Shown here in pieces: positions 1 through 64,000 of a stretch of DNA of 64,000 nucleotides. The stretch's first letter is position 1; the number at the start of each line of letters is the position of its first letter. This DNA comes from an uncultured Ardenticatenia bacterium (GTDB taxonomy: Bacteria > Chloroflexota > Anaerolineae > 4572-78 > NAK82). The stretch is from positions 8,185 through 72,184 of the forward strand of contig CAKZLO010000063.1 in NCBI GenBank assembly GCA_937127125.1, given 5' to 3'. A model generated the notes under the pieces. That model did no database searches. It saw only the letters and a program-made list of their open reading frames with translations, and was not told where the DNA came from. The position numbers and the translations under genes were made by a program.

Positions 1-1365
1 CGGCTGGAGGAAGACCTGGCTGCTTTTGATCGTGCTCAGGACAGTGGTCTGCCCGCCATACGTCAGCTGGCCATCTCTGAGCTGATCGCTCTGCCGGAGA
101 AGCCTGGTGTGGTCGAGGGCATTTATCGCTTCCAAACCCGCTTGGACTACATTGACGAACTGGAGCGCGCCACCTGCACCTATCAGACCCTCTACGGATT
201 GTTTTGGCTGAGCCCGGTGGAAGGTTATGTCACCATTCAAGTGCGCAGCGCCGAGGTCTTGAGGGCACTCAAGGGAGCGTTGGAAAAGGCGATGGACGTG
301 GCACTGGCTCCTCTAGTCATCTCCAAGCAGCTCAAGAACGCTCTGCCCTTCTTGTTGCGCGAATCCTTCCGCGCCGGACGCCTGCACGATCCGGATCCTG
401 GGCCGGGGCGCTTCCGCTGGCTCACCATCGCGGATGATGAGGCGTACGCCAGAGGCTATGAGAATGTGGAAGAACATTATCCCGAGGTACACAGCGTGCG
501 CTACCGCGAAGTGCTGAGCGATGACCGTGAGACCACGCTCACCATTCGCTGCGATCGTGGCGCGTTGAGCCTGAGCGGCATCCTCAGCGCTGCCCAGTTG
601 CGCGCCTGGACACTTGACCGCCTGGGACAGCTGATCGGTCTGTTGAACGAATTTCGCCCCAATGCCCCTGCCTATGCCGATACGGCCGACATGGCAGACT
701 TGCGCGAGCTTGCACCCTTCAGCAGCACACAGCGCAACTATGTGCGGCGCATGATCTCGGCCTTGCTCACGGTAAAACAATCGCCATTGCCCGGCTACCA
801 GCCGCTAGGAGTGGACACGTTGATGCTGGCGCATGAGATGGGCACGTGGATGCGCCTGCAAATCCCAGTGGAACACCTCACGACAGAAGAAGAATCCGAT
901 GGCTATCTGGCTTGTCCGATTTGCGGCGGCAGCACCACCTTTGCCCTGCAGCGGCGCAATGGCAGCTGGGCGCTGGAGTGTCGTGAACATCGCAGTCAGC
1001 GCTGGGCAGCACACCTGCCCATCGTCGGTGAGACGGCAGCACAGGAGACGTTCATCCTCGACGAGGAAGAGCTGGCGATGACCATCGAACTGATCCCCTC
1101 GGAAGGATTGTTGCAGGTCATCGCCGAGGTGATCAACCGGCACCTGCCCGGTTACACGTTCGACCCGAAGCGGGAGGGCTTTATCATTCGCGGGCCGAAT
1201 TTGCGCTACTATCCGGACAAGTCGAAGCTGCATGACAGTCAGCTGGACGGGGCGCGCACTGTCATCTACGTCAGCCAGCACGTCGGCCATCTCGAGGGCG
1301 GTGAGGTAGTGGCGGTCAAGCCAGAGGGTGGCCAGGTCGAAGTGCGCACGCGCAATGGATCGTGA
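1..1365 (+). CDS. Hypothetical protein, 5'-truncated by the window edge, with a CPIC...CREH putative Zn ribbon
   Basis: Frame 1 is open from base 1 (RLEEDLAAFD...) into the listed 109..1365 ORF; no family recognised. Confidence 0.75.
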   Translation, partial: RLEEDLAAFDRAQDSGLPAIRQLAISELIALPEKPGVVEGIYRFQTRLDYIDELERATCTYQTLYGLFWLSPVEGYVTIQVRSAEVLRALKGALEKAMDVALAPLVISKQLKNALPFLLRESFRAGRLHDPDPGPGRFRWLTIADDEAYARGYENVEEHYPEVHSVRYREVLSDDRETTLTIRCDRGALSLSGILSAAQLRAWTLDRLGQLIGLLNEFRPNAPAYADTADMADLRELAPFSSTQRNYVRRMISALLTVKQSPLPGYQPLGVDTLMLAHEMGTWMRLQIPVEHLTTEEESDGYLACPICGGSTTFALQRRNGSWALECREHRSQRWAAHLPIVGETAAQETFILDEEELAMTIELIPSEGLLQVIAEVINRHLPGYTFDPKREGFIIRGPNLRYYPDKSKLHDSQLDGARTVIYVSQHVGHLEGGEVVAVKPEGGQVEVRTRNGS

Positions 1366-1459
1366 GCGGTGGCCTGATTAATCTGGACGCATCAGACAAG
1401 TAGGGGGCGATCCTCGAAGAAATCGCCCCCGTTTTCTTCCGCTATCTCCTGCGCGAGAC

Positions 1460-2668
1460 TCAGCTGCGCCCCACGCTCCAGAGGCCATCTGGCTTGCGCA
1501 GGCTGAGCAGCAGCTCCTCCAGGTTGCGCGAGAGTGGCTCGGCACCGTGCTCCCGAATGACATAGCCCGCTTCCAGGCGCGATCCGTGGAAGACGGGGTG
1601 GCCGAACATGCTAATGTCGATGCACACGGTGAGATTAGGCTGCAACACTTCTTCACTGTTCGGCCCGAAGAAGGGGCGCTCGAACTCATTCAGCCCCACC
1701 GTGTGGACAAATCCCATCGTCAGATAGGGGCCATAACCCAAGTTGCTCAGGAATTGGCGCGGCACCGCGTCGACCTCTTTGCCTTTCTTGCCCGGTTTGA
1801 GCGCATCGCGCGTCACCTCCAGCGCGTCGGCCAGATGGCCGAGGAAAGTCGCCTGCTCCTTGGTGGGCGGATGATTGACGGCAAAGGTGCAAGCGACGCC
1901 GGAGGAGTAGCCGCGATACTTGGGGCTGAAGCCGACCAGCACCAGCTCACCTGCCTGCATTTTCTTGAACGAGGCAGGCGGCACCACCCCGTTGGAGCGC
2001 ACGCCGGAGGCAACCATGCCGCGGAAATTCCAACCCTCGATGCCCAGCGAGCGCATGCGCCCTTCGGCCGCGCCGATGACCGTGTACTCGGTGACGCCTG
2101 GCTTGATGTAGGGAATGGCTGCCTTTAAGCCTTCCGCGCCCATCTCGAAGGCATATCCCATCACGGCGATCTCGGCTTCGCTCTTGATGGCACGCATCAC
2201 TTCATATTCGCGCGTCATGTCGACAAACTCGACGCCTGGCAGCGCCTCGTGCATGGCTACGGCCAACCCATGTTGCATCACACCGTAGCCCACGACACCC
2301 AGACGGCGCAACGGTCTCTTGCCCAGTGCTTCGGCCAGGACTTCCGGCAGCGTCTGGATGACTGCACCGGGATACTCTTCTTCCGGCACCAGGAAGACGT
2401 CGACGGCGCGCAAATTCTGGATGACGGAGACCTCGCGCGCATAGGCCGCCGCCTCCGGACCGCCCAGCAACAGCGGCTCCCCTTCAAGCGGCAACAACAC
2501 GCCTCCCGTTTCGATGATGGGCCAATAGTTGCTCAGGTAGTAGCCGTTCGACATGTTGAGCTCATCGTGGTAGACAAACAGGGCGTCCACGCCGGCGGCC
2601 TGCATCAGCCGACGCACCTTCTCAACTCGCTCATCAAATTCGGCACGGGGGATTTCAGGTGGAATCAT
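1460..2668 (-). CDS. M24 / creatinase-like pita-bread-fold hydrolase
   Basis: Creatinase_N-like N-terminus, RAIKSEAEI motif, HTVGL; canonical metal ligands partly lost. Confidence 0.85.
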   Translation of the reverse strand: MIPPEIPRAEFDERVEKVRRLMQAAGVDALFVYHDELNMSNGYYLSNYWPIIETGGVLLPLEGEPLLLGGPEAAAYAREVSVIQNLRAVDVFLVPEEEYPGAVIQTLPEVLAEALGKRPLRRLGVVGYGVMQHGLAVAMHEALPGVEFVDMTREYEVMRAIKSEAEIAVMGYAFEMGAEGLKAAIPYIKPGVTEYTVIGAAEGRMRSLGIEGWNFRGMVASGVRSNGVVPPASFKKMQAGELVLVGFSPKYRGYSSGVACTFAVNHPPTKEQATFLGHLADALEVTRDALKPGKKGKEVDAVPRQFLSNLGYGPYLTMGFVHTVGLNEFERPFFGPNSEEVLQPNLTVCIDISMFGHPVFHGSRLEAGYVIREHGAEPLSRNLEELLLSLRKPDGLWSVGRS

Positions 2669-2769
2669 CGCACAACCTCCTTGGTATGATTAGTGTTAGA
2701 GCCTCGAGGGGACTTGTGAGCCCGTCCCCCTTGGGGCGCAGCTCTTAGAATCGGCTACTGTTGGTGGTG

Positions 2770-3699
2770 CTACGCCTGCACGACACGCTCGTAGTCACGC
2801 ACCCAGATGTCGCGAAAATCACGCAATGTGTGAAACTGGGCCTCGTGACGCTTCATCTCGGTGATGAAGATGTCCAGCTCGTCCAGGGCGCGCTGGCCGC
2901 AATTTTGCACCAGCCATGGTTTGAACTCGATGCGCGCCTCATCTGTGTCGAGGACGGTTGGCATAGGCACGAACTCCCATGGATGCAGATATAGACAGAC
3001 CATGGCCGGCTTGCCGTCCGCCCACAGACGCTCGGCATTGCGCAAGACCATATCGGCCAGGTAACGGCCACCGTGCGTCCGCAACTTGGGCCATCCATCG
3101 CGGTCGCGATGATCGGGCAGCTCACCCGGCACCGTCAGATCGGCAAACAGAGGGATCTCAAGGATGCGCAGCTCACCCGGCTTGCGCCAGTCGCGGGCAG
3201 AGGGATGGTAGGGCAGCAGGTGCTCCCCGTGGAAGTAGGCCATGTACGACGAGTCGACCACATAGCCCAACTGATCGAGCGCCTGAATCATCTCATTTCC
3301 TGCCCAGCCGCGCGGCGCGCGGAACGAAACTGGTCGCACACCCGCCTTTTGCTCGATCAGCTCGGTCGCCTTTTTGAGTCGGTTAAAAACCTCTTCCGGC
3401 AGCACAGGCGGGATGCCGGGAGCTTCAAAGAGAGGGGTGCCCACGCTTTCGTGTTGCAGCGTATGACAACCCACTTCGTGGCCAGCTGCCTTTACCATGG
3501 CAATGGACTCGGGGCCGGCCAAGGCTGCGTTGCCAGTGTAGAGAAAAGTGGCCGGCACCTGATGGCGCGCCAACACTTGCAGGATGGGCGCCGTGCCCTC
3601 GACCACCCCGCGATGGTCATTGCTCCAGCTGCCAATGTCGCTCTCCATGTCGAAGGAGATAAGCGCGTACAGTGCACGTTGGGTGTTCATCGTTGTCAC
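2770..3699 (-). CDS. Polysaccharide deacetylase (CE4/NodB-like) family protein
   Basis: SFDME, HEVGCHTLQH, SFRAP and YLHPWE motifs. Confidence 0.85.
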   Translation of the reverse strand: MTTMNTQRALYALISFDMESDIGSWSNDHRGVVEGTAPILQVLARHQVPATFLYTGNAALAGPESIAMVKAAGHEVGCHTLQHESVGTPLFEAPGIPPVLPEEVFNRLKKATELIEQKAGVRPVSFRAPRGWAGNEMIQALDQLGYVVDSSYMAYFHGEHLLPYHPSARDWRKPGELRILEIPLFADLTVPGELPDHRDRDGWPKLRTHGGRYLADMVLRNAERLWADGKPAMVCLYLHPWEFVPMPTVLDTDEARIEFKPWLVQNCGQRALDELDIFITEMKRHEAQFHTLRDFRDIWVRDYERVVQA

Positions 3700-3875
3700 C
3701 TAGTACAGCTCCCCAGCTGAGATAGTTACACCCCATCATAGCATCGGCGTGCGGGTCAAGCAACTATGAGATGGTGCGCAGTGCTCCTTTCAGGGACAGC
3801 GCTTCATCCTGGAAAGTGATGGAGCAGACCTATAGATAACTCCTTCAGGAATATAGGCGAAACTGCCAATCGGCA

Positions 3876-3904
3876 TTGACGAGGCCTCCATCTCCTGTTA
3901 GAAT
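3876..3904 (+). promoter_or_regulatory. Sigma70-type promoter for pcm
   Basis: TTGACG-17bp-TAGAAT with TG extended -10. Confidence 0.55.
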
Positions 3905-3957
3905 AGAAGTGGTGATAAGGATGCGCAGGACATCCAACTAGCGGGAGGCACGTTTCG

Positions 3958-4716
3958 ATGAAGAGGCCCATACCCTGGATAATAGCAGTTGTGCTGCTGG
4001 CGCTGGTGGCTGGCGTTTTCGTGATGCGCACAGCTCCCCCGCCTCGCACTCTATCGTCGCCGACCCCTACACCGCTGCCAGACGATCGCGTTGAAGAACG
4101 CCAGCGCATGGTGGACAGGCAGATTCGCGCACGCGGAGTCACCGATACCCGCGTATTGGCCGCCATGGAGAAGGTGCCCCGCCACGCATTTGTGCCCTCC
4201 GACGTGCTGGATCAAGCGTACAATGATTACCCGCTCCCCATTGGCTACGGGCAGACCATTTCACAGCCCTACATTGTGGCGGTGATGACCGAGCTGCTCA
4301 AGCTCAAGCCGGGCGAGAAAGCGCTCGAAATCGGCACCGGCTCCGGGTATCAGGCGGCTATCCTGGCTGAGCTGACCGATAAGGTTTACTCGATCGAGAT
4401 CATACCCCAGCTGGCAGAGCGCGCCCGCGCCACCCTCGACCGGATGGGATACCACTATGTGGTAACCAAACATGCCGACGGCTACTGGGGTTGGAAGGAA
4501 CACGCCCCCTTTGACGCGATCATCGTCACGGCAGCGCCCGATCACGTGCCCCAACCCCTCCTGGAGCAGCTGGCAGATGGAGGGCGCATGGTGATACCGG
4601 TTGGGCCGCCAGGTGGCTACCAGAGCCTTTGGCTCATCACGCGCGAAGGCGACGAATACCACAACTTCAACTGGGGCGGGGTCGCTTTTGTGCCCCTGAC
4701 GCGGTTGGAGCAATAA
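3958..4716 (+). CDS. pcm: Protein-L-isoaspartate O-methyltransferase with N-terminal hydrophobic anchor
   Basis: GQTISQP, LEIGTGSGYQAA and APFDAIIVTAA motifs. Confidence 0.95.
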   Translation: MKRPIPWIIAVVLLALVAGVFVMRTAPPPRTLSSPTPTPLPDDRVEERQRMVDRQIRARGVTDTRVLAAMEKVPRHAFVPSDVLDQAYNDYPLPIGYGQTISQPYIVAVMTELLKLKPGEKALEIGTGSGYQAAILAELTDKVYSIEIIPQLAERARATLDRMGYHYVVTKHADGYWGWKEHAPFDAIIVTAAPDHVPQPLLEQLADGGRMVIPVGPPGGYQSLWLITREGDEYHNFNWGGVAFVPLTRLEQ

Positions 4717-7210
4717 GACGCGCAGAGGGCACCCAGAGCACGAGCCAGGCTGCCCCATAGGCCACCGCGCCGGCGATCATAACGGCGCGAAACCCCAAAT
4801 CGATGGCCAGCATCGGCGCCAGCACAGCGCTGACCACCGAGATGCTGCCATTGACGGCCCAAATCCAGGGCAAGAGGTGGCGTGCTTGGGTGCGCACGTG
4901 CGCCAGGCCCTGGGGAAAGGGAAGTCCCATCAACATGCCCAGTGGCAACAACATCAGTCCACCCAGCACGGCGCGGGTGCCCAATGGCAAGGCGATGGTG
5001 GCATCAAAAGCGAGTGAGAGCACCAAGGGATAGGCAAGACCCAGCCCGATCAACGCGGGCATGCCCACCGTCGGGGGGACACGCACGCTGAGGTAACGAC
5101 TGCCCAGTCCTGATGCCAGCAACAATGCGCTGACAGCAGTGGCGAAAGCATAGGCCGGCTGACCAACGTAGAGGATGAAGCGCTGAAGCAAGGGCATCTC
5201 AACGAACATAAAGCCCAGACCCAGCAACGAGAAATAAGAGAGGTAGCGCAACGTGTTGCCACCTTTCCCATTGGAAGCGGTTGTAACGTCTACCTCTAAT
5301 CTGCGCCGCAGCACCCCAAGTGGCAGCAGGATGAGCATTGCCGCCAGAAGCACCACGAGCACCAGCAGCAGCACGAAGACCAGATAGCCACTGCCACCAA
5401 ATGGCTGCCATGTCTTGCCCCATGCGGCGAGGATGGCAGGCGTCTGTTCCCACTTGAAGAAGTGGAAGAAGAAGGGACAATCATCTGTCGGTGGAGCGAC
5501 CGCATAGGGATAATCGCGGTAGAACTCGGTGTCGTCTGGTGCGAACAACAGACGTACGAAGGTTCGAAAGTGTGGCACGCCGGGGATGACATTGAAGCGA
5601 TTGATGCCTGCCTCGGCCAGCTCGGCATCACTGAGGGTCTCAAGGCGATGTGCAATCACTTCCAGATCAGGGGTCCAGACCAGATCATACTGCCGCTGCC
5701 GGGCAAAAATGCGCACTGCGTCCAACGCAGCGCTGTCCAGCGGGGCCTTGGATGCCAGGATCAGTGAATTCTGCAGACCACGCAGGGCGACCAGGTGAGC
5801 AGCGGGCTGCGCGACGCCACCGCGTTGCAATGCCTTGATGGCAACCGCCCACAACCGCAAGCTCTCCGAAGGGGGCAACTGCAGCCAGCGTTCCGCCACC
5901 AACAAGCCATCTTCGGATAAATGATCCCACAACTCCTGGAACGCTTCCACGGTGTAGCGATAGTCCTCCGCCAGAGCGTATGCCCCTGCTGTCACAGGGC
6001 GGAAGCTGTCCACCAGAGGCAGTACGACCAGGTCGTAGGTGTGGCGCTCACGGCGCAGAAAGCTGCGAGCATCCTCGAGCACCACCCGAATACGAGCATC
6101 TTGGGCGAACGGGCCACCCCATGTGCGCACTGCGTCAACCAATGCCGGGTTACTCTGCACCACGGTGACATGGCGGGCGCCATGATGCAGGGCGGTCAGC
6201 ACGGCGAGCCAACCGCCCGGCTCCACGATCAGGACATCCGCCTCAGGGCGAAGACGGTACGCCAACGCTGCGGGCAGGTATTCCGTAAAGGTGGCTTCCT
6301 CGGCAGAGGCGCGATAAATAGGCATCAGGTTCTGGCCGTCCACCACCAGGCCGACGCGCGGTGGCAATTCGCCACGGAAGGCCATGCTCAAACCAGGCGC
6401 GGAGTGGATGGCTTCGCCACCGACCACATCCACGCGCGAGAAAGCGTTCCACGTCTGAGTCAGGATGCGTGTGTTGGGGAAGAGGAGCACCTGGCTCAGC
6501 GCCTGATAGGGGCTCAGACGGACGTCAATGACGTTTGCCGGGAGGAAGAGTGGCACCGCGCAGAGCGCTGCCATGAGCAGGGCGGGAATGTGTTGCCACC
6601 GTAATGGACTGTGGGGAGAGTACGCTCCCTGAAACAACCAGAAGGCGATGCAGCCAGCCAATGCAACCATCAGCGCCGCGCGCGGTCCACCCAGCAAGGC
6701 CAATCCAGCCAACGCCAGCGGTGGACCGAGTGCCGAACCCAATAGATTGACCGCGTAGAGGCGGTGGGCGTGCTCAGGCCATGCGACCAGTGCTGTCCCG
6801 ACTGCCAGTCCGCTGAAGAAGAAGGGCACTGTCAGCACCAAGTACTGCAGCGTCAGCCAGCCAATTTGGACCGGCTCGCGGGCGATGCGATACATGTCAA
6901 AGGGGATGATGTTTGCCAGCAGATAACCCGCTGAGATCGCTGGAGCAAAGAGGAAGGCTGCGATCGCCAGATAGCGCATGCCATCCTCTCTTGGGGGCCT
7001 CAGTGAGAGGAATGTGCCGCTGGCCCCCCCACCCAGCAGCGCCAAGCTGATGGCCATAAACGCAAAGTGATGTCCTTGTGCCAGGGCGAACAGGCGCGTC
7101 AGGATCACCTGAAAGGCCAGCGGCGCGGCCGACAGGATCAACAACCCGAGATACAATTGCAAAGGACGTTTAATGGGCATCCAGCGGTCACAGGGTGCTT
7201 TTGCAAACAC
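4667..7210 (-). CDS. Polytopic membrane protein with central spermidine-synthase-like SAM-dependent domain
   Basis: Many TM segments; WNAFSRVDV, EDARSFL, YDLVVL, PTDDCPFFF and WIWAVNG motifs; start may be 7180. Confidence 0.8.
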   Translation of the reverse strand: MFAKAPCDRWMPIKRPLQLYLGLLILSAAPLAFQVILTRLFALAQGHHFAFMAISLALLGGGASGTFLSLRPPREDGMRYLAIAAFLFAPAISAGYLLANIIPFDMYRIAREPVQIGWLTLQYLVLTVPFFFSGLAVGTALVAWPEHAHRLYAVNLLGSALGPPLALAGLALLGGPRAALMVALAGCIAFWLFQGAYSPHSPLRWQHIPALLMAALCAVPLFLPANVIDVRLSPYQALSQVLLFPNTRILTQTWNAFSRVDVVGGEAIHSAPGLSMAFRGELPPRVGLVVDGQNLMPIYRASAEEATFTEYLPAALAYRLRPEADVLIVEPGGWLAVLTALHHGARHVTVVQSNPALVDAVRTWGGPFAQDARIRVVLEDARSFLRRERHTYDLVVLPLVDSFRPVTAGAYALAEDYRYTVEAFQELWDHLSEDGLLVAERWLQLPPSESLRLWAVAIKALQRGGVAQPAAHLVALRGLQNSLILASKAPLDSAALDAVRIFARQRQYDLVWTPDLEVIAHRLETLSDAELAEAGINRFNVIPGVPHFRTFVRLLFAPDDTEFYRDYPYAVAPPTDDCPFFFHFFKWEQTPAILAAWGKTWQPFGGSGYLVFVLLLVLVVLLAAMLILLPLGVLRRRLEVDVTTASNGKGGNTLRYLSYFSLLGLGFMFVEMPLLQRFILYVGQPAYAFATAVSALLLASGLGSRYLSVRVPPTVGMPALIGLGLAYPLVLSLAFDATIALPLGTRAVLGGLMLLPLGMLMGLPFPQGLAHVRTQARHLLPWIWAVNGSISVVSAVLAPMLAIDLGFRAVMIAGAVAYGAAWLVLWVPSARLIAPTASGAQKRPRPS

Positions 7211-7432
7211 GACTGCACGCGAAGCGAGACACTACGCTAGTGTCTCAGTATCCTTTCGACTATGATACCCCTCTCAACGGGTCGGTGCAACCAGTGGCAT
7301 GCCTGATTCAGGCTTCCTGGCATTCCTGAGATAGTGTTCTCCATCCGGCCTGCGTTTTTCCGTGCCTGCCCGCCATTGACTATAATACCATCGTCAGACG
7401 TGTGGATTTGGGCGTGGTGAGCTCTTGTCGCC

Positions 7433-8515
7433 ATGCGCATCCCGATCCAGGGAACGTCTAGGAGGCCGAGCTTGCCGATCATCACCGACCGTGATGCGTG
7501 GACAGATCTTGTCAACCGCCATCCAGCCGGCCACCTGCTGCAGTCGTGGGCGTGGGGCGAGTTGAAGGCGCGTTTTGGCTGGCAGGTATTGCGTGTCGCT
7601 GTGACCGATGATGGGAAGGCGCTGCGCGCCGGAGCGCAGGTGTTGCTGCACGATCTGCCAGGTAGACGTTACGTCGCCTACATTCCAAAGGGCCCGCTGG
7701 TGGATTGGCAGGATGCAGCACAAACCCATCGTTTGCTGGATGAGGTGCACCAGCTGTGTCGCTCTCGAGGTTGTATCTTCCTCAAGATCGAACCGCCCGT
7801 GGAAGACGACCCGACTGTGCGCGCAACCATCATCCAACATGGATTTCAGCCCCAGGCACCCACGATACAGCCGCCGCGCACCATTATGATCGACCTAACG
7901 TTGCTTGAGGATGCGCTCCTGGCGGGGATGAAGCAGAAGACGCGTTACAACATTCGCCTGGCCGCCCGCAAGGGTGTGACAGTCTACGAAGGCAACACGA
8001 CACACATCCCTGCGTTCTACCAGCTGATGGAGGTAACCAGTCGGCGCGACGGTTTTGCCATTCATAACTGCGAATACTACCAGTCAGCCTATGAGCTCTT
8101 CGCGCCCCGAGATGCGACGCTGCTGCTGGCAGAGGTGATGGGAGAACTAGTAGCCGGCCTGATGGTGTTCTCCCATGGCACGGTGGCGTACTACCTGTTT
8201 GGCGCCTCCAGCGATCGCTACCGCGAGTATATGCCTACCTACCTGTTGCAATGGGAGGCGATGCGTTGGGCGCGCGCACGCGGCTGCGTGGCATACGACT
8301 TGTGGGGCATCCCGGATGCGGATGAAGATGTGCTGGAGAACAACCTTGCCACAGCAGATCGTCGCACCAGAGGGTTGTGGGGCGTCTATCGCTTCAAACG
8401 TGGTTTTGGCGGGCGGGTCGTGCGCAGCGTGGGCGCTTTCGACTACGTCTACAGCAACTGGCCTTATCGTTTCTATCGCTGGGGCCAGGCACTGCGCCGC
8501 ATCCGTGCAAGGTGA
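7433..8515 (+). CDS. FemAB/FemX-family peptidoglycan bridge aminoacyltransferase
   Basis: HLLQSWAWGELK, YIPKGP, MKQKTRYNIRLA, YDLWG and YRFKRGFGG motifs. Confidence 0.9.
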   Translation: MRIPIQGTSRRPSLPIITDRDAWTDLVNRHPAGHLLQSWAWGELKARFGWQVLRVAVTDDGKALRAGAQVLLHDLPGRRYVAYIPKGPLVDWQDAAQTHRLLDEVHQLCRSRGCIFLKIEPPVEDDPTVRATIIQHGFQPQAPTIQPPRTIMIDLTLLEDALLAGMKQKTRYNIRLAARKGVTVYEGNTTHIPAFYQLMEVTSRRDGFAIHNCEYYQSAYELFAPRDATLLLAEVMGELVAGLMVFSHGTVAYYLFGASSDRYREYMPTYLLQWEAMRWARARGCVAYDLWGIPDADEDVLENNLATADRRTRGLWGVYRFKRGFGGRVVRSVGAFDYVYSNWPYRFYRWGQALRRIRAR

Positions 8516-9618
8516 TGCGCGTGGCGTCCAGCCAGGTGATCTACCAGATTGTGTCCGTTGCGAATCGTGACGAATGGGACGCTGCCCTGTTGCAGCTGCC
8601 CCACCCGCACGTGCTCCAAACGTGGGATTGGGGTGCGTTTAAAGAACGTTGGGGGTGGCAGGCAAGGCGATGGCTCTGGACGCAGGCAGGCCAACCGGTG
8701 GCAGCAGCACAACTGCTGAAGCGGCAGCTGGGACGCTTGCCCCTCTCGATTGTATATATTCCCAAGGGTCCCTTGTTTGACGTCACAAACCTTGCCCTGT
8801 GGGAGGTGGTGCTCCCGGAACTGGAGGCTGAAGCGCGTCGGGGGGTGCTCTTTGTGAAAATCGATCCGGATGTGCCCCTCGGCCCAGGTGATGAGGACGC
8901 CGCGCTCCTGCCAGGTGTTGAGTCGCTACTACAGCTGTTGCAACGGCGAGGCTGGCGCCGCTCTTCCGAGCAGATTCAATTCAAGAATACAGTGCTGCTC
9001 GACCTCACGCTAGATACAGAAACGTTGCAGATGCGCATGAAGCCTAAGACGCGTTATAACATCCGTCTCGCCACACGGCGCGGTGTCTGTGTCCGTCAGG
9101 GAGAACTGAAAGACTTGGAGAGCTTCTATGCGCTTTATCGGATCACCTCTCAGCGCGATGGATTTCTCATCCGACCGTTCGCTTATTATCGCGATGTGTG
9201 GTCACAGTTCATCACGGCGGGGCGTGCCCACCTGTTGCTCGCTGAGCTGGAGGGGCAATCCATCGCTGGGCTGTTGCTTTTCGTCTTTGGGCGCACGGCG
9301 TGGTACATGTATGGCGCCTCGGACAACACTCACCGCGAGCTGATGCCCAATCACCTGTTGCAATGGGGAGCGATTCAGCTGGCGAAACAGTTGGGATGTA
9401 CGCAGTACGACATGTGGGGCGCGCCGGATCGGTTTGACGAGAGCGATCCTATGTGGGGTGTTTACCGCTTCAAGATGGGCTTCGGCGGCGAGACCGTGCG
9501 CGGCCTGGGCGCCTGTGATTTCACCACATTCCCCATCGGATATTACCTCTATACAGTCGTGATGCCACGCCTGTTGGCCGCGATGCGTACAACCGCGAGA
9601 TTCTCCTCTGACCGGTGA
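8515..9618 (+). CDS. FemAB/FemX-family aminoacyltransferase (second paralog)
   Basis: Same motif set; ATG at 8515 overlaps the upstream TGA (TGATG). Confidence 0.9.
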   Translation: MRVASSQVIYQIVSVANRDEWDAALLQLPHPHVLQTWDWGAFKERWGWQARRWLWTQAGQPVAAAQLLKRQLGRLPLSIVYIPKGPLFDVTNLALWEVVLPELEAEARRGVLFVKIDPDVPLGPGDEDAALLPGVESLLQLLQRRGWRRSSEQIQFKNTVLLDLTLDTETLQMRMKPKTRYNIRLATRRGVCVRQGELKDLESFYALYRITSQRDGFLIRPFAYYRDVWSQFITAGRAHLLLAELEGQSIAGLLLFVFGRTAWYMYGASDNTHRELMPNHLLQWGAIQLAKQLGCTQYDMWGAPDRFDESDPMWGVYRFKMGFGGETVRGLGACDFTTFPIGYYLYTVVMPRLLAAMRTTARFSSDR

Positions 9619-9664
9619 GACGATGAAGCCCTTTGCAGGCTGGCTGTGGGATGCCCCTCGTGTC

Positions 9665-9700
9665 AAAAAGGAGCCCCGTGGACTGCCATAGTCCACGGGG
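9665..9700 (-). terminator. Probable intrinsic terminator hairpin
   Basis: Perfect 11-bp stem CCCCGTGGACT/AGTCCACGGGG, followed on the minus strand by CTCCTTTTT. Confidence 0.6.
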
Positions 9701-9762
9701 AAACCATTGAACAAACGAGCATGACGGGCACGTTGTTAATCCCATCCGCTCATCACTACGGG
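9665..9762 (-). ncRNA. Candidate ~100-nt small RNA
   Basis: TGCTATAAT extended -10 at 9769-9777 (minus), a 5' hairpin, then a terminator; no credible ORF. Confidence 0.4.
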
Positions 9763-9793
9763 ACTCTTATTATAGCACGAAATAGTGTTTTTG

Positions 9794-9837
9794 TGGTTTG
9801 AATTGGGTTAGAATTTGGTTAGGGTTTGGTTTGAATC
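9794..9837. repeat. Four tandem imperfect 11-bp direct repeats, probable regulator boxes
   Basis: TGGTTTGAATT / GGGTTAGAATT / TGGTTAGGGTT / TGGTTTGAATC. Confidence 0.65.
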
Positions 9838-10153
9838 TGCACTCCTTGCTGGCTGTGTCTTGCCATGCTGTCTGCCATCTGTATGCTGCAACGCTACAAC
9901 CTCTTAGCAGGTCCCTTTTCTTTTGGAAAAGGCGGAACGATTCTCCGCCTATAGGTCAGCTCTTCTTTCTTCTTGGCAAGTACATCGGCCCCCACGGACT
10001 AGCTTGTGGGGTCTTATCTTCTTTCGGGATCACCGAGAGTCTTAACTACTTCTTAATCCCTTTTTCATGCATTTCTAATCTCGAGACCTTATCATAATAT
10101 CGAGAATCGGAGAACCAGTATCCTCCCTCTAAAAAAGTGACTCCCTCCAACCG

Positions 10154-10195
10154 GGCGACCGGTGGCGTGGCAACGCCGGTCGCCTTCCTCTTTTT
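10154..10195 (+). terminator. Probable intrinsic terminator
   Basis: GGCGACCGG/CCGGTCGCC 9-bp stem followed by TTCCTCTTTTT. Confidence 0.55.
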
Positions 10196-10440
10196 GCCCA
10201 AGTAATGTTGCCCAGCGCAGAGTCAGTCCGTGCTTTCCCCCATGTCACATTCACCGCAGGACTGCGGAAATCACCCGCCATCTCCCGCACGCAGCCTTGA
10301 AAGAAGTGGGATCATTACCCAGACGCCACCATAGACATATCAATAGGATCTGTCTAGCGTGATGGAGAAGAGGGGATGAAGAGCAATGCGGGTAATCGAA
10401 AAGTTGAGCATTTAGGCGGATTAGACAATTTTTTTCTGTA

Positions 10441-10469
10441 TTGACAGAGACCCAACGTCGTGCTATAAT
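10441..10469 (+). promoter_or_regulatory. Consensus sigma70 promoter upstream of the multiheme cytochrome gene
   Basis: TTGACA-17bp-TATAAT plus TG extended -10. Confidence 0.8.
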
Positions 10470-10852
10470 GTTTTCAATCACAATCGCAAGGAATGCTGGT
10501 TACCCATTCTCTAGTTGCACGTCGCGTTGGACTTCATTTCGTCGTTTCAAGGCACCCTCCGGATTGTGTAGATTCAAGGGTTGCACATGCTGGCAAACCA
10601 TCTGAGGTGTGTTCTTACAGATGATACTCTTTCGAGAGATCCCCTTGATAAGTGGTGAGGAGTAAAAGTTTGTTGTGTTAATACACCGAACCCGCAGCGT
10701 GCGGTCACCCCAGGTGAACGAGGAATAAGAGGAGTGTATAGCGGGTAACAGTAGGTAATTAATGAGGGCATTGGGTTCCATTGCTGGCGTTATGCCACGG
10801 ACGTCGGAGCAGGAGGATGGTTTTGTCGTAACTTTCAGGGAGGAGAGTTCGA

Positions 10853-12961
10853 ATGAGAAGACTAATAATCTTGTGTGGAGTCGTTCTGGTCCTTGCTATA
10901 GTCATGGCTATCTCATCGCATATTGTCATACGTGACAGAGTTGCGGTCGCTGCCACACCCCCCATTGAAGTACCATTTGAGAAAGAGTGGGCTGGCTCTG
11001 GCCATGCCGATGCCACTGCCGAAGCATTCACACATTGGGACGAAGCGACCCCGCCAGAGATTCCCATTCCCTGTGCCAAATGCCATAGTACCTACGGTTA
11101 CCAAGATTTTCTCGGCGTGGATGGTTCGGCTGCGGGCACAGTGGATAAGCCGGCGGCTCTCGGTTCGGTGATTACCTGTGTGGCCTGTCACAATGAGGCA
11201 ACTGTGAAGATGGACAGCGTGATGATGCCCTCCGGCGTCGAAATCAGGGGTTTGGGATCCGAAGCACGCTGTATGCAGTGCCACCAGGGGCGTGAGTCAA
11301 AGATTGGTGTGGACAAAGCCATCGCTGAAGCTGGGGTCGGCCTGGATGAGATCAGTGACAAGCTCACCTTCCGCAACATCCATTATTACGCAGCCGCCGC
11401 TACCAAGTATGGTACACTGGCAAAGGGCGGTTATGAGTACGATGGTCAGTCGTACGATGGTAACTTTGCCCATGTGGAAGGCTTTAACACCTGCGTCCAG
11501 TGTCACGATCCGCACACGCTGGAACTTAATCTTCAGGCATGTGCGACCTGCCATCCTGGTGTGGCAAAGGCAGAAGACCTGCGCAATGTGCGAATGGCCG
11601 GTTCACTGATGGACTATGATGGCGATGGGAACGTCCAGGAGGGCATATTCTACGAGTTGCAGGGATTGCGAGATATGCTCTATCAGGCCATCCAGGCTTA
11701 TGCCAGCCAGGTGACGAAAAGCTCGATTGCTTATGATCCTGTGGCGTATCCTTATTTCTTTACGGACACCAATGCTAATGGAACTGTGGACGCGGATGAG
11801 GCCAAGTTTGAAAACGCGTTTAACAAATGGACACCGCGCCTGCTCAAGGCAGCCTATAATTACCAGACTTCGATTAAGGACCCTGGCGCTTATTCACACG
11901 GCGGCAAGTACATCATTCAGCTGCTATATGACTCAATCGCCGATCTGAACACTGTTCTGGCCAGTCCAATCGATCTTAGCAAAGCGCGTCGTGTTGATTA
12001 CGGTCACTTCGCTGGGTCTGAGGAAGCATTTCGTCACTGGGATGCGACCGGTGCTGTGCCAGCAGCTTGTAGCAAATGCCATTCAGCGGAGGGTCTGCCG
12101 TTGTACCTCCGCGATAAAGCCACCATTACTCAGCCGATAGCCAACGGTTTCACGTGCGCGACCTGCCATAGCGATCTTACCACGTTCGCGCTGTACCAAG
12201 TCGAGCAGGTCGAGTTTCCCAGCGGCGCTGTCATCGACAGTGGTGATCTCAACACCAATCTATGCATGGGCTGCCATCAGGGACGCGAGTCGACTGTGAG
12301 TGTTAACAACCTGGTGAAGGACTTACCACCCGACGAAGTATCGGAGAGGTTAAGGTTCTTAAACGTGCACTATTTTGCGGCCGGCGCGACACGTTTTGGC
12401 ACGCAAGTAAAGGGCGCCTACGAGTATGATGGCAAAACATATGTGGGACTCTTTGCTCATGTGCCTGAGTTTACCACTTGTGTGAGCTGTCACCCGGCCC
12501 ACGGCCTGGAGGTCAAGATCGAGGCATGTGGCAAATGCCACGCGGGCGTGGCGAGCAAAGAGGATTTAGCCAACATCCGTTTCGCCACCACCGATTATGA
12601 TGGCGATGGCAACACGGCAGAAGGAGTTGCGGGCGAAATTGCTACGCTGCGTGAGCTGCTATATACCGCTTTGCAAAGCTACTCAGCAGAAAAGTCAGGT
12701 GCCCAAATCGCCTATCACCCCACTGTTTACCCCTACTTCTTCGTGGACGTCAACAGCAATGGCACAGTTGATGGGGATGAGGCCAGGTTTGAAAATGCAT
12801 TTAACAAGTGGACGCCGCGTCTGCTCAAGGGGGCTTACAATTACCAGTATGCCACTAAAGACCCAGGCACGTTCGTGCACAATCCAAAATACATCTTGCA
12901 AGTACTGTACGACAGCCTGGAGGACTTAGGCGCGGATGTCTCTAAGATGACACGACCCTAA
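10853..12961 (+). CDS. Exported or membrane-anchored decaheme c-type cytochrome (tandem pentaheme duplication)
   Basis: 10 CxxCH motifs, N-terminal hydrophobic helix, two homologous halves, RBS AGGGAGGA. Confidence 0.92.
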   Translation: MRRLIILCGVVLVLAIVMAISSHIVIRDRVAVAATPPIEVPFEKEWAGSGHADATAEAFTHWDEATPPEIPIPCAKCHSTYGYQDFLGVDGSAAGTVDKPAALGSVITCVACHNEATVKMDSVMMPSGVEIRGLGSEARCMQCHQGRESKIGVDKAIAEAGVGLDEISDKLTFRNIHYYAAAATKYGTLAKGGYEYDGQSYDGNFAHVEGFNTCVQCHDPHTLELNLQACATCHPGVAKAEDLRNVRMAGSLMDYDGDGNVQEGIFYELQGLRDMLYQAIQAYASQVTKSSIAYDPVAYPYFFTDTNANGTVDADEAKFENAFNKWTPRLLKAAYNYQTSIKDPGAYSHGGKYIIQLLYDSIADLNTVLASPIDLSKARRVDYGHFAGSEEAFRHWDATGAVPAACSKCHSAEGLPLYLRDKATITQPIANGFTCATCHSDLTTFALYQVEQVEFPSGAVIDSGDLNTNLCMGCHQGRESTVSVNNLVKDLPPDEVSERLRFLNVHYFAAGATRFGTQVKGAYEYDGKTYVGLFAHVPEFTTCVSCHPAHGLEVKIEACGKCHAGVASKEDLANIRFATTDYDGDGNTAEGVAGEIATLRELLYTALQSYSAEKSGAQIAYHPTVYPYFFVDVNSNGTVDGDEARFENAFNKWTPRLLKGAYNYQYATKDPGTFVHNPKYILQVLYDSLEDLGADVSKMTRP

Positions 12962-12999
12962 AGCCTCAATCGCAGCACGTTTGCGTGATCTGACAGGGT

Positions 13000-13035
13000 A
13001 ACAACAAGAGGCTACCTTAGTAGCCTCTTGTTGTT
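13000..13035. terminator. Probable bidirectional terminator between convergent genes
   Basis: Perfect 16-bp inverted repeat AACAACAAGAGGCTAC-ctta-GTAGCCTCTTGTTGTT. Confidence 0.75.
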
Positions 13036-13047
13036 GGAGAGCCACTG

Positions 13048-13335
13048 CTATGCCACCTTACGCAGTGTAAACTGGCTGCAGGAGCGACACTCAGCTGCCA
13101 GACTGCCTTCCGCCTGCCGACGAGCAACCCAGCACACCGGGCTAGTTTGCCCAGCATATTTGCAATGTGCAGCAATCGCTTGGCTCAGGGATGCCAACCT
13201 GGCTTCCGCTTCGCGACGCCACCGCGCATCCAAACGTTTCAGCATCCAGGCAATGACAAGGGTAATTGCCAGAGGGACGCCTAGCCGTAGCACAAACATC
13301 CCAAACACTGCGGCGGCATCTGTCAACCACTCCAT
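13048..13335 (-). CDS. Small membrane protein with C-terminal Cys cluster (C...CW...CxxC)
   Basis: GGAGG-type RBS before MEWLT; one TM helix; four Cys. Confidence 0.7.
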   Translation of the reverse strand: MEWLTDAAAVFGMFVLRLGVPLAITLVIAWMLKRLDARWRREAEARLASLSQAIAAHCKYAGQTSPVCWVARRQAEGSLAAECRSCSQFTLRKVA

Positions 13336-13386
13336 CGCTTTCACCCCCTCCCATATTTGCCTACACTTACAGCATAGCACAAGAAC

Positions 13387-13419
13387 AATGGGTAAGTCTA
13401 TAGGGTGAATAACCCATTT
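13387..13419. promoter_or_regulatory. Possible NarL/NreC-type operator
   Basis: AATGGGTAA...TAGGGTGAATAACCCATT resembles inverted TACYYMT heptamers, between the response regulator and the small protein gene. Confidence 0.4.
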
Positions 13420-13435
13420 TCGTATGGGGTGTCGC

Positions 13436-14089
13436 TCAGCGTGGAGGGATCAGACCTTTTCGAATGGCATATTTGACCAGCTCGACCCGGTTGTGCAGGT
13501 TGAGCTTACTTAAGATGTTCTCGCGGTGGCGGTCAACCGTCTTGACACTGACGCACAATTGCTGGGCGATCTCGCGATTAGTATAGCCCTCGGCTATCAG
13601 TGTTAACACCTGAACCTCACGGGGGGTCAGCGTGGGGCGCGTACTCTGTGCACGCTGCGTATACTCACGTACCAACACGCGTGCCAGAGTGGGATACAAG
13701 AACACCTCACCACGGCTGACTGCTCGGATAGCTGACACCAATTCATCAGCAGCGGCACGCTTGGGGACATAGCCAGACGCGCCAGCATTGAGCATTTCGA
13801 AGAAATACTGTTCGTCCTCGTACATTGTGAGCGCTAGAACGGCAGTGTTTGGACACGCCGCCTTAATTCGTCGGGTTGCCTCGATGCCGCCTATGCCGGA
13901 CATAGCAACATCCATCACCACAACATCAGGTTGAAGCGTTTGAGCCGCATGCAGTGCTTCCTCGCCACTGCCTGCTTCACCCGCGATTTCCATATCGGCT
14001 TCTGCTTGCAGCAACATCCGCAGGCCTGCACGTACCACTTGGTGGTCATCCACCAACAACAGGCGTATACGCGGTCCGCGCACGATCAA
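13436..14089 (-). CDS. NarL/NreC-family response regulator
   Basis: VDDH, VVMD receiver motifs and a LuxR HTH (LTPREVQVL...KTVDRHR). Confidence 0.93.
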   Translation of the reverse strand: MIVRGPRIRLLLVDDHQVVRAGLRMLLQAEADMEIAGEAGSGEEALHAAQTLQPDVVVMDVAMSGIGGIEATRRIKAACPNTAVLALTMYEDEQYFFEMLNAGASGYVPKRAAADELVSAIRAVSRGEVFLYPTLARVLVREYTQRAQSTRPTLTPREVQVLTLIAEGYTNREIAQQLCVSVKTVDRHRENILSKLNLHNRVELVKYAIRKGLIPPR

Positions 14090-14126
14090 CCCCTATACAG
14101 GCATACTTAGTCAGCAGCTCTCGACA

Positions 14127-16211
14127 TCACTCTGACGACTGCTCAGGCAGCGGAACGCGCACCCGAATTTCACACCCTTGCCCTGGGCGCGAGATGATCT
14201 CGCAACGACCGCCAAGCAGCCCGGCACGTTCCTGAACGTTCAACAATCCCCAGCCATGCCTTCCCGCCATTCGATGGTTTCGTGAGAGCGACAGCACCTG
14301 TGCAACATCAAATCCACAACCGTCGTCCTTCACTGCCAGGCTAACCTGTGTTGCTGTCACTTTCAGCTGGACATCTACACGCGACGCATGGGCATGCCGA
14401 GCGACATTCGTAAGTGCCTCTTGGACAATACGGAACAAGGTGATCTCGTGCTCAGGAGGCAACCTTTCCATACGCTCACCTAAGCGCGAGAATGTGGTTC
14501 TGATACCTGAGCGCATCTCAAATTCATGCAGATACCACTGCACTGCGGCCGCCAACCCTAAATCATCGAGCTGGGGAGGACGCAAATCCGCAATCAGCTG
14601 ATGCAATTCGTTTAACGCGTTGGCACTGAAGTCTTTGAGGTCACGAATCTGGCGTACCGCCAGAGCTGCATCGCTGCTCAACATGTTCTCAATGCCACGC
14701 AGACCAAGCGCAATGCCGGTCAGAGACTGACCCATGACATCGTGGAGCTCGCGGGCAGTGCGTTGGCGTTCTTTTTCCTGAGCACTTACCACCTGGCGCA
14801 GCACATCACTCAGCACATGCTCACGTTCCTGAGCCTGCTGTCGCAGCCGCACGTTTTCAATGCAAAGCGCCATTTGCTGGGCAATTCCTATGATCAAATT
14901 GTACTCATCAGGCGACAGAGAGGTGTTGCTCGTGGGGGTAGACCAGCTGAGAGTGATGCTGCCAATAACCTGCTGATGCACAGTCAGCGGAAAGCTAACA
15001 ACCATTAGAGGGGATTGATGGGACCGGCATTCACTTCGTTGTTCCGCGTCCTGGGGAGGAAACTCAAAAATCACACCATCCAGATGCTGACAGACAACCA
15101 GACCGCGCTGAACGCTGAGTTCGCCCAGGACAATGGCACGCGAAAGCAGAGAGATTTCACCGTTGGTCTCGTCTGCTGGGAAGCCTACTGCTGCGGCTAC
15201 GTACACCGTGCGGTCTTCTTCGCGTACCAAGGAAATCAGCCCGGCTTCCGGAAATGTCAGCTCCTGGATGATTTTCTGAAGGACATCCTCCAGACCGTGT
15301 TCAAGCGTGATGGACGCAGCAAGTCGCGTGGAGAGGTCAAGTAAAAGGGCAAGGTCGTGCGTCTTGAGATGCAGTGCTTCATTAATGCGTACCATCTCTT
15401 CCGTGATCTGGCGCTCACGTTCCAGCGTCTGTTCCAGCGCCAAGCGACCTTCCGTTTCAAACATGTTTAACGCGCGGATCATAAAAATGGCCAACAGGCT
15501 GGCCAAAATGGCCTGAAAGAGCTCGATGGGGATACCGAACCATCGCAAGAACAACCCACTGTTGACCCATATTGCAGAGGGAAGCGACGTTGCAGGCACA
15601 AACAACTGGCCTACCAAGCCGTATACTACGAGAATGGCACTGCACCATATGAGGTCCTGCCCCAATCGAGCCATCCCAGCTCTGCGCAAAGCATACTGTT
15701 GGCGTAGCAATGCCCATGCGCCCAGCAGGGCAGCGGGGATGCCCAATATGTATCGGGTCAGAGCGTCCACCAGAGCAGATAGGTTCTCCGATGTTGCGCT
15801 GTACATCAGAGCCACCGCCAAGGCGCAACACAACCATAGAATAGGAGCTGCAAGAATCCCCCACCGGATTAATCGAGCGTGCCGCACAGACTGTAATGCA
15901 GGCAACCACCAGACAAAGGCCATCAACATTAGGAAAGAGAGCGCCAGAACACCTGTCTGTGCAAGCTCTCCGAGTACACCCAGCGAGGTTTCACCCGTTT
16001 GCAGGGTGATGCGTTGGAACATTTCAACCCATTCGTGGGTTCCATGGAGCAACCCAAAGGCGGCTAGAGGACGCGCTGCCTGACCAAATTCAAGCCTTGA
16101 GATGCGTGGGCTACAGGTGGCCAATGCCACCCCCACGACGAAAAACGCCAACCCAGTGAGAAAATGAAAACCTACGACATGGCGTAGTAGAAACTCACTA
16201 AACGGGTTCAC
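14127..16211 (-). CDS. Membrane sensor histidine kinase (multi-TM + GAF + HisKA_3 + HATPase)
   Basis: ARELHD, QEALTNVARHA and DDGCGF motifs; ~7 N-terminal TM helices. Confidence 0.92.
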   Translation of the reverse strand: MNPFSEFLLRHVVGFHFLTGLAFFVVGVALATCSPRISRLEFGQAARPLAAFGLLHGTHEWVEMFQRITLQTGETSLGVLGELAQTGVLALSFLMLMAFVWWLPALQSVRHARLIRWGILAAPILWLCCALAVALMYSATSENLSALVDALTRYILGIPAALLGAWALLRQQYALRRAGMARLGQDLIWCSAILVVYGLVGQLFVPATSLPSAIWVNSGLFLRWFGIPIELFQAILASLLAIFMIRALNMFETEGRLALEQTLERERQITEEMVRINEALHLKTHDLALLLDLSTRLAASITLEHGLEDVLQKIIQELTFPEAGLISLVREEDRTVYVAAAVGFPADETNGEISLLSRAIVLGELSVQRGLVVCQHLDGVIFEFPPQDAEQRSECRSHQSPLMVVSFPLTVHQQVIGSITLSWSTPTSNTSLSPDEYNLIIGIAQQMALCIENVRLRQQAQEREHVLSDVLRQVVSAQEKERQRTARELHDVMGQSLTGIALGLRGIENMLSSDAALAVRQIRDLKDFSANALNELHQLIADLRPPQLDDLGLAAAVQWYLHEFEMRSGIRTTFSRLGERMERLPPEHEITLFRIVQEALTNVARHAHASRVDVQLKVTATQVSLAVKDDGCGFDVAQVLSLSRNHRMAGRHGWGLLNVQERAGLLGGRCEIISRPGQGCEIRVRVPLPEQSSE

Positions 16212-16358
16212 ACCGGGTTACCGCCAGGCTCTAATCAGGCAAAGCAAACTCACCTGATCAGCACAACATTTCCTTATGAGTGAAGCCTTGCAGACGGAAG
16301 ACTTGAATGTTAAGGGATGTCCGCAATCTGTTGCGTAACAGTATAAAGTGCAATCAGC

Positions 16359-16691
16359 TCACTCAGCCTTAATGACAGGAGGGAGATTAGCTTGTAGCTC
16401 TTCTGCTTTCTTCGCCGCCTCCGCAATGATTTCTTCGGCCCGTTGACGCGCTTCGGTCAGTATCTCTTCCGCGCGCCGGCGCGCATCGGCGGTGATGGCT
16501 TCCGCCTTTTCTTGCGCCTCGGCAATTGTCTCATTGACGCGTTCTTTCAATTCCAATCCTGCGCTGCGGATCTGGGCACGTGTCTGAGGACCGGATTGCG
16601 GGGCCAGGAGCACCCCCAAGACTCCTCCTATCATACCGCCAATAATCAACCCTGCGAAGAATTCGCCAACACCGTTTTCTCGTTCTGCCAT
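16359..16691 (-). CDS. YtxH-domain protein
   Basis: FFAGLIIGG...LLAPQSGPQTR followed by coiled coil; GGAGG RBS. Confidence 0.85.
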   Translation of the reverse strand: MAERENGVGEFFAGLIIGGMIGGVLGVLLAPQSGPQTRAQIRSAGLELKERVNETIAEAQEKAEAITADARRRAEEILTEARQRAEEIIAEAAKKAEELQANLPPVIKAE

Positions 16692-16738
16692 AAAAACCTC
16701 CGTATTTGACATATTCTAGGGAAGGATCATGCAAAAGT

Positions 16739-17266
16739 TCATTGCTCTGACCGCGTGAAAGATCGGATAATGCTTTTCACAGCCGATACGCAGGCCATTA
16801 CCTCAACAATGGGTCTGACCGCTGAATCGCTGATAAAAATGGCACGACTGCGGACAGTGCGTACCGTGTCATCTGCCTGCTGCATAATAGGACGCAGCTC
16901 AGATTGGAAAAAATGGACCAGCTCATAGAGTTTCAGAACCAGGTAGACAATTGCTACCAGAAGAGCAACAAGCAACAAACCGATAATCATCGACTGCACG
17001 CCAAGAACTATCAGAAAGATATCCCGCAATGTCGCCGCTGTCGTTGGACTGCGGAACATAAAAATTCCAAACACGATTGTGCCTGCCACTAGAACCACTG
17101 CAAACGCGACCGCCACGAGCGCCGGCAGACGACTACCTGTGGAACCAGATTTTTCCATCTCGGGCAGGTTGGGGCCCAATGGATAGGGGGCTACAGGAAC
17201 ATCAGATGCACCAGCGCGTTGAGGTCGGTCACTGAACATGACAGGTGCTCCTCCTTGGCGAGGCAA
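16739..17266 (-). CDS. Membrane protein (YtxG/DUF948-like)
   Basis: Two TM helices then an amphipathic helix; directly upstream of the YtxH gene; start uncertain. Confidence 0.65.
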   Translation of the reverse strand: MPRQGGAPVMFSDRPQRAGASDVPVAPYPLGPNLPEMEKSGSTGSRLPALVAVAFAVVLVAGTIVFGIFMFRSPTTAATLRDIFLIVLGVQSMIIGLLLVALLVAIVYLVLKLYELVHFFQSELRPIMQQADDTVRTVRSRAIFISDSAVRPIVEVMACVSAVKSIIRSFTRSEQ

Positions 17267-17292
17267 ATATACAATATTTCATTAAAATTATA

Positions 17293-17541
17293 TCACAGTT
17301 TCAACCATCTAGCAATGAGGAGAAACAGTCCACTGCCCAGGCTACCTTCCACCGGGTGCAGACGTCCTACCGTTAGGGAGTCAAGGCTGGCGATCTCTCC
17401 CACGAGTTGTCCAACCGCAAAACCGACTATTGAGGCCAACAGGAATGCCAGCAGGTGGCGCAATTTGCGCCCGAAATACAAGTGGAATAAGGCTCCATAG
17501 CTTGCTCCGAGCAATACTATCAGCAACAGTTCTGGCAGCAT
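17293..17541 (-). CDS. Small hydrophobic membrane protein
   Basis: Three hydrophobic segments; follows mnmA on the same strand. Confidence 0.65.
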   Translation of the reverse strand: MLPELLLIVLLGASYGALFHLYFGRKLRHLLAFLLASIVGFAVGQLVGEIASLDSLTVGRLHPVEGSLGSGLFLLIARWLKL

Positions 17542-17557
17542 AGGACGGCTATGTGTT

Positions 17558-18652
17558 CTATTCGATAAAACCACCACCAAGCACGACATCACCCTGGTAG
17601 AAAACCACTGCCTGACCAGGGGTAATGTCGCGAAGTGGCCGATCAAACTTAAGATGGATGCGATCACCCTCTAAACAGGTCAGTGTTGCCGGAACGTCTG
17701 AAGCTTTATAGCGAATCCGGGCGGTGACACGCACAGGCGAAGCAGGCTTTTGTCCACTGATGTAGTGCACCTCACTAGCGAATAACTCATCGCGGCCCAG
17801 CTCCTCTGCACCTCCGACGATAACGGTGTTGCGTGCAGTGTCCAGCTGTGTCACATACATAGGACGCGCCCGAGCGATTCCCAAACCTCTGCGTTGTCCG
17901 ATGGTGTAGAAAGCCAAGCCGCGATGTTGCCCCAAGAGATTCCCCCTCGTATCCAGCAGAGGGCCCGGGTGTAACAGATGGGGTGCGTACTGCGCGATGA
18001 AAGCACGATAGTCGCCATTCTCACCCGCGAAACACAAATCCTGACTCTCAGCCCGGTCATAGACAGGCAACCCCTGGCACAAAGCCTTCTGCCGCACATC
18101 AGACTTGAGCCAATCTCCCAGAGGGAACAGCACGTGCTGAAGCTGCCACTGATTGAGGCGATGAAGCACATAGCTCTGATCCTTGGCGGTATCCTTTCCC
18201 CGCAGTAGCTGATATGCTCCCTCTTCTGTACGACGCACACGCGCATAATGACCAGTGGCCAGATATTGGGCGCCCAGATTTAGTGCCTCTTCAAGTAGTA
18301 GGCCAAAGCGGATGCGCTCGTTACATATGATACAAGGATTCGGCGTGCGACCTGCTGCATAGGTGGAAATAAAGTACTCCACCACAATGCGTCTGAACGG
18401 TTCACGGTAGTCGCGCACATAGAAAGGTATACCTAGCTGTGCAGCTACTTGGCGCGCTGCTACCACGCTATCTGGGGTACAACACCGGTTGCTCTGTGAG
18501 CTGCAAGCCGCCCACAGGCGTAGCATCAGTCCGATTACCGTGTACCCCTGTTCGACCAGCAGCGCTGCAGTTACTGAACTGTCCACGCCGCCGCTCATGG
18601 CAACCACAACAGTAGCTCGCTCTCTCATATTCTTGCTAAGCAGCCGCCTCAT
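17558..18652 (-). CDS. mnmA: tRNA 2-thiouridine synthase MnmA
   Basis: AMSGGVDSSV, TPNPCIICN, ATGHYA, KDQSY, ESQDLCF and TPGQ motifs. Confidence 0.97.
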   Translation of the reverse strand: MRRLLSKNMRERATVVVAMSGGVDSSVTAALLVEQGYTVIGLMLRLWAACSSQSNRCCTPDSVVAARQVAAQLGIPFYVRDYREPFRRIVVEYFISTYAAGRTPNPCIICNERIRFGLLLEEALNLGAQYLATGHYARVRRTEEGAYQLLRGKDTAKDQSYVLHRLNQWQLQHVLFPLGDWLKSDVRQKALCQGLPVYDRAESQDLCFAGENGDYRAFIAQYAPHLLHPGPLLDTRGNLLGQHRGLAFYTIGQRRGLGIARARPMYVTQLDTARNTVIVGGAEELGRDELFASEVHYISGQKPASPVRVTARIRYKASDVPATLTCLEGDRIHLKFDRPLRDITPGQAVVFYQGDVVLGGGFIE

Positions 18653-19878
18653 TCATTAGGATGTGTCGTACGCAGTCGCTCCACAATGGTTGGCAGCACT
18701 TCTAACACTGTTTCAATATCATCCATCGTGGTGCTGCGTCCCAAGGTCAGGCGCAGCGCACCTAAAGCCAGCTGCGGTGGAATGCCCATCGCCAGGAGAA
18801 TGCTGCTGGGTTCAGACATTCCGGTATTGCAGGCACTTCCGCTTGCCGCACAGATTCCGGCAAGGTCGAGGTGCATCAAGAGAGTGCTTGCGTCCACTCC
18901 GGGAATGACAAAACTGGCGTGGTGCGGCAAACGTTGAGTAGGGTGACCTGTTAGTTGAGCGTCCGGCAAAGCCGCCTGAACACCCCGGATCAGCCGATCG
19001 CGCAGCTGGATAAGACGTCCGTTCTCCACAGAACGTATGTCCTGGGCAAGTTTGAGGGCAGTGGCTAAGCCCACAATGTATGGAACGTTCTCCGTTCCTG
19101 CTCGTCGCCCACCCTCGTGTCCGCCTCCAGTTTGTTGTGGCAATAACGGGATACCTTCGCGCACATATAAGACGCCCACCCCTTTGGGCGCGTAAAACTT
19201 GTGCCCTGAAAGAGACAACAGGTCCACCCGCAGGCGGTCCACGTTGAGATCCAGGTAACCTCCCGCCTGTACCGCATCGGTATGTACCGGAATGCCAAGC
19301 TGTCGTCCAATTTCTCCGATCTCGGCCAAAGGCTGGATAGTGCCTATCTCGTTGTTGGCATATATGACGCTGATGAGCACGGTATCAGAACGGATGGCAC
19401 GCTTCACGTCGGCAGGATCAATCAACCCATAACGATCAACAGGTACCACGGTTTGCTGGAAGCCGAAATGCTCGCATAGATGCTTGATGGTATGGCTGAC
19501 GGCATGATGTTCGCATGCACTGGTGATAATATGCTGACCCTTGCCCGCCCGTGCTGCACTGAAAGCGATCCCTCGAATGGCCAAGTTGTCGCTTTCTGTG
19601 CCGCAGCTGGTAAAGATCACCTCTTTGGGCTTACACCCCAGCACCTCTGCTACTTCTGTCCTGGCACGATCCAATGCCGAAGCCAAGGCACGAGCCTGAC
19701 TATGCAGTCCGGAGGGATTGCCATATTGCTCGGCCAAGAACGGCATCATTGCTTTTAGCACCCGTGAATCTATGGGTGTGGAAGCGGAGTGATCGAGATA
19801 GATTAAGCGCTTTGGTCGTTTCTCGAGAATATACGACATCACACCCATTCCCCATCTCTTGGTATCAGCTTCACTCAA
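18649..19878 (-). CDS. iscS: Cysteine desulfurase (IscS/NifS group I)
   Basis: YLDHSAST, GNPSGLH, SGHKFYAPKG, GTENV and SGSAC motifs; true start probably slightly downstream. Confidence 0.92.
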   Translation of the reverse strand: MSEADTKRWGMGVMSYILEKRPKRLIYLDHSASTPIDSRVLKAMMPFLAEQYGNPSGLHSQARALASALDRARTEVAEVLGCKPKEVIFTSCGTESDNLAIRGIAFSAARAGKGQHIITSACEHHAVSHTIKHLCEHFGFQQTVVPVDRYGLIDPADVKRAIRSDTVLISVIYANNEIGTIQPLAEIGEIGRQLGIPVHTDAVQAGGYLDLNVDRLRVDLLSLSGHKFYAPKGVGVLYVREGIPLLPQQTGGGHEGGRRAGTENVPYIVGLATALKLAQDIRSVENGRLIQLRDRLIRGVQAALPDAQLTGHPTQRLPHHASFVIPGVDASTLLMHLDLAGICAASGSACNTGMSEPSSILLAMGIPPQLALGALRLTLGRSTTMDDIETVLEVLPTIVERLRTTHPNE

Positions 19879-20207
19879 TTCTCTGTCTCGCTAAACAGCA
19901 TGGATTACCTAAAGTATACATTAGACTTAAATTGATAAGAAACCATTGTCAAATACGATTTTGCCGATGCAATGCAAGGAGTTTACCTGGTTGTAGCAAT
20001 GGAGCGGGGAACGGCTCGATAGAGTAGGTAGAGGGAACAATGCTTTCATGCCAAGAGGGATGTCGAAATTGTATGTATGGTGAATCTTCTCCCGACAAAC
20101 CAGACCCTGAGGATCTTTTCAACACACTGTCCGTGCCCTTTTGGTCGACGAACCGAGCCTGTGTAAAATGAGGGGTATCCGTTGTATACTATTGTCAGGA
20201 GGCGAAG

Positions 20208-20624
20208 ATGGTCTTCACGCGACAGCTGCAGTTGTCTTCACAGGCAAAAGGCGATGTGCTGGACATCACGGCACAGGTACAGAAAGTCGTGGAAGATTCC
20301 AATCTACAAGCGGGCGTCGTGACTATCTTTTGTCCTGGATCCACTGGCAGTTTGACAACAATCGAGTACGAGAGCGGAGCGATATCTGACTTCAAGCAAA
20401 TTTTGAACGAGCTGATTCCGTATGAGCGCGACTACCAACATCATCGCCGCTGGGGTGATGACAATGGAGCTGCTCATGTGCGCGCTGCGCTGATGGGTCC
20501 TTCGCTCAGCATACCCTTCGCGCAGCGTCGCCTGATGCTGGGCACCTGGCAACAGATTGTTTTCATCAACTTTGACACGCGCCCACGCTCACGCCAGATT
20601 ATTGTACAGGTCATGGGAGAGTAA
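20208..20624 (+). CDS. yjbQ: YjbQ/UPF0047 family protein
   Basis: DNGAAHVRA, LGTWQQI and FDTRPR motifs. Confidence 0.9.
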   Translation: MVFTRQLQLSSQAKGDVLDITAQVQKVVEDSNLQAGVVTIFCPGSTGSLTTIEYESGAISDFKQILNELIPYERDYQHHRRWGDDNGAAHVRAALMGPSLSIPFAQRRLMLGTWQQIVFINFDTRPRSRQIIVQVMGE

Positions 20625-20660
20625 GCGAGCGGCGGGCAGGCTGATGCAATACCTATGGTA

Positions 20661-21782
20661 TTAAAGGCCCCGCGCGTTGTTGAGCGCCTGCTGCGTGTCG
20701 ATACCAGCCAACTCGTGGCAAGCTTCAATATAGGCTACCACGTTCTCCAATGGCACATCGTCCAGAATAGTGTGTGAGCTTTGCAGGATGTAGCCTCCTC
20801 CTCGACCGAGGTGTTCGGCGCGCTCAAAGATTTCTGCCCGCACCTGCTCAGGTGTTCCGTGTGGCAAAGTGTGCTCCACGTCGATGCCGCCGTAAAATGT
20901 GAGCTGATCGCCATATTGCTCCTTGACGGCATAGATATCATAAACCTGTGGCTCTAAGGGATTGAACACATCTAAACCGATCTCGATCAGGTCAGGCAAG
21001 ATTTTCAGGACGTTTCCATCGGAGTGCTGGCCCACGACCAGCCCGTGCTCCTTCACTCGTTGATAACAGATGGCCATTCGCGGCTTGATAAAACGGCGCC
21101 ACATTGCTGGGCTGAAGAGCAAGCTGGTTTTCGATCCCCAATCGTCAGCAAAATAGAAACCATCAATTCCTAAAGCGATCTGCTGATCGATGATGGGCAA
21201 ATTCCATTCATATAGTATTCTATCCAACAGCTCTTCTACCCACTCAGGTCGCTCAGCCATATCCACCAGCAGTTCTTGCATACCCCGGATCGCCCACGCG
21301 CGCTCAAACAAGGCCATGCCAAGCTTACCGAAAACAAAACGCTTGCCACGGTGGCGGTCCGCTAGCTTGCGCGCCGCGTCAAAGCGACCACTACGATAAG
21401 GATCGGGCATACGATAGGTCTCCAGGAGGCGGTAGTCCTCTGAGAGCGGATGGGCAACAGGATGGGGCATACCTCCCCTCCGATCCCATACACAGCCGAA
21501 TTCGTCGGTATGCAGACCACCCTGGGCATCCAGCGAGGACATAACCGGGCCACCACTAGGTACCAGCTCTACCTGGACATTCTCGGCCCAAGGATTGACG
21601 TTGAAGTCACTGCCGACCTTCACAATATGATTGCCCACAAATTCGATCAGAGCCTCATTGTCTGACAGACCGTAATGACGCCGAACCTTCTCATAGACGC
21701 TGGCTGTGGCGTGAAAATTGTATGGTACGCAATCAGGTTCTTCGTGGCGAATTGCCTTAAGGACGCGTTCTCGCTGATTCAT
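20661..21782 (-). CDS. Uroporphyrinogen decarboxylase / MtaA-CmuA-like TIM-barrel protein
   Basis: RERVLKAIRHEEPD, DDWG, HSDG, FYGGID and GGYIL motifs. Confidence 0.85.
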   Translation of the reverse strand: MNQRERVLKAIRHEEPDCVPYNFHATASVYEKVRRHYGLSDNEALIEFVGNHIVKVGSDFNVNPWAENVQVELVPSGGPVMSSLDAQGGLHTDEFGCVWDRRGGMPHPVAHPLSEDYRLLETYRMPDPYRSGRFDAARKLADRHRGKRFVFGKLGMALFERAWAIRGMQELLVDMAERPEWVEELLDRILYEWNLPIIDQQIALGIDGFYFADDWGSKTSLLFSPAMWRRFIKPRMAICYQRVKEHGLVVGQHSDGNVLKILPDLIEIGLDVFNPLEPQVYDIYAVKEQYGDQLTFYGGIDVEHTLPHGTPEQVRAEIFERAEHLGRGGGYILQSSHTILDDVPLENVVAYIEACHELAGIDTQQALNNARGL

Positions 21783-22665
21783 TTTGCAGCTCCCTCTCCA
21801 CTACACCGAGCCGTGGTGGCTCATGTTTCAATACAATGCCATATTGGGGCACGCCCAAGTGTTTAGATACCACCTCACATTTTGCCTGCAGCAAATAAAA
21901 CGCTGGTGCGCCGCTGCCGTCAACGCTTTCAAAGTTGGCCTGGCCTTTGGCGATGATCAAATCGGCTGCCCAAAATCGCTCAACGAACTCGGGTGAGCAG
22001 CGATAAAGTAACGTACCCAAGGCATCGCTCCCATTATCAACAATGGTAGCCACTTCGTGAATGCCTGCTGCTATGGCATCCTCAAGAGTAGCATCGTTGA
22101 CAGTAGGAGCTGCTTTGACCACGTAAGTGACCGGCACAGGCAACTGCTCAATCAATACTCGGTCGAAAACCGTCTCGCCGGCATTATCAGCCAGGTACAA
22201 CACATTGCGGCATCGAGTCAATGCCACACGCAGTGCGGACAAATGGTTGATGGCAAACGGTTCCCTGAGCACGCGTTCAATGGTGCTTTCGAGGTCAAAT
22301 TCTTTTACCACGCCGTGGTCAATGATGTTTCCAGCGATGCTAAGCCTGACAGCTACTTCCAGAGGGTCTGGTGCGCGGCGCACCAGCTCCTTCAAGCGCG
22401 GCAACAATGCTAACGCTTGCCGAGTGCTGTGGTCCTTGGCTCTCCGATAAGGATCAACACTGAGAGATACCTGGCGCACCATTTCTTGAATGCGCGAAGA
22501 CATCTCGGAGGGAGTATAGCTCATATCGTACCTTTGTGCTTCCACAAGGACGCGCTGTAGTAGCTCATACTGTTGCGCCTCGCTCAGATCAGCTACGCGC
22601 GCCGAGTCGAGAATCTGGCGCAAGAAACATGGGAAACAATCCAAATAGGTCTTCACAACGCACAC
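21757..22665 (-). CDS. DUF89/ARMT1-like damage-control phosphatase
   Basis: CFPCF, GNIID, DNAGE, NDAT and KGQANFES motifs. Confidence 0.9.
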   Translation of the reverse strand: MCVVKTYLDCFPCFLRQILDSARVADLSEAQQYELLQRVLVEAQRYDMSYTPSEMSSRIQEMVRQVSLSVDPYRRAKDHSTRQALALLPRLKELVRRAPDPLEVAVRLSIAGNIIDHGVVKEFDLESTIERVLREPFAINHLSALRVALTRCRNVLYLADNAGETVFDRVLIEQLPVPVTYVVKAAPTVNDATLEDAIAAGIHEVATIVDNGSDALGTLLYRCSPEFVERFWAADLIIAKGQANFESVDGSGAPAFYLLQAKCEVVSKHLGVPQYGIVLKHEPPRLGVVERELQNESARTRP

Positions 22666-22887
22666 CTCAATGTTTTTGTTGAAATGAACATTGACTACTC
22701 TCGTTAGTAAAGAAGGTTCTTGAAGCTACAGCAATTGCACCATTGTCCCCTGATCTGGCTTGTTCTCGGGGTGTGCCCATCTCATTCTAACACATCTGCC
22801 TGGCTTACCCCTAATTATCATCTTATCATTATACCATAGCCTCTCGAGAATTGATTTGCCCCTCCCCCACGCGCGTGCTAGAATGAA

Positions 22888-24141
22888 ATGAATCCTATGG
22901 TCTTGGTGCGTTTGAACGAAGTGATACCCTGGCGAATCCGCATTCTCCTGACTTTAGTAGCCACCGCGTTAATTTTCGCCTTGGGAGTGGCAACCGGATT
23001 CGGAGTGCACTGGTACTTCACCCGTGACAATCCGACCGCTGAAGAAGTTAACCAATTTAGCCTTTTTTGGGAAGTTTGGTGGCTCGTCAAGGATAAATTT
23101 TACGGTGATATCCCTGCTGCGCCGACACCTGTGTACGGCGCCATCAGAGGGGCGCTCGCAACCTTGCAGGATCCATATACCATTTTCGTCGAGCCACAAC
23201 CGCGCGCCCTGGAGAAAGCAGATCTGCAGGGGCGATTCGGCGGCATCGGCGCCCTGGTGACTCGGAGTAAGCAAGGCGAGGTCATCCTGCAGCCAATGCC
23301 TGGGTCACCTGCCGAGAGAGCTGGCGTTCGAAATGGTGACCAGCTCCTCAAGGTGGATGACACAGCCATCACGACCACAATGAAGACCGAAGAGATCGTT
23401 CTGCTCATTCGTGGAGAAGTGGGTACTCAGGTGCAGCTTACCTTGCAGCGCGCCGGTCTGCCTCAATCGCTGGTGATCTCTATTACGCGCGAGCTCATTG
23501 AGACTCCCTCAGTGGAATGGCGTATTCTGGAACAAGAACAAGCAATTGGATATCTGCGCATTCATATGTTCACCGAGCGCACTGCGGGGGAAACTCGACG
23601 GGCGCTACAAGATCTGCTGGATAAAGGAGCACAGCAGCTCATCTTAGATCTGCGGGGTAATGGCGGGGGGGTGCTCGACGCGGCAGTTGATGTGGCAAGC
23701 GAGTTTCTTGAGTCAGGTGTGATCTTGTTTGAAGAACGGCGCGATCAACCAGAGAAGAGCTACACGGTCAAATCAGGCGGCCTGGCTATTCAGCAACCGA
23801 TGGTTGTACTGGTGAATGGAGGGACTGCCAGCGCATCCGAGATCGTGGCTGGTGCTCTGCAAGATCACAAGCGCGCTGTGTTGATAGGAGAAAAGACCTT
23901 CGGCAAGGGATCGGTGCAAGTGGTCTTCGACTTGTCCGACGCCTCATCGGTGCATATCACGGTAGCGCGCTGGCTTACCCCGAACCGCCATCGCATCGAC
24001 CCCGAGGGGTTGCAACCGGACATTTTTGTTCCGGTCTCGGATGAGGATAGAGCTGCGGAACGTGACCCTCAGCTTGAGCAGGCTATCGTTTATTTGCGAG
24101 AGCAGGTTGTGAATGGTCGTCAGCCGAGCACAGGAGATTGA
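22888..24141 (+). CDS. ctpA: S41 carboxy-terminal protease (CtpA/Tsp)
   Basis: PDZ GIGA, DLRGNGGG, ASASE and TFGKGSVQ motifs. Confidence 0.92.
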   Translation: MNPMVLVRLNEVIPWRIRILLTLVATALIFALGVATGFGVHWYFTRDNPTAEEVNQFSLFWEVWWLVKDKFYGDIPAAPTPVYGAIRGALATLQDPYTIFVEPQPRALEKADLQGRFGGIGALVTRSKQGEVILQPMPGSPAERAGVRNGDQLLKVDDTAITTTMKTEEIVLLIRGEVGTQVQLTLQRAGLPQSLVISITRELIETPSVEWRILEQEQAIGYLRIHMFTERTAGETRRALQDLLDKGAQQLILDLRGNGGGVLDAAVDVASEFLESGVILFEERRDQPEKSYTVKSGGLAIQQPMVVLVNGGTASASEIVAGALQDHKRAVLIGEKTFGKGSVQVVFDLSDASSVHITVARWLTPNRHRIDPEGLQPDIFVPVSDEDRAAERDPQLEQAIVYLREQVVNGRQPSTGD

Positions 24142-24144
24142 TCA

Positions 24145-25389
24145 ATGAGCTTGGGTGAATTTCTCAAGTCAGTCGTTCGACTTTGGGTTATGGCCATGCT
24201 GGCGACCGTGCTCATGTTGGCCGCTTTCGGCGCAGGCTATTTTCTCCACGCTTCGCATCAGCTTGGGCTGGGAGCGGTTGATCTAACCGGCTCATCTACC
24301 GAACTCCGGAGCAGCAGCGAACGCCAACCGCCAGAGTTTGCAGTGTTCTGGGAGGCTTGGTACTTCATTGAGCAACACTTCTATGGGGAAGTTCCGCCGG
24401 TACAAGAACGCGTTTACGGCGCGATACGCGGTATGGTGAACTCGTTTGGAGATCAGAATACTGCCTTTATTGATCCAACGCGTGCCGAGATCTTCCGCCA
24501 GGATACCAGTGGCAGCTTCGAGGGAATTGGTGCAGCAGTGCGTATGGACCAAATGGGGCGTTTGGTCATTGTGGAGCCATATCCTGGCCGTCCAGCAGCT
24601 GAAGCCGGGCTGCGACGGGGAGATATCATTCTCAAGATCGACGGCACACCCACGGAGGGGATGAGTCTCTACGAAGCGATTTCACTCATCCGTGGCCCAG
24701 CGAACACAAAGGTCACGCTGACCATCTTCCGTGAAGAGGTCGAAGAGCCATTTGATGTGACCGTTACGCGTGCTCGTATTGAGATTGAGGTTGTTGAGAC
24801 AGAGCGACTGGATGGTGATCTGGGCTACGTAAGCTTGTCTGAATTCAGTCGAGGCGCAGCTGACAAGGTTGCCCAGGCGATCCAAGCGCTGCAAGCGAAA
24901 GGCCAATTGAAAGGGCTGATCTTTGATTTGCGTAACAATCCAGGGGGGTTGTTGGACGAAGCCATCGCAGTCGGCAGCCAGTTCATTGCTGATGGTGTTA
25001 TCACCATTGAGCGTGAGAAGGGCGGCACAGAGCAGGTCTTCGAAGCACTACCCAACGGTGTGGCTACAGAGCTCCCACTGGTAGTGCTCATTAACCAGGG
25101 CAGTGCCAGTGCTGCTGAGATTGTCGCAGGTGCGGTCCAGGATTACAAACGTGGCACGGTTGTGGGCGAACAGTCATTTGGCAAGGGCACCGTCCAGATT
25201 CCCCGTGCTCTGAGTGATGGTTCTGAGCTGCGCGTCACCATTGCCGAGTGGCTGACACCCAAGGGTCGCCAGATCAACGGAAGCGGTATCACCCCAGACA
25301 TCATCGTGGAACGCACTCAGGAAGATTTTGAAGCAGGGCGCGACCCACAGTTGGAACGCGCAGTAGATCTTCTCCGAGGGAAACCGTGA
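24145..25389 (+). CDS. ctpA: S41 carboxy-terminal protease (second paralog)
   Basis: [17 protein letters not shown] and SFGKGTVQ motifs. Confidence 0.92.
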
Positions 25390-25859
25390 GGGCAAAGACA
25401 GAGGCCGTTAAGACGGTCGCGACCAACCGTAAAGCCTACCACGATTACTTTATTGAGGATACCCTCGAGGCTGGTATTGCGCTCACCGGCACCGAGATCA
25501 AATCGGTGCGTGCCGGTCAGGTCAATCTGCGCGATAGCTTTGCCATCATTAAAGAGGGTGAAGTGTGGCTGCTGAATGCGCATATTGCGACGTATCGTGG
25601 TGCTTCCTATTTCAACCATGATCCGCGTCGCCCGCGCAAGCTGCTCCTGCATCGCTATGAAATCAACCGTCTGATCGGCAAAGTGCAGGAGAAAGGGCTC
25701 ACGTTAATCCCACTGCGTATGTATCTGAAGAACAATCTGGCCAAGGTGGAATTGGGTCTGGCGCGCGGCAAGAAACAGTATGATAAGCGTGCCGCGTTAC
25801 GGGAGCGAGAATCACGCCGGGAAATAGAACGCGCCATCGCTCGCTATGGTAGAGAGTGA
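25386..25859 (+). CDS. smpB: SsrA-binding protein
   Basis: [21 protein letters not shown] and GKKQYDKR motifs. Confidence 0.98.
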
Positions 25860-27598
25860 CCCATATGGTTCCCTTCATCCTCACCCCGCAACAAGACACG
25901 TTGCTGGTTGAAGAGAGGCGCTGCCTGAACGAGTTGCAGATAGTATTGGCTCGTTTCGATGCAACCCGGGATGATCAGGCGACCCTGGAACGTTCTGTCC
26001 GACAGCTGGATGAGCTCTTCCTGCTTGTAGTCGTCGGTGAGTTCAATGCTGGTAAGAGCGCGCTCATTAATGCGTTATTAGGACAGCCGCTACTCAAGGA
26101 AGGGGTCACGCCCACTACCACGCGCATTCACCTGGTGAAGTATGGTGTAAGCAGCGAACATAGCCGCCTTGATGCGGTAACCGAGATAACCACTGCCCCT
26201 CTGGACATCCTCCGCGAGATCAACATCGTGGACACTCCCGGCACGAACGCTATCCGACGTGAGCACGAAGCGATCACCCAGGAGTTTGTGCCGCGTTCAG
26301 ATATGGTGCTTTTCGTTACCTCAGCGGATCGCCCTTTTACCGAGAGCGAACGCGCGTTCCTGCAACGCATTCGCGAATGGGGCAAGAAAGTGGTGTTGGT
26401 GGTGAACAAAATTGACATTTTAGAGCATCCGGAAGACATCGGTAAAATTGTCTCGTTCATCGCCGAGAACGCGCGTGCTATGCTGGGATTCACACCTGAG
26501 ATCTTCCCCATTTCCGCACGCTTAGCACAGCAGGCCAAGCGCAACGGTGACAGCGCGTTGATAGAAGCGAGTGGTTTTGCACTCCTTGAGCGTTACATTG
26601 TGGACACCCTCGATGAGAAGGGGCGCATTCAACTCAAGCTGTTAAGTCCTTTGGGAGTGGCGCGCCATATAGCCAACAAGTACCTGGGGATCGTTCAGCA
26701 ACGTATGGACTTGCTGCGCGACGATCTCACCACTATCCAGGACATAGAAGCTCAGCTGAGCATTTACGAGCAGGATATGCGTCGTGATTTCCGCTTCCGA
26801 CTGACCGATGTGGAAAACGTGCTTCACGGTCTTGAAAGCCGAGGCATCGAGTTTTTTGAGGAGACCGTTCGGCTAGCGCGTGTTTTCGACCTGCTGAACA
26901 AGGAAAAGATCAAAAGAGATTTTGCGCGAGTAGTCATCGCAGATGTACCTCAGCGGATTGAACAGCGCGTGAACCAGGTGATCGACTGGCTGGTGGCAAG
27001 CGAATTGCGCCAATGGCAGGCTGTTATGGAGCGAATAGGACGGCGTCAATCCGAACATGCCGAGCGCATAGTCGGTCAGGTAGGAGGCACTTTCGATTAT
27101 GACCGTGCCCGTTTGTTGGACGGTGTCGGGCGCGCGGCGCAGAGCGCTGTCGAGCAATATGATCACGAACGCGAGGCACATCGCCTTGCCGAGTCGGTGC
27201 AAATGGCAGTGGCCGGCACCGCGCTAATCGAGGTGAGTGCGCTTGGCCTAGGAACACTGGTCATGTTGCTCGCCACCACTACATTGGCTGATGTGACAGG
27301 GTTGCTGACTGCTGGCTTGGTCGCTACATTGGGGTTCTTTGTCATTCCAGCTCGCCGCCGCGAGGCCAAAGCAGAGTTGCGCCGGAAGATCGGTGAGGTG
27401 CGTCGCGAGTTGATGTCAGCATTGACCCGACAATTTGACCTCGAATTGGAACGCAGTGTACGAAAAATTCAAGAATCTATTGCCCCTTACACCCGGTTTA
27501 TACGTGCCGAGCAGGATCGTCTGAATGACACCCATACTCGCCTGTCTAGCATTGTGCAAGACATGGAGCGGTTGCAGGCACTCATTGAAGCGCTGTGA
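25856..27598 (+). CDS. Bacterial dynamin-like GTPase
   Basis: G1 GEFNAGKS, G2 TPTT, G3 DTPG, G4 NKID; helical stalk and C-terminal hydrophobic hairpin. Confidence 0.9.
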
Positions 27599-29385
27599 CA
27601 TTGTTCTTCTCCCCTGGGAGACAACTGATGAACCTTGATACGCAGGTGCAGAGACCCGAGGTAACAACCTCGGTGCCACCTCCTCAGATGGATCGTGCAC
27701 GCTATCTACGGGTGATGAGCTTCTTTATTAGGGCGTTGGCGTCCATTATCTGGTGGGATGTCCTGCTGCGCAATTTACCCATCGTACACCACATGGCTGT
27801 GCACACCGCCTTACGACGCTGGCGCACTCTCGCCCGTCGCTACCGCCAGCTGGCAGTGCAACTAGGTGGCGTGCTCATCAAGCTGGGTCAGTTCCTCAGC
27901 ATTCGTGTTGACGTGCTTCCTGCCGAGGTAATCGCTGAGCTGGCCGACTTGCAGGATGAGGTACCGGCGGAAGACATCACCCACATTCACGCTACAATTG
28001 CACAGGAGTTTGGCCGCCCTGCTGAAGCAGTATTTGCCTGGTTCGCCCCGTTGCCAGAGGCCGCCGCCTCTCTGGCGCAGGTGCACCGGGCCCGTCTCCG
28101 TCTGCCCTCGTCCCAGCCCGGAGATTCGTGCGACGAGATTGAGGTAGTAGTCAAGGTTCAGCGCACCGGTATCCGACGCGTTGTCGAAACCGATTTGGCT
28201 GCCATCCGCGCCGCTGTCCGCTTGTTGCAGCTATATCCGCCGATTGCACGGCGGGTGGATACGGAGCGCCTGCTGAGCGAGTTCACCAGCACCACCCGCG
28301 CTGAGCTGGATTTCGTGGCCGAGGGCAAAAACGCTGAACGCTTTGCCAACGACTTTGCTGATGACCCCGGCATTGTGGTACCGCGCATCTATTGGGATTA
28401 CACCACCACGCGTGTGCTTACTATGGAAAACGTGGCAGCTATCAAGATAACCGATCGGGTTGCCATGCAGGAAGTCGGCATCAGTCCGGAGCAAGTGGCA
28501 CGCCGAGTCTATCGCGCCTACTTGCGTCAGATCTTTATTACCAATTTTGTCCACGCCGACCCCCATCCGGGTAACCTCTTCGTGCGTCCACTGGACAAGG
28601 ATGATCTGTCGGAGAGCTCTGCCGATAGCCGACCTTTCCAGATTATCTTCGTGGACTTTGGCATGATGGCCGTTGTCCCAGAGCGTTTGCGTGCAGAGGC
28701 GCGCGAGTTGTTGCTTGGTCTGGCCACGCGTGATGCACGCCGCATCGTACAAGCATACATAGACGCCGATGTGTTGCTGCCCAGTGCGGACCGTCACCGC
28801 ATCGAGGAACTTCACGAGACGTTGTTAAGGCGTTTATACGGCGTCAAGATAAACCAGCTTCCCCACATAGCGTTAAGCGAGGCGCAGTACCTGTGGCACG
28901 AATACCGCGATATTATCTTTGAGATGCCATTTCAGTTCCCCTCGGATGTGCTTTTCGTCGTGCGTGCGCTCGGAATTCTGGCTGGCATCGCCACCACTCT
29001 GAACCCTGAGTTCGACCCGTGGGCCGAGACGCTTCCCTTCGCCAGACAAATTGCCACTCAGGAGCTCGAGCAGGGTTGGAACCGTTGGTTGGATCAGATA
29101 TTGGAGATGGCTCGTTTAATGTGGACGATGCCCATACGGCTGGACCGTCTCCTGACACAGGCAGAACGTGGTGAGCTGGCTACGATAGCGAGCCTGGCGC
29201 CCAGCGCGGAGCGCATGCTGCGTCGCATGGAACAATCACTGGAACGTCTTACCTGGGGAGTTATTTTTACCAGCTTGTTGATTGCAGGTATTCTATTACG
29301 TCTCAACGAAGGACCAAGCTGGATGAGCACAGCGCTGTTGGTTGGTGCAGGGTTGGCATTGCTTTGGGGTTTGACGCGCCATTGA
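27595..29385 (+). CDS. ABC1/UbiB/AarF atypical kinase
   Basis: IKLGQ, AASLAQVH, VKVQ, HADPHPGN and DFGM motifs; C-terminal TM helices. Confidence 0.92.
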   Translation: MTLFFSPGRQLMNLDTQVQRPEVTTSVPPPQMDRARYLRVMSFFIRALASIIWWDVLLRNLPIVHHMAVHTALRRWRTLARRYRQLAVQLGGVLIKLGQFLSIRVDVLPAEVIAELADLQDEVPAEDITHIHATIAQEFGRPAEAVFAWFAPLPEAAASLAQVHRARLRLPSSQPGDSCDEIEVVVKVQRTGIRRVVETDLAAIRAAVRLLQLYPPIARRVDTERLLSEFTSTTRAELDFVAEGKNAERFANDFADDPGIVVPRIYWDYTTTRVLTMENVAAIKITDRVAMQEVGISPEQVARRVYRAYLRQIFITNFVHADPHPGNLFVRPLDKDDLSESSADSRPFQIIFVDFGMMAVVPERLRAEARELLLGLATRDARRIVQAYIDADVLLPSADRHRIEELHETLLRRLYGVKINQLPHIALSEAQYLWHEYRDIIFEMPFQFPSDVLFVVRALGILAGIATTLNPEFDPWAETLPFARQIATQELEQGWNRWLDQILEMARLMWTMPIRLDRLLTQAERGELATIASLAPSAERMLRRMEQSLERLTWGVIFTSLLIAGILLRLNEGPSWMSTALLVGAGLALLWGLTRH

Positions 29386-29410
29386 ATACAGAGTTGCCGT
29401 CCCCTCATAT

Positions 29411-31066
29411 GTGGTTCAGGTGATGACAGTCGCGTACCGCTATATCGAACGCCTTAAACGCCTCCTGCGGCGGGAAGAAGGCACGATTGTCAAGGATTGG
29501 GGAGGCCGACTTCCTGTGGTGTTGGCCTATCCCAATACCTACTACGTTGGCATGAGCAGCTTAGCGATCCATGCTTTGTATCGCCTGTTTAACCAGCGAC
29601 GCGATATCGTATGCGAACGGGTTTTCCACAGCCTGGAGGCTCATAAGCGCGAAGATACCCTGCCTCTCTCCGTGGAATCACAGCGCCCCATGCACGAATT
29701 CTCCGTCATCGCGTTTACCGTTTCGTACGAGCTGGACTACTTCCACATCGTGGATATGTTACGCCGAGCTGGGATCCCTCTTCTGACAGCTCAACGTGAC
29801 GAATCTTGGCCACTTTTGTTGGCAGGTGGTCCAGCGGTGTCGGCCAACCCTGAGCCATTGGCCGACATCATCGATGCCTTTGCTATCGGCGAAGCAGAAG
29901 CCCTTCTTCCATCTCTTTTGGAACTCTTGCCCGAGGCGTGTCGTTCCGAACGTAGCCATGCATTGCATCTGTTGGCCACTGTGCCCGGCATCTACGTTCC
30001 AGCACTCAAGAATGCGCCGGTGCGGCGCCTATGGCAACGTGACCTGAATCTCCAACCTGCTATTACGCAGATCTACACACCGCACACAGAGTTTGGCGAT
30101 CGTGGTCTGATCGAGATTGGGCGTGGTTGTTGGCGCGGCTGCCGTTTCTGCTTGGCTGGCTTCATCTACCGTCCAACGCGCTACGTCGGCCTGGAGGCCA
30201 TTCTGGACGCGGCACACCAGGTGCAGATGCACCGCGATAGGGTCGGCCTAGTCAGCGCGGCGGTGAATGACCACCCTCAAATTGATCAATTAGTGACTGA
30301 GCTGCGGCGTATGGGACTCAAGGTGGCAGTCTCCTCACTGCGGGTTGATGCCGTGTCCGAAACCCTTGTTCAGGCACTTGCTGAGAGCGATACTCAGACG
30401 CTCACCCTTGCACCTGAAGCTGGCTCCCCACGCCTGCGCCAGTTGATCAACAAACCTCAGGATGATACCCGGCTGTTTGAAGTGGTCGAGATGGCTGCTC
30501 GCTACGGTTTTCCCCAGGTCAAGATGTATTTCATGGTGGGTCACCCCGGTGAAACCGAAGCGGATGTGGAGGCGATTGTTGATCTGGTAGCAGCAGTCCG
30601 TGCCCGGTTTCCACGCCATCTCGTTATCAACGCGACTCCTTACGTGCCCAAGCCACACACACCCTTCCAATGGGCTGCCATGGCGTCGATCGACACTCTG
30701 GTGGCACGCATCGCCTACCTCGAGAAGCGTTTGCAGCGTATGCGGGTCACGGTGCGCTCAGACAGTCCTACTTGGGCCGCTGTGGAAGGTGTATTGGCGC
30801 GTGGCGACCGTCGTCTGGGAGCAGTTCTGACAGCGATGAAGCGTGTCAGCCTACAAGAATGGAAACGTGCTATGAAGCACGCGGGGTTGTCAGCGGAGGA
30901 GTTCTTGCGCGCCAGGTCTTACGACGAAGTGTTGCCATGGGCAGTGGTCGATTCAGGTGTGGCACAATCTTTTCTCGCACGTGAGAGGCAACGTGCGCAA
31001 GAGACGATGACCCAGAGTGCACTCGATGAAATACCAGAGCGAAAGGAGAAGAGCTACCCAGGCTGA
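29411..31066 (+). CDS. Radical SAM protein with N-terminal B12-binding-like domain
   Basis: CWRGCRFC, AGGP, APEAGS and PKPHTPFQW motifs. Confidence 0.88.
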   Translation: MVQVMTVAYRYIERLKRLLRREEGTIVKDWGGRLPVVLAYPNTYYVGMSSLAIHALYRLFNQRRDIVCERVFHSLEAHKREDTLPLSVESQRPMHEFSVIAFTVSYELDYFHIVDMLRRAGIPLLTAQRDESWPLLLAGGPAVSANPEPLADIIDAFAIGEAEALLPSLLELLPEACRSERSHALHLLATVPGIYVPALKNAPVRRLWQRDLNLQPAITQIYTPHTEFGDRGLIEIGRGCWRGCRFCLAGFIYRPTRYVGLEAILDAAHQVQMHRDRVGLVSAAVNDHPQIDQLVTELRRMGLKVAVSSLRVDAVSETLVQALAESDTQTLTLAPEAGSPRLRQLINKPQDDTRLFEVVEMAARYGFPQVKMYFMVGHPGETEADVEAIVDLVAAVRARFPRHLVINATPYVPKPHTPFQWAAMASIDTLVARIAYLEKRLQRMRVTVRSDSPTWAAVEGVLARGDRRLGAVLTAMKRVSLQEWKRAMKHAGLSAEEFLRARSYDEVLPWAVVDSGVAQSFLARERQRAQETMTQSALDEIPERKEKSYPG

Positions 31067-31136
31067 AGGTGTGTCTTTCTCGAAACAGCACACCAGTATT
31101 TGGTGCTCGCTCCGTTTCCGGGCATAATATGCATCC

Positions 31137-33611
31137 ATGAAAAAAGGGCTAATGTGGTTGGTGGGGCTGGCATATGCAGTGGCACTTGCGGCGGCATGTA
31201 CGCGCCAGGCGCCCGCACGTCCTCTGGCGACCCGTCCTCCGTTTGAACTGGCGCTGGGGTTATCCCCTATGCCGACGCGCACGCCAACGCCTACCTTCAC
31301 AGCTACACCAACTGCGACTGCTACGGCCACCCCTACGCCGACACCTACCCAAACACCCACCGCTACCCCTGTGCCCAGCCAGAGGATGGCCTCTGCCATG
31401 CAGGCCTTCGAGTGGGGCGACTATGAACACGCCTCCCAGGAATTCGACGCGCTACATGCCGACCTTGGCGCCAATGACGACGAGCGTCGCGACGCTGCCT
31501 TCTGGCGTGCGCGCAGTCGCATTGAGGCTTCTGACTATGCCGGTGCAGCAGCTGCACTGAAGGAGTTTATCGCTGCCTACCCGACCGACCGGCGCATAGC
31601 AGCCGCACAGTTTATGCTCGCCCGCGCTTATGAAGGTCTGGAAGACTGGCGCAACGCTATTGCAGCCTATCGTCAGTACCTGCGCCTCAGCACCACATTG
31701 GCTATGGAAGCGTACGATGGCATTGGAAAAGCTGCCATCCGGCTGGGCGACTACGCGACCGCTGTGCAGGCGTACACAGAAGGCGTGCAAGCGGCTCAAG
31801 AGAACTCATGGCTGGTTTACATGCGTGAGGGTATTGCTCAGGCAGAGATGGCGCGTAATCGCCCACAGGAGGCGGCAAAACAGTACGATGCCATTTTGGG
31901 TGTGGCACGCATTGACGCCTATCGTTCGCGCATCCTGTACCTGGCGGCACAAGCACTTATTCAGGCGGGCGACCAACGCGCAGCACAGCAGCGGTATCTG
32001 GAAGCAGTCAATCGTTATCCTACCACCCAGTATGCCTATCTATCGCTGATCGAATTGATCAACGCAGGAGTAGCTGTGGACGACTACCAGCGCGGTCTGG
32101 TGGACTACTATGCCAAGGCGTACCAGCCAGCCATTGACGCCTTAACCCGCGTGGTGCAGCGTAAACTAGATGCACGAGGGGGCGACGCGTTATGGTACCT
32201 GGCATTATCACTAAAGGCAAATGGCAATCTCAGCCAGTCCATCCAACGTTTTCAGGAATTGATCAACAAAGTGCCCCAGAACAAGCATTTCGGCGAGGCC
32301 TGGTTGGAAATGGCCGCTGCGTACGCGCTGCGCAAGGACACGGAACAGGCGCTACGAACCTACCGCCAGTTTGCGACCCAATATCCTGCATCTCCCTTGG
32401 CGCCTCAGGCGCTATGGAGGGCAGCAATCTTGCAAGTTTCCATGGGTGACCTGACAGGTGCTGCCAAGACCTACCGTGACATGGCAACACTTTATCCTCA
32501 GGCAGAGAACGTTCCCCAGGCACTCTTTAATGCTGCCTTGCTCGACTACCAACGTGGCGACTACGCCGCAGCACGCACGGCTTGGCAAGCATTGGTACAA
32601 AAGTACCCTAACAGTGATTCTGCCACTGCTGCACGTTTCTGGATCGGCAAGGCGTGGTTGGCCTTAGGTGAACAAGAGCAAGCTAGACAGGCTTTGCGGG
32701 CGGCTAATCGCTGGGCACCCCAGTCGTACTACGGGCTGCGGGCCGCTGAATTACTGGCCGGAGTAGCAGCGCTACGCTCTGGGGGTTTTAATGGACAGAT
32801 GACCGAACCGAACTCCGATCAGAGGGAAGCGGAAGCATGGCTGACGAGCTGGCTCGATGCCTCAGCCAGCAGTGCACTAGCGGCGTTGCCACCCAAGATC
32901 ACGAATTTGCCGGCCTGGCAACGCGGTGAGGCACTTTTGGAAGTGGGGCGTCGCGTCCAGGCATTGGAGGAGTTTGAGAAAATCAAACAGCAATGGTGGG
33001 ATGATGCCTTAGCAATGTACCAGCTGGCATTGGCATTCCGCGAGCGAGGGCTCTATCGTCTTTCCATCTTGTGCGCCGGGCGCCTCATCCGCCTGGCACC
33101 AGCCGAGCAGCGTTCTATGGTGCCTCTATTCATTCATAAAATATCTTATCCGCTGCATTTCCGCGAGCTCGTGATTGCCCAGGCAAAGGCATACGACATA
33201 GATCCCCTGCTGCTTCTGGCTTTGATTCGCCAGGAGAGTCTGTTTGAACCTTCCATTACTTCCATAGCCGATGCGCGCGGCCTAGCTCAAGTGATTCCAC
33301 CGACTGGAGAATGGATTGCCAACCAGCTTGGATGGACGAAATGGCAGCCAGACGATCTCTGGCGTCCGATGGTAAGTGTCCTCTTTGGAGCATACTACCT
33401 GCATGTGCAGCTAAATGCCTTTGATGGACAGGTTGTCCCAGCGCTGATGGCATACAACGCCGGGCCGGGCAGGGTGCGTCAGTGGCTGGCCAGCTTTCCT
33501 GATGTAGACCTGCTGGTTGAGACGACGCCTTTCTCAGAACCTGCAAGGTATGTGCGACTGATCTATGCCAATTACTACAGCTACCGACAGATCTATCGGC
33601 CAGGCTCGTAA
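31137..33611 (+). CDS. Lipoprotein: Pro/Thr linker + TPR repeats + soluble lytic transglycosylase domain
   Basis: LAAAC lipobox, TPR repeats, IRQESLF, ARGLAQV and AYNAG motifs. Confidence 0.9.
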   Translation: MKKGLMWLVGLAYAVALAAACTRQAPARPLATRPPFELALGLSPMPTRTPTPTFTATPTATATATPTPTPTQTPTATPVPSQRMASAMQAFEWGDYEHASQEFDALHADLGANDDERRDAAFWRARSRIEASDYAGAAAALKEFIAAYPTDRRIAAAQFMLARAYEGLEDWRNAIAAYRQYLRLSTTLAMEAYDGIGKAAIRLGDYATAVQAYTEGVQAAQENSWLVYMREGIAQAEMARNRPQEAAKQYDAILGVARIDAYRSRILYLAAQALIQAGDQRAAQQRYLEAVNRYPTTQYAYLSLIELINAGVAVDDYQRGLVDYYAKAYQPAIDALTRVVQRKLDARGGDALWYLALSLKANGNLSQSIQRFQELINKVPQNKHFGEAWLEMAAAYALRKDTEQALRTYRQFATQYPASPLAPQALWRAAILQVSMGDLTGAAKTYRDMATLYPQAENVPQALFNAALLDYQRGDYAAARTAWQALVQKYPNSDSATAARFWIGKAWLALGEQEQARQALRAANRWAPQSYYGLRAAELLAGVAALRSGGFNGQMTEPNSDQREAEAWLTSWLDASASSALAALPPKITNLPAWQRGEALLEVGRRVQALEEFEKIKQQWWDDALAMYQLALAFRERGLYRLSILCAGRLIRLAPAEQRSMVPLFIHKISYPLHFRELVIAQAKAYDIDPLLLLALIRQESLFEPSITSIADARGLAQVIPPTGEWIANQLGWTKWQPDDLWRPMVSVLFGAYYLHVQLNAFDGQVVPALMAYNAGPGRVRQWLASFPDVDLLVETTPFSEPARYVRLIYANYYSYRQIYRPGS
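31272..31375 (+). repeat. Low-complexity Pro/Thr/Ala linker
   Basis: PTRTPTPTFTATPTATATATPTPTPTQTPTATPVP. Confidence 0.7.
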
Positions 33612-33749
33612 GCCCAATTCTTTCTGACAATCTATAATATCTATATACTTTCCAATTTTTTACGCCCAGGCACTTGTATTCCGTAGTGATTTATGGTAAA
33701 ATACATTACGTAAACATTATCGGTGAGCCTCGCCTAAGGAGAACAAACC

Positions 33750-34949
33750 ATGAGTGCAACAACAAAGAGTTCGTATCGCGCGGCCCTGCTGGCTGGCGTT
33801 GTTGGATTAGTGGTAGGCATCCTCATCGGCTGGCTGGCAATTGGTTGGCTGCTCTGGCCCGTCCAGTATGTAGGTGAAGCATATACCTACGAGCTCAACC
33901 TGCCCGACAAGATAAATTATGTGGCCGCTTTGGTCGACTCCTATAGCTTGCGCCGCCAAGTTGATCTGGTCCGTCAACGCCTTGCCAGCTGGCCTCTCGA
34001 GGACAAGATTACCACGCTCGCTGAGCTGTATGCCCGATATGAGCGTGAAGGTATGGCGGTCGAGGCACACCAGATCGTGGAGTTGACTGGTCAGCTCAAG
34101 CAAGTGGAAGGCTGGGACGCCAGCGTGGTCAACACGACTCTCAGTTCCCTTGTAGCACGCTATCTTGAACAAGGTGACAGGGAGCGAGCCCAGTTCATCA
34201 GCCTGTTTGGCAGCGAGATTGGACTGGTGTCCGCCTCGCCGGGTGAGGAGGCAGCACCGCCCGCAGCCCGGGCGGCGCCATCACCAGCTGCAGGTGGTGC
34301 TGTTGAATGGATCTTGCCCATTCTGCTCGCAGTACTTGGCGTGGTCGTTGTGGTGCTTGTGGTGTTGTTCTTGATGCAACGTCGCAGCGTCCGGACCACG
34401 GCGAAGCCTACAAGGGGTGCTCCTTCTGCACCAGTTATGGTACCATCTGAACCTGGCGCGTTACTCTCCACCCTTAGTACATATGAGTTGGGTATGGACA
34501 GTTTCGATGAGTCGTTCTCCATCGAGGAGAATGGCGTCTTCAAAGGCGAATGCGGCATGGGTATCTCCGAGGTGATAGGCGAGGACAGGCCGCGCAAGGT
34601 GGTAGCGCTCGAACTCTGGTTGTTTGATAAGGGTGACATCCGCACTATCACAAAAGTGCTGGCAAGCGAATATGCTTACAATGACGAGCTATTGCGCAAT
34701 CGCCTATCGGCACGGGGAGAAGCTGTTCTTGCTCAACCTGGCACAACACTCGTGCTGGAAACCGCAGCTCTTTCCCTGAAGGCGACTGTGCTGGAAGTAG
34801 AGTATGGGACCGGTGAAGACGTCCCACCGCGCAGTTTCTTCAAGAGGGTGAATGTGGCACTCTCCGCGCGCTCGAAAACAACGGGGGCTGAAGAGATGCC
34901 CGTAGTGCCGGAAGAGATGGGGTCAGCGCCAGAAGAACCATCTATGTAG
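33750..34949 (+). CDS. Hypothetical membrane protein (two TM helices)
   Basis: AAGGAG RBS; long ORF; C-terminal domain FDESFSIE...GECGMG...WLFDK of unknown function. Confidence 0.8.
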   Translation: MSATTKSSYRAALLAGVVGLVVGILIGWLAIGWLLWPVQYVGEAYTYELNLPDKINYVAALVDSYSLRRQVDLVRQRLASWPLEDKITTLAELYARYEREGMAVEAHQIVELTGQLKQVEGWDASVVNTTLSSLVARYLEQGDRERAQFISLFGSEIGLVSASPGEEAAPPAARAAPSPAAGGAVEWILPILLAVLGVVVVVLVVLFLMQRRSVRTTAKPTRGAPSAPVMVPSEPGALLSTLSTYELGMDSFDESFSIEENGVFKGECGMGISEVIGEDRPRKVVALELWLFDKGDIRTITKVLASEYAYNDELLRNRLSARGEAVLAQPGTTLVLETAALSLKATVLEVEYGTGEDVPPRSFFKRVNVALSARSKTTGAEEMPVVPEEMGSAPEEPSM

Positions 34950-35006
34950 GGGTGTCCCTCACATTAATGCTATATGTGGAGCTATCGAAACTACTCGGCG
35001 GACACA

Positions 35007-36191
35007 CTACACGCGTTCTAGTGGGTCAAACAGCTTTTGATACTCTTGCTGTGCAAAGCGATCTGTCATACCGGCTAGATAGTCGCAGACGACTCGCTCT
35101 GGGCTTTCCTGAATGTCATCGCTGCTGCGTGCGCGCATCAGGCGTTCCTGTACCTGCCATGGTAGTAGCCATGGCTCTGCCAGATACAGGCGGAACAGGC
35201 GAGAAAGCAAGCGCTGTGCTTTGTTCGCCATACGCATGACGCGCCAGTGGCGGTAGAGGTTGTGGTACAGAAAGTCTTTCATTTCGCGGTTGTAACGTTG
35301 CATTGCTGGAGTGTGTGCGACGACATTCTCGGGCAAAGCGCGTATGTCATCCGGTGAACCAACGTGGCTTTCTCGTAGCCGTTTATCGGTCTCAGCGACC
35401 AGATCTGTCACTTCACAGCCAATCATACGGCGGATGATGCGGTGGCGATCCATCTCAGAGAGGTTGGTGGTTGCGTCAACATTTAGCGCGCTGGTGATCT
35501 CGCGCCACAGTCCCACCTCTTTGAGCTGTTGTGGCAACAACAGGCCAGAACGCAGCCCATCATCCAGATCAGATGTGATATAGGCAATCTCATCGGCAGC
35601 ATTAACAATCTGACATTCCAAAGTGCCACGACGGCACAGCGTGTCCGCGAGGGTTGCTGGGCAATCATATTCCGTCTCGTGCTTCATGATACCTTCACGT
35701 ACTTCCCACGAAAGGTTGAGGCCGTCGAAGTCGGGGAAGCGTTTTTCCAGCTTCTCAACGATGCGCAGGCTTTGCAGGTTATGGTCAAACCCGCCATGGT
35801 TCTTCATCAATGTATTCAGAGTAGCTTCTCCACTGTGACCAAATGGGCCGTGTCCCAAATCGTGCGCGAGACAGATAGCCTCAGTAAGATCCTCGTTGGC
35901 GCGCAGCGCGCGTGCAACGGTTCGTCCGATCTGGGCTACTTCCAAGGTGTGCGTGAGACGCGTGCGATAGTAATCGCCTTCGCTAGTAATGAAAACTTGC
36001 GTCTTATACTCCAGCCGTCTGAAGGCGGTAGTGTGCAGGATGCGATCACGATCACGCTGGTAAACCGTGCGGTAAGCATGTTCTTCTTCGGGATACTCTC
36101 GCCCTCGCGTATGACGACTTTTCATGGCGTAGGGTGCCAGACGTTCGATCTCTTGTTGCTCCATCTCTTCGCGTGACAGGATCATACCCAC
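35007..36191 (-). CDS. dgt: Deoxyguanosinetriphosphate triphosphohydrolase
   Basis: YQRDRDRI, KTQVF, RTRLTHTLEV, HDLGHGPFGH and DYLAGMTD motifs. Confidence 0.95.
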   Translation of the reverse strand: MGMILSREEMEQQEIERLAPYAMKSRHTRGREYPEEEHAYRTVYQRDRDRILHTTAFRRLEYKTQVFITSEGDYYRTRLTHTLEVAQIGRTVARALRANEDLTEAICLAHDLGHGPFGHSGEATLNTLMKNHGGFDHNLQSLRIVEKLEKRFPDFDGLNLSWEVREGIMKHETEYDCPATLADTLCRRGTLECQIVNAADEIAYITSDLDDGLRSGLLLPQQLKEVGLWREITSALNVDATTNLSEMDRHRIIRRMIGCEVTDLVAETDKRLRESHVGSPDDIRALPENVVAHTPAMQRYNREMKDFLYHNLYRHWRVMRMANKAQRLLSRLFRLYLAEPWLLPWQVQERLMRARSSDDIQESPERVVCDYLAGMTDRFAQQEYQKLFDPLERV

Positions 36192-36291
36192 TCCCTCAAA
36201 CTGTATTCTTTACACCGGACAGGTGGGTTGCTAATGCGCCATAGCAGTGTTTACGTAAGTTTATTGTAGCCGATAGGAGGAGGTATCGTCA

Positions 36292-37146
36292 ATGAAAACT
36301 GTAGAAAATGGAGGGGACAGGTTTATAGCGCTATATCGAGAAACGATATGGAAGTGCTGGTTGGTATGTGTGATCGGTTTGATCGTAATATTACTCACGG
36401 CAAAACCGGTGTATGCACAGGGTGGTGTTGTGTACGTGGTGCAACCGGGCGATACATTGACCAACATTGCCGCGCGTTACGGCCTGACATTAGCGCAGCT
36501 GGCTGCTGCAAACGGACTACCGTGGAACGCATGGGTGTATGTTGGGCAACGACTGACCATTCCTGGCACCACACAGACACCAATTGCATCTCCCGCTCCC
36601 AGTGGTAGCACGCACGTTGTACAGCGAGGCGATACGCTCTCTTCGATCGCTCTGCGCTATGGCACCACAGTAGCAGCACTCATGGCAGCGAACGGACTGA
36701 CAAATCCTAACTTTATCTACATTGGGCAACGATTGGTCATCCCTGGCAGGTCTACGGCACCCGCACTCCCCTCCCCTCCAATCGCCGACTACGGTGCCAA
36801 GTGGATCGACGTGGACCTGACACGCCAGATCTTACGTGCTTATACTGGTCAGACGCAGGTCTTCCAGACATTTGTTTCTACTGGCCTGCCGAGCACGCCC
36901 ACAGTCACAGGCTCCTACCGCATTTACGCAAAATATGTGTCGGCACCGATGTCAGGGCCAGGATACTACTTGCCCAATGTGCCCTACATAATGTACTTCT
37001 ACCGCGGTTACGCGCTACACGGCACCTATTGGCACAGCAACTTCGGGCGACCGATGAGTCATGGTTGTGTCAATCTCGCGGTAGCGGATGCGGAGTGGCT
37101 GTTTAACTGGGCAGAGGTGGGCACACTTGTGGTGGTTCATTATTGA
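36292..37146 (+). CDS. LysM-LysM-YkuD L,D-transpeptidase
   Basis: Two LysM repeats; HGTYW...SHGCVN; start may be 36348. Confidence 0.92.
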   Translation: MKTVENGGDRFIALYRETIWKCWLVCVIGLIVILLTAKPVYAQGGVVYVVQPGDTLTNIAARYGLTLAQLAAANGLPWNAWVYVGQRLTIPGTTQTPIASPAPSGSTHVVQRGDTLSSIALRYGTTVAALMAANGLTNPNFIYIGQRLVIPGRSTAPALPSPPIADYGAKWIDVDLTRQILRAYTGQTQVFQTFVSTGLPSTPTVTGSYRIYAKYVSAPMSGPGYYLPNVPYIMYFYRGYALHGTYWHSNFGRPMSHGCVNLAVADAEWLFNWAEVGTLVVVHY

Positions 37147-37168
37147 TGAGATTTTGACCGATGAGCAT

Positions 37169-38149
37169 CTACTGTGCTAACAGCTGCTGTTCAATGACAT
37201 CCACCGGTACACGGCACAAGCGTTGCACACCGGATCGCTTCCTCAACCAGTGTGGCAGCCTCATCAACCCGGCCAGCTGACCGAGCAATCGGGCGCGTGC
37301 TGCCTCACCGCGCCACGACCTCAGTGCTTCGTTGGCGATGTGACACTGCGCTCGGATGACTGCCCGCCAGTGTCGCCGCCATAGCGCAGCAGGATAGTTC
37401 TTTGCCAAGACCCAGATAGTGTTGCGACCGGTGAAGTAGCTGGCAATCTTGCCTCCGCCCGTGGCGCTTAGCTTGTGGTATACCACCGCCTGAGGCACAA
37501 AGATACACCGATAGCCAGCCAGCTGAGCACGCCAGTTCAGATCGACGTCCTCGCAATACATGAACAGATCCTCGTCGAAGAAGCCGATGTCATCAAGCAT
37601 CTTGCGATGGTAGCAAGCTGCTCCTCCGCACGCTCCCCATATGTATTCTTCGCGGTCGTACTGACCCTCATCCCGTTGCCACACGCCACGGTTGGCTGGG
37701 ATGCCGTCCACACCACACATATCACCGGCGGAATGCAGCACATCGCGTCGATCGAACAACAGAATCTTGCTGGCAGCCATGCCCGCTTCAGGATGACGTT
37801 GCAGAGCTCGGACAAGCTGGGCAGCCCACTCAGGCGTCACCTCTGTGTCGTTGTTGAGCGATCCAATCAGCTCACCGCTTGCCATCTGGAGGCCACGATT
37901 CATAGCACCCGTGAGTCCCAGGTTGCGTCCCAAAGCAAGCGTATGCACTTCCGGATAGCAAGTCCGGAGCAGCTCCAGCGATTCATCCGTAGATGCATTG
38001 TCCACAACGATGATTTCCAACCGTGGATAAGTCTGCAGACGTAATGCATCAAGGCAGGTGCGCAAGTGATACGCACCATTCCAGTTGGGGATGATAACGG
38101 AAAGTAGGGGAAGGTTACCCTTGGGTTGCATCGAGGCACTTTTCAGCAA
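37169..38149 (-). CDS. Glycosyltransferase family 2
   Basis: SVIIPNWN, VDNAS, LNND and YCEDVD motifs. Confidence 0.92.
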   Translation of the reverse strand: MLKSASMQPKGNLPLLSVIIPNWNGAYHLRTCLDALRLQTYPRLEIIVVDNASTDESLELLRTCYPEVHTLALGRNLGLTGAMNRGLQMASGELIGSLNNDTEVTPEWAAQLVRALQRHPEAGMAASKILLFDRRDVLHSAGDMCGVDGIPANRGVWQRDEGQYDREEYIWGACGGAACYHRKMLDDIGFFDEDLFMYCEDVDLNWRAQLAGYRCIFVPQAVVYHKLSATGGGKIASYFTGRNTIWVLAKNYPAALWRRHWRAVIRAQCHIANEALRSWRGEAARARLLGQLAGLMRLPHWLRKRSGVQRLCRVPVDVIEQQLLAQ

Positions 38150-38173
38150 CTTAACAGGTGATGCCGTGCTCTC

Positions 38174-39406
38174 TCATACGATATCGCCCAGCACACGCCT
38201 CAGCCGCCCCCACCAGTCCAGCGTGGGTTCCTCTTCCGGCTGCGCCGGCGACGGAAGCACAGCATGCTGGTAGGCAGCCAGCAGGTCACCACGTCCGCTT
38301 CCCTGCGCCGTGGGCATCTCATTAAGGTCAAGGGCACCTCTTAACAATGCACGCTTGATATCTTGCGGTTTGAGGTCTGGATGCGCTTGCAGGAGCAACG
38401 CAGCGGCACCAGAAGCATGGGGTGTCGCCATACTGGTTCCCGACATCTCCGCATAGTTTTGCTGCATCGGGCGGCCCACCCGGGCGTTGCTGGCACGCGC
38501 GGAGACAATGTTTGTCCCCGGGAAGACAATGTCTGGCTTGATGCGTCCATCCAGAGTGGGACCACGCGAGGAAAATTGGGCCACATGGTCCATATCGTCT
38601 GCGGCTCCAACTGTGATCACCCAGCGTGCAACACCTGGCGCGCCAATCGTGGAGCGACTTGGCCCATTGTTACCTGCTGCAACGCATATGACAATTCCCA
38701 GCTGCCGTACTACCTGATCGCACAACGTAGAAAGGGCATCAGTACCATCGCCGGGTGTATCACTCCCCATGGACAGATTGATCACGTGTACGTCCTGAGT
38801 CACCGCCCATTCAATACCGGCTATGACATCGCTCATCATCCCGTTGCCGTTGGCATCCAGCACCTTGGCGATGTACAGACTGGCTGCCGGGGCGACTCCT
38901 CGGAAACGACCACCGGAGGCGGCCCCGCTTCCGGCAGCGATACCTGCCACATGGGTACCGTGTCCGTTGTCGTCGCTCCCGTCACCATTTACAAAGCTGG
39001 TCATTGCTGCAATACGCCCTGCAAAGTCCGGGTGCTGGGGATCAATACCGGTATCTAGAATCGCGATGCGGATCCCTTCGCCGCGCAATCCCAGATTCCA
39101 CACCTGCGGAGCCCGGATACGCGGAACAGAGACATCCAGGCAGGTGTGCACGGGTAGGTCAGACCAGACATATTCTACGTTTTCATCCTCGCTTAACACT
39201 TCGATGTGAGACGCTGGTACTTCCATGGCAGTCGCAGAGACCAAACGATACTGGTGACGGATGTTGATCTCACCCGTCCTGAGAGCATTGGCAGCTGTAG
39301 CAATGAAAGTAGGGGCTTCGCGATGACGCACAATAATGCGGAGCGGCTGTGCCGAAGCAGCTGAGCGCATATGCATTTGCAGATCGGGTGAGATTTTATA
39401 GGCCAT
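38174..39406 (-). CDS. S8 subtilisin-like serine protease with propeptide (no signal peptide)
   Basis: LDTG, HGTHVAG, GTSMATP catalytic triad; purine-rich RBS before MAYKISP. Confidence 0.93.
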   Translation of the reverse strand: MAYKISPDLQMHMRSAASAQPLRIIVRHREAPTFIATAANALRTGEINIRHQYRLVSATAMEVPASHIEVLSEDENVEYVWSDLPVHTCLDVSVPRIRAPQVWNLGLRGEGIRIAILDTGIDPQHPDFAGRIAAMTSFVNGDGSDDNGHGTHVAGIAAGSGAASGGRFRGVAPAASLYIAKVLDANGNGMMSDVIAGIEWAVTQDVHVINLSMGSDTPGDGTDALSTLCDQVVRQLGIVICVAAGNNGPSRSTIGAPGVARWVITVGAADDMDHVAQFSSRGPTLDGRIKPDIVFPGTNIVSARASNARVGRPMQQNYAEMSGTSMATPHASGAAALLLQAHPDLKPQDIKRALLRGALDLNEMPTAQGSGRGDLLAAYQHAVLPSPAQPEEEPTLDWWGRLRRVLGDIV

Positions 39407-39423
39407 CCTCTTTCTCCCTGCAG

Positions 39424-39690
39424 TTACATCGCGGTGACAGGTTGGTCTTCCTCGACACTGAGGACCCACGCTTCGTCCAACAACGACAGAGCGGCACGAG
39501 CGTGGCCTCGCACAGATACACCCGGCAACAAACGAAACTGGTGTCTCACAGTAAGGCCTAATTCAGCAATTCGCGGGAGGTAAGGCGCAGGATCTCCATT
39601 GGTACGCACAATGAGTGCCACGACGTTCTCAGGAGCTGCTCCCAATTTCTCACGCAGTGCCAGTGTGATCTTCTCCATAGCGGTCATCAC
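39424..39690 (-). CDS. Stand-alone subtilase propeptide / I9-like inhibitor
   Basis: Aligns by eye with the propeptide of the adjacent S8 protease; AAGGAG RBS. Confidence 0.75.
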   Translation of the reverse strand: MMTAMEKITLALREKLGAAPENVVALIVRTNGDPAPYLPRIAELGLTVRHQFRLLPGVSVRGHARAALSLLDEAWVLSVEEDQPVTAM

Positions 39691-39726
39691 TCCTTGTGAT
39701 TGCCCTGGTCAGGCTTCACATTATTA

Positions 39727-39756
39727 ATCATACTACGACGCATGCAACTATGTCAA
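39727..39756 (-). promoter_or_regulatory. Sigma70-type promoter for the inhibitor/S8/GT2 genes
   Basis: TTGACA-18bp-TATGAT on the minus strand. Confidence 0.6.
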
Positions 39757-39866
39757 CGACACTGTAACGTCCCATAGGCTAAATGACAGCCCCACAGAGT
39801 CTTTCTGCGCGCCGGTCCAATTGGTGCGTTTTCTGCGATCCCCCGTTGTCTGCTGGGTGCAATCTA

Positions 39867-39880
39867 CGAACATTTGTTCT
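39867..39880. promoter_or_regulatory. Putative LexA (SOS) box, Gram-positive type
   Basis: CGAACATTTGTTCT matches GAAC-N4-GTTC. Confidence 0.55.
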
Positions 39881-40067
39881 CTTCCCATTTTATACCATTT
39901 ACATTGTACGCTTCCTTTGGCAGCGAGTTACGTTTATAATAAAAAAGGGTAGGTGAAAAAACAAGGCTTAAGTTTTCGGCGCCACACCCGTTGCCAAGCA
40001 CCAATTAGGGGTGTCGTGGAAAATTGTGTCTTACTGTCTGTAAGGAACAAAATACAGGGCAACAGTT

Positions 40068-41288
40068 ATGGAATGGCTGCTCCACATATGGCGACAGGCT
40101 AGCAGGTGGGCACTCGTAGCTCTCGGCTTGGCAAGCGTCATTTGCTGCATCTGGCTTGTCCGCGAAAGTGTCATGCATCGTACTGTGGGATCGCGTCTTG
40201 CCGAAACAGCTGTTTCCTTCGACAGAGCAGATGTGCAGGTCGTATTGTTGAGCGCTGGAGCTTGTGTTTTGGCAGGTCTAGTGGGCTGGATGTTAGCGCG
40301 AAGGACGGAGCCTCGCCAATTCGTCTCTCAAACCATTGCACGCAACCCAGGGGTCGAGTCCAGCACCACAGAGGACTTACAGGAGCTCTTGCCGGCTGCT
40401 GATTTGTGTGATCTCCCCCATGTCACGGCGTATGCCGAGCGAATGCGCGCTCGATTGGAATCCAGCCAAGGGGATCGCCGCTTATGGGAAGAGGTAATCG
40501 AAGACATTGTCGAGGAGCGCACCAGTGAGCTCGTGGCATTATACGAGCAATTGCGCCGTAAGGATGAGCTGTCCAAGCGTCTGTTGGGCAAGGTGTTGAC
40601 GGCGCAAGAGCAGGAGCGTGCTCGCCTGGCGCGTGAATTGCACGATGAAATTGGCCAAGCTCTGACTGCGATCATTATGACCACTACTGTTGTGGAAAAC
40701 AGTCTGCCGCCTGAATTTGCCAGTGGTCGGGAGAAACTGGCCAGTGTTCGCAACATAGCCAACCAGGCACTGAATGACTTAAGAGGGCTGATCTTTGACT
40801 TGCGTCCGGAGGTTCTAGACGATCTCGGACTTGCGCTTGCCCTGCGCGCCCAGACAAAGAAACACCTGGAACCGCTCGGAATCCAGGTGGATTTACGCGC
40901 GAGTGGACTCCGCGATAACCTACCCCACGAGGTTGAAACCACTGTGTTTCGGGTTGTGCAGGAAGCTATTACCAACATCGCACGACACTCACGGGCCACA
41001 CAAGCTAGCATCTCGTTGACCAAACAGGAGAATCGTCTCTTGATTCGAGTGCGCGATAATGGGCAGGGGTTTGACCTTGATCAGGTAATGAACGGTCCAC
41101 GCCAAGCTTGGGGGTTGCTGGGCATGGAGGAGCGTGTCACCTTGTTGGGCGGTAAGTTCTACATTAGCACACGTCCAGGAGCTGGTACTTTGCTGCTGGC
41201 CGAGATTCCGTTGGGCGGAGACTGGAACTTGACGCCTGCGAAGGGTGGAGGTCGGGTATATGAGCAAAATCCGTGTGTTGATCGCTGA
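40068..41288 (+). CDS. HisKA_3 sensor histidine kinase with a very short sensor region
   Basis: Two TM helices; ARELHDEIGQ, QEAITNIARH and DNGQGF motifs. Confidence 0.88.
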   Translation: MEWLLHIWRQASRWALVALGLASVICCIWLVRESVMHRTVGSRLAETAVSFDRADVQVVLLSAGACVLAGLVGWMLARRTEPRQFVSQTIARNPGVESSTTEDLQELLPAADLCDLPHVTAYAERMRARLESSQGDRRLWEEVIEDIVEERTSELVALYEQLRRKDELSKRLLGKVLTAQEQERARLARELHDEIGQALTAIIMTTTVVENSLPPEFASGREKLASVRNIANQALNDLRGLIFDLRPEVLDDLGLALALRAQTKKHLEPLGIQVDLRASGLRDNLPHEVETTVFRVVQEAITNIARHSRATQASISLTKQENRLLIRVRDNGQGFDLDQVMNGPRQAWGLLGMEERVTLLGGKFYISTRPGAGTLLLAEIPLGGDWNLTPAKGGGRVYEQNPCVDR

Positions 41289-41916
41289 CGACCATTCTCT
41301 GGTGCGTGCTGGCATTCGCTTGTTGCTGGAGGGTCACCCCGATATTGAGGTCGTGGGTGAGGCAGGCAGTGGTTGCGACGTAGTCGAGCAGGCCTCTCGG
41401 CTGCAACCAGACGTGGTGTTGATGGATATCGCTATGGGCGACGTCAGCGGTATGGAAGCCACCCGGCTGATCAAAGAACGGGCACCGCAAGTGCGTGTCC
41501 TGGCGCTGACTATGCATGACCGTGAAGAATACTTTTTCGCGATGTTGCAAGCCGGTGCGCAAGGTTATGTGCTGAAGGAGAGCGACCCGGAAGAGCTGTT
41601 GTGCGCTATTCGTGCTGTCTATCGGGGTGAAGCTTACCTGTCCCCGGCAGTGACCAAGGCAGTGTTGAGCGACTATTTGGCCAATTCTGCAACCCAAAAT
41701 CGCTCGCAGTACGACGAGCTCAGTGTCAGAGAGAAAGAGATTCTGCGCCTGGTGGCCGAGGGATACACAACGCGCGAGATAAGCGATCTCCTCTGCCTGA
41801 GCGAAAAAACGGTCGAGAAGTATCGTGCCGCTATTATGCACAAGCTGGGTCTGCAAAGCTTGTCTCAGCTGATCAAATATGCGATCCGCAAAGGGTTAAT
41901 CGAGGTAGATAGCTAA
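41260..41916 (+). CDS. NarL/NreC-family response regulator
   Basis: ADDH, VLMD and a LuxR HTH; GGAGG RBS. Confidence 0.93.
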   Translation: MSKIRVLIADDHSLVRAGIRLLLEGHPDIEVVGEAGSGCDVVEQASRLQPDVVLMDIAMGDVSGMEATRLIKERAPQVRVLALTMHDREEYFFAMLQAGAQGYVLKESDPEELLCAIRAVYRGEAYLSPAVTKAVLSDYLANSATQNRSQYDELSVREKEILRLVAEGYTTREISDLLCLSEKTVEKYRAAIMHKLGLQSLSQLIKYAIRKGLIEVDS

Positions 41917-41955
41917 GCTCTCCCGTAACATCCTAATTCGTGCGAGTAGGACACT

Positions 41956-42903
41956 ATGCGAGTTGGTATCGTGGGTGCTGGATTTGTGGGTTCTACGGCT
42001 GCGTACGCTCTGGTAATGCGAGGCATTAGCCGTGAGATCATACTTGTAGACAAGAACAAGGCGCGGGCGCGGGCTGAGGCAGATGATATTCTGCATGCAG
42101 TGCCATTCGCCCAGCCAGTGTGGGTAAGTGCGGGCGACTATCAAGACCTGGCCGACAGTCAGGTTGTGATTCTGAGTGCGGGTGTGAATCAGCAACCTGG
42201 GGAGACACGTCTCCATCTCCTGGAGCGGAATGCAGCCGTCTTCCGGGAAGTTGTGCCTCACGTATTGCGATGGGCTCCCAACGCTGTGCTAGTTGTCGCC
42301 ACCAATCCTGTGGACGTGATGACCCATCTCGCCGCGCACTATGCCTCTGAGAACGGGGTGCCATCTCGTCGGGTGCTCGGCTCAGGTACCATGTTAGATA
42401 CAGCGCGTTTTCGCGCTCTCCTTGGGCGTGAATTGGGAGTGGATGCCCAACACGTGCACGGATACGTAGTCGGTGAACATGGGGATTCGGAGGTGTCGAC
42501 TTGGTCACTTGTAAACATCGGGGGTGCATCTCTGGAGACTTTCTGTCGCGAACGGGGCATCTGTTTTGATGAGGAAAGGCGTCGTACGATTGACACAGCT
42601 GTTCGTGAAGCAGCTTACCAGATCATTGCTGGCAAAGGTGCTACTTATTATGGCATTGGAGCAGCTCTGGCACGCTTGATACAAGCTATACTCTACGATC
42701 AGCGGGCCGTGCTCACCGTTTGTACACCACTACAATGGGTGGAGGATGTGCAAGATGTCACCCTCTCGGTGCCCCATTTGGTAGGAGGTGATGGCGTTAT
42801 TGCCCGTCTGCCCTTGGAGCTGGCCCCACAGGAGAAAGAAGCGCTACGTAACAGTGCAATGTTGCTGCGTAGCGTTATAGAACAGCTGGCAAATGTAGTG
42901 TGA
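41956..42903 (+). CDS. ldh: L-lactate dehydrogenase
   Basis: [14 protein letters not shown] (Gln specificity residue), NPVD, LDTARF and GEHGDS motifs. Confidence 0.95.
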
Positions 42904-42923
42904 CCTACCGTGTAGGGTGAGAA

Positions 42924-44405
42924 GTGTCGGACGCTCTTGTATTAGTGACAGGTGCGACAGGATATGTGGGAGGCCGGCTGGTACCACGTCTCCTCGAAAA
43001 TGGCCATCGTGTCCGCTGTTTGGTACGCGATCCAAGCCGTTTGCAAGGGCGATCGTGGATAAGCCAGGTGGAGGTCATACAGGGTGATGTGCTGTCATCG
43101 GTTGGTCTGACCAAGGCATTATCCGGGGTCACAACTGCATACTACTTGATCCATAGTATGACCAGCACACCCGACTTTCATGAGCGCGACCTCTATGCTG
43201 CAAACAACTTTGCTGCGGCTGCGTGCCAGGCCGGCGTACAACGAATCATTTACCTGGGAGGTCTGGGCGATCCCAAGGCCAATCTTTCCCTCCATTTACG
43301 CTCACGCCAGGAAACCGGCCGCGCCCTCAGTGCGCATGGCGTACCGGTCACCGAGTTTCGCGCAGCCATTATTGTGGGCGCCGGCAGTGTCTCGTTTGAG
43401 ATGATCCGTTATCTGACGGAGCGCATCCCGGTGATGATCTGTCCACGATGGGTCTATACGCGTGTACAGCCGATCTCTATCGACGAAGTACTGCAATACC
43501 TGGTGGATGCCCTCCATGTCCCGGAAAGCACTGGTCGCATCCTCGAGATCGGTGGGGCGGATGTGTTGACCTATGGTGAGATGATGCTGGGGTATGCCCG
43601 TGTACGCGGATTGCGACGTTACCTGTTGCCAGTGCCAGTGCTATCACCGCGCCTCTCCTCATACTGGGTGCACTGGATGACACCAATCCCAGCTGAGATC
43701 GCGCGTCCCTTGATCGAAGGGCTGCGCAATGAGGTCATCGTACGCGACGATACGGCGCGCAGACTTTTTCCTCATATTAAACCGTTGGATTATCTGACTG
43801 CAGTGCGCAAAGCGCTTGCCAGTTTGAGAGCCGGGGAAGTAGAGACAACGTGGAGTGATGCTTTGGTGAGCAGCTGTGGAGATATTGTCCCCCTCACACT
43901 TCAAACGCGTGAAGGGATGATCATCGAGCAGCGACGCTTGTTGCTGGAAGCCGCGCCAGAGGTGGTTTACAAAGCTTTTGCTTCTTTAGGTGGTGAACGG
44001 GGCTGGCTTTATGCAGACTGGGCCTGGCGATTGCGAGGTACGGTCGACCGTATGGTAGGGGGCGTCGGATTACGACGTGGTCGGCGGCACCTTTATGATC
44101 TGCGTCCAGGTGACGTTCTGGACTTTTGGCGCGTGGAAGCAGCCGAGCCAGGACGCCTGCTTCGTTTGCGTGCCGAAATGAAGCTGCCTGGGGAAGCCTG
44201 GTTACAATTTGAAGCGTTTCCCCAACCAGATGGCAAAACGCTGTTGTTACAGACTGCTTTCTTTGCCCCTAAGGGTTTGCTGGGGCTCCTCTATTGGTAT
44301 GCGTTGTTGCCAGCACATCGCCTCGTCTTTACAGGTCTCTTGCGCAGTGTGGCACGTTTGGCGCAAAGGCAGGCCGTTCCCTGCGCAGTCGAATCCCAAC
44401 CCTAG
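42924..44405 (+). CDS. Atypical SDR with C-terminal DUF2867 (YbjT-like)
   Basis: TGATGYVG, YYLIHSM, DFWRVE and RAEMKLPG motifs. Confidence 0.88.
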   Translation: MSDALVLVTGATGYVGGRLVPRLLENGHRVRCLVRDPSRLQGRSWISQVEVIQGDVLSSVGLTKALSGVTTAYYLIHSMTSTPDFHERDLYAANNFAAAACQAGVQRIIYLGGLGDPKANLSLHLRSRQETGRALSAHGVPVTEFRAAIIVGAGSVSFEMIRYLTERIPVMICPRWVYTRVQPISIDEVLQYLVDALHVPESTGRILEIGGADVLTYGEMMLGYARVRGLRRYLLPVPVLSPRLSSYWVHWMTPIPAEIARPLIEGLRNEVIVRDDTARRLFPHIKPLDYLTAVRKALASLRAGEVETTWSDALVSSCGDIVPLTLQTREGMIIEQRRLLLEAAPEVVYKAFASLGGERGWLYADWAWRLRGTVDRMVGGVGLRRGRRHLYDLRPGDVLDFWRVEAAEPGRLLRLRAEMKLPGEAWLQFEAFPQPDGKTLLLQTAFFAPKGLLGLLYWYALLPAHRLVFTGLLRSVARLAQRQAVPCAVESQP

Positions 44406-44651
44406 CAACCCTCGACCCTACAGGTACCTCTTTCGTTTCGTAACAAACCATATTTGCAGCGCAGGCATATGTCCAGACGCTGGACAGCACTAGCAAATGA
44501 TCCCCGAGCTCACCGCTAATGTGACGCCCATCCGCATCAGAAGCGGCCTTGGGACAGGCACGCCCAGCAACAATCCGTTACAATGTGAACACCTTGCACG
44601 GTTGATTATGTGATTATGAACGTAGATCGTTTCGATATCACGATGGTACGT

Positions 44652-45536
44652 CTATTCCGCGCTCCCCTTCGCCTCAATGCCAGTGGCGGTCTCGGCAGTA
44701 TGGCCCACGAAAGGACGCAGCAGATTAGTAAACTCCATCGGCAGCACAAACTTGGTTGCCGGACCGCTGCCCAACGTCTTGAGCGTCTCCAAGTACTGCA
44801 AGCTCATTGTCTTGCCGTCTATGGTACGCGCCACAGAGTAGATCTTCTCCAGTGCCAGTGAGAAGCCTTCAGCGCGCAGGATGGCCGCTTGGCGATCGCC
44901 CTCGGCACGCAAGATAGTTGCTTGGCGTTCACCTTCGGCTACCTTGATAGCTGCCTCGCGTTGACCATCCGCTTGGGTGACAATGGCACGTCGCTCGCGC
45001 TCTGCGGCCAGCTGCCGGTTCATTGCTGCCTGCACTTCCTTCGGTGGCAAAATCTCCCGAATCTCCACTGTGGTTACTTTCACGCCCCAGCGTTCGGTCA
45101 CCTCGTCCAACTTTACACGTAGCACTTGGTTAATTTGCTCGCGCTTGGCCAGCACATCGTCCAACATAATGTCACCGATCACAGCGCGCAGAGTGGTGGT
45201 GGCGATCCCTTGTGAAGCACCAGCGAAGTTGCTCACTTGAACGACACTGCTCAGAGGGTCTACAACTTTCCAGTAGATCAAGAAATCGATATCAATGGGA
45301 GCATTGTCTTTTGTGATACAGGTCTGTTTGGGCACCTCTAGATAGACTTCGCGCAAGTCTACCCATACTGGGCGGTCAATGAATGGGATGAGCAGAACGA
45401 TACCCGGTCCTTTTGGTCCGATAGCACGTCCCAATCGGAAGACCACCAGCCGCTGATATTCGCGCACAATCTTGATGGCCGAAGTAAGCAGCCAGATTAC
45501 TACGAGGGCAATAGCCAGAATCAGAAATAGGTCCAT
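44652..45536 (-). CDS. SPFH/stomatin-like protein
   Basis: VVFRLGR, ITKDN, TTLRAVIG and AERERRA motifs. Confidence 0.93.
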   Translation of the reverse strand: MDLFLILAIALVVIWLLTSAIKIVREYQRLVVFRLGRAIGPKGPGIVLLIPFIDRPVWVDLREVYLEVPKQTCITKDNAPIDIDFLIYWKVVDPLSSVVQVSNFAGASQGIATTTLRAVIGDIMLDDVLAKREQINQVLRVKLDEVTERWGVKVTTVEIREILPPKEVQAAMNRQLAAERERRAIVTQADGQREAAIKVAEGERQATILRAEGDRQAAILRAEGFSLALEKIYSVARTIDGKTMSLQYLETLKTLGSGPATKFVLPMEFTNLLRPFVGHTAETATGIEAKGSAE

Positions 45537-45551
45537 CTCACTTCGCTCCTT

Positions 45552-46922
45552 TCATGCTGTTCGGGACTCTGTAGTTTGTTGTTTGCGCACCTTAATTCGT
45601 AATCCCTCGTGACCGACTACAACTACCTCTTCACCAGCATGGACGTTCCCTTCCACAGCAACAGCTGTCCACTGTTCGCTGGCTGCTTGCACGACACCCT
45701 GCGGCGTTAGGTCAGACACAGCAATCCCCGTGCTACCCACCGGCAGACTGATTTGCATTGCACTTGGTCGCAGTTGTGCTCGCAATCCAGCAGTTAAAAT
45801 GGTGGTAAAGAACAACACCAGCGCAGCGGTCATCCCAATCAGCAGCCAAGGATTCACCGACAGCTGCGGCATAGAGGGCTCTGGCGGCGTAAATGGACTA
45901 AACAGGAACAATGAACCGATAACGAAAGCGATTACGCCAGCAATGGTGAGCCCAAAGCCAGTTACTTTTAGGTCTAGCAGGAAAAAGATGATCGCCAATA
46001 TAATGAGTGCCACACCGCCATAGTTGACCGGCAGGCTACCGAAAGCGACAAAGGCCAGCACCAAGCAGATGGCGCCGACCACTCCGGGAATGATGGCACC
46101 TGGATTCCAGAATTCAGCGACCAAGCCAATGGTACCCAGCGACAGCAGCACATAGGCAATGTTGGGATCTACAATACCGTGCGTGACCATCTGCAGCCAG
46201 TTCATTTCGCGCTCCACGATCGGTACCCCTGCCGTGTGCAACACCACCTGTGTACCTGCCACTTCCACCGTGCGTCCTTCCAAAGCGCCTAATAACGCCT
46301 TCAGATCCACGGCGATCAAGTCTATAAAACGCTCTTCTAATGCCTGCTTTGCCGTGAAAGACTGGCTCTGACGTACCAGTTTCTCAGCTAGATCGGCATT
46401 GCGGTTGCGTTGTTCGGCGATAGCGGCTAAATAGGCAACAGCATCGTTAGTCACCTTGTCCGCTATGGTCTCCGGCATCTCCCCTTGTCCAATGTCCACA
46501 GGACGCGCGGCCCCAATGTTGGTACCCGGCGCCATAGCCGCGATGTGCGCTGCTCCGGTTATGAAGACACCCGCCGAGGCAGCACGCGCACCCGAAGGCG
46601 CCACATACACAACGACGGGTACCTTGGCATTCATGATCGTTTGCACAATGGCGCGCATGGAGGTATCCAGACCGCCAGGTGTATCCAGCTGGATCACAAC
46701 CAGCCGAGCACCTTCCTCAGTGGCCGCTTGCACCCCTTGTTCCACGTAGCCTGCCACAACAGGGTCGATGACGCCGGTGACTTTAAGCAGCACCACAGCG
46801 TCCGAAGCGCTCTGCTGGGCCAAGCCTGGGACGGCGACGATGAGGAGCACCCCTGTCCAGAGGACTCCTGCTAAGACGCGGCCTATATTTCTACTGAGCC
46901 AACCGAAGAACACCCTTTTCAT
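45552..46922 (-). CDS. nfeD: NfeD-family membrane-bound serine protease
   Basis: LDTPGG, AASAG, PGTNIGAA, TM bundle and C-terminal OB-fold; adjacent to the SPFH gene. Confidence 0.9.
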   Translation of the reverse strand: MKRVFFGWLSRNIGRVLAGVLWTGVLLIVAVPGLAQQSASDAVVLLKVTGVIDPVVAGYVEQGVQAATEEGARLVVIQLDTPGGLDTSMRAIVQTIMNAKVPVVVYVAPSGARAASAGVFITGAAHIAAMAPGTNIGAARPVDIGQGEMPETIADKVTNDAVAYLAAIAEQRNRNADLAEKLVRQSQSFTAKQALEERFIDLIAVDLKALLGALEGRTVEVAGTQVVLHTAGVPIVEREMNWLQMVTHGIVDPNIAYVLLSLGTIGLVAEFWNPGAIIPGVVGAICLVLAFVAFGSLPVNYGGVALIILAIIFFLLDLKVTGFGLTIAGVIAFVIGSLFLFSPFTPPEPSMPQLSVNPWLLIGMTAALVLFFTTILTAGLRAQLRPSAMQISLPVGSTGIAVSDLTPQGVVQAASEQWTAVAVEGNVHAGEEVVVVGHEGLRIKVRKQQTTESRTA

Positions 46923-47057
46923 TGCGTTGGCACCTCGAATTCATTCCGATGTCCCGCCCGCATACATACACACCAGTCTGTCCATACTCCATACCGTAGT
47001 GGATATTATAGCATGATTTGCACGACAGTGCCACCCAGGAGTGAAAAAGACAAAAGT

Positions 47058-47086
47058 TTGACAAAGTGCCAATGTTTCAGTATAGT
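47058..47086 (+). promoter_or_regulatory. Sigma70-type promoter of the ABC/hydantoinase operon
   Basis: TTGACA-17bp-TATAGT; a divergent TGCTATAAT for nfeD lies at 47005-47013. Confidence 0.65.
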
Positions 47087-47262
47087 GACCCATTGTGGAT
47101 TCCGCATTCTATAGTGGCTGTGCATCTCCATTGGTTGTCACAATCAAGCACCAGGATGGCAGCTATCTCGAAGGAAAGGAGGTGGAATCTAGCGAGCTTA
47201 CTTTTCTTTCTTTTGCGCCCCGTTTGACAGTTACCCATTCTACTTGAAGTAGGAGGAGAGCT

Positions 47263-50022
47263 ATGCGCAGGCACCTTTGGATCCTAACCGCTCTGTTAGT
47301 AGTGCTCTCGATGTTTATGGCGCAGTGTGCGCCAGCGGCACCGACGCCCACTGAGGCACCTAAGGCAACGGAGACTCCTACCGAGGTACCGAAGGCTACG
47401 GAGACCCCTACCGAGGCACCCAAGGCCACAGAAGTCCCTACGGAAGCTCCTGCTGCTGAGACGCCTGAAGCTACCGAAGCTGCCAAGCCGGCAGAGGGCA
47501 AGCTGAAGATCGGCTTGGTGACGGACGTGGGCAAGGTGAACGACGGCACGTTCAACCAGTTTGCTTATGAGGGCTTCACGAAAGCGGCCAAGGAATTCGG
47601 CCTCGAAAGCGCCTTCATCGAGACGCAGCAACCGACCGACTATGAGAAAAATGTTAAGCAGTTCATCGACGAAGGCTATGGGATGATCGTGACCGTCGGC
47701 TTTATGATGGGAGAGACCACCAAGAAGATGGCGGAGGCATACCCTAACGTGAAGTTCGCCATCGTGGACTATGCCTATGACCCGGTCATCCCAAATGTGC
47801 AAGGCCTGGTGTTCCGCGAGGATCAATCCGGCTTTCTGGCTGGGGCACTTGCGGGACAGATGACCAAGAGCAAAGTGGTGGGGATCGTAGCTGGTATGGA
47901 GATCCCTGCGGTCAAGAAATTCCGCAACGGCTACGAAAACGGTGTGGCTTATGTATGCCCTGACTGTAAAGTGATTGGCGTCTACATCGATAGCTTTACC
48001 GACCCAGCGCGAGGTAAGGCGGCGGCTGAAAGCCAGATCGCTGAGGGCGCGGACGTGATCTTCGGCGCAGGCGGACCGACCGGATCGGGTGCTATCCTTG
48101 GTGCTGCACAGCAAGGGATCTGGGTGATCGGTGTTGACCAGGATGAGTACCTGACCACCTTCAAGGGTGGTAAAGAGAAGGGTGCAGACAAGTTGCTGAG
48201 CAGCGCGGGCAAGCGTGTAGATGTGGCTGTCTACAACGCAGTCAAGGCGGCAGCAACGGGCACGTTCAAGGGTGGTACAATGGTTTTCGATGCTGCCTCG
48301 AACGGCATAGGATTAACCCCCTTCCACGACGCAGAGAAAGCCATTCCCGCTGAGGTGAAAGCTAAGCTGGACGAGATCTTCAAGATGATGGCCGAGGGTA
48401 AGCTCGATACGGGTGTCGATCCTGCCACGGGTGACAAAGTCGGTCCAGCCAAGGTTGTGGGTGCGGAAGCAGCATCTGCTGAAGCTCTTCCAGCTGCTGC
48501 CGAAGAGGGTGTCTGGCTGCGTGTGAGCTACGCTTGGCCATGTTACATTGATCCAGCAGTTGGGTCCGACTTCGCTAGCTCGACCGCCTTGGCTAACTTA
48601 TACGACACGCTGGTGTTCCCGAATAAAGAGGGTGGCGTTGATCCGTGGGTAGCCGAGAAGTGGGAGACCTCCTCGGATGGCAAGACTTGGACGTTCACCA
48701 TCAAGAAGGGGATCAAGTTCCACGACGGTACCGAGATGAAGGCCAGCGATGTGGCATACAGTATGAACCGTATGCTCAAAATCGGTGAGGGTTACGCCTA
48801 CCTGTTCACCGACGTCGTTGAGAGCGCTACGGCGAAGGATGACTATACGGTCGAGTTCACACTCAAGCAGCCCACGGGTCTTTTCCTGCCCAGCTTGGCA
48901 CGGCTGTACATCTTGAACGAGAAGCTGGTACGTGCCAACACCAAGAAAGAGGGTCCGTATGGTGAAGAAGGTGATTACGGGAAGGATTATCTTCTGACCC
49001 ACGATGCTGGTTCCGGCTCCTACAAGGTCAAGGAATTCCCGCTTCAAGAATACCTGCTGATGGAGAAGAACAAGGATTGGTGGGGCACCTTTGCGCCCAA
49101 TGCGCCGGACTACTACAAGATGATTGGTACTACAGAAGCTTCCACCATCCGTACCATGATGTCTAACAAGGAGCTTGAGATCACCGATCAGTGGCAGACG
49201 CTCGAGTCCTTCAAAGCTTTGGATGAACTGCCCGGCGTGGATGTTGCGGCGTACCCGAATATGACCAGCTTCTACTTCATGATCAACAATCGGCTGGCGC
49301 CCACCGATGATGTGCACTGTCGCCGTGCCATGGCTTACGCTTTTGACTATGATGCCGCTGTGAAGCTGGAGTGGCCGGGGACCAAGCCAATGGTCGGACC
49401 AGTGAACGCTGCGCTGGGAGGCCATAATCCCAATGTCACAGTGTATCGGCGCGACCTGGACAAGGCAAAAGCAGAGCTAGATCAGTGCAAGTATAAAGGT
49501 GAGCTGGACAAGTATCCGGTGCAGTTCGTCTGGATTTCAGAAGTTCCGGACGAGGAAAAATTCGCGCTGCTCTTCCAAGCCAACATGGCAGAGATTGGTA
49601 TCCCTGTAGAGATCGTCTCCTCGCCTTGGCTCTCTGTGGTGGAAAACACGTCTAAGCAGGAAACCAGTCCCCACATCGTCAGCATCTATGTCTCGTCCGA
49701 TCTGCCCGAGGCGGGTCCTATGCTGAAGCAGCGATACCACTCTAGCTCGGCAGCGACGTGGTCGCAAAATGAGTGGCTGCTTGACAAGGAGCTGGACGCT
49801 GCAATCGATGATGCACTGAGCACATTGGATCAGGCGGAGCGTTTCAAGAAGTATCAAGACATCCAGGCCAAGCTCGCGGATCTGGCTCCTTCTATCTTCG
49901 TGTATGACCAGCTGGAGAAGCATGCCTATCAGGACTACGTCGACTGGCCAGCGGCCAAGGGTGAGGTCATCCCAATGATGGGATACGACCTGCTCGCCTT
50001 CAAGATCGGTGTGAAAAAGTGA
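47263..50022 (+). CDS. Lipoprotein fusion: BMP/PnrA-like binding domain + family-5 (Dpp/Opp) binding domain
   Basis: MAQC lipobox; DGTFNQ, GADVIF and IGVDQD (BMP); LYDTLV, WTFTIKKGIKFHDG and RRAMAYAFD (SBP_5); single open frame. Confidence 0.9.
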   Translation: MRRHLWILTALLVVLSMFMAQCAPAAPTPTEAPKATETPTEVPKATETPTEAPKATEVPTEAPAAETPEATEAAKPAEGKLKIGLVTDVGKVNDGTFNQFAYEGFTKAAKEFGLESAFIETQQPTDYEKNVKQFIDEGYGMIVTVGFMMGETTKKMAEAYPNVKFAIVDYAYDPVIPNVQGLVFREDQSGFLAGALAGQMTKSKVVGIVAGMEIPAVKKFRNGYENGVAYVCPDCKVIGVYIDSFTDPARGKAAAESQIAEGADVIFGAGGPTGSGAILGAAQQGIWVIGVDQDEYLTTFKGGKEKGADKLLSSAGKRVDVAVYNAVKAAATGTFKGGTMVFDAASNGIGLTPFHDAEKAIPAEVKAKLDEIFKMMAEGKLDTGVDPATGDKVGPAKVVGAEAASAEALPAAAEEGVWLRVSYAWPCYIDPAVGSDFASSTALANLYDTLVFPNKEGGVDPWVAEKWETSSDGKTWTFTIKKGIKFHDGTEMKASDVAYSMNRMLKIGEGYAYLFTDVVESATAKDDYTVEFTLKQPTGLFLPSLARLYILNEKLVRANTKKEGPYGEEGDYGKDYLLTHDAGSGSYKVKEFPLQEYLLMEKNKDWWGTFAPNAPDYYKMIGTTEASTIRTMMSNKELEITDQWQTLESFKALDELPGVDVAAYPNMTSFYFMINNRLAPTDDVHCRRAMAYAFDYDAAVKLEWPGTKPMVGPVNAALGGHNPNVTVYRRDLDKAKAELDQCKYKGELDKYPVQFVWISEVPDEEKFALLFQANMAEIGIPVEIVSSPWLSVVENTSKQETSPHIVSIYVSSDLPEAGPMLKQRYHSSSAATWSQNEWLLDKELDAAIDDALSTLDQAERFKKYQDIQAKLADLAPSIFVYDQLEKHAYQDYVDWPAAKGEVIPMMGYDLLAFKIGVKK
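47347..47451 (+). repeat. About 3.5 tandem 30-bp repeats encoding PTE(A/V)PKATE(T/V)
   Basis: cccactgaggcacctaaggcaacggagact / cctaccgaggtaccgaaggctacggagacc / cctaccgaggcacccaaggccacagaagtc. Confidence 0.85.
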
Positions 50023-50045
50023 TGTGAGCTTTTGATGTTCGACTT

Positions 50046-50081
50046 GGTCCCCGAGAGGCCTTAGAATCGCTCTCGGGGACC
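50046..50081 (+). promoter_or_regulatory. Intercistronic hairpin after the binding-protein gene (probable mRNA stabiliser)
   Basis: 12-bp stem GGTCCCCGAGAG/CTCTCGGGGACC with no U tract. Confidence 0.6.
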
Positions 50082-50105
50082 GATCTCGATTGTCAGAGAA
50101 TTGCA

Positions 50106-51134
50106 ATGAGACTGGTCATCTTCATCCTCAAGCGAGCACTGCATTCCATTTTTGTGCTGCTTGGCCTCTCTGTGGTGATCTTTGCCATTTCACGTGTCCT
50201 TCCCGGGGACCCGGCACGCATGGCAGTAGGTGCCAGAGCACCCCAATGGGTCGTGGACAATTTGCGCGCGCAGATGCACCTTGATGAGCCGTTGTATGTT
50301 CAATATGGCTACTGGCTGATCGACGCCTTACAGGGTAAGTTTGGCATTTCCCTGGTCACGCGTCGCGAGGTAGCCGAAGACATCAAGGAGTTCTTCCCGG
50401 CTACCTTCGAGCTGGCTTTGTTTGCCGGGATCTTGATGGGTGGACTTGGTATCCTATTAGGCACCATTTCGGCACGCCACAAGGACAAATGGATAGACAA
50501 CGTTGTGCGTGTCCTTTCTTATCTAGGTGTGGTGACCCCAGCATTCGTATTCGCGATTATATTCATGCTTGTGTTTGGCTACTGGCTAAAGTGGTTGCCT
50601 ACTATTGGTCGTCTCAGCGAGGGTCTGACCCGTCCGCCTGTGATCACCGGACTGATGACCATTGACGCATTGCTGGCTGGTGACCTGGTTGTCTTTTGGG
50701 ATGCTCTGAAGCACATTGTACTGCCGGCTATTGCCCTGGCCATGGGGGGCCTAGCGCAAGAAGCACGCATCACGCGCGCGACGATGTCGGACAATCTCAC
50801 TAAGGACTACATCGCCGCGGAACGAGCGCTGGGTATACCGGAGCGTGTTATCATGGGCAAGTATCTGCTCAAACCCTCGCTCATACCGACGATCTCTATT
50901 CTGGGCCTTGACTTCGCCGGTACACTGAGCAGCGCTTTCCTGGTGGAGCTGATCTTCAACTGGCCAGGCATATCACGCTATGGCATCAATGCCATGTTGC
51001 GTAAGGACTTAAACGCCATCGCAGCTGTGATTCTGGTGCTGGGTGTTGTCTTCATCGTGGTCAACATCATAGTAGATATCGTGGTCGCGTATCTCGACCC
51101 GCGGATTCGTCTCAGTGCTGAAAGGAGCGAGTGA
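50106..51134 (+). CDS. dppB: Dpp/Opp ABC transporter permease B
   Basis: PGDPA, FPATFELA, ELIFNWPG and LDPRIR motifs. Confidence 0.92.
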   Translation: MRLVIFILKRALHSIFVLLGLSVVIFAISRVLPGDPARMAVGARAPQWVVDNLRAQMHLDEPLYVQYGYWLIDALQGKFGISLVTRREVAEDIKEFFPATFELALFAGILMGGLGILLGTISARHKDKWIDNVVRVLSYLGVVTPAFVFAIIFMLVFGYWLKWLPTIGRLSEGLTRPPVITGLMTIDALLAGDLVVFWDALKHIVLPAIALAMGGLAQEARITRATMSDNLTKDYIAAERALGIPERVIMGKYLLKPSLIPTISILGLDFAGTLSSAFLVELIFNWPGISRYGINAMLRKDLNAIAAVILVLGVVFIVVNIIVDIVVAYLDPRIRLSAERSE

Positions 51135-51135
51135 C

Positions 51136-52080
51136 GTGACCAAAGTGATGGGAGACTGGGTATCCGAACTGGGAGGCAGAGCAGAATCGGCTACCTCGAT
51201 AAGTTGGCGGGAGCTGCAACGGCGCAGCCGTCGCGAAAACATCGGCCGCGCTTGGTACAAGTTTTCGCGCAATCCACTATCGGTAGCTGGACTGGCTATC
51301 GTCCTGACAATCGTTTTCCTGGCCATTTTTGCCCCTTACGTAACGCCTTATCCTCATCACGCCGGCCCCTTCACCGATTTCGAAAACGCTAAATTGCCTC
51401 CTAACCTGAAGTACCTCTTTGGTACTGACACGATTGGACGCGACATCCTCACGCGGGTGATCTTTGGTTTCCAGGACGCCCTGCTGATGGGCATTGTGGT
51501 GTTGGCTTTGGTGGTGCCCCCGGGAGTGTTACTCGGTCTGGTGGCTGGCTACTACCAGGGCACGTGGATAGATACAATTATCATGCGCATTACCGATATC
51601 TTCTTGGCGGTGCCGCCGCTTATTCTCGCTTTGGCAATTGCCTCTGTGCTCAAACCTAATCTGATGAACTCGATGATGGCTGTGTCGCTCATGTGGTGGC
51701 CGTGGTACGCGCGGCTGGTCTATGGTCTCACAAGTCAACTGCGTAATGAGTATTTTGTGAAATCAGCGGAGACAATCGGTGCAAGCAAAGCACATATTCT
51801 CTTCCGCGAGATTTTGCCAAACTGCGTCTCTCCCATCTTCACAAAAATGAGTTTGGATATGGGATGGGTCATTCTGATCGGCTCGTCACTTAGCTTCGTT
51901 GGTTTGGGGGTGCAGCCTCCTAAACCGGGGTTGGGCACAATGGTGGCCGATGGCGCGCGCTATCTGCCTGACCAATGGTGGATCCCAGTCTTTCCGGCTT
52001 TGGGCATTGTGGTGATCGTGCTGGGCTTCAATCTCCTGGGCGACGGATTGCGCGATCTACTTGCAGCGGAAGAGGCGTAA
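51136..52080 (+). CDS. dppC: Dpp/Opp ABC transporter permease C
   Basis: FGTDTIGRD, LSFVGLG and FNLLGDGLRD motifs; start approximate. Confidence 0.92.
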   Translation: MTKVMGDWVSELGGRAESATSISWRELQRRSRRENIGRAWYKFSRNPLSVAGLAIVLTIVFLAIFAPYVTPYPHHAGPFTDFENAKLPPNLKYLFGTDTIGRDILTRVIFGFQDALLMGIVVLALVVPPGVLLGLVAGYYQGTWIDTIIMRITDIFLAVPPLILALAIASVLKPNLMNSMMAVSLMWWPWYARLVYGLTSQLRNEYFVKSAETIGASKAHILFREILPNCVSPIFTKMSLDMGWVILIGSSLSFVGLGVQPPKPGLGTMVADGARYLPDQWWIPVFPALGIVVIVLGFNLLGDGLRDLLAAEEA

Positions 52081-52087
52081 TTGCGAA

Positions 52088-53068
52088 ATGAATACTCCTC
52101 CTCTGCTTGAAGTCCGCAATTTGCAAGTGCATTTCAGGGTGTTTGGTGGTTATCTTAAGGTATTAGATGGCGTCAACTTAGTCGTACGCGCCGGCGAAAA
52201 AGTGGGCCTGGTGGGCGAATCGGGCTGTGGTAAAACCACTACGATGAAGGCTATTTTGCGAATACTGCCTGAACCGCCCGCGCAGATCGTAGGAGGCCAC
52301 GTATTGTTCCGCGGGAAAGACGTGTTGAAGATGCGCCCTCAGGAGTTGCGTCGACTACGCGGTCGTGGCATTTCGATGGTTTTTCAAGACCCTACTGCAG
52401 CTTTAAACCCTGTATTCACGATTGGACAACAACTGGGAGATGTTATCCGTTATTCACACAGTGACGGAAGGGTGGACGCTGGACAAATCCGATTAAAGGC
52501 TCTGCAAGCTCTGAAGGAAGTTGCGCTGGCAGATCCTGAGAGGCTGCTGGATAGCTATCCTATTCAACTAAGTGGGGGCATGCGACAGAGAGTCTGTATC
52601 GCAATGGCACTGGCTACGCAACCGGAGTTGTTGATCGCCGATGAGCCAGGCACCTCTCTGGACGTAACCATCCAGGATCAGATCCTGCGGTTGCTGCACA
52701 ATCTAGTAGTGGAGCGCAACACTTCTGTCATTCTTATCACGCATACGCTAGGAGTGGTGCGTGAGGTGACAGACCGGGTATATGTTATGTATGCTGGCAC
52801 CATTGTCGAGTCGGCGCCCACTAAGGTCCTGTTTGCAAATCCAATGTTCCCTTACACACGCGGCCTGATGCAATCGGTGCCCCGCCTTTCGGGTGGCGGA
52901 GTGGCCGAAGGGATACCGGGCCGTATACCCAACTATCTTAATCCACCCACTGGATGTCGTTTTCATCCGCGATGTCCCCACGTTATGGAAGTTTGTAGAC
53001 ATGAGAAACCCCCTGTATTTACGGTGGGCGAGGAGCACTACGTCGCCTGTTATCTCTATGCGTCATAG
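52088..53068 (+). CDS. dppD: Dpp/Opp ABC transporter ATPase D
   Basis: GESGCGKT, LSGGMRQ, ADEP and GCRFHPRC motifs. Confidence 0.93.
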   Translation: MNTPPLLEVRNLQVHFRVFGGYLKVLDGVNLVVRAGEKVGLVGESGCGKTTTMKAILRILPEPPAQIVGGHVLFRGKDVLKMRPQELRRLRGRGISMVFQDPTAALNPVFTIGQQLGDVIRYSHSDGRVDAGQIRLKALQALKEVALADPERLLDSYPIQLSGGMRQRVCIAMALATQPELLIADEPGTSLDVTIQDQILRLLHNLVVERNTSVILITHTLGVVREVTDRVYVMYAGTIVESAPTKVLFANPMFPYTRGLMQSVPRLSGGGVAEGIPGRIPNYLNPPTGCRFHPRCPHVMEVCRHEKPPVFTVGEEHYVACYLYAS

Positions 53069-53089
53069 CACTGTGAGGTCGCGCAGCGG

Positions 53090-54091
53090 ATGACCCCTAT
53101 TCTAGAATATAAGAACCTCAAGAAGTACTTCACCGTCGGACATCGTGGCTTGCTAAGACGCGAGCCAATCACGGTCAAGGCCGTGGACGGTGTGTCGTTC
53201 GTGATCAATAAGGGTGAAGTGTTTGGTCTGGTAGGCGAGTCTGGCTCAGGCAAAAGCACAGTCGCATATACAACTATTGGAATGTACCGACCCACTTCAG
53301 GGGCGATCGAGTTTCAGGGAGAGAGTCTCTTCACTAAAGAAGGCAAGCGCCCTCGACACATCAAGAAGGAAATCCAAATTGTCTTCCAGGACCCAGGCTC
53401 GTCTCTGAATCCGCGCCGGAGCGTGAAAGAAATTCTGGAACTGCCGCTCAGCATCCATCAGCCGGCCAAGAAGCACATTGGGCGTGTTGCCGAGCTATTG
53501 GAGATGGTAGAGCTTCCAGTAGATTATATGTACAAGTACCCTCACGCACTGAGCGGAGGCGAGAAACAGATTGTGGCGATCGCCCGAGCGTTGGCAACCG
53601 AGCCTTCTTTCATTATTCTCGACGAGCCTACTTCTGCTCTGGATGTCTCTATCCAGGGAAAGATTATCAACCTGTTATTGCGTTTGAGGCAGGAGTTCCA
53701 CCTCTCGTATTTGTTCATAACACACGACTTGAGCCTAATGCGCAATGTCGCCTCGCGTGTCGCGATCATGTATCTGGGCAAGATCTGCGAAGTCGCGGAG
53801 GCAAGTGAGTTCTTTCGTAACCCCAAGCATCCTTACACGCAGATGCTATTGTCTTCCATCCCTGTGGTTTCGGAGGAGGAAGAGAAGCTCAAGCCAAAGC
53901 GTGTACAATCGCGTGGCGAGATACCCAGCCCGGTTAATATTCCCAGCGGATGCAGCTTTCACTTGCGCTGTCCGTACAAGATGGATATTTGTCCACGCGT
54001 TGACCCAGAGATGGTGGACACTGGTGAAGGACATTACGTGCGTTGTCATCTGTACCCAGTTCAGGAAAACAGCAGACCTGTTGCAGTGTAG
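53090..54091 (+). CDS. dppF: Dpp/Opp ABC transporter ATPase F
   Basis: GESGSGKS, LSGGEKQ, LDEP and GCSFHLRC motifs. Confidence 0.93.
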   Translation: MTPILEYKNLKKYFTVGHRGLLRREPITVKAVDGVSFVINKGEVFGLVGESGSGKSTVAYTTIGMYRPTSGAIEFQGESLFTKEGKRPRHIKKEIQIVFQDPGSSLNPRRSVKEILELPLSIHQPAKKHIGRVAELLEMVELPVDYMYKYPHALSGGEKQIVAIARALATEPSFIILDEPTSALDVSIQGKIINLLLRLRQEFHLSYLFITHDLSLMRNVASRVAIMYLGKICEVAEASEFFRNPKHPYTQMLLSSIPVVSEEEEKLKPKRVQSRGEIPSPVNIPSGCSFHLRCPYKMDICPRVDPEMVDTGEGHYVRCHLYPVQENSRPVAV

Positions 54092-54135
54092 GTTAATACT
54101 TGACATAACATTATCGCACAAGGAGGCATCAGACC

Positions 54136-56187
54136 ATGAGAGTAGCCACCGACATTGGGGGCACCTTCACTGATTTGGTGTATCTAGATGAGCAAACCGG
54201 GCAGATCGGCGTGGCCAAGGCATCTACCACGCCAGCTAACTTTGCGCAGGGGGTGATTGACACGCTGCACAAAGCGGCCATTAGGGTGCCTGACACAACT
54301 TTCTTCGTACATGGTTCCACGGTAATTATCAACGCATTAACGGAGCGCAAGGGAGCCAAGACAGCTTTGATCACTACCCGAGGATTTCGCGACGTCTTGG
54401 AAATCACCCGTGCCAACCGCCCCGACCTATACAATATGTATTATACCAAGCCGAAGCCGTTTGTGCCGCGTTATCTCCGCCTAGAGGTCCGCGAGCGGAT
54501 GAACTACAAGGGCGAGGTCTTGGAACCTCTGCACGAGGAGGATGTACGCCGAGCGGCTGAGCTCTGTCGCAAAGAAAAAGTAGAAGCAATTGCTGTCTGC
54601 TTCTTGCATTCGTACGCCAATCCGGCCCATGAAATTCGCTGTGGTGAGATTCTGCGCGAAATGGTCCCGGAAATCCCGGTGACACTTTCCCATGAGATCA
54701 CCCAGGAATGGCGCGAATATGAGCGTACCAACACAGCAGTACTGAACAGCTATGTGATGCCTGTTGCCAAGTTCTATCTAGCGAATCTGGAGAGGAACCT
54801 GGCCGACCTGGGAATGGGCAAAGTGTATCATATTATGCAATCCAACGGTGGCACAGCGACTTTCGATATGGGCAAGCGTGTGCCGATCAACACGGTCGAA
54901 TCAGGTCCTGTGGCAGGCGTGATTGGGGCAGCCGTGATCGGCAATTTGATTGGCGAACGCAATGTGATTTCCCTCGACGTGGGTGGGACGACAGCAAAGA
55001 CATCGCTGGTCGAAAATGGCACACCACGCATCACCACCGAATACAGGATCGAGTGGCGTCGTGACTACGCGGGTTATCCTATCCTGGCTCCGACGGTTGA
55101 CATTGTCGAGATCGGCGCCGGGGGTGGTTCTATCGCCTGGGTGGATAACGCTGGTGCCCTAAAGGTAGGACCAGTGAGTGCCGGTGCTGACCCGGGACCA
55201 GCGTGTTATGGGCGTGGCGGTGACAAACCCACCGTGACGGATGCCAACGTCCTGGCAGGTCGCATCAACCCGGAGTATTTCTTGGGCGGTGAAATTCGCC
55301 TTGACGTGGAAAACGCCCGACGCGCTATGAAACCCATTGCCGACCATTTCAAGGTGAACGTGGAAGAAGCTGCGATGGGTGTGATTCGATTGGCCGACGC
55401 TAATATGATAAACGCGCTCAAGCTGGTATCAGTGCGGCGAGGTTATGATCCTCGCGACTTCGTGTTAATTGCCTTTGGCGGCGGGGGTGCTATGCACGCG
55501 GGTGCGCTGGCGCGGGAGCTGCGTGTCAAGGAGGTGCTCGTTCCGAACGAGCCAGCTGTCTTTTCCGCTTGGGGAATGCTGATGACCGACCTACGGCAAG
55601 ATTTCATCCGCACGCGTATCCAGCGCGCCGACCAGATTTCCAGCTCAGCCCTTACTGAGATCTATCAGGAAATGGAGGCGGTAGCGCGGCAAAACCTGCT
55701 CGATCAGCACATACCGGAAGAACGCATGATGTTCCAACGCTTTGCTGACATGCGTTACCTGGGCCAAGAGCATACAGTAAAGGTACCCATTCCGGGGGGA
55801 ATCATCACCGAAGAACAGATGCCCGAGATCTGTGAACGCTTCCACCGGCTGCATGAGCACACCTATACATTCCGCCTGGACACCCTGATCGAATTTGTTA
55901 ACTATCACGTAACCGGTTTCGGAGTTGTGGAGAAGCCCCAGCTCAAGAAGCTGGATGGAGCTCGGGGCAGCTTGGAGGCAGCACGCAAAGGAACACGACG
56001 TGTCAACTTCGATGAGCTGGGATACCACGACGCACCCATTTATGAGCGCAGTCTCTTGCCGGTCGGGGTCTCTATCGCGGGTCCTCTGGTTATTGAGGAA
56101 CCAGCGTCCACTACAGTGGTGTTCCCAGATCAGACGGTATACCGTGACGAATACGGGTTCTTGCGCATCCACACCACGCGCGACTGA
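54136..56187 (+). CDS. hyuA: Hydantoinase/oxoprolinase A (ATPase) subunit
   Basis: DIGGTFTD, SGPVAG, DVGGTT, GAGGGS, SAGADPGP and FGGGG motifs. Confidence 0.93.
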   Translation: MRVATDIGGTFTDLVYLDEQTGQIGVAKASTTPANFAQGVIDTLHKAAIRVPDTTFFVHGSTVIINALTERKGAKTALITTRGFRDVLEITRANRPDLYNMYYTKPKPFVPRYLRLEVRERMNYKGEVLEPLHEEDVRRAAELCRKEKVEAIAVCFLHSYANPAHEIRCGEILREMVPEIPVTLSHEITQEWREYERTNTAVLNSYVMPVAKFYLANLERNLADLGMGKVYHIMQSNGGTATFDMGKRVPINTVESGPVAGVIGAAVIGNLIGERNVISLDVGGTTAKTSLVENGTPRITTEYRIEWRRDYAGYPILAPTVDIVEIGAGGGSIAWVDNAGALKVGPVSAGADPGPACYGRGGDKPTVTDANVLAGRINPEYFLGGEIRLDVENARRAMKPIADHFKVNVEEAAMGVIRLADANMINALKLVSVRRGYDPRDFVLIAFGGGGAMHAGALARELRVKEVLVPNEPAVFSAWGMLMTDLRQDFIRTRIQRADQISSSALTEIYQEMEAVARQNLLDQHIPEERMMFQRFADMRYLGQEHTVKVPIPGGIITEEQMPEICERFHRLHEHTYTFRLDTLIEFVNYHVTGFGVVEKPQLKKLDGARGSLEAARKGTRRVNFDELGYHDAPIYERSLLPVGVSIAGPLVIEEPASTTVVFPDQTVYRDEYGFLRIHTTRD

Positions 56188-56216
56188 CATCGGTTCAATA
56201 AGGAGGGTATTTCGAT

Positions 56217-57965
56217 ATGGCACGCAATGGGAATGGGGTTGACCCTTTCACCCTCGAGATCATCAGCGAAAGCTTGCGCGCAATCGGCGACGAGATGTTC
56301 GTCACAATGCAGCGCACGAGTATGAGCGTTATCATCTATGAGACGCTCGACTATGCGACCGGCCTGACCGATGCCCAGGGGCGACTCATCACTCAGGGCA
56401 ATGGGGTCACGCTTTTCCTCGGCACGCTTGACTATGGTGTGCGCAGCGTGCTGGAAAAGTTCGGCTATGATGGGCTAAAACCGGGCGATATCGTGATCAC
56501 GAACGATCCTTACGGCGGCGGAGGAACCCACCTCTCCGATGTATCGTTGATCATGCCCATCTTCTACGACGGCAAAATTGTCGCCTTCGCTGCCAACAAG
56601 GGACACTGGACAGAGGTCGGTGGAATGGCAGCGGGTAGCTGGACCACTGATTCCACCGAAATCTATCAGGAAGGCCTGCAATTCCCAGTCATCAAGATAT
56701 TTGAGGAAGGCAAGATCAACCAAGGCTTGGTGGAACTCATCCGAGCGAACGTGCGTACGCCGGACATGAGCATTGGCGATATGATGGCTCAGGCGGCATC
56801 ATTGCGCATCGCTGAGCGACGTTTCCGCGAACTATGCGACAAATACGGCGTCGAAACGGTTACGGCGGGTGTTGAGAAATTGATGAACGACAGTGAAACG
56901 CTGATCCGCCAGGAGCTGCGCAAGATCCCGCCAGGTGTGTATGAAGCGGAAGATTACATTGACGACGACGGAATCTCGGAAGGGCCATTCAAGGTTCAGG
57001 TAAAAGTTACCGTCACACCGGATAAGCTCATCTGCGACTACACCGGCAGCCATCCTCAAGTGTTGGGACCGGTAAACGCTGGATGGACAGCCCTCGTCGC
57101 TGCTGCGCGCGCCATTTTCCTCGCGCTGACGGATCCATCCATCCCTACCAACGATGGGTGTTTCCGACCGTTGGAGATCATTTGCCCCCCGCGAACTATC
57201 TTCACGGCTGAACGGCCTGCCGCAGTATCCACTTACTGGGAGACGATGTTGTACGCGGCAGACCTGATATGGAAGGCGATGGCACCCGTGTTGCCACACC
57301 GCTTGCCTGCAGGACATTTTCTCAGTGTATGTGCTCCTATCATCGCGGGTTTGCATCCTGACACGGGTTCGCTGTTCATCCTTGTTGAGCCGAGCGCAGG
57401 CGGTTGGGGTGCCGGATCAACCAAAGACGGCGAGAACGGGATGTTCTGTGTGGGCGATGGGGAGACCTACAATGTCCCCGTGGAAGTATGTGAGCAACGT
57501 TACGGGGTGCTGGTCGAGCAATACGCTTACGACATTACAGAAGGCGGCGCCGGCAAATTCCGTGGTGGGCGTGGTATGGTGCGCGATTATCGTATTCTGG
57601 CCGACAGCGCGCAGCATACAGGTACCTTCGGACGCTTTAAGTTCCTGCCGTGGGGTATGGCTGGTGGTAGCCCCGGTTCTCGCAACTACATGAAGATCAT
57701 CTGGGCAGACGGACGCGAGCCGTTGGTGGTGGGCAAAATCGCACGACTACCCGTGAAGAAAGGGGATCTTGTGCGTCTCGTGACCGGCACCGGCGGAGGC
57801 TATGGTGACCCTTGTGAGCGCCCGGTGGAGAAAGTGGTCGAGGATGTCCGGGATGGCTATATCACCCCCGAAATGGCACGTGATCAATACGGTGTGGTGG
57901 TTGACCCGGAGACGTTGCAGGTGCTGGAGCTGGTGGGCAAACGCGCACAAAAACGGGCAGGGTAA
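56217..57965 (+). CDS. hyuB: Hydantoinase/oxoprolinase B subunit (1 of 3)
   Basis: ETLDY, NDPYGGGGTHLSD, HWTEVGG, YQEGL and GGGYGDP motifs. Confidence 0.93.
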   Translation: MARNGNGVDPFTLEIISESLRAIGDEMFVTMQRTSMSVIIYETLDYATGLTDAQGRLITQGNGVTLFLGTLDYGVRSVLEKFGYDGLKPGDIVITNDPYGGGGTHLSDVSLIMPIFYDGKIVAFAANKGHWTEVGGMAAGSWTTDSTEIYQEGLQFPVIKIFEEGKINQGLVELIRANVRTPDMSIGDMMAQAASLRIAERRFRELCDKYGVETVTAGVEKLMNDSETLIRQELRKIPPGVYEAEDYIDDDGISEGPFKVQVKVTVTPDKLICDYTGSHPQVLGPVNAGWTALVAAARAIFLALTDPSIPTNDGCFRPLEIICPPRTIFTAERPAAVSTYWETMLYAADLIWKAMAPVLPHRLPAGHFLSVCAPIIAGLHPDTGSLFILVEPSAGGWGAGSTKDGENGMFCVGDGETYNVPVEVCEQRYGVLVEQYAYDITEGGAGKFRGGRGMVRDYRILADSAQHTGTFGRFKFLPWGMAGGSPGSRNYMKIIWADGREPLVVGKIARLPVKKGDLVRLVTGTGGGYGDPCERPVEKVVEDVRDGYITPEMARDQYGVVVDPETLQVLELVGKRAQKRAG

Positions 57966-58017
57966 GCTACACCCTGCCTATATGCACCACCCATATTGTG
58001 TTCTGTAGCGCTTTCGC

Positions 58018-59799
58018 GTGCCAACTCCCATGCGGTGTGATCCCTTCACGGCCGAGATCATAGCGGAAGCATTCCGTGCTTCCGCCGAAGAGATGTTCCT
58101 CACTCTCAAACGCACAAGCCAAAGCCCCATCATTTACGAAGTGCTCGACTGTGCCTGTGGACTGACAACGCCTGAAGGCCACCTGGTGGCTGAAGCGGAG
58201 GGTATCCCGGGTTTCATTGGGTGTTTGAGCTTCGGGGTGCGCTCGATCCTGCGCAAGTTCGGCCCAGCCCATATATGCCCTGGTGACATCTTCATCACCA
58301 ACGACCCTTATGAAGGGGGAGGAACCCATCTCTCCGATGTCACGCTGGTAGCTCCTGTGTTCTACGACGAAGAGCTGGTTGCCTTCGTTGCCAACAAGGC
58401 GCATTGGACCGAGATGGGAGGGATGGCAGCAGGCAGCTGGACCACCGACGCGACTGAGATCTTTCAGGAGGGTCTGCAGCTACCCGGACTCAGGATCTTT
58501 CACCGAGGACAGCCCGACCGAGCTCTGCTTGACCTCATTGAAGCCAACGTACGCCTCCCCACTATGACCTTGGGCGACTTATACGCGTGTGCAGCCTCCC
58601 TAAGGGTGGGTGAAACAAGCTTCGTCGAAATATGCCGTAAGTATGGGGTGCAGGCGGTGCGGGACGCAATGCAAAGCATCCTAGCACGCGGCCGCAGAAC
58701 AGCATGGGCGTGTGTGCAACAGATACCCTATGGTAGCTACTACGCTGAAGACTGGATTGATGACGATGGCATAGGCGAGCAACCCTTGCACGTTTGCGTG
58801 CGTGTTGTCGTTGACGAACAAGGTTTCACCGCTGATTTCACCGGTGCACCGCCTCAGACGATTGGCCCCATCAACACGACAAGGGTGGGATTGGAAGTCT
58901 CGTGCCGCGAGATCTTCAAAGCAATCGTGGCACCGCACGAACCAAATAATGAGGGTTTGTTCGATCCACTGCGGGTTGTCTGTCCAGATGGCACCATTTT
59001 CACTGCTCGGCGTCCAGCTCCCGTTTCGATATACTGGGAAACAGGTGCTTACGCAAGCGAGCTGATCTGGCGTGCACTCTACCCGGTGGCGAGTGACCGA
59101 TTGCCGGTGGGCCACTCCTTGAGTGTTTGCGGCACAATTCTCAGCGGCATCGATGGCGAGAGAGGACCATTTGTGTTAGTTGAGCCTCAGGCAGGGGGAT
59201 GGGGAGCGACCTGCAATCGCGATGGTGAATCCGGACTGGTAGTCGCAGGCGATGGCGAGACGTATGTGATGCCAGTCGAAGTATGCGAACAACGTTATCC
59301 GGTATTGGTGGAACAGTATCGCTTTAACACTGGGCCGGCGGGAGCCGGTCAATTCCGGGGTGGCTTTGGTCTTGTGCGCGACTATCGCATTCTATGTGCA
59401 CGCGCCGAGCTGACCGCCACGTTTGGCCGCCATCGCTTCCCTCCATGGGGGTACGCAGGTGGTGCAAGTGGGTCGCCCAATACAATCGAAATCTACTATG
59501 ATAGTGACAGCGTGGATGTGGGCAAACCGACGTTGCGCGCTGGCAAGCTGGCACGTTGTCCGTTACGGCGCCACGACTTAGTACGTTTGATCACTGGCGT
59601 GGGTGGCGGTTACGGTGACCCATTGACGCGAGATGTGCAGCGTGTCTGGGAAGATGTCCGCAACGAGTTCCTCCGACCCGAGGAGGCAGCGAGCGTTTAC
59701 GGCGTGGTATTGACTCCAGATGGGAGCGCAGTAGACCTTGCAGCGACCACAGCGCTGCGTGAGGCGCGTCGTCAATCTCATGGCCAGAGGTACCCATGA
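58018..59799 (+). CDS. hyuB: Hydantoinase/oxoprolinase B subunit (2 of 3)
   Basis: EVLDC, NDPYEGGGTHLSD, HWTEMGG and GGGYGDP motifs; start 58018 or 58030. Confidence 0.92.
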   Translation: MPTPMRCDPFTAEIIAEAFRASAEEMFLTLKRTSQSPIIYEVLDCACGLTTPEGHLVAEAEGIPGFIGCLSFGVRSILRKFGPAHICPGDIFITNDPYEGGGTHLSDVTLVAPVFYDEELVAFVANKAHWTEMGGMAAGSWTTDATEIFQEGLQLPGLRIFHRGQPDRALLDLIEANVRLPTMTLGDLYACAASLRVGETSFVEICRKYGVQAVRDAMQSILARGRRTAWACVQQIPYGSYYAEDWIDDDGIGEQPLHVCVRVVVDEQGFTADFTGAPPQTIGPINTTRVGLEVSCREIFKAIVAPHEPNNEGLFDPLRVVCPDGTIFTARRPAPVSIYWETGAYASELIWRALYPVASDRLPVGHSLSVCGTILSGIDGERGPFVLVEPQAGGWGATCNRDGESGLVVAGDGETYVMPVEVCEQRYPVLVEQYRFNTGPAGAGQFRGGFGLVRDYRILCARAELTATFGRHRFPPWGYAGGASGSPNTIEIYYDSDSVDVGKPTLRAGKLARCPLRRHDLVRLITGVGGGYGDPLTRDVQRVWEDVRNEFLRPEEAASVYGVVLTPDGSAVDLAATTALREARRQSHGQRYP

Positions 59800-61487
59800 C
59801 AAACTCGAGGTCACAACCGGACCCGTTCACCGTCGAGATCATCCGTGAGCAGCTCATCGCGGCAGCCGAGGAGAGCTTTGTGGTACTCGGTCGTACCAGC
59901 CAAAGCCCCATCATCTATGAGGTGTTGGACTATGCCTGTGCCATTACAGACCACAATGGTGACTTGATTGCGCAAGCGAACGGGGTGCCAGGCTTCCTGG
60001 GCACGCTCTCGTTCGCGGTCAAAGCCGTTCTGCAGAAGTTCGGTTCAAATGCGATGCACCCCGGGGATGTCTTTATCACGAACGATCCCTATCAAGGTGG
60101 TGGAAACCATCTTTCCGACGTGGCATTGATCGCACCCATCTTCTGCCAGAACCGGTTGATCGCCTTCAGCGTGAACAAGGCACATTGGACTGAGGTAGGC
60201 GGCATGGCCGCCGGCAGCTGGACGACTGACAGCCGCGAGATCTTCCAAGAAGGTCTGCAGTTTCCGGCCATCCATCTCTTTCGGGAAGGTAAGCCAGAAC
60301 AGGGATTGCTTGAGCTGATCGCGGCGAACGTGCGCACGCCTGAGCGCACTCTGGGTGATCTGTATGCTGGGGTGGCTGCTCTCAGAAGTGCAGAACGTCG
60401 CATCGGAGAAATGTGTCACCGCTACGGCGCAGACGTGCTAGGCGCGAGTATGGCAGCTATCCTGGATCACGGCGAGAAGCTGGCGCGACAAGCTCTAGCC
60501 AGACTGCCCAAAGGCTCTTTCTTCGCTGAAGATTGGATGGATGATGACGGATTGTCAGACGAGCCAGTATATGTTTGCGCGAGAGTAACGATCACGGATG
60601 ACGCTTTTGTCGCCGATTTCACCGGTTCGGCGCCCCAGGTGTCTGGTCCCATTAATTGCACACGCACGCGACTGCATTCCGCTTGTCGCACCATCTTCAA
60701 GGCGATCACGGATCCAAAATCACCGGTCAACGAAGGGTGGTTCCGTCCGCTGCAGGTAGTGTGTCCCGAGGGCACCGTCTTCACAGCGCGCCGCCCAGCA
60801 CCCGTGTCCACGTACTGGGAGACAGGCGCTTATGCTGTCGACCTCCTCTGGCACGCTCTTTTCCCGGTGCTGCCCGATCGGCTGACAGCAGGTCATTCGC
60901 TGAGCGTCTGCGGCACTGTGATCAGCGGTCGTGACGAGAATGGCGACTATTTCATCTTGGTCGAGCCGCAGGCAGGCGGCTGGGGAGCCGGAGCAACCAA
61001 GGATGGTGAGAGCGGTCTAGTGGTCGTCGGTGACGGCGAGACATACGTGATGCCAGTCGAAGTGTGTGAAACGCGCTACCCTTTGTTGGTAGAGCAATTC
61101 ACGTTTAATGTACAGCCAGCCGGCGCCGGAATGTATCGTGGGGGATTTGGGCTGATACGTGACTATCGGCTGCTCTCGGCCTCTGCACAGCTTACCACCA
61201 CCTTTGGCCGGCACAAATATGCACCATGGGGAGCGGCGGGCGGTCAACCGGGTTCGCCAAATGGAGTGGCGATCATCCCTGCAGGCGCAAGCGAGCCCAT
61301 CTTGTGGAAGGGTAAGCTCGCTCGTTATCCTCTGAGACGAGGCGATGTTGTGCGCCTGGTAACCGGTGTGGGCGGTGGCTACGGTGACCCACGGCGACGT
61401 GATCCTGACGCAGTGCGAGAGGATGTGCGCAATGGCTTTCTGACAGCCGATCAAGCTCGTATGATATATGGCGTCGTAGTACACTGA
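59796..61487 (+). CDS. hyuB: Hydantoinase/oxoprolinase B subunit (3 of 3)
   Basis: EVLDY, NDPYQGGGNHLSD, HWTEVGG and GGGYGDP motifs; ATGA overlap with the previous gene. Confidence 0.92.
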   Translation: MTNSRSQPDPFTVEIIREQLIAAAEESFVVLGRTSQSPIIYEVLDYACAITDHNGDLIAQANGVPGFLGTLSFAVKAVLQKFGSNAMHPGDVFITNDPYQGGGNHLSDVALIAPIFCQNRLIAFSVNKAHWTEVGGMAAGSWTTDSREIFQEGLQFPAIHLFREGKPEQGLLELIAANVRTPERTLGDLYAGVAALRSAERRIGEMCHRYGADVLGASMAAILDHGEKLARQALARLPKGSFFAEDWMDDDGLSDEPVYVCARVTITDDAFVADFTGSAPQVSGPINCTRTRLHSACRTIFKAITDPKSPVNEGWFRPLQVVCPEGTVFTARRPAPVSTYWETGAYAVDLLWHALFPVLPDRLTAGHSLSVCGTVISGRDENGDYFILVEPQAGGWGAGATKDGESGLVVVGDGETYVMPVEVCETRYPLLVEQFTFNVQPAGAGMYRGGFGLIRDYRLLSASAQLTTTFGRHKYAPWGAAGGQPGSPNGVAIIPAGASEPILWKGKLARYPLRRGDVVRLVTGVGGGYGDPRRRDPDAVREDVRNGFLTADQARMIYGVVVH

Positions 61488-61596
61488 TAAAATGCCTGAC
61501 CGCGGGCGATTTCGGCCAAACGATGTGTGAAACCAATGAGGAAAGCTGGACATCTCATTTCGAAAGATCAGGGGAGAGAAGGAACAAGAAGCTACC

Positions 61597-62694
61597 ATGA
61601 ACGAGCTCGAACAGCGAATGAACATCCTGCGTGCCGCAATGGCCAACGCTGATGTAGACATAGTCGCGATTGCCCCCAGTGATATGATGCGCTACCTGGC
61701 AGGGTATGCCTCCTACCCGGACGAGCGAGTTTGCATGCTGCTGGTCTCACAACACACAGCCGCTGCGGTCGTGCCAGCCCTCAACGCTGGGGAATGGCGT
61801 GCGCATACCAATCTGCCATTGCATATCTGGGCGGATAACGAGGGTCCACAAACAGCCCTGTCCGCTGCTCTGTCAGCCCTCGATGTTTCCCGCATACGAC
61901 GGCTAGCCGTAGACGGCGAGATGCGCGCCGATTTCTTGCTCCCTTTGCTGAAAGCGGCAGGCAATCCAGAAGTCATCACTCTTGCAGGTTTGGGTGCTCC
62001 ACTGAGGTTGTGTAAATCCTCCACCGAGATCGAGTTGTTGCAGGCCGCGGCGGCACAGGCTGACCGTGCTATGCAAGCTGCCATCGAAGCGTGCCGTCCA
62101 GGTGTCACCGAAGCACAGGTTGCTTGGGCAGCCGAGCAAGCATTCCGAATGAATGGGGCAGACTACGTCTGTTTCACACTGGTCGCGTCCGGACCGAATA
62201 GCGCTTTTCCTCATCATCGTAGCGGACAACGTGTGCTGCAGCTCGGTGATGCGATCATCATTGACATTGGTGCCTCGCTCAACCACTACAAATCGGACAT
62301 TACGCGCGTAGTACATCTGGGGGAACCGTCGCCGGAGTTCCTAAAAGCGTACGAGGCCGTCTTGCGAGCTAACGAAGCCGCTCGTGCTGTCGTCCGACCC
62401 GGGGTGTCCGCGGCAACGGTTGATCGGGCCGCGCGCACAGTGCTGGAAACAGCTGGCTATGGCGAGTACTTTGTTCACCGTACCGGGCACGGCCTGGGGC
62501 TGAGCACCCATGAGCCGCCTTGGATCATGGCTGGCAATGAGCAACCGCTAGAAGAGGGGATGGTGTTCAGCATCGAGCCGGGCGTGTATCTGCCCGGTCA
62601 GTTCGGCATACGCATTGAGGACATCGTAGTGGTCACCGCTTCGGGTGCCCGCGTTCTAACTGGTTTCGATCATCAGCTGACCGTCAAACGCTAG
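61597..62694 (+). CDS. pepQ: Xaa-Pro dipeptidase/aminopeptidase (M24B)
   Basis: All metal ligands present: IDIG, SDITR, GHGLG..HE, IEPG, RIED. Confidence 0.88.
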
Positions 62695-62749
62695 TCATCC
62701 ACGTCATCAATATGTCGTTGTACTTCTCTTAGACCAAGGAGTGCATAAA

Positions 62750-63091
62750 ATGGTCAAACTCACCGTTATGTATAACCTGCCCCCGGGTGCAGATCACGAG
62801 GCATTCCTGCGCTGGCGTACCACAGAGCATCAGCAGGATAATCTGGCCATCCCGGGTCTTCTTAAGACTGATTTCTATGTGATTCATGAAGCTTGGGAGC
62901 AGCCGACACCCCCTTACCGCTACATGACCGAGGCATATTTCCCGGACATGGAGACCCTGCGCGCCTTCTTCTTTGCACCGGACTATCAGGCGAAGTTGCG
63001 CGAGTGGCTGAAGATGATCGCCGATCCCGTGTTTCTCATCTCCGAGGAAGTGATAACATCCGTCGTGCAAGAAGTAGAAGGGAAACAATGA
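62750..63091 (+). CDS. EthD-like dimeric alpha/beta barrel protein
   Basis: MVKLTVMY..P..D...F...H...IPGL...E.YF.D pattern; AAGGAG RBS. Confidence 0.7.
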   Translation: MVKLTVMYNLPPGADHEAFLRWRTTEHQQDNLAIPGLLKTDFYVIHEAWEQPTPPYRYMTEAYFPDMETLRAFFFAPDYQAKLREWLKMIADPVFLISEEVITSVVQEVEGKQ

Positions 63092-64000
63092 ACGTATTGC
63101 GTCATCTCTTTATCGCGCTATCACAAAGCGCTCGGGCACGCCAGTTGGTGATGCAATATGGTCCAATGCGCCGGCTGGCGCGCCGTTTTATCGCCGGCGA
63201 GACGATCGACGAAGCGATTGCTGTAGTCAGAGAGCTGAATCAGGGTGGCATCCTGGCAACGTTGGATCACCTCGGAGAGAACGTCAGCAGTCAGGAGGAC
63301 GCCGAACGAGCGGCCCAAGAGTACCGAGAGCTGGCACATCGCATCGCAGAGGAGGCTCTGCAATCTTCTATCTCGGTCAAACCAACGCATGTGGGACTCG
63401 ATTTCGGCGAAGATTTCTGTTACAGTCAGCTGCGCACAGTTGTGGACACAGCGCGCGATCTGAACCTGACCGTCGAAGTAGATATGGAAGGCTCGACCTA
63501 TACACAAGCGACACTTAATGTCTTTCACCGACTGTTGGATGCGTACAGTAATCTACGCGTTGCCTTGCAAGCTTATCTCTATCGCACCGAGAAAGATCTC
63601 GAGCGACTGATCGAGCGAGGCAGCAGTGTGCGTCTGTGCAAGGGCGCCTATGATGAGCCTTCCAGCATTGCATGGCGCAACAAGGTGGACGTGGACGCCA
63701 GCTATGCGCGCCTGATGCACATGATGTTAAGCGATCAAGCACTTCAGAATGGTTTCTATCCCGCGCTAGCCACCCATGATCACAACCTGATCCTACAGGT
63801 GGAGCGTGAAGCAGCTAGGCGGGAGATGGATAGGAGGCGTTTCGAGTTCCAAATGCTGTACGGTGTACGGCGTGACTGGCAGCAACGCCTTGCCAACGAC
63901 GGGTACCGCGTGCGCATCTATGTGCCGTATGGGACGCAATGGTATCCCTACTTTATGCGACGGCTGGCAGAGCGTCCGGCGAATGTATTGTTCATCACCC
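63088..64000 (+). CDS. putB: Monofunctional proline dehydrogenase (3'-truncated by the window edge)
   Basis: Not in the ORF track; translated by hand: RFIAGE, LGE, DMEGS, LQAYLYRT, RLCKGAY, ATHD, FQMLYG, YVPYG, YFMRRLAERPAN. Confidence 0.93.
   Translation, partial: MNVLRHLFIALSQSARARQLVMQYGPMRRLARRFIAGETIDEAIAVVRELNQGGILATLDHLGENVSSQEDAERAAQEYRELAHRIAEEALQSSISVKPTHVGLDFGEDFCYSQLRTVVDTARDLNLTVEVDMEGSTYTQATLNVFHRLLDAYSNLRVALQAYLYRTEKDLERLIERGSSVRLCKGAYDEPSSIAWRNKVDVDASYARLMHMMLSDQALQNGFYPALATHDHNLILQVEREAARREMDRRRFEFQMLYGVRRDWQQRLANDGYRVRIYVPYGTQWYPYFMRRLAERPANVLFIT

Follow-up and report, generated by a model that had tools for sequence, protein, structure and literature searches.

The window, that is the whole 64,000-nucleotide stretch analysed here, ends in a run of twelve genes (47263-64000), all on the plus strand and separated by -20 to +109 nt. 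The open reading frame listing and Pfam and NCBIfam scans thus bear out the twelve co-oriented, tightly spaced genes of the first-pass annotation. The operon runs past position 64000, with genes for a pirin (C63:72270-73253, contig coordinates) and a Zn-dependent alcohol dehydrogenase (Zn-ADH; C63:73254-74285) following on the same strand downstream of the proline dehydrogenase (PRODH) gene. A scan of the PRODH-pirin-Zn-ADH stretch found no promoter-like or terminator-like site in between. The earlier gene inventory was therefore correct in composition but missed these two genes and the fused nature of the binding protein described below.

Transcription may start at a predicted sigma-70-like promoter (TTGACA-17-TATAGT, 11 of 12 matches; 47058-47086, plus strand), the top site in 46500-64000, within the sole sizeable intergenic space upstream. 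The scan as a whole was not enriched (14 sites versus 10.0 +/- 3.4 in shuffles), so this call depends on position and score rather than on statistics. The single consensus promoter proposed earlier accordingly retains its best-scoring site but gains no statistical backing. The leader that would follow is about 175 nt long, returned no Rfam family and has an ordinary predicted structure (folding z -0.20). Further downstream, a strong stem-loop spans the junction between the binding-protein gene and the first permease gene (50020-50108, plus strand; -41.9 kcal/mol, z -5.09), and one of 200 shuffles folds equally well. It has no U tract and may serve in transcript stabilisation or attenuation.

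The first five genes encode a Dpp-type ABC importer. Its 919-residue lipoprotein substrate-binding protein (47263-50022, plus strand) had been read simply as part of a dipeptide-type importer; in fact, it joins a Bmp/PnrA-like domain (PF02608, residues 86-361) to an SBP_bac_5 domain of the dipeptide/nickel/opine type (PF00496, residues 459-829). The N-terminal part carries a lipoprotein signal with lipobox AQC and a linker rich in Pro, Thr, Glu and Ala. Fused reading frames also occur in four related loci (L003, L004, L006 and L065), and only two clusters among the 120 database matches listed combine the two domains. The remaining components, all on the plus strand, are a DppB/OppB-type permease (50106-51134; PF00528 and PF19300), a DppC/OppC-type permease (51115-52080; PF00528 and PF12911) and two ATPases with oligo_HPY tails (PF00005 and PF08352), one of DppD type (52061-53068) and one of DppF type (53090-54091).

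Next come the genes for a predicted ATP-dependent cyclic-amide hydrolase, consisting of the ATP-binding alpha subunit HyuA (54136-56187, plus strand; PF05378, PF01968 and PF19278) and three metal-dependent beta subunits, HyuB1 (56217-57965), HyuB2 (58018-59799) and HyuB3 (59796-61487), also on the plus strand. All three HyuB proteins are full-length, with Hydantoinase_B scores of 593, 534 and 588 bits, respectively, and the last 4 nt of hyuB2 are also the first of hyuB3. Two-subunit design and Pfam domains are shared with the caprolactamase CapAB of Pseudomonas jessenii (PDB 6YRA) and with the HyuA/HyuB oxoprolinase/N-methylhydantoinase family. HyuA D6, T10, D281 and T285 correspond to the CapA ATP-site residues D11, T15, D295 and T299. 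The metal tetrad D45/H105/D108/H130, intact in all three HyuB proteins, corresponds to CapB D41/H99/D102/H124, whose mutation inactivates caprolactamase. The earlier assignment of one HyuA and three HyuB subunits is thus upheld by domains and catalytic residues alike, and by analogy with CapAB the expected chemistry is ATP-driven opening of a stable lactam.

Several features depart from CapAB. Scores fall far below the NCBIfam equivalog cut-offs (HyuA 572 versus 1000; HyuB 219-284 versus 1000), and one HyuA accompanies three divergent HyuB proteins, whereas CapAB has its subunit genes in a 1:1 ratio. HyuA carries E255 and K288 where CapA has N269 and D302; K288 lies near the phosphorylation site, and its CapA counterpart is a conserved Asp. 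The hydrophobic CapB pocket is replaced by a polar/aromatic one (E42, W142, W341), with E42 and W142 in all three HyuB proteins where CapB has L38 and Y136. At the positions of CapB I62, M339 and I368, HyuB1 has L, M and P, and HyuB2 and HyuB3 both have G, G and T.

The HyuB paralogues are 53-61% identical (HyuB2 versus HyuB1, 53%). HyuB1 belongs to the main orthologue clade, the B2 clade is confined to Anaerolineae loci, and the group uniting B2 and B3 is wider, covering Anaerolineae and Spirochaetota. B3-type proteins are the sole HyuB beside HyuA in L024, L027 and L029, and a sister HyuB of the B2/B3 group adjoins HyuA in L023. One HyuA may serve all three as alternative HyuB subunits. Against L004, dN is 0.006 for HyuB1 and 0.119 for HyuB2, with dS saturated for the latter; from hyuA to PRODH, dN ranges from 0.006 to 0.13 with dS saturated, leaving out EthD, whose value is unreliable. 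Low dN with saturated dS indicates that all of these genes are maintained, and, judged from these alignments, HyuA and all three HyuB subunits are under purifying selection.

Downstream lies a gene for an M24B metallopeptidase of the prolidase/PepQ-like type (61597-62694, plus strand; Creatinase_N and Peptidase_M24). Alignments to 4ege and 1wn1 recover five of five metal ligands, so the intact Xaa-Pro peptidase of the first-pass annotation stands, as a predicted peptidase-type enzyme with a complete dinuclear metal site. PepQ is its top NCBIfam model, at 216.5 bits against a cut-off of 630. The Creatinase_N domain, together with the resemblance of HyuAB to an enzyme deposited as N-methylhydantoinase, could indicate a creatinine or N-methylhydantoin and creatine pathway, in which an N-methylhydantoinase would work with a creatinase-like M24 protein. 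This is very unlikely: creatinase lacks the five metal ligands retained here, the M24 protein matches creatinase 1chm only weakly (54.7 bits, as opposed to 238 bits for the dipeptidase PepE), and the operon has no creatinine deaminase, carbamoylsarcosine amidase or sarcosine oxidase.

The last two genes of the window, both on the plus strand, encode an EthD-like small alpha+beta barrel protein (62751-63091; PF07110, 27.6 bits against a cut-off of 22; TIGR02118, 28.2 bits against 30.5) and a monofunctional PRODH (63088-64000; PF01619, 138 bits). Both had been recognised before, but their starts are corrected here, most likely to the ATG at 62751, behind AAGGAG, and the ATG at 63088, in an ATGA overlap with the EthD stop. 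PRODH is cut at the window end, lacks its last 20 nt there and truly ends at C63:72204. It is the genome's only copy and scores 286 bits against ProDh_Thermus (cut-off 500). The operon contains no P5C dehydrogenase, and a candidate is encoded elsewhere in the genome. M24B and the Thermus-type PRODH recall known proline utilisation by prolidase/PepQ and PutA/PutB. Unlike in those systems, both score below the equivalog cut-offs, the genes sit inside a lactamase operon and P5C dehydrogenase is unlinked.

Eighty related loci were compared, and the counts that follow refer to 75 loci of one distinct HyuA clade, which is marked by Glu255/Lys288 and spans five phyla. In Anaerolineae, the conserved core comprises SBP_bac_5, two permeases, two ATPases, HyuA and HyuB. 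Most clade loci consist of transporter, HyuA and HyuB alone, and the downstream part varies. Dipeptide-type (SBP5) ABC importers are present in 24 of the 75, and Salinicoccus loci have an OPT oligopeptide transporter in place of the ABC importer. Bacteroidota and Bacillota loci, on the other hand, bring in NCS1 permeases (15/75), and small cupins (16/75) and pairs of DUF917 with a short HyuA also occur there; these neighbours point to hydantoin-like or nucleobase-like rings.

The most frequent neighbour is a gene resembling hydantoin racemase (PF01177; 25/75). It fits a ring with an acidic C-alpha proton, as in diketopiperazines, and would also suit classical utilisation of 5-substituted hydantoins or of some related ureide. 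In that case, HyuAB would yield an N-carbamoyl amino acid, with M24 in place of a carbamoylase. Such a pathway could also account for the NCS1 permeases and the DUF917 (S-Me-THD-like) genes, and the top-scoring solved structure was deposited as an N-methylhydantoinase (HyuA 468 bits, HyuB1 304 bits). Moreover, the hydantoin-utilisation genes hyuA-hyuB-hyuC-hyuE of Pseudomonas sp. NS671 pair an ATP-dependent HyuAB with a racemase and a downstream hydrolase, a layout seen in relatives L008 and L072. This genome departs from that layout: no racemase was found in the window or the whole genome (95% complete), the window has no M20-type carbamoylase, the downstream hydrolase is an M24B peptidase, and a peptide-type ABC importer and PRODH belong to the gene set. 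We consider the hydantoin alternative unlikely. No carbamoylase of the M20 or CN-hydrolase type appeared among the neighbours scanned, which took in part of the singleton reading frames, and the M24 enzyme has a complete dinuclear metal site of the peptidase type. Natural 5-substituted hydantoins are rare, and the Dpp-type and OPT transporters and the links to proline and hydroxyproline catabolism would go unexplained.

These links take several forms. Dipeptidase-like genes of some family occur in 19 of the 75 loci (M24 in 15, amidohydrolase in three, M19 in one); the amidohydrolase of L025 has a Caulobacter-type Xaa-Pro dipeptidase model as its top match, under the cut-off. In a FastTree phylogeny, nine hyu-linked M24 sequences, including that of this operon, form one clade (SH-like 95) drawn from Chloroflexota, Spirochaetota, Pseudomonadota and Clostridia, which leaves out this genome's six other M24 matches. 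L072 (Pseudomonadota) reproduces the arrangement of this operon, in the order regulator, SBP5 ABC importer, HyuA, HyuB, racemase, M24 and HyuB. EthD occurs in eight of the 75 loci and PRODH in five; PRODH is found at this operon, L004, L005 and L041, and also at the Thermomicrobiales loci L043 and L047, immediately 3' of hyuB. The Spirochaetaceae loci L027 and L029 encode, co-oriented, a HypD activase, the glycyl-radical enzyme HypD (NF043068, 1264 bits, cut-off 1100), HyuA, HyuB, GntR and P5C dehydrogenase (TIGR01236, 798 bits, cut-off 613.6). L025 carries an Lhp-like set of a proline-racemase-family gene, DAO, a DHDPS-family gene and a soxA-like gene. Three non-homologous kinds of proline/hydroxyproline catabolic genes (PRODH, HypD with P5C dehydrogenase, and Lhp-like) thus lie beside the module, in ten of the 75 loci and only four independent lineages. 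The pepQ and putB synteny that the first-pass annotation had looked to is therefore real but confined to a minority of loci, with M24 in 13 of the 54 having at least 6 kb downstream.

This variability would also suit a housekeeping or salvage 5-oxoprolinase, or another small-lactam enzyme, with M24, EthD, PRODH, pirin and Zn-ADH as unrelated amino-acid genes sharing its transcript. A search of the genome for PxpA (PF03746) found none, which would allow HyuAB to act simply as the 5-oxoprolinase of this organism; the genome's sole hyuA (single-copy by tblastn) and hyuB genes sit here, and pirin is missing from L004 and L041. However, the conservation of a dedicated SBP5 importer alongside the module, selection that maintains all three divergent HyuB proteins, an M24 clade of its own across four phyla, recruitment of proline/hydroxyproline genes in four lineages independently and scores below the caprolactamase equivalog cut-offs all make this quite improbable.

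The reading that we tentatively favour, with confidence somewhat short of even, is that the operon serves to break down an imported cyclic amide of peptide origin, most likely a Pro/Hyp-containing 2,5-diketopiperazine, cyclo(Xaa-Pro). The ring would enter through the Dpp-type importer, and HyuA would use ATP to activate the sole N-H-bearing ring amide as a lactim, which one of the three alternative HyuB subunits would then hydrolyse at its metal site. Only one bond of cyclo(Xaa-Pro), Pro-CO-NH-Xaa, allows a lactim, so that the product must be linear Xaa-Pro; both this argument and the order of steps are what we infer from the gene content. The prolidase-like M24B enzyme would split Xaa-Pro, and PRODH would oxidise the released proline to P5C. 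The earlier proposal, in which a ring is imported and opened with ATP, the resulting dipeptide cleaved and its proline oxidised, thus gains from the M24 neighbours of the HyuA clade in four phyla and the three proline/hydroxyproline routes in four lineages, but is weakened by the minority status of these genes, the NCS1 permeases and the missing racemase.

The same gene logic would serve a linear peptide cyclised at its N terminus, for example pGlu-Pro or pGlu-Hyp. HyuAB, as a peptide-accepting 5-oxoprolinase, would open it to Glu-Pro, M24 would cleave Glu-Pro and PRODH would use the proline. HyuAB belongs to the oxoprolinase family, Lys288 of HyuA could pair with a substrate carboxylate, and pGlu-Pro withstands pyroglutamyl peptidase I and, because its N terminus is blocked, prolidase as well. 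In a low-identity alignment, the SBP5 domain retains an Asp at DppA Asp408, presumably the ligand of the free alpha-amino group, and has Phe at DppA Arg355. Octopine-type Ti plasmids offer a parallel in the agropinic acid delactamisation genes agaFG and the Opp-like transporter AgaDBCA, where an SBP_bac_5-type importer (AgaA, 6HLX, matches the binding protein distantly at 80.6 bits) accompanies a HyuAB-like enzyme that presumably opens a lactam of the pyroglutamate type; their substrates are mannityl opines, and they lack M24 and PRODH. An N-terminally cyclised substrate is nonetheless improbable, since the racemase of related loci would have no obvious role, the NCS1 permeases of other phyla do not suggest peptides and no known HyuAB accepts peptide-bound pGlu.

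We know of no biochemical precedent for diketopiperazines, the favoured substrates, with HyuAB. A literature search turned up no gene assigned to the opening of diketopiperazine rings, and a passage in Perzborn et al. 2013 (PMC3852281) terms the enzymes responsible unknown. No pathway of this composition is known to have been described.

The first-pass annotation had read this operon as import of a ring-closed peptide followed by ring opening, dipeptide cleavage and proline oxidation. That logic holds up in outline: we find a genuine module, conserved across phyla, that several lineages link to the cleavage of dipeptides and to the use of proline or hydroxyproline. Its substrate, however, is hypothetical. 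ATP-dependent lactamases that come with an importer and with a hydrolase encoded downstream are a known kind of system, on which this operon is a variation.

Twelve plus-strand genes run from 47263, with gaps of -20 to +109 nt in the ORF listing, so the tight, co-oriented arrangement described earlier is confirmed. Its composition was also borne out, with corrections, by Pfam and NCBIfam scans. The gene of the binding protein (SBP) comes first, from 47263, and is accompanied on the same strand by two permeases of the Dpp type, two ATPases that end in oligo_HPY, HyuA (54136-56187), three full-length HyuB proteins (HyuB1, 56217-57965), an M24 peptidase that carries Creatinase_N, a weak match to EthD, and the proline dehydrogenase PRODH (Pro_dh). 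The likeliest start of the EthD gene is the ATG at 62751, after AAGGAG, and that of PRODH is the ATG at 63088, which overlaps the EthD stop as ATGA. PRODH extends 20 nt beyond the window, where the contig (C63, of which the window is 8185-72184) continues with a pirin gene and then a Zn-dependent alcohol dehydrogenase on the same strand, before gene direction switches to the minus strand. No promoter-like or terminator-like site was found in the PRODH-pirin interval. The host draft genome (3.7 Mb, 95% complete) carries a single hyuA, three hyuB genes and a single PRODH, each of them within the operon.

Regulation was assigned to one consensus promoter in the first-pass annotation. Upstream of the operon, TTGACA-17-TATAGT is indeed the best promoter-like site in the region, but the scan as a whole was not enriched over shuffles. 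The leader of about 175 nt matched no Rfam family and its fold is not unusual, and a riboswitch there was ruled out on these grounds. A very stable stem-loop at 50020-50108, which separates the SBP gene from the permease gene, has a folding energy of -41.9 kcal/mol (z -5.1) and no U tract. This hairpin may tune the ratio of the SBP to the membrane components. Public sequencing runs matching 54100-64000 were looked for, and none was listed.

Several neighbouring genes deserve a separate mention. Directly upstream, a divergent minus-strand gene pair (44652-46922) encodes a membrane protease of the NfeD type (456 aa) and an SPFH/stomatin protein (294 aa); 42924-44405 encodes a 493-aa protein in which an NmrA/NAD(P)-binding domain is fused to DUF2867. 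Further along the contig, C63:78797-82906 encodes an Mre11-like phosphoesterase together with an SMC/Rad50-like ATPase of 911 aa that matches the Rad50 zinc hook. This zinc hook and a PepQ_Arch match hinted at an archaeal origin, which was ruled out by the sigma-70-like promoter, a Shine-Dalgarno sequence, the lipobox, and the closest loci, whose 94% identical HyuA proteins come from Anaerolineae/Ardenticatenia MAGs and place the organism in the Chloroflexota.

At the centre of the module are the HyuA and HyuB proteins. HyuA matches the Pfam domains Hydant_A_N, Hydantoinase_A and Hydant_A_C at 186, 331 and 59 bits, and HyuB1, HyuB2 and HyuB3 cover the full Hydantoinase_B profile at 593, 534 and 588 bits. 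HyuA can be aligned along its whole length to a fused protein that was deposited as N-methylhydantoinase (468 bits) and to CapA (384 bits), a subunit, together with CapB, of the ATP-dependent, bicarbonate-requiring caprolactamase of Pseudomonas jessenii (PDB 6YRA). In the alignment to 6yra_A, the CapA ATP-site residues D11, T15, D295 and T299 are retained as D6, T10, D281 and T285; the acidic residues D11 and D295 are named in excerpts of the caprolactamase study (PMC8453981). The same excerpts give D41, H99, D102 and H124 as the metal ligands of CapB, mutants at these positions being inactive, and describe an activated lactim that is thought to pass from CapA to CapB via a tunnel. The metal tetrad D45, H105, D108 and H130 is invariant in all three HyuB proteins, which share 53-61% pairwise identity. 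The caprolactamase equivalogs NF050156 and NF050157 (cut-off 1000 bits) were not reached by HyuA (572) or by HyuB1-3 (284, 219 and 253).

Hand mapping onto the 4-angstrom structure, indicative only, places E42, W142 and W341 of all three HyuB proteins at the CapB pocket positions L38, Y136 and T336. By the same indicative mapping, L66, M344 and P374 of HyuB1 correspond to G, G and T in HyuB2 and HyuB3. The lack of PxpA in the host genome would be compatible with HyuAB being a plain 5-oxoprolinase, or an enzyme for another small lactam, and the remaining genes unrelated passengers; we consider this reading quite unlikely.

The M24 peptidase, a prolidase/PepQ-like metallopeptidase, combines Creatinase_N with a pita-bread domain in which the five metal ligands (D, D, H, E, E) are intact. 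They lie in the motifs iiDiG, sDitR, HGlG, sIEPG and riED, at positions identical to those of 4ege and 1wn1. Its best NCBIfam model is NF040821 (PepQ), at 216.5 bits against a cut-off of 630. Creatinase lacks metal ligands, and its structure 1chm scores only 54.7 bits against the protein, as opposed to 238 for PepE. On both counts the M24 protein differs from creatinases, and these same observations make a creatinine pathway extremely improbable. In a tree built without the M24 of L004, a related locus, the hyu-linked M24 proteins of Chloroflexota, Spirochaetota, Pseudomonadota and Clostridia form one nine-row clade (SH-like 95) that excludes the host genome's six other M24 matches. Salinicoccus M24 proteins occupy a separate branch.

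Proline catabolism is represented in the operon by PRODH, which matches PF01619 at 138 bits, above the Pfam cut-off, and the Thermus-type model NF045947 at 286 bits, below its cut-off of 500. A candidate P5C dehydrogenase lies on another contig, C8, and scores best with models of glutamate semialdehyde dehydrogenase (409 bits, below the cut-off of 648). PRODH follows M24 and EthD in the window and in loci L004, L005 and L041. Elsewhere, the link to proline or hydroxyproline takes other forms. For instance, in two Thermomicrobiales loci (L043 and L047) PRODH comes directly after hyuB (PF01619, 125 bits), and a DHDPS-family gene lies close to the module in L044 and L047. In locus L025, HyuA and HyuB are followed by a proline-racemase-family gene, a second SBP_bac_5 binding protein (SBP5), an amidohydrolase, a DAO-family oxidoreductase, a DHDPS-family protein, a 95-aa ORF and a soxA-like protein. 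The best model of the amidohydrolase is a Caulobacter-type Xaa-Pro dipeptidase (251 bits, below the cut-off of 500), and the gene set resembles the Lhp hydroxyproline genes.

Two Spirochaetaceae loci, L027 and L029, have a co-oriented series of radical-SAM activase, HypD, HyuA, HyuB, GntR and L-glutamate gamma-semialdehyde dehydrogenase. Here both catabolic assignments exceed their cut-offs: HypD, a dehydratase of trans-4-hydroxy-L-proline, reaches 1264 bits with NF043068 (cut-off 1100), and the dehydrogenase 798 bits with TIGR01236 (cut-off 613.6). Adjoining these genes, in divergent orientation, are a gene of the proline racemase family and an SBP5 ABC importer. After the P5C dehydrogenase, at 16302-21829, both loci also encode a 764-aa Pyr_redox_2/Fer4_20/FlpD protein and a CCG-domain protein, which hints at an electron-transfer module that works together with the metabolism of hydroxyproline or proline. 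Overall, four lineages attach differing proline or hydroxyproline catabolic routes to the hyu module.

The proposed synteny of hyu with pepQ and putB, compared over 75 loci, is conserved in a minority only: most loci carry neither M24 nor proline/hydroxyproline genes, which speaks against a diketopiperazine substrate. M24 was found in 15 of the 75 loci, any dipeptidase-like gene (M24, M19 or amidohydrolase) in 19, and any proline or hydroxyproline catabolic gene in 10. SBP5-type ABC importers occur in 24 loci, genes of the Asp/Glu/hydantoin racemase family (PF01177) in 25, small cupins in 16, NCS1 permeases in 15 and EthD in eight. Where at least 6 kb follows hyuA (54 loci), 23 have the racemase and 13 have M24. 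All of these neighbour counts are lower bounds, as many contigs are short, and the loci are related, so that they do not count independent events.

Substrates such as hydantoins carry a low probability in our assessment, and the neighbourhoods bear on them in both directions. Bacteroidota and Bacillota loci encode NCS1 permeases, small cupins and pairs of a DUF917 (S-Me-THD-like) protein with a short HyuA-like protein, the pairs adjoining the HyuA clade in Flavobacteriaceae and Salinicoccus; these genes fit hydantoin-like rings at least equally well. The racemase lies between hyuB1 and hyuB2 in L005, L008, L012 and L026; in Flavobacteriaceae, in Salinicoccus and in the pseudomonadotal locus L072 it comes after hyuB. 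L072 reproduces the layout, in the order XRE-cupin regulator, SBP5 ABC importer, 161-aa protein, HyuA, HyuB, racemase, M24 and HyuB. However, the racemase is absent from the window, from L004 and from L041, tblastn found none anywhere in the host genome, and Pfam scans found no carbamoylase-type domain in the operon, which hence differs from a classical hyuABCE operon.

In Salinicoccus (L060-L064, at about 13600-20900), hyuAB is followed by a conserved set of mostly uncharacterised genes: IclR, DUF1177, DUF917 (S-Me-THD-like), AroM, M24, racemase and an OPT transporter. These strains are cultured, and the set is therefore open to experiment. Other cultured carriers of the same HyuA clade are found in Flagellimonas, Tenacibaculum and Heyndrickxia shackletonii.

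What unites the 75 loci is a residue pair in HyuA. In an alignment of HyuA from 80 related loci, Glu255 and Lys288 occur in all proteins at least 47% identical to that of the window, plus one at 43%. The pair lies near the proposed phosphorylation site, and its CapA equivalents are Asn269 and the conserved Asp302. Remoter paralogues have Leu or Met at position 255 and Asp at 288, while one (L026) has Glu with Asp. The Glu/Lys type accounts for 75 loci, spread over Chloroflexota with Thermomicrobiota, Spirochaetota, Bacillota, Bacteroidota and Pseudomonadota. The other five, gammaproteobacterial loci with an M19 dipeptidase (L077-L080 and L082), were dropped from the counts, as their HyuA proteins lack the pair and are only 41-42% identical.

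In a FastTree phylogeny of 97 HyuB sequences (local SH-like support only), HyuB1 falls within the main clade, the partner of HyuA in all these phyla, and HyuB2 and HyuB3 form sister clades found in Anaerolineae and Spirochaetota only. The sole HyuB adjoining HyuA is of the B3 type in L024, L027 and L029, and belongs to a sister subunit of the B2/B3 group in L023. The HyuA/HyuB family is characterised by one alpha per beta in an (alpha-beta)2 complex. The ratio of one alpha to three beta genes seen in the window recurs in L004, L005, L008 and L041; two HyuB genes accompany HyuA in L007, L009, L012 and L072, and still more in L026.

Selection was compared between the window and L004, leaving out EthD, whose values look unreliable on a short, partial alignment. 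Synonymous sites are saturated throughout (dS 1.2-2.9), and dN is 0.006 for hyuB1, 0.035 for hyuA, 0.092 for hyuB3, 0.119 for hyuB2, 0.131 for M24 and 0.132 for PRODH. Low dN against saturated dS indicates that all six genes are maintained. HyuB1 is 99% identical between the two loci at the protein level and 85% at the nucleotide level (dS 1.2), and the downstream genes have 75-85% amino-acid identity. A recombination mosaic was ruled out as the source of this pattern: nucleotide identity is even along the operon (about 74-85%) and dS is saturated everywhere, so the contrast is one of constraint. In this lineage the constraint on HyuB1 is 15-20 times that on its paralogues, and such extreme constraint is limited to this one HyuB.

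The importer is a Dpp/Opp-type system, with an SBP_bac_5 protein, two BPD_transp_1 permeases and two ATPases with oligo_HPY. The first-pass annotation called the importer dipeptide-type, but a Bmp/PnrA-like domain fused to the SBP was missing from that reading. From N- to C-terminus, the 919-aa protein comprises a lipoprotein signal (AQC), a Pro/Thr/Glu/Ala-rich linker, the Bmp/PnrA-like domain (86-361), a linker and SBP_bac_5 (459-829). Four independently assembled relatives (L003, L004, L006 and L065) share this frame, and more distant ones have the SBP_bac_5 part alone. The Bmp-encoding stretch (47263-48462) has 7x0r, 'Lbp', as its best solved relative (217 bits). In a large protein database, the two domains were combined in two clusters among the 120 matches listed. 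Bmp domains 50-70% identical are fused, among the matches listed, to binding proteins of at least five other Pfam families (PF00532, PF00497, PF13416, PF04392 and PF09084), their sources, where named, being Anaerolineae or Chloroflexaceae. Given this variety of fusion partners, the Bmp part looks like a portable add-on and not a guide to the substrate.

BPD_transp_2 permeases are the usual partners of Bmp-family binding proteins. One is encoded downstream, at C63:74321-78585 on the minus strand and convergent with the operon, which is curious given that the Bmp domain is fused to a Dpp-type SBP. It is accompanied by a 156-aa ORF that matches no Pfam family, by an ABC ATPase and by a protein of 423 aa whose sole match is C-terminal and URO-D-like.

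As for the ligand, no NCBIfam equivalog was reached by the SBP, the best being NikA at 130 bits (cut-off 393). In a low-identity alignment, the SBP5 domain has an Asp aligned with Asp408 of DppA, and a Phe at the position of DppA Arg355. Pyroglutamyl peptides as the imported substrate appear unlikely to us; proline- or hydroxyproline-containing diketopiperazines are our tentative choice, at somewhat less than an even chance.

On our reading of the mechanisms proposed in the accessible text of PMC8453981, the HyuAB family would activate a lactam via its lactim tautomer, for which an N-H is required. In cyclo(Xaa-Pro), the sole N-H amide is that joining the proline carbonyl to the Xaa nitrogen. 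Opening the ring there yields Xaa-Pro and never Pro-Xaa, and Xaa-Pro is the only kind of dipeptide that needs a prolidase. Lactim chemistry that forces Xaa-Pro would explain why a prolidase clade is dedicated to the module and why genes for proline and hydroxyproline catabolism were recruited repeatedly. We infer that this scheme connects the importer and HyuAB with the dedicated M24 clade and with proline/hydroxyproline catabolism. Three HyuB proteins with differing pocket residues and one HyuA in common could give a wider substrate range. In relatives, the racemase might return epimerised rings to a usable configuration.

Diketopiperazines are among the commonest and most stable small peptides, and arise from microbes, heat and protein decay. 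The enzymes that hydrolyse them are called unknown in passages of Perzborn et al. 2013 (PMC3852281), which also state that some hydantoin- or dihydropyrimidine-degrading strains degrade diketopiperazines. In the full-text literature searched, a scope that leaves out most subscription journals, neither a later gene for diketopiperazine opening nor a paper combining diketopiperazine with oxoprolinase was found. Literature on hydroxyproline, prolidase and HypD gene clusters made no mention of hydantoinase among the matches listed. That the operon is the first genetically defined route of 2,5-diketopiperazine catabolism is possible, though less likely than not; it would then encode an ATP-driven 'diketopiperazinase' whose three interchangeable metal-hydrolase HyuB subunits share a single kinase-like HyuA and determine the substrate range.

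HyuA and HyuB genes are abundant and largely unexplained. For example, hyuA and hyuB (COG0145 and COG0146) were enriched in sponge symbionts without a clear role, according to the available portion of a sponge-microbiome study (PMC5649159). The operon and its relatives provide a concrete set of proteins (SBP, HyuA, three HyuB and M24) and a short list of candidate substrates. The one-alpha/three-beta design is of interest to the biocatalytic opening of stable lactams and, if the proposal is true, would represent a new way to broaden the range of an ATP-dependent lactamase. Likewise, if true, the Glu255/Lys288 HyuA clade, present in five phyla, would supply the long-missing natural function of many 'hydantoinase' genes.

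Follow-up and report, generated by a model that had tools for sequence, protein, structure and literature searches.

A lipoprotein joining a Bmp and a family-5 solute-binding domain in an uncultured Ardenticatenia bacterium, a candidate receptor for two ABC importers

In the usual view of ABC import, one receptor family works with one translocator family, and the known cases of fused receptor domains involve a single family and a single pump. Receptors carrying the Bmp domain (PF02608) include PnrA (TmpC) of T. pallidum, BmpD and BmpA of Borrelia, and Lbp of C. thermocellum. All four are nucleoside-binding lipoproteins of CUT2-type ABC importers, built as single-domain receptors about 320-360 aa long. 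In PnrA, the nucleoside is contacted by Asp27, Phe36, Asn37, and Phe186; the Phe pair stacks, and Asp and Asn reach the base (PMC7093131). The crystal structure of Lbp is described as containing density fitted as guanosine, with contacts that are PnrA-like (PMC9601137).

Several receptor domains may be carried by a single polypeptide. In GlnPQ of Lactococcus lactis (PMC8025302) and in OpuA (PMC11065425), several binding domains of differing specificity are kept near the membrane on flexible tethers; they are of the same family, and the permease to which they are fused is also the one that they supply. AdcA of Streptococcus pneumoniae is described as a lipoprotein receptor of two domains connected by a short linker, the second domain being accessory, acting with the same ligand and transporter, and forming a stable interface with the first (PMC7858048). 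Receptors can also be encoded away from their translocator. In Pseudomonas aeruginosa, DppA1-A5, separate proteins of one family, serve DppBCDF in trans (PMC4206461).

The window analysed here is a stretch of 64,000 nucleotides from contig CAKZLO010000063.1 of an uncultured Ardenticatenia bacterium. The host organism is known from assemblies alone. An open reading frame of the window (47263..50022, + strand, ATG start) encodes a protein of 919 aa, ordered from signal peptide and Cys22 through stalk, Bmp domain, and Ala/Glu linker to SBP_bac_5 domain (hereafter SBP5). The gene and its upstream region carry the following features:

47058..47086, + strand: promoter-like site, TTGACA-17-TATAGT (11/12), about 175 bp 5' of the start codon
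47263..47328, + strand: signal peptide with lipobox-like M-A-Q-C, Cys22 (ORF, alignment, model)
47329..47496, + strand: disordered Pro/Thr/Glu/Ala stalk with decapeptide repeats, aa 23-78 (repeat scan, model)
47497..48447, + strand: Bmp domain, PnrA/Lbp-like, putatively nucleoside-binding, aa 79-395 (Pfam, PDB relatives)
48448..48537, + strand: Ala/Glu-rich inter-domain linker, aa 396-425 (crossover alignment, model)
48538..50022, + strand: SBP_bac_5 domain, cluster C, Dpp/Opp/Nik-type, aa 426-919, and stop codon (Pfam)

The original prediction of a lipoprotein with a repeat stalk, a complete Bmp domain, an Ala/Glu linker, and a complete family-5 domain is borne out by the reading frame and by Pfam. 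PF02608 matches aa 86-361 with 193.1 bits (cut-off 24.1; profile positions 6-275 of 301), and PF00496 matches aa 459-829 with 227.9 bits (cut-off 32.4; positions 2-365 of 368). Chance is no issue for these calls, because both E-values are below 1e-56. In the AlphaFold2 (AF2) model, both domains are folded, whereas stalk and linker are disordered (pTM 0.61). The SBP5 half reaches pLDDT values above 90. Confidence is moderate for the Bmp half (block means of 40-90), as only 8 of the 41 rows in the alignment span it. Besides the signal peptide, the protein contains no membrane domain.

At the N-terminus, the model shows a hydrophobic helix at aa 2-19, and Cys22 is conserved in at least 90% of 41 rows (alignment A2). 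The residue at position -1 of a lipobox is usually Gly, Ala, or Ser; here it is Gln, which is atypical. The stalk has pLDDT values below 50 over aa 21-78. Within it, a 30-nt tandem repeat is present in 2.5-3.0 copies (47353-47441); the stalk differs in length among congeners, whose proteins have 931, 933, and 940 aa. The promoter-like site is a consensus match alone, one of 4 sites in the region, where shuffling gives a mean of 2.1. On the + strand, no intrinsic-terminator-like site separates the receptor gene from dppB; the sole terminator-like site in 46800-50300 lies on the - strand, within the receptor gene. Rfam gave 0 matches at gathering thresholds in 40000-64000 of the window.

The nearest PDB relatives of the Bmp half are Lbp (7x0r, 1e-63) and then PnrA (2fqw, 3e-39). 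D88, F97, N98, and F245 align to Asp27, Phe36, Asn37, and Phe186 of PnrA, and D169, D292, and K317 align to Asp108, Asp238, and Lys260, the Asp and Lys residues that contact the ribose. Among the 21 Bmp rows of alignment A5, conservation is at least 90% for D169, F245, and D292, and K317 does not vary. The PnrA loop residues Ser86/Phe87 are replaced by F147/M148; BmpD differs there too. By likeness, the pocket would thus be of the nucleoside type.

The SBP5 half resembles DppA, OppA, and NikA in carrying PF00496 and in its position upstream of DppB, C, D, and F, the ATPases among which have oligo_HPY. It differs from them in having neither its own signal peptide nor an equivalog-level match. 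Indeed, all 13 family-5-type NCBIfam matches are far under their cut-offs (the best, nikA, with 130.4 vs. 393), and the half fits no named equivalog, whether DppA, OppA, NikA, GsiB, SapA, CntA, or others. The genes that follow, all on the + strand, are:

50106-51134, + strand: DppB (Pfam BPD_transp_1)
51115-52080, + strand: DppC (Pfam BPD_transp_1 and OppC_N)
52061-53068, + strand: DppD (Pfam ABC_tran and oligo_HPY)
53090-54091, + strand: DppF (Pfam ABC_tran and oligo_HPY)
54136-56187, + strand: HyuA (Pfam)
56217-57965, 58018-59799, and 59796-61487, + strand: three HyuB paralogues (Pfam)
61597-62694, + strand: M24 PepQ-like dipeptidase (Pfam)
62893..63999, + strand: proline dehydrogenase, open at the window end (Pfam)

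The best NCBIfam names of the downstream enzymes are caprolactamase alpha/beta, PepQ, and Thermus-type ProDH, all under curated cut-offs, and the downstream catabolic genes are in identical order in the congeneric genome G001. Unfused orthologues of the SBP5 half occur in G014, G006, and G008, with 65-70% identity over 494 aa. They lie ahead of DppBCDF-HyuAB (G014 and G006) or of DppB (G008), and they retain their own signal peptide and lipobox; the G008 protein bears a LysM-like N-terminal insert. The fused SBP5 half has no signal peptide or lipobox of its own and is anchored through the Bmp half. DppBCDF is presumably the cognate type I ABC translocator on which the SBP5 half would dock.

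Compared with the known systems, the Bmp half shares PF02608, a lipoprotein signal, and the nucleoside-contact positions with PnrA, Borrelia BmpD/BmpA, and Lbp. In contrast to those proteins, it occupies the N-terminal half of a longer protein (919 aa), the other half comes from another receptor family, and the CUT2 genes lie on another contig. The several domains and flexible tethers recall GlnPQ and OpuA, but here the domains are from two unrelated families, there is no permease fusion, and the importers are presumably two, with different permease families. AdcA is likewise a lipoprotein with two domains and a short linker; each half of the present protein, however, is a whole receptor from a family of its own, and they are joined by a linker that is disordered and evolves fast. 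The ligand classes predicted for the two halves differ. Finally, whereas DppA1-A5 are separate, the window encodes one protein with two families.

The fusion is real, long-conserved, and no misassembly. It is found at full length in G001, G002, G003, and G005, congeneric species-level genomes, with 92-95% identity, and in metagenome protein clusters from other sources (P0001, 91%, 3 contigs; P0002, 80%). Purifying selection has acted on both halves since divergence within the genus. Indeed, dN/dS is 0.014-0.020 for the Bmp half, 0.013-0.023 for the SBP5 half, and 0.17-0.29 for the linker; these values, from three pairwise comparisons, are approximate because dS is near saturation, the low ones being obtained in 3/3 comparisons at dS >1. 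The idea that the Bmp half is a decaying passenger was rejected, since its dN/dS equals that of the SBP5 half.

The Bmp-then-SBP5 architecture is rare, and no description of it, or of other hetero-family receptor fusions, was found in the literature; the refuting case named with the original prediction, a common and already characterised architecture, therefore does not apply. The methods of PMC9602780 name both Pfam ids, and a term search of that article gave no hit for fusion, fused, tandem, or multidomain. A bioRxiv match on 'fused substrate-binding' was set aside, as it concerns LacI regulators. The Bmp subfamily as such is frequently fused within the class. Orthologues of aa 1-411 of the window protein (75-83% identity) are Bmp-PhnD fusions in two sister genera (G006, G007), and elsewhere the partners of the Bmp module are PhnD-like, SBP_bac_3, SBP_bac_8, and others. 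The subfamily also occurs with fasciclin (P0207, P0213, P0225, P0256, P0259) and within giant surface proteins of many domains (P0121, P0266). The window's genome, G000, has neither a PhnD-like nor a PhnE-like orthologue.

These comparisons bear on the origin of the gene. The crossover alignment places the fusion point inside the linker, at about aa 403-414, where pLDDT falls below 50 (aa 402-412). A merger of two once-adjacent genes was rejected on three grounds: the unfused SBP5 orthologues retain their own signal peptide and lipobox; no Bmp match lies near them in the searched regions of G014, G006, and G008; and the orthologues of the Bmp module are already fused to a PhnD-like domain. The donor would instead be the signal-stalk-Bmp-linker module of a pre-existing lipoprotein of the Bmp-PhnD type, a type that persists in the two sister genera as well as in a third genome, a more distant one. 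This module would have been joined, within the linker, to the mature part of an SBP5 lipoprotein, displacing the signal peptide and lipobox of the latter.

The Bmp half has no CUT2-type operon next to the gene, its neighbours being DppBCDF. Within the window, the earlier statement that DppBCDF alone is encoded is correct: the four Dpp genes occupy 50106-54091, and 0 of the genome's 35 matches to PF02653 (CUT2/HAAT permease) fall within it. A CUT2 operon is found on contig C34 of the same genome and consists of an ATPase, a Bmp-permease fusion, and a second permease. The Bmp domain fused to the N-terminus of this permease has no signal peptide; therefore, the C34 operon encodes no exported receptor. 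From comparison with an unfused paralogue, by crude hydropathy and charge count, this domain is predicted to be cytoplasmic. The Bmp domain of the window shares 50% identity with it, but only 24-30% with the three remaining Bmp domains of the genome. The other exported Bmp lipoproteins of the genome are a tandem on C32 and a single one on C34. A second Bmp-type CUT2 operon, on C74, has an ATPase and two permeases, with no Bmp gene alongside; its permeases are 38% and 34% identical to those of C34, and an integrase gene lies upstream. The best NCBIfam names of all these CUT2 parts are sub-threshold.

In relatives, synteny links hetero-fused Bmp genes to CUT2 operons in 4/4 examined contigs that carry both. 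In G006 and G110, PhnC/PhnE-like genes come after a Bmp-PhnD gene, and a CUT2 operon comes next. Genes for PhnD-Bmp-Bmp in G291 and SBP_bac_8-Bmp in G211 are directly upstream of CUT2 ATPase and permease genes, with no translocator for the non-Bmp partner adjoining. Hence, gene order shows one translocator per domain only in G006 and G110. The CUT2 ATPases linked to the window's Bmp clade in the four genomes are 70-79% identical to that of C34.

A docking model agrees with this association. With the two permease cores of C34 as partners, the window's Bmp domain gave a median of 0.68, the best control, among unrelated proteins, giving 0.34. The mark used is reached by 116/157 solved complexes and 2/215 mismatched pairs; the present job, with three chains and custom-built alignments, is unlike that calibration. 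The runs share at least 90% of contacts, with a partner pLDDT of 80-82, and both Bmp lobes contact a permease face built by the loop after TM1. The pass does not discriminate among Bmp paralogues or between the C34 and C74 systems, and it may reflect likeness to known receptor-translocator complexes.

On balance, we think it rather probable that this one lipoprotein acts for two importers, Dpp in cis and CUT2 in trans. Two independent, flexibly linked solute-binding domains would share one lipid anchor and one flexible stalk. The SBP5 domain would be the ordinary receptor of the adjacent DppBCDF importer and would probably bring proline-containing or lactam-type peptides to the downstream hydantoinase/caprolactamase-like, PepQ-like, and proline dehydrogenase enzymes. 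The Bmp domain would bind nucleosides and dock in trans on the CUT2-type importer of C34. The original prediction had left a choice between a transporter served in trans and the delivery of a hydantoinase substrate to Dpp. The former is favoured because the genome has a Bmp-type CUT2 operon elsewhere without an exported receptor gene, because the orthologous Bmp module of sister genera sits in a fusion beside a CUT2 operon, because the pocket residues match those of nucleoside binders, and because the docking model passes the mark. The latter is unsupported: the Bmp domain has other partners elsewhere, and unfused SBP5 serves the operon in other genera. Domain content, conservation, orthology, purifying selection, and the gene order of relatives are direct observations, from which the ligands, the docking on either translocator, and the choice between the two CUT2 systems are inferred. 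The pairing of receptor and translocator is tentative, because the C74 system and two further exported Bmp lipoproteins exist in the genome.

A bolder extension of this reading is possible, though we hold it as doubtful. Bmp would be a mobile cassette in the class, repeatedly duplicated in tandem (the tandem duplicates are often nearly identical) and attached to receptors from at least five further solute-binding families, so that one 'fishing line' lipoprotein serves at least two ABC importers of different structural types. The window protein would then be the sole exported receptor of its CUT2 importer, and the permease-fused Bmp domain a cytoplasmic nucleoside sensor acting in trans-inhibition, not a receptor.

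It is unlikely that the Bmp domain binds nucleosides at the surface without delivering them to a translocator, whether as a sensor, as a retention 'sponge', or as a spacer or anchor for the partner receptor. Some Bmp-family lipoproteins, such as Med of B. subtilis, act as regulators and not in transport; PDB entry 2hqb is named 'Transcriptional activator of comK gene'. Fusions of the subfamily to non-receptor surface modules such as fasciclin, the lack of CUT2 genes adjoining the fusion gene in the window's genome, and the LysM-like insert of G008, which suggests envelope-related N-terminal add-ons, would suit such a role. However, hetero-fused Bmp genes lie upstream of or beside CUT2 genes in G291, G211, G006, and G110, the pocket residues are conserved, the docking model puts both lobes on the two permeases (0.68 vs. 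0.34), and the dN/dS of the Bmp half matches that of the transport-linked SBP5 half.

A little less likely again is that the Bmp domain acts in trans on the C74 system instead of C34, or on both. The C74 operon, having no Bmp gene alongside, could accommodate such a receptor, but the window's Bmp clade is linked in four genomes to C34-like CUT2 operons (ATPase 70-79%). In addition, a further CUT2 system of G008 adjoins a Bmp gene closer to the C32 type than to the window's (34% vs. 27%), a weak hint that the second CUT2 system pairs with C32-type Bmp.

That both domains work on one transporter, the Bmp domain handing a second small ligand to DppBCDF or allosterically gating the docking of SBP5, seems very improbable. 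Only the covalent linkage and the co-transcription with DppBCDF and hydantoinase-type enzymes would speak for it, along with the precedent of AdcA, whose accessory ZinT-like domain is described as feeding a cluster A-I receptor (PMC7858048). Yet Bmp receptors pair with permeases of the PF02653 type, by gene order in G006, G110, G291, and G211, whereas Dpp permeases are of the PF00528 type, and the orthologous module is joined to a PhnD-like receptor in sister genera. Unfused SBP5 orthologues serve the same operon without Bmp, the pocket appears to be nucleoside-type, and the disordered linker evolves fast. An assembly or gene-calling artefact joining two genes is next to inconceivable even for a draft genome of 85 contigs, given the unbroken frame in G001, G002, G003, G005, P0001, and P0002, a linker with no stop codon and no Cys, and therefore no second lipobox, and the purifying selection seen on both halves.

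If one lipoprotein indeed serves both importers, the assignment of receptor to translocator by gene neighbourhood would fail in this lineage, and the expression of the peptide and nucleoside routes would be coupled. Annotation is affected too, since the source name of P0002, 'peptide/nickel transport system substrate-binding protein', overlooks half of the protein. The recurrent shuffling and near-identical tandem duplication of the Bmp module make a clean case of extracytoplasmic domain mobility. Finally, the protein would offer a natural system for the effects of tether length, stoichiometry, and receptor-domain competition on transport.

The fusion gene (47263-50022, forward strand) starts with ATG, has 919 open codons and encodes two complete, non-overlapping domains in a Pfam search, Bmp (PF02608, aa 86-361, 193.1 bits with the cut-off at 24.1) and SBP_bac_5 (SBP5; PF00496, aa 459-829, 227.9 bits with the cut-off at 32.4). 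Three further segments complete the protein:

signal peptide, ending M-A-Q-C, with Cys22
aa 23-78, Pro/Thr/Glu/Ala stalk, a 30-nt repeat in 2.5-3.0 copies
aa 396-425, Ala/Glu-rich linker between the domains, devoid of Cys

Gln at -1 is unusual with respect to the lipobox consensus; Cys22 is retained in at least 90% of the 41 relatives in the alignment. The full-length AlphaFold2 model (mean pLDDT 80.6, pTM 0.61) has two folded domains, with pLDDT below 50 for the stalk (aa 21-78) and the linker (aa 402-412), above 90 in the SBP5 half, and block means of 40-90 in the Bmp half, these moderate values arising because only 8 of the 41 alignment rows span it. The 919-aa frame, lipobox, repeat stalk, BMP domain, Ala/Glu linker and family-5 domain of the original prediction are all present. 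In the precomputed domains of P0001, a protein of the same architecture, PF27998.1 is placed between Bmp and SBP_bac_5; a local Pfam search of P0001 did not report that family. An SPFH/Band 7 and NfeD gene pair (44652-46922, reverse strand) is transcribed divergently from the fusion gene, and the 340-bp spacer carries one promoter-like site per direction.

The closest solved relative of the Bmp half is Clostridium thermocellum Lbp (7x0r, E 1e-63), followed by Treponema PnrA/TmpC (2fqw, 3e-39) and Borrelia BmpA and BmpD. D169, D292 and K317 of the window protein align with PnrA Asp108, Asp238 and Lys260, which we take to have nucleoside-contact roles, and are at least 90% conserved or invariant across 21 aligned Bmp domains. 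The BmpD paper (PMC7093131) names PnrA Asp27, Ser28, Ser86, Phe87 and Phe186 together with two stacking phenylalanines; with an implied offset of 15, these five positions align with D88, V89, F147, M148 and F245 of the window protein, to which F97 and N98 are added. According to the Lbp study (PMC9601137), the crystal density was fitted as guanosine by the authors with PnrA-like contacts, and laminaribiose still supported growth of a transporter mutant. Judged from these likenesses, the Bmp pocket is of the nucleoside type.

The genome of the window (G000), a 3.73-Mb draft that is 95% complete, encodes five Bmp domains in four proteins. These, its CUT2 (nucleoside-type importer) operons and related genes of a sister genus (G006) and of another genome (G110) are as follows:

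47263-50022, forward strand, window fusion of Bmp and SBP5
contig C32 (gene region L006:8159-14997), tandem Bmp-Bmp lipoprotein of 727 aa with adenine deaminase and further genes adjoining
contig C34, single Bmp, 431 aa, adjoining a phosphoribosyltransferase
contig C34 (L007:8531-10780), 749-aa PF02653 permease with an N-terminal Bmp fusion, within a CUT2 operon
contig C74 (L010:8035-11758), second CUT2 operon, Bmp-type, ATPase and two permeases
L023:12962-15076 (G006), Bmp-permease gene
L030:10974-13166 (G110), Bmp-permease gene

The C34 operon is composed of a tandem-ABC ATPase, the Bmp-permease and a second permease. The window Bmp is 50% identical to the permease-fused Bmp, versus 24-30% to the other Bmp domains of the genome. 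Of the 35 PF02653 matches there, no more than a single other pair, located on C74, is similar to the C34 permeases (38% and 34%). The C32 tandem protein, of a different Bmp subfamily, lies in a purine-salvage context with another amidohydrolase and an aminotransferase, and no permease genes adjoin it. 5' of the C74 operon are a phage-type integrase gene (L010:4515-5738, reverse strand) and a 223-aa ORF without Pfam family.

The Bmp-permeases of G000, G006, G110 and P0237 begin at the Bmp domain, with neither signal peptide nor membrane helix ahead of it, and their genes touch or overlap that of the ATPase. In the unfused permease paralogue, a K/R-rich N-tail precedes the homologous first membrane helix. 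Hence, from simple hydropathy and a charge count against this paralogue, the fused Bmp is predicted to be cytoplasmic, where it may sense nucleosides for trans-inhibition instead of acting as a receptor. If so, the C34 operon would have no exported receptor gene and the window protein would be the sole exported Bmp of its subfamily found in the assembly.

Gene order in relatives links hetero-fused Bmp lipoproteins to CUT2 systems. In G006, genes for Bmp-PhnD, a PhnC-like ATPase, a PhnE-like permease, a CUT2 ATPase (79% identical to that of G000), the Bmp-permease and a second permease follow one another. Apart from an extra PMT-like gene, G110 has this order as well. In G291, a 991-aa PhnD-Bmp-Bmp protein is encoded directly 5' of a CUT2 ATPase and two unfused permeases, and in G211, a 753-aa SBP_bac_8-Bmp protein directly 5' of CUT2 ATPase and permease genes. 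Thus, all four examined contigs with both genes have a gene for a hetero-fused Bmp lipoprotein as the receptor gene of their C34-type CUT2 system. The G110 insert (L030:7876-9375), between the PhnE-like permease and CUT2 ATPase genes, encodes a PMT/TMEM260-like protein O-mannosyltransferase, which raises the question whether the Pro/Thr-rich lipoprotein stalks are O-glycosylated.

The window Bmp (316 aa) was docked on the cores of both C34 permeases (375 and 304 aa), each core having an alignment. The median was 0.68 versus 0.34 for the best control, a mark that 116 solved complexes out of 157 attain, as do 2 mismatched pairs out of 215. The run, with three chains and custom alignments, differs from the calibration, and its score has no power to distinguish one Bmp paralogue from another or the C34 system from that on C74. 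Runs agreed in at least 90% of contacts, with a partner pLDDT of 80-82, and both Bmp lobes contact a face including the loop after the first membrane helix. The model supports, short of showing, that the window Bmp keeps a docking surface, and the pass may also rest on likeness to solved receptor-translocator complexes.

Taken with the CUT2 gene order, docking favors the in-trans transporter offered as one of two alternatives by the original prediction. The protein would thus probably carry two independent receptors on one anchor, the SBP5 half feeding the neighboring DppBCDF in cis and the Bmp half serving in trans a CUT2 importer, for which the C34 system is the likeliest candidate; receptor-translocator pairing in G000 is here drawn from relatives. 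A non-transport surface role of the Bmp domain, to which fasciclin-Bmp fusions lend some color, is unlikely in view of the CUT2 gene order. That Bmp instead serves the C74 system, whose operon has no adjoining Bmp or receptor gene, has a slightly smaller chance.

Among solved structures, DppA, HbpA and NikA are weak matches to the SBP5 half (best 5e-31), which falls short of every NCBIfam equivalog cut-off. Over 494 aa, this half shares 65-70% identity with unfused lipoproteins of G014, G006 and G008, which head DppBCDF-HyuA-HyuB in the first two and precede DppB in the third; SBP5-only proteins make up 108 of 120 among the matches listed. In the window, the following genes are found:

50106-54091, forward strand, DppBCDF (peptide-type importer)
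54136-63999, 3' of DppBCDF, hydantoinase-type HyuA, three HyuB paralogues, M24 peptidase and proline dehydrogenase (ProDH)

For the genes after DppBCDF, NCBIfam gives as best names, all under cut-off, caprolactamase alpha/beta, PepQ Xaa-Pro dipeptidase and Thermus-type ProDH. By these names, the downstream genes fit import of proline-containing or lactam-type peptides, with no nucleoside link. HyuA, the three HyuB, the PepQ-like M24 and ProDH could together process proline-containing lactams or cyclic dipeptides. It is quite improbable that both domains cooperate on DppBCDF, as in the first idea of the original prediction. The HyuB paralogues are 53-62% identical to one another's G001 orthologues, and a single HyuB match occurs in the stretch fetched from G014 and G006. 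The unfused G008 SBP5 orthologue has a LysM-like N-terminal insert (L027, G008:C1:58000-77999, ORF around 6100-7964) and P0068 has precomputed PF01476 and PF00496, so N-terminal add-ons of this receptor vary among genera.

The fusion was searched in 41 related genomes and found within the genus in G001 (92%), G002 (95%), G003 (95%) and G005 (single 938-aa frame); in G004 (82% complete), aa 58-404 are matched within a 406-aa frame. The G001, G003 and G005 proteins (931, 940 and 933 aa) share the A-Q-C motif and differ in stalk length. The same architecture occurs in two protein clusters of other origin, P0001 (91%, 938 aa, 3 contigs) and P0002 (80%, 857 aa); an artefact is scarcely conceivable. 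Compared with G001, G003 and G005, the window protein has dN/dS values of 0.014-0.020 in its Bmp half and 0.013-0.023 in its SBP5 half, and of 0.17-0.29 in the linker, ratios that are approximate since dS (0.85-1.7) is near saturation.

Outside the genus, aa 1-411 best match 697- and 698-aa proteins of the sister genera (G006 and G007), 75-83% identical with signal peptide and stalk included, in which Pfam finds Bmp followed by a PhnD-like Phosphonate-bd domain. The window protein tracks these through "LDTGVDPxTGD" (about aa 403) and, from about aa 414, the unfused SBP5 lipoproteins in their stalk; those lipoproteins carry their own lipobox. Therefore, the join falls within the linker, and the anchor that the SBP5 half once had is gone. 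A tblastn search of G000 (E<1e-5) matched neither the PhnD-like domain nor its permease. A tree built on 109 Bmp domains, drawn from 70 proteins (IQ-TREE quick search, LG+G4, support by SH-aLRT only; long branches among P0121 copies), groups the window Bmp with P0001 (98) and P0002, and G007 joins to make a clade of four (98). The next group (94) takes in the G006 Bmp-PhnD domain and the single-domain P0133, with PhnD-Bmp and Bmp-Bmp proteins as sister (83). The SBP5-Bmp proteins P0270 and P0215, plus P0266, lie within a separate clade (100); hence, Bmp+SBP5 arose more than once. On this tree, the partner label has to change at least 15 times over 106 labelled rows.

The Bmp subfamily is present at E<=1e-50 in 214 of 301 genomes sampled from the class. 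Among the 150 matches listed by likeness to the window (123 more lie beyond), a hand count gives 57 stop-free frames of at least 560 aa, and window-type frames (924-1025 aa, 95-100% identity) are confined to the genus. From the best 150 representatives at 50% clustering, 35 longer multi-domain candidates were scanned with Pfam; among the architectures are:

Bmp x2, x3 and x8 (3060 aa)
Bmp with SBP_bac_3, SBP_bac_8/1, Phosphonate-bd or Peripla_BP_6
Bmp with one to three fasciclin domains
Bmp with PF02653 permease
Bmp with SBP_bac_5 in three other arrangements (P0270, P0215, P0266)

P0121 (3060 aa) is a giant poly-receptor with eight Bmp domains in one chain, and P0266 (3105 aa) combines Bmp, Peripla_BP_6, two SBP_bac_5, DUF11 and PKD domains. 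The fasciclin domains (cell-adhesion type) are N-terminal to a same-subfamily Bmp in P0207, P0213, P0225, P0256, P0259 and P0009. Among 31 multi-Bmp proteins, 21 have all their Bmp copies nearest to a copy in the same protein, and 10 have two copies that are at least 90% identical. Near-identical tandem copies occur in P0009 (two copies identical over kept columns), P0158, P0177, P0021, P0031-P0033, P0150, P0055 and P0216; this likeness suggests either repeated recent duplication within genes or concerted evolution.

PnrA, BmpD and Lbp are well known as single-domain receptors, as are those of the DppA type. GlnPQ and OpuA differ in having permease-fused tandem receptor domains of one family that feed one translocator, and AdcA in being a two-domain receptor whose accessory domain serves the same ligand. 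Neither the literature searched nor a term search of PMC9602780 turned up hetero-family receptor fusions or Bmp+SBP5. Within that literature, the architecture is not the common, already characterized one that would have refuted the original prediction; Bmp+SBP5 does exist in other arrangements. The benefit of the fusion could be a common anchor and export step, or expression of two uptake routes that is coupled.

Follow-up and report, generated by a model that had tools for sequence, protein, structure and literature searches.

To our knowledge, the studied members of the HyuA/HyuB family pair one type of ATPase subunit (A) with one type of catalytic subunit (B), or carry both fused in a 1:1 ratio. 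Acetophenone carboxylase (Apc) of Aromatoleum aromaticum (PDB 5L9W), which belongs to the same superfamily as the HyuA and HyuB proteins described here, is the only studied member we know of with paralogous subunits in one complex; there the A type is duplicated (alpha and alpha'), next to a single B type and small subunits, and the enzyme is a carboxylase, whereas in the locus described here it is B that is multiplied. In the classical hyu cluster of Pseudomonas sp. NS671, hyuA and hyuB stand with the carbamoylase gene hyuC and the racemase gene hyuE. N-methylhydantoinase (PDB 7HK5 and related entries) is one fused A-B chain of 1288 residues with a fixed 1:1 ratio. Caprolactamase CapAB of Pseudomonas jessenii (PDB 6YRA) is encoded by two separate genes, an ASKHA-type ATPase A and a B with an Asp-His-Asp-His site, and forms an (alpha-beta)2 assembly around a B-B core (PMC8453981, cited here and below from an excerpt).

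In the window (the whole stretch of DNA that was analysed, 64,000 nucleotides), we found an operon that is likewise of the separate-gene type; however, CapAB has one B type and this operon has three, a gene content of one A to three B. No studied enzyme of the family has been described with such a set of subunits, and a listings-level literature search for hyuA/hyuB enzymes with several B subunits returned no multi-B enzyme. If one ATPase does serve several selectable catalytic subunits, this would be a new route to substrate-range diversification in the family, and would offer a natural toolkit for the ATP-driven opening of stable lactams (nylon monomers, valerolactams).

Operon layout and the ATPase subunit

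The operon and the site upstream of it comprise the following features.

47058..47086, + strand: promoter-like site (TTGACA-17-TATAGT) upstream of the operon, 11/12 matches, a consensus match only
47263..50022, + strand: substrate-binding lipoprotein in which a Bmp/PnrA-like domain is fused to one of family 5 (peptide/nickel/opine type)
50106..51134, + strand: ABC permease (Opp/Dpp/Nik type), by Pfam and NCBIfam profiles
51115..52080, + strand: ABC permease (OppC/DppC type), by Pfam and NCBIfam profiles
52061..53068, + strand: ABC ATPase (OppD/DppD type), by Pfam and NCBIfam profiles
53090..54091, + strand: ABC ATPase (OppF/DppF type), by Pfam and NCBIfam profiles
54136..56187, + strand: hyuA, ATPase (alpha) subunit, 683 aa, the genome's only canonical copy
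56217..57965, + strand: hyuB1, catalytic (beta) subunit, 582 aa, narrower pocket signature
58030..59799, + strand: hyuB2, catalytic subunit paralog, alternative GTG start at 58018
59796..61487, + strand: hyuB3, catalytic subunit paralog, 563 aa, start overlapping the hyuB2 stop
61597..62694, + strand: M24B Xaa-Pro dipeptidase (PepQ/prolidase-like), by Pfam and NCBIfam profiles
62893..64000, + strand: proline dehydrogenase (ProDH), ORF extending about 20 nt beyond the window end

The promoter-like site ranks top of the 14 sites in the scanned region. The lipoprotein has a signal peptide with a Cys followed by PTEA-rich repeats, and its domains match PF02608 at residues 86-361 and PF00496 at residues 459-829 (Pfam); the same fusion is present in locus L004. 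The best solved relatives of the M24B protein are dipeptidase or prolidase entries (E 1e-69 to 1e-57), and a full-length ProDH ORF is found in locus L015. hyuA has its ribosome-binding site, AAGGAGG, 7 nt upstream, and that of hyuB1 is AAGGAGGG; no obvious ribosome-binding site was seen upstream of hyuB2. The ATG at 58030 is the more likely hyuB2 start because hyuB2 orthologues begin M-x-x-DPFT. The ORF and Pfam tables hold no small-subunit gene between hyuA and PepQ. A hairpin at the hyuB1 stop (57956-57978) was considered as a regulatory element and rejected; it is not conserved in three same-genus loci, where the spacers are shorter.

HyuA covers each of the profiles Hydant_A_N, Hydantoinase_A and Hydant_A_C in full (Pfam; E 6e-55, 7e-99 and 4e-16). 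In an alignment to 6yra_A it keeps the equivalents of CapA Asp11 and Asp295 together with GxxPGP (TDIGGTFTD, LDVGGTT and GADPGP), and in CapA these two residues and the adenosine motif GxxPGP form the ATP site (PMC8453981). In the host genome, which is 95% complete and is the basis of all copy counts, there is one canonical hyuA, whereas there are three Hydantoinase_B matches, all of them in this tandem. The earlier note had held that the idea of a shared ATPase would fall if B2 or B3 paired with an A subunit encoded elsewhere; we looked for one, and no second canonical hyuA was found in this 95%-complete genome. A HyuA-like ORF on contig 13 was rejected as a partner of B2 and B3, being 26% identical over 335 residues without the C-terminal half, and it lies in an unrelated context with no HyuB-like neighbour.

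We found that CapAB aligns end to end with the proteins of the operon (A, E 1e-113; B1, E 2e-69), and that, among solved structures, N-methylhydantoinase scores best with A (E 3e-139) and also with B1 (E 1e-89), although its A and B are fused and the genes here are separate. Against the NCBIfam caprolactamase models (NF050156, NF050157; cut-off 1000 bits), A scores 572 and the three B proteins 284, 219 and 253; against the acetophenone/acetone carboxylase models, A scores 322 and the B proteins at most 122, with a cut-off of 1500. The gene context, with a peptide-type importer, a prolidase and ProDH, also differs from that of CapAB. In contrast to the classical hyu cluster, the operon has no carbamoylase domain (Pfam) and carries the prolidase and ProDH instead.

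Three hyuB paralogs and their pockets

The three B genes are full-length ORFs, as the earlier note had described them, and each matches the Hydantoinase_B profile over positions 1-519 of 519 (Pfam; B1 593, B2 534 and B3 588 bits). Pairwise identities are 52% for B1 and B2, 58% for B1 and B3, and 61% for B2 and B3. The motifs LD(Y/C), HLSD and HWTE and the three variable segments are all present in the translations, and SQSPIIYEVLD, YWETGAYA and GHSLSVCGT are common to B2 and B3. The proposed assignment of metal ligands is borne out by alignment, where B1 D45, H105, D108 and H130 fall on Asp41, His99, Asp102 and His124, the metal ligands of CapB (PMC8453981). This tetrad, Asp-His-Asp-His, is invariant in B1, B2, B3 and all 26 of the aligned related B sequences, and all three B subunits are predicted from their sequences to be catalytically competent. 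Across the phylum, a sample of 301 genomes that takes in the unpublished genome G267 gave a Hydantoinase_B match in 150, with at most four matches per genome scored and 168 matches beyond those listed.

To compare the substrate pockets, we mapped the 15 pocket positions of CapB (PMC8453981) by hand from a pairwise alignment, not from a structure, at about 30-35% identity to CapB. Eight of the 15 are invariant. B1 has the signature V64 L66 M344 P374 M409 C411 V412, B2 has I64 G66 G344 T374 L409 V411 A412 and B3 has V64 G66 G344 T374 L409 V411 V412. At positions 66 and 344, B1 orthologues carry Leu and Met, whereas all B2 and B3 orthologues carry Gly and Gly. The segment downstream of the first Asp that had been singled out as variable contains positions 64 and 66 when mapped onto caprolactamase. 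Relative to CapB, the pocket here has Glu42 for Leu38, Trp142 for Tyr136 (the proposed acid/base of CapB; PMC8453981) and Trp341 for Thr336; N-methylhydantoinase has a Glu at the Glu42 position, as here. We propose that the bulky residues of B1 would give a narrow pocket, and that the B2/B3 lineage, since it carries two glycines, would have a wider one. B2 and B3 differ at only two of the 15 mapped positions; because their pockets are almost identical, the supposed three specificities may be two, and the mapped pocket gives no evident sign of a separate specificity for B2 and B3.

Each B clade is an orthogroup of its own whose pocket signature is fixed (supports 100/99, 100/100 and 99/98), and these separate orthogroups span genera and 71 metagenome loci. 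The sequential duplication suggested by the motifs of B2 and B3 is moderately supported, with 88/87 for the pairing of B2 with B3 in the careful tree; the wider Gly-Gly clade has a support of 0.986 (FastTree). In the order, 6 of 56 genomes contain a B2 orthologue with at least 70% identity. Where dS is unsaturated, same-genus loci give a dN/dS of 0.010-0.023 for B1, 0.055-0.146 for B2 and 0.049-0.095 for B3, as compared to 0.056-0.178 for PepQ and 0.078-0.130 for ProDH. The window copies compared with their relatives agree with these values, with dS saturated in the window comparisons. Thus all three B genes are under purifying selection, and the relaxation that the earlier note had raised as a counter-argument is not seen, B2 and B3 being similar to the neighbouring prolidase.

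Related loci and the proposed use of one ATPase

In the same-genus loci L003, L004 and L018, the order A-B1-B2-B3-PepQ-ProDH is conserved. The loci that carry these B clades all belong to a single A orthogroup (support 1.0, 19 sequences), in which the B contents are interleaved: B1 only in L016, racemase (Rac)-B3 in L085, Rac-B2-B3' in L068, B1-Rac-B2 in L063 and L082, B1-Rac-B3 in L011 and L029, B3 with an extra Ax-Bx pair in L091, and full sets as well. A Gly-Gly-clade B therefore occurs with this A without B1, and the reverse. Of the 16 related loci with a PepQ-like gene, 14 have it immediately behind the last lactamase gene, as does the window, and this linkage holds in L091 and L013 although their lactamase content differs. 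In L026, PepQ follows B3, and the upstream stretch of roughly 9 kb showed no A; in L014, two B genes have no A within 16 kb and a 29%-identical PepQ-like gene comes after the last B. Because the B genes of these two loci have no A within 9-16 kb, A-B adjacency is not strictly needed.

We slightly favour the explanation that the operon breaks down a proline-linked cyclic amide after its import and that the single HyuA serves three catalytically competent HyuB proteins; this estimate covers the explanation as a whole, including the binding of A by each B, the reaction chemistry and the substrate class, all of which we infer. With CapAB as the template (PMC8453981), HyuA would activate the substrate with ATP, and the activated substrate would reach, by way of a tunnel, the metal site of B, where the ring amide would be hydrolysed, in an A-B-B-A assembly around a B-B core. 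B1 and B2/B3 would be alternative specificity modules, each gained or lost while A stays, and the prolidase and proline dehydrogenase would then process the ring-opened product. For the earlier note's proposal of one ATPase shared by several B modules there is indirect support, from the single canonical hyuA, the intact, selected and conserved B genes, the clade-fixed pockets and the combinatorial B content; the note's interpretation as a whole is partly supported. Counting against a shared ATPase, one A gene to three B genes poses a question of stoichiometry, and hyuB2 is without an obvious ribosome-binding site.

A less probable, though serious, alternative is an obligate hetero-oligomer with a mixed B-B core (for example B2-B3), that is, one enzyme with non-equivalent catalytic subunits. 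We keep a mixed core in view because B2 never occurs as the sole B: 23 of the 25 B2-bearing loci have another B and the other two are too short to judge, and B3 or B3' comes directly after B2 in 20 of the 25. The constant company of another B is as compatible with a dependent subunit as with an add-on module. A B-B dimer core is common to CapAB, acetone carboxylase and acetophenone carboxylase (PMC8453981), and the last of these sets a precedent with alpha and alpha' in one complex (NCBIfam names; PDB 5l9w). Among the paralogs, the region that corresponds to the CapB-CapB interface (residues 135-180 of B1) shows 65-78% identity, as compared to 55-62% overall, and it shows 37-41% identity to the separate Bx type; however, this region includes the catalytic and pocket residues His130 and Trp142, which could account for its conservation. 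The hyuB2 stop and hyuB3 start share 4 nt (ATGA) in the window and in L002-L005, and the near-identical pockets of B2 and B3 are nevertheless both maintained by selection. Against this, B3 occurs without B2 (L011, L013, L029, L085 and L091) and B1 occurs alone (L016), and therefore only B2 could be obligately heteromeric; its partner varies between B3, B3' and, in L063 and L082, B1 only. A look through 45 longer homologues turned up no B-B fusion, 44 of them being A-B fusions (all 1:1) and one a B fused to pentapeptide repeats; this is a weak test, as only the best 8000 candidates were scored.

It is improbable that B2 and/or B3 work without this A, their ATPase being encoded elsewhere or ATP not being used. 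The loci without a nearby A (L014 and L026) fit this reading, as does G008, where the B1-type gene and a B3-type gene are 2.27 Mb apart and the latter adjoins a 46%-identical A, and a genome that is 95% complete leaves room for a missing hyuA. In contrast, the one further HyuA-like ORF has truncated homology and is out of context; in the A-Rac-B2-B3' and A-(Rac-)B3 loci, B1 is missing and Gly-Gly-clade B genes come directly after an A of this orthogroup; and in the solved relative a tunnel from A leads to the metal site (PMC8453981). Still less credence goes to the extra B copies being redundant, kept for dosage only or in neutral decay. Within the genus, the nonsynonymous rate of B2 and B3 is roughly 4-10 times that of B1, and the B1 copy of G011 carries an in-frame TAG; however, B2 and B3, at a dN/dS of about 0.05-0.1, equal the neighbouring prolidase and stay far under 1, the age of the paralogs is high (identities of 52-61%, separate orthogroups), and the pocket differences are fixed within each clade.

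Racemase genes and a possible substrate route

HyuA, HyuB and a racemase of the Asp/Glu/hydantoin family, as in the classical hyu cluster, are the core of the orthologous clusters outside the window's genus. The racemase gene that related loci usually carry is OpaE-like; the window's genus has lost it, and no racemase gene is present in the window, nor was the cluster racemase found in the host genome. OpaE and NozR belong to the hydantoin-racemase subfamily and epimerise cyclic peptide derivatives (PMC12661438). Both catalytic Cys are kept in the racemase of the related loci, and its HP1 and HP2 residues are Val/Ile, Phe, Val and Gly, which is the OpaE-like hydrophobic signature at all four positions. 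It has Val/Ile at the Asn/Asp12 position, whereas Asn/Asp12 is 100% conserved in allantoin-hydantoin racemases; thus neither the carbamoylase nor the Asn/Asp12-type racemase of a classical hyu cluster is found. The likeness to OpaE and NozR concerns the related loci only, not the window, and their setting is biosynthetic whereas the one here is catabolic.

Proline-containing cyclic amides, possibly diketopiperazines, are the substrates suggested by the importer, the prolidase, ProDH and the racemase taken together. We tentatively suggest, as a possibility to which we give less than even weight, that this operon family is the missing catabolic route for proline-containing 2,5-diketopiperazines, with the B paralogs partitioning substrates by side-chain size, B1 being narrow and B2 and B3 wide. 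The Dpp-like importer would bring in cyclo(Xaa-Pro), the ATP-driven HyuA with an exchangeable HyuB would open the peptidase-resistant ring to Xaa-Pro, the prolidase would cleave Xaa-Pro and ProDH would oxidise the proline; in most lineages an OpaE/NozR-like epimerase would correct D-residues. As excerpted, a 2013 survey reports no strain that degraded cyclo(Pro-Tyr) and names no enzyme (PMC3852281). Our literature search returned no paper joining diketopiperazine, hydantoinase, ATP-dependent and hydrolysis, and a search with cyclic-dipeptide hydrolase names gave one speculative sentence only (PMC6061476). The conserved link with the importer, prolidase, ProDH and OpaE-like epimerase makes the question of which enzymes break down cyclic dipeptides directly testable.

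The gap of about 880 nt between B1 and B2/B3 in L010 and L011 was considered as a decayed B2 and rejected, as it is the racemase gene. The best solved match of the L010 racemase is OpaE (PDB 9QBX; E 1.8e-18), and that of the L011 racemase is an allantoin racemase.

Layout and integrity of the A and B genes

From 47263 to the window end, ORF listing together with Pfam and NCBIfam scans gave a row of co-directional genes:

47263-50022, substrate-binding lipoprotein (919 aa) with fused Bmp/PnrA-like and family-5 domains
50106-54091, two Opp/Dpp-type permeases and two ATPases
54136-56187, hyuA (A)
56217-57965, hyuB1 (B1)
58018/58030-59799, hyuB2 (B2)
59796-61487, hyuB3 (B3)
61597-62694, M24B Xaa-Pro dipeptidase (PepQ)
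62893 to about 20 nt beyond the window (end seen in locus L015), proline dehydrogenase (ProDH)

A divergent NfeD gene lies 5' of the binding-protein gene, the best promoter-like site is at 47058-47086, and pirin-like and alcohol-dehydrogenase-like genes follow 3' of the operon. The lipoprotein carries, in order, a signal peptide with Cys, PTEA-rich repeats, the Bmp/PnrA-like domain and a family-5 peptide/nickel-type domain; because its counterparts in distant loci align over the family-5 part alone (~500 aa), the fusion appears to be specific to the window's genus. The B1 stop codon lies within a GC-rich hairpin of 9 bp (57956-57978), with no coding-strand T-run after it; the hairpin is missing in three same-genus loci, whose B1-B2 spacers are shorter.

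B1, B2 and B3 each cover positions 1 to 519 of the Pfam Hydantoinase_B profile, and the motifs quoted for them in the earlier note are all found in the translations. Pairwise identity is 52% for B1-B2, 58% for B1-B3 and 61% for B2-B3. In CapB of the Pseudomonas jessenii caprolactamase CapAB (PDB 6YRA), the metal ligands are described as Asp41, His99, Asp102 and His124, and alanine at any one abolished activity (PMC8453981). These correspond to B1 Asp45, His105, Asp108 and His130 in a HMMER alignment of B1 with 6yra_B, and the proposal that all three B proteins keep the putative ligands holds, as the residues are invariant in B1, B2, B3 and all 26 related B sequences aligned. A retains counterparts of CapA Asp11 and Asp295 and the GxxPGP motif.

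In the window's own genome, a Chloroflexota MAG (3.73 Mb, 95% complete), B1, B2 and B3 are the only Hydantoinase_B matches, and Hydantoinase_A matches two proteins, this hyuA and a 673-aa ORF on contig 13 (L001:5837-7858, G000:C13). The latter is 26% identical to hyuA over 335 N-terminal residues, with no similarity beyond, and its domains are Hydant_A_N and the first half alone of Hydantoinase_A; its context is unrelated and its neighbour is not HyuB-like. A 525-aa ORF without a Pfam match lies 3' of it.

By all sequence criteria tested, the A and B genes are members of the HyuA/HyuB superfamily; they depart from its definition in a single feature, the 1:1 subunit repertoire. By NCBIfam scoring they do not qualify as caprolactamase or carboxylase equivalogs. 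Among longer homologues, 44 of 45 are 1:1 A-B fusions, and our literature search found no description of a multi-B enzyme. The operon brings together three live B copies and a context suggesting a substrate class, within a wide family of operons in which one A orthogroup is combined with varying sets of B genes.

Divergence, constraint and pockets of the B paralogs

Phylogenetic analysis indicates that B1, B2 and B3 are three old orthogroups. Support was 100/99 for B1, 100/100 for B2 and 99/98 for B3 with IQ-TREE (29 B sequences), and 0.995 (n=22), 1.0 (n=25) and 0.997 (n=19), respectively, with FastTree (137 B sequences), in which a fourth clade, B3' (n=9, support 1.0), occupies the slot 3' of B2 in a second lineage. 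Together, B2, B3 and B3' make up a clade of 53 sequences, called the Gly-Gly clade here (B2 and B3 have glycine at pocket positions 66 and 344). The earlier note had proposed sequential duplication; B2 is indeed nearer B3 than B1 (88/87 for B2+B3 in IQ-TREE; 0.986 for the Gly-Gly clade in FastTree), while support for the exact duplication order is no more than moderate. In FastTree, several single-pair B lineages fall between B1 and the Gly-Gly clade, at weakly supported nodes.

Table. Amino acid identity of the window to same-genus loci, and dN/dS among same-genus loci L002-L005 and L018 (dS 0.1-1.0)
Gene; identity; dN/dS
A; 94%; 0.030-0.063
B1; 97-99%; 0.010-0.023
B2; 81%; 0.055-0.146
B3; 85-86%; 0.049-0.095
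PepQ; 79-80%; 0.056-0.178
ProDH; 74-79%; 0.078-0.130

Nei-Gojobori estimates against the window left the ranking unchanged, though dS was saturated there (1.2-2.0). These values indicate that all three B genes are maintained by selection, at differing rates; B2 and B3 are therefore not under relaxed selection, which had been raised as a possible objection. B1 is unusually constrained inside the window's genus and, because its dS is not low, the extreme conservation of its protein stems from constraint, not recent transfer. Between genera (locus L011), B1 dN is 0.155, similar to A (0.160) and B3 (0.173).

Between same-genus loci L004 and L018, the genes running from the binding protein to B1 have dS of 0.9-1.6, and B2 and B3 have 0.22-0.27. 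This mosaic suggests a recombination breakpoint where B1 meets B2, and operon halves with separate histories. The B1 orthologue L010:8946-10700 (G011:C364), from a different genus in the family, has one in-frame TAG near residue 168, with A, Rac (a racemase gene), B2, B3, PepQ and ProDH open; in this MAG, which is 71% complete, the TAG reflects either assembly error or a pseudogene.

Using the pocket-lining residues given for CapAB (PMC8453981), we mapped 15 CapB positions to B1 by hand, through a low-identity pairwise alignment and not a structure, and read them in all orthologues. Eight of the 15 are alike in B1, B2 and B3 (Glu42, Trp142, Trp341, Val371, Leu389, Pro392, Thr417, Phe471).

Table. 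Pocket positions that differ (B1 numbering)
Position; B1; B2; B3
64; Val; Ile; Val
66; Leu; Gly; Gly
344; Met; Gly; Gly
374; Pro or Thr; Thr; Thr
409; Met or Leu; Leu; Leu
411; Cys or Ser; Val; Val
412; Val; Ala; Val

The segment after the first Asp, flagged earlier as variable, contains positions 64 and 66. From the clade-specific residues at the mapped positions, the B1 pocket is therefore predicted to be narrower than those of B2 and B3, which are nearly alike.

B repertoires around one A clade

Gene order was read by blastp against the window's proteins, with labels from the tree clades. Loci came from a genome-collection scan, regions of related genomes and a metagenome scan seeded with a B2+B3 alignment (71 loci); this sample is biased to B2/B3 relatives, so loci are named and no frequencies are given.

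Table. Gene orders
Transporter-A-B1-Rac-B2-B3-PepQ(-ProDH), the commonest full form: L010, L020, L022, L034
A-B1-Rac-B2-B3': L065, L069, L080
A-B1-B2-B3 without Rac (window's genus): window, L003, L004, L018
A-B1-Rac-B3: L011, L029, L030
A-Rac-B2-B3': L068, L075
A-Rac-B3: L085
A-B1-Rac-B2: L063, L082
A-B1-B3': L076, L081
A-B3 (in L013 and L091 then a second, distant Ax-Bx pair): L031, L013, L091
A-B1 only: L016, L032

The A subunits of these loci form one clade (19 sequences, support 1.0), inside which B contents interleave. For example, L085, with Rac-B3, and the full-set locus L022 are sisters, and full sets surround both L016, which has B1 only, and L068, which lacks B1. The best case that the B genes would be exchangeable partners of a single A comes from this interleaving; B2 stands out as the exception.

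In a single-contig genome, locus L012 (G008:C1:96000-114000) has an A orthologue reduced to its last 63 residues, 5' of a B1-type gene, after which come Rac and an Ax-Bx pair of the distant type. The genome also has a B3-type gene (80% identical) 2.27 Mb from there, next to an A with 46% identity (L089, G008:C1:2369000-2387000). Locus L014 (G023:C43:42000-58000) has two HyuB paralogs, 39% identical to B1 with the metal tetrad intact, interspersed with genes for an ABC importer, a racemase and a PepQ-like protein, and no HyuA within 16 kb.

Substrate class and subunit assembly

Rac belongs to the Asp/Glu/hydantoin racemase family (PF01177, E 1e-25 to 1e-30). The window's genus lacks it (B1-B2 spacer 25-64 nt in the four loci showing the spacer), and a protein query did not find the cluster racemase in the window's genome, which has two other PF01177 genes elsewhere. 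The nearest solved structure is OpaE (9qbx, E 1.8e-18) for the L010 racemase and allantoin racemases (5lfd, 3qvj) for that of L011; both keep the two catalytic cysteines. Signature residues are given as Asn/Asp12 (100%), Met17, Thr/Ser118 and Thr119 for allantoin-hydantoin racemases, and as Val/Ile/Leu20, Tyr/Phe/Trp25, Val/Ile/Leu131 and Gly/Pro132 for OpaE-like enzymes; NozR of cyclo-D-Trp-D-Trp biosynthesis is described as another member of the subfamily (PMC12661438). In hand-read alignments, the cluster racemases resemble OpaE, with Val/Ile, Phe, Val and Gly at the four positions.

Many of these loci have prolidase and ProDH genes 3' of their lactamase genes. The OpaE-like signature, the peptide-type importer and the downstream prolidase and ProDH together point to a proline-containing cyclic amide as substrate, and diketopiperazines fit best; pGlu-Pro or other lactams are among the possible alternatives. 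Otzen et al. offer, as speculation only, that some proteins annotated as oxoprolinases might hydrolyze cyclic dipeptides (PMC6061476). Perzborn et al. describe diketopiperazines as not cleaved by peptidases, and report that cyclo(Pro-Tyr) was degraded by none of their strains (PMC3852281).

By analogy with CapAB as described (PMC8453981), A would phosphorylate the substrate or bicarbonate, the activated species would pass through a ~40 Å tunnel to the metal site of B, and the complex would be A-B-B-A, with B-B contact through CapB residues 129-174. We slightly favor parallel A-B enzymes in which the B subunits are alternative modules. An assembly in which at least B2 acts in a mixed B-B core is a possible but distinctly less probable arrangement, and minor rivals share the small remainder. 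Mixed cores are sterically plausible because B1, B2 and B3 share 65-78% identity in the stretch corresponding to the B-B contact, as compared to 55-62% overall; for the A-facing helices the figure is 52-63%. Among the 25 B2-clade loci, 23 have another B paralog and two are on contigs too short to tell, and none was found with B2 as sole B. B3 or B3' lies directly 3' of B2 in 20 of them (not in L060, L063, L070 or L082, and with no call for L064). B2 orthologues (at least 70% identity) occur in six of 56 genomes of the order, all of one family. Fused A-B proteins of the anaerobic amoebae Pelomyxa and Anaeramoeba (P0006, P0008) are 46-48% identical to B2 and nearer to it than most of the bacterial fused forms listed.
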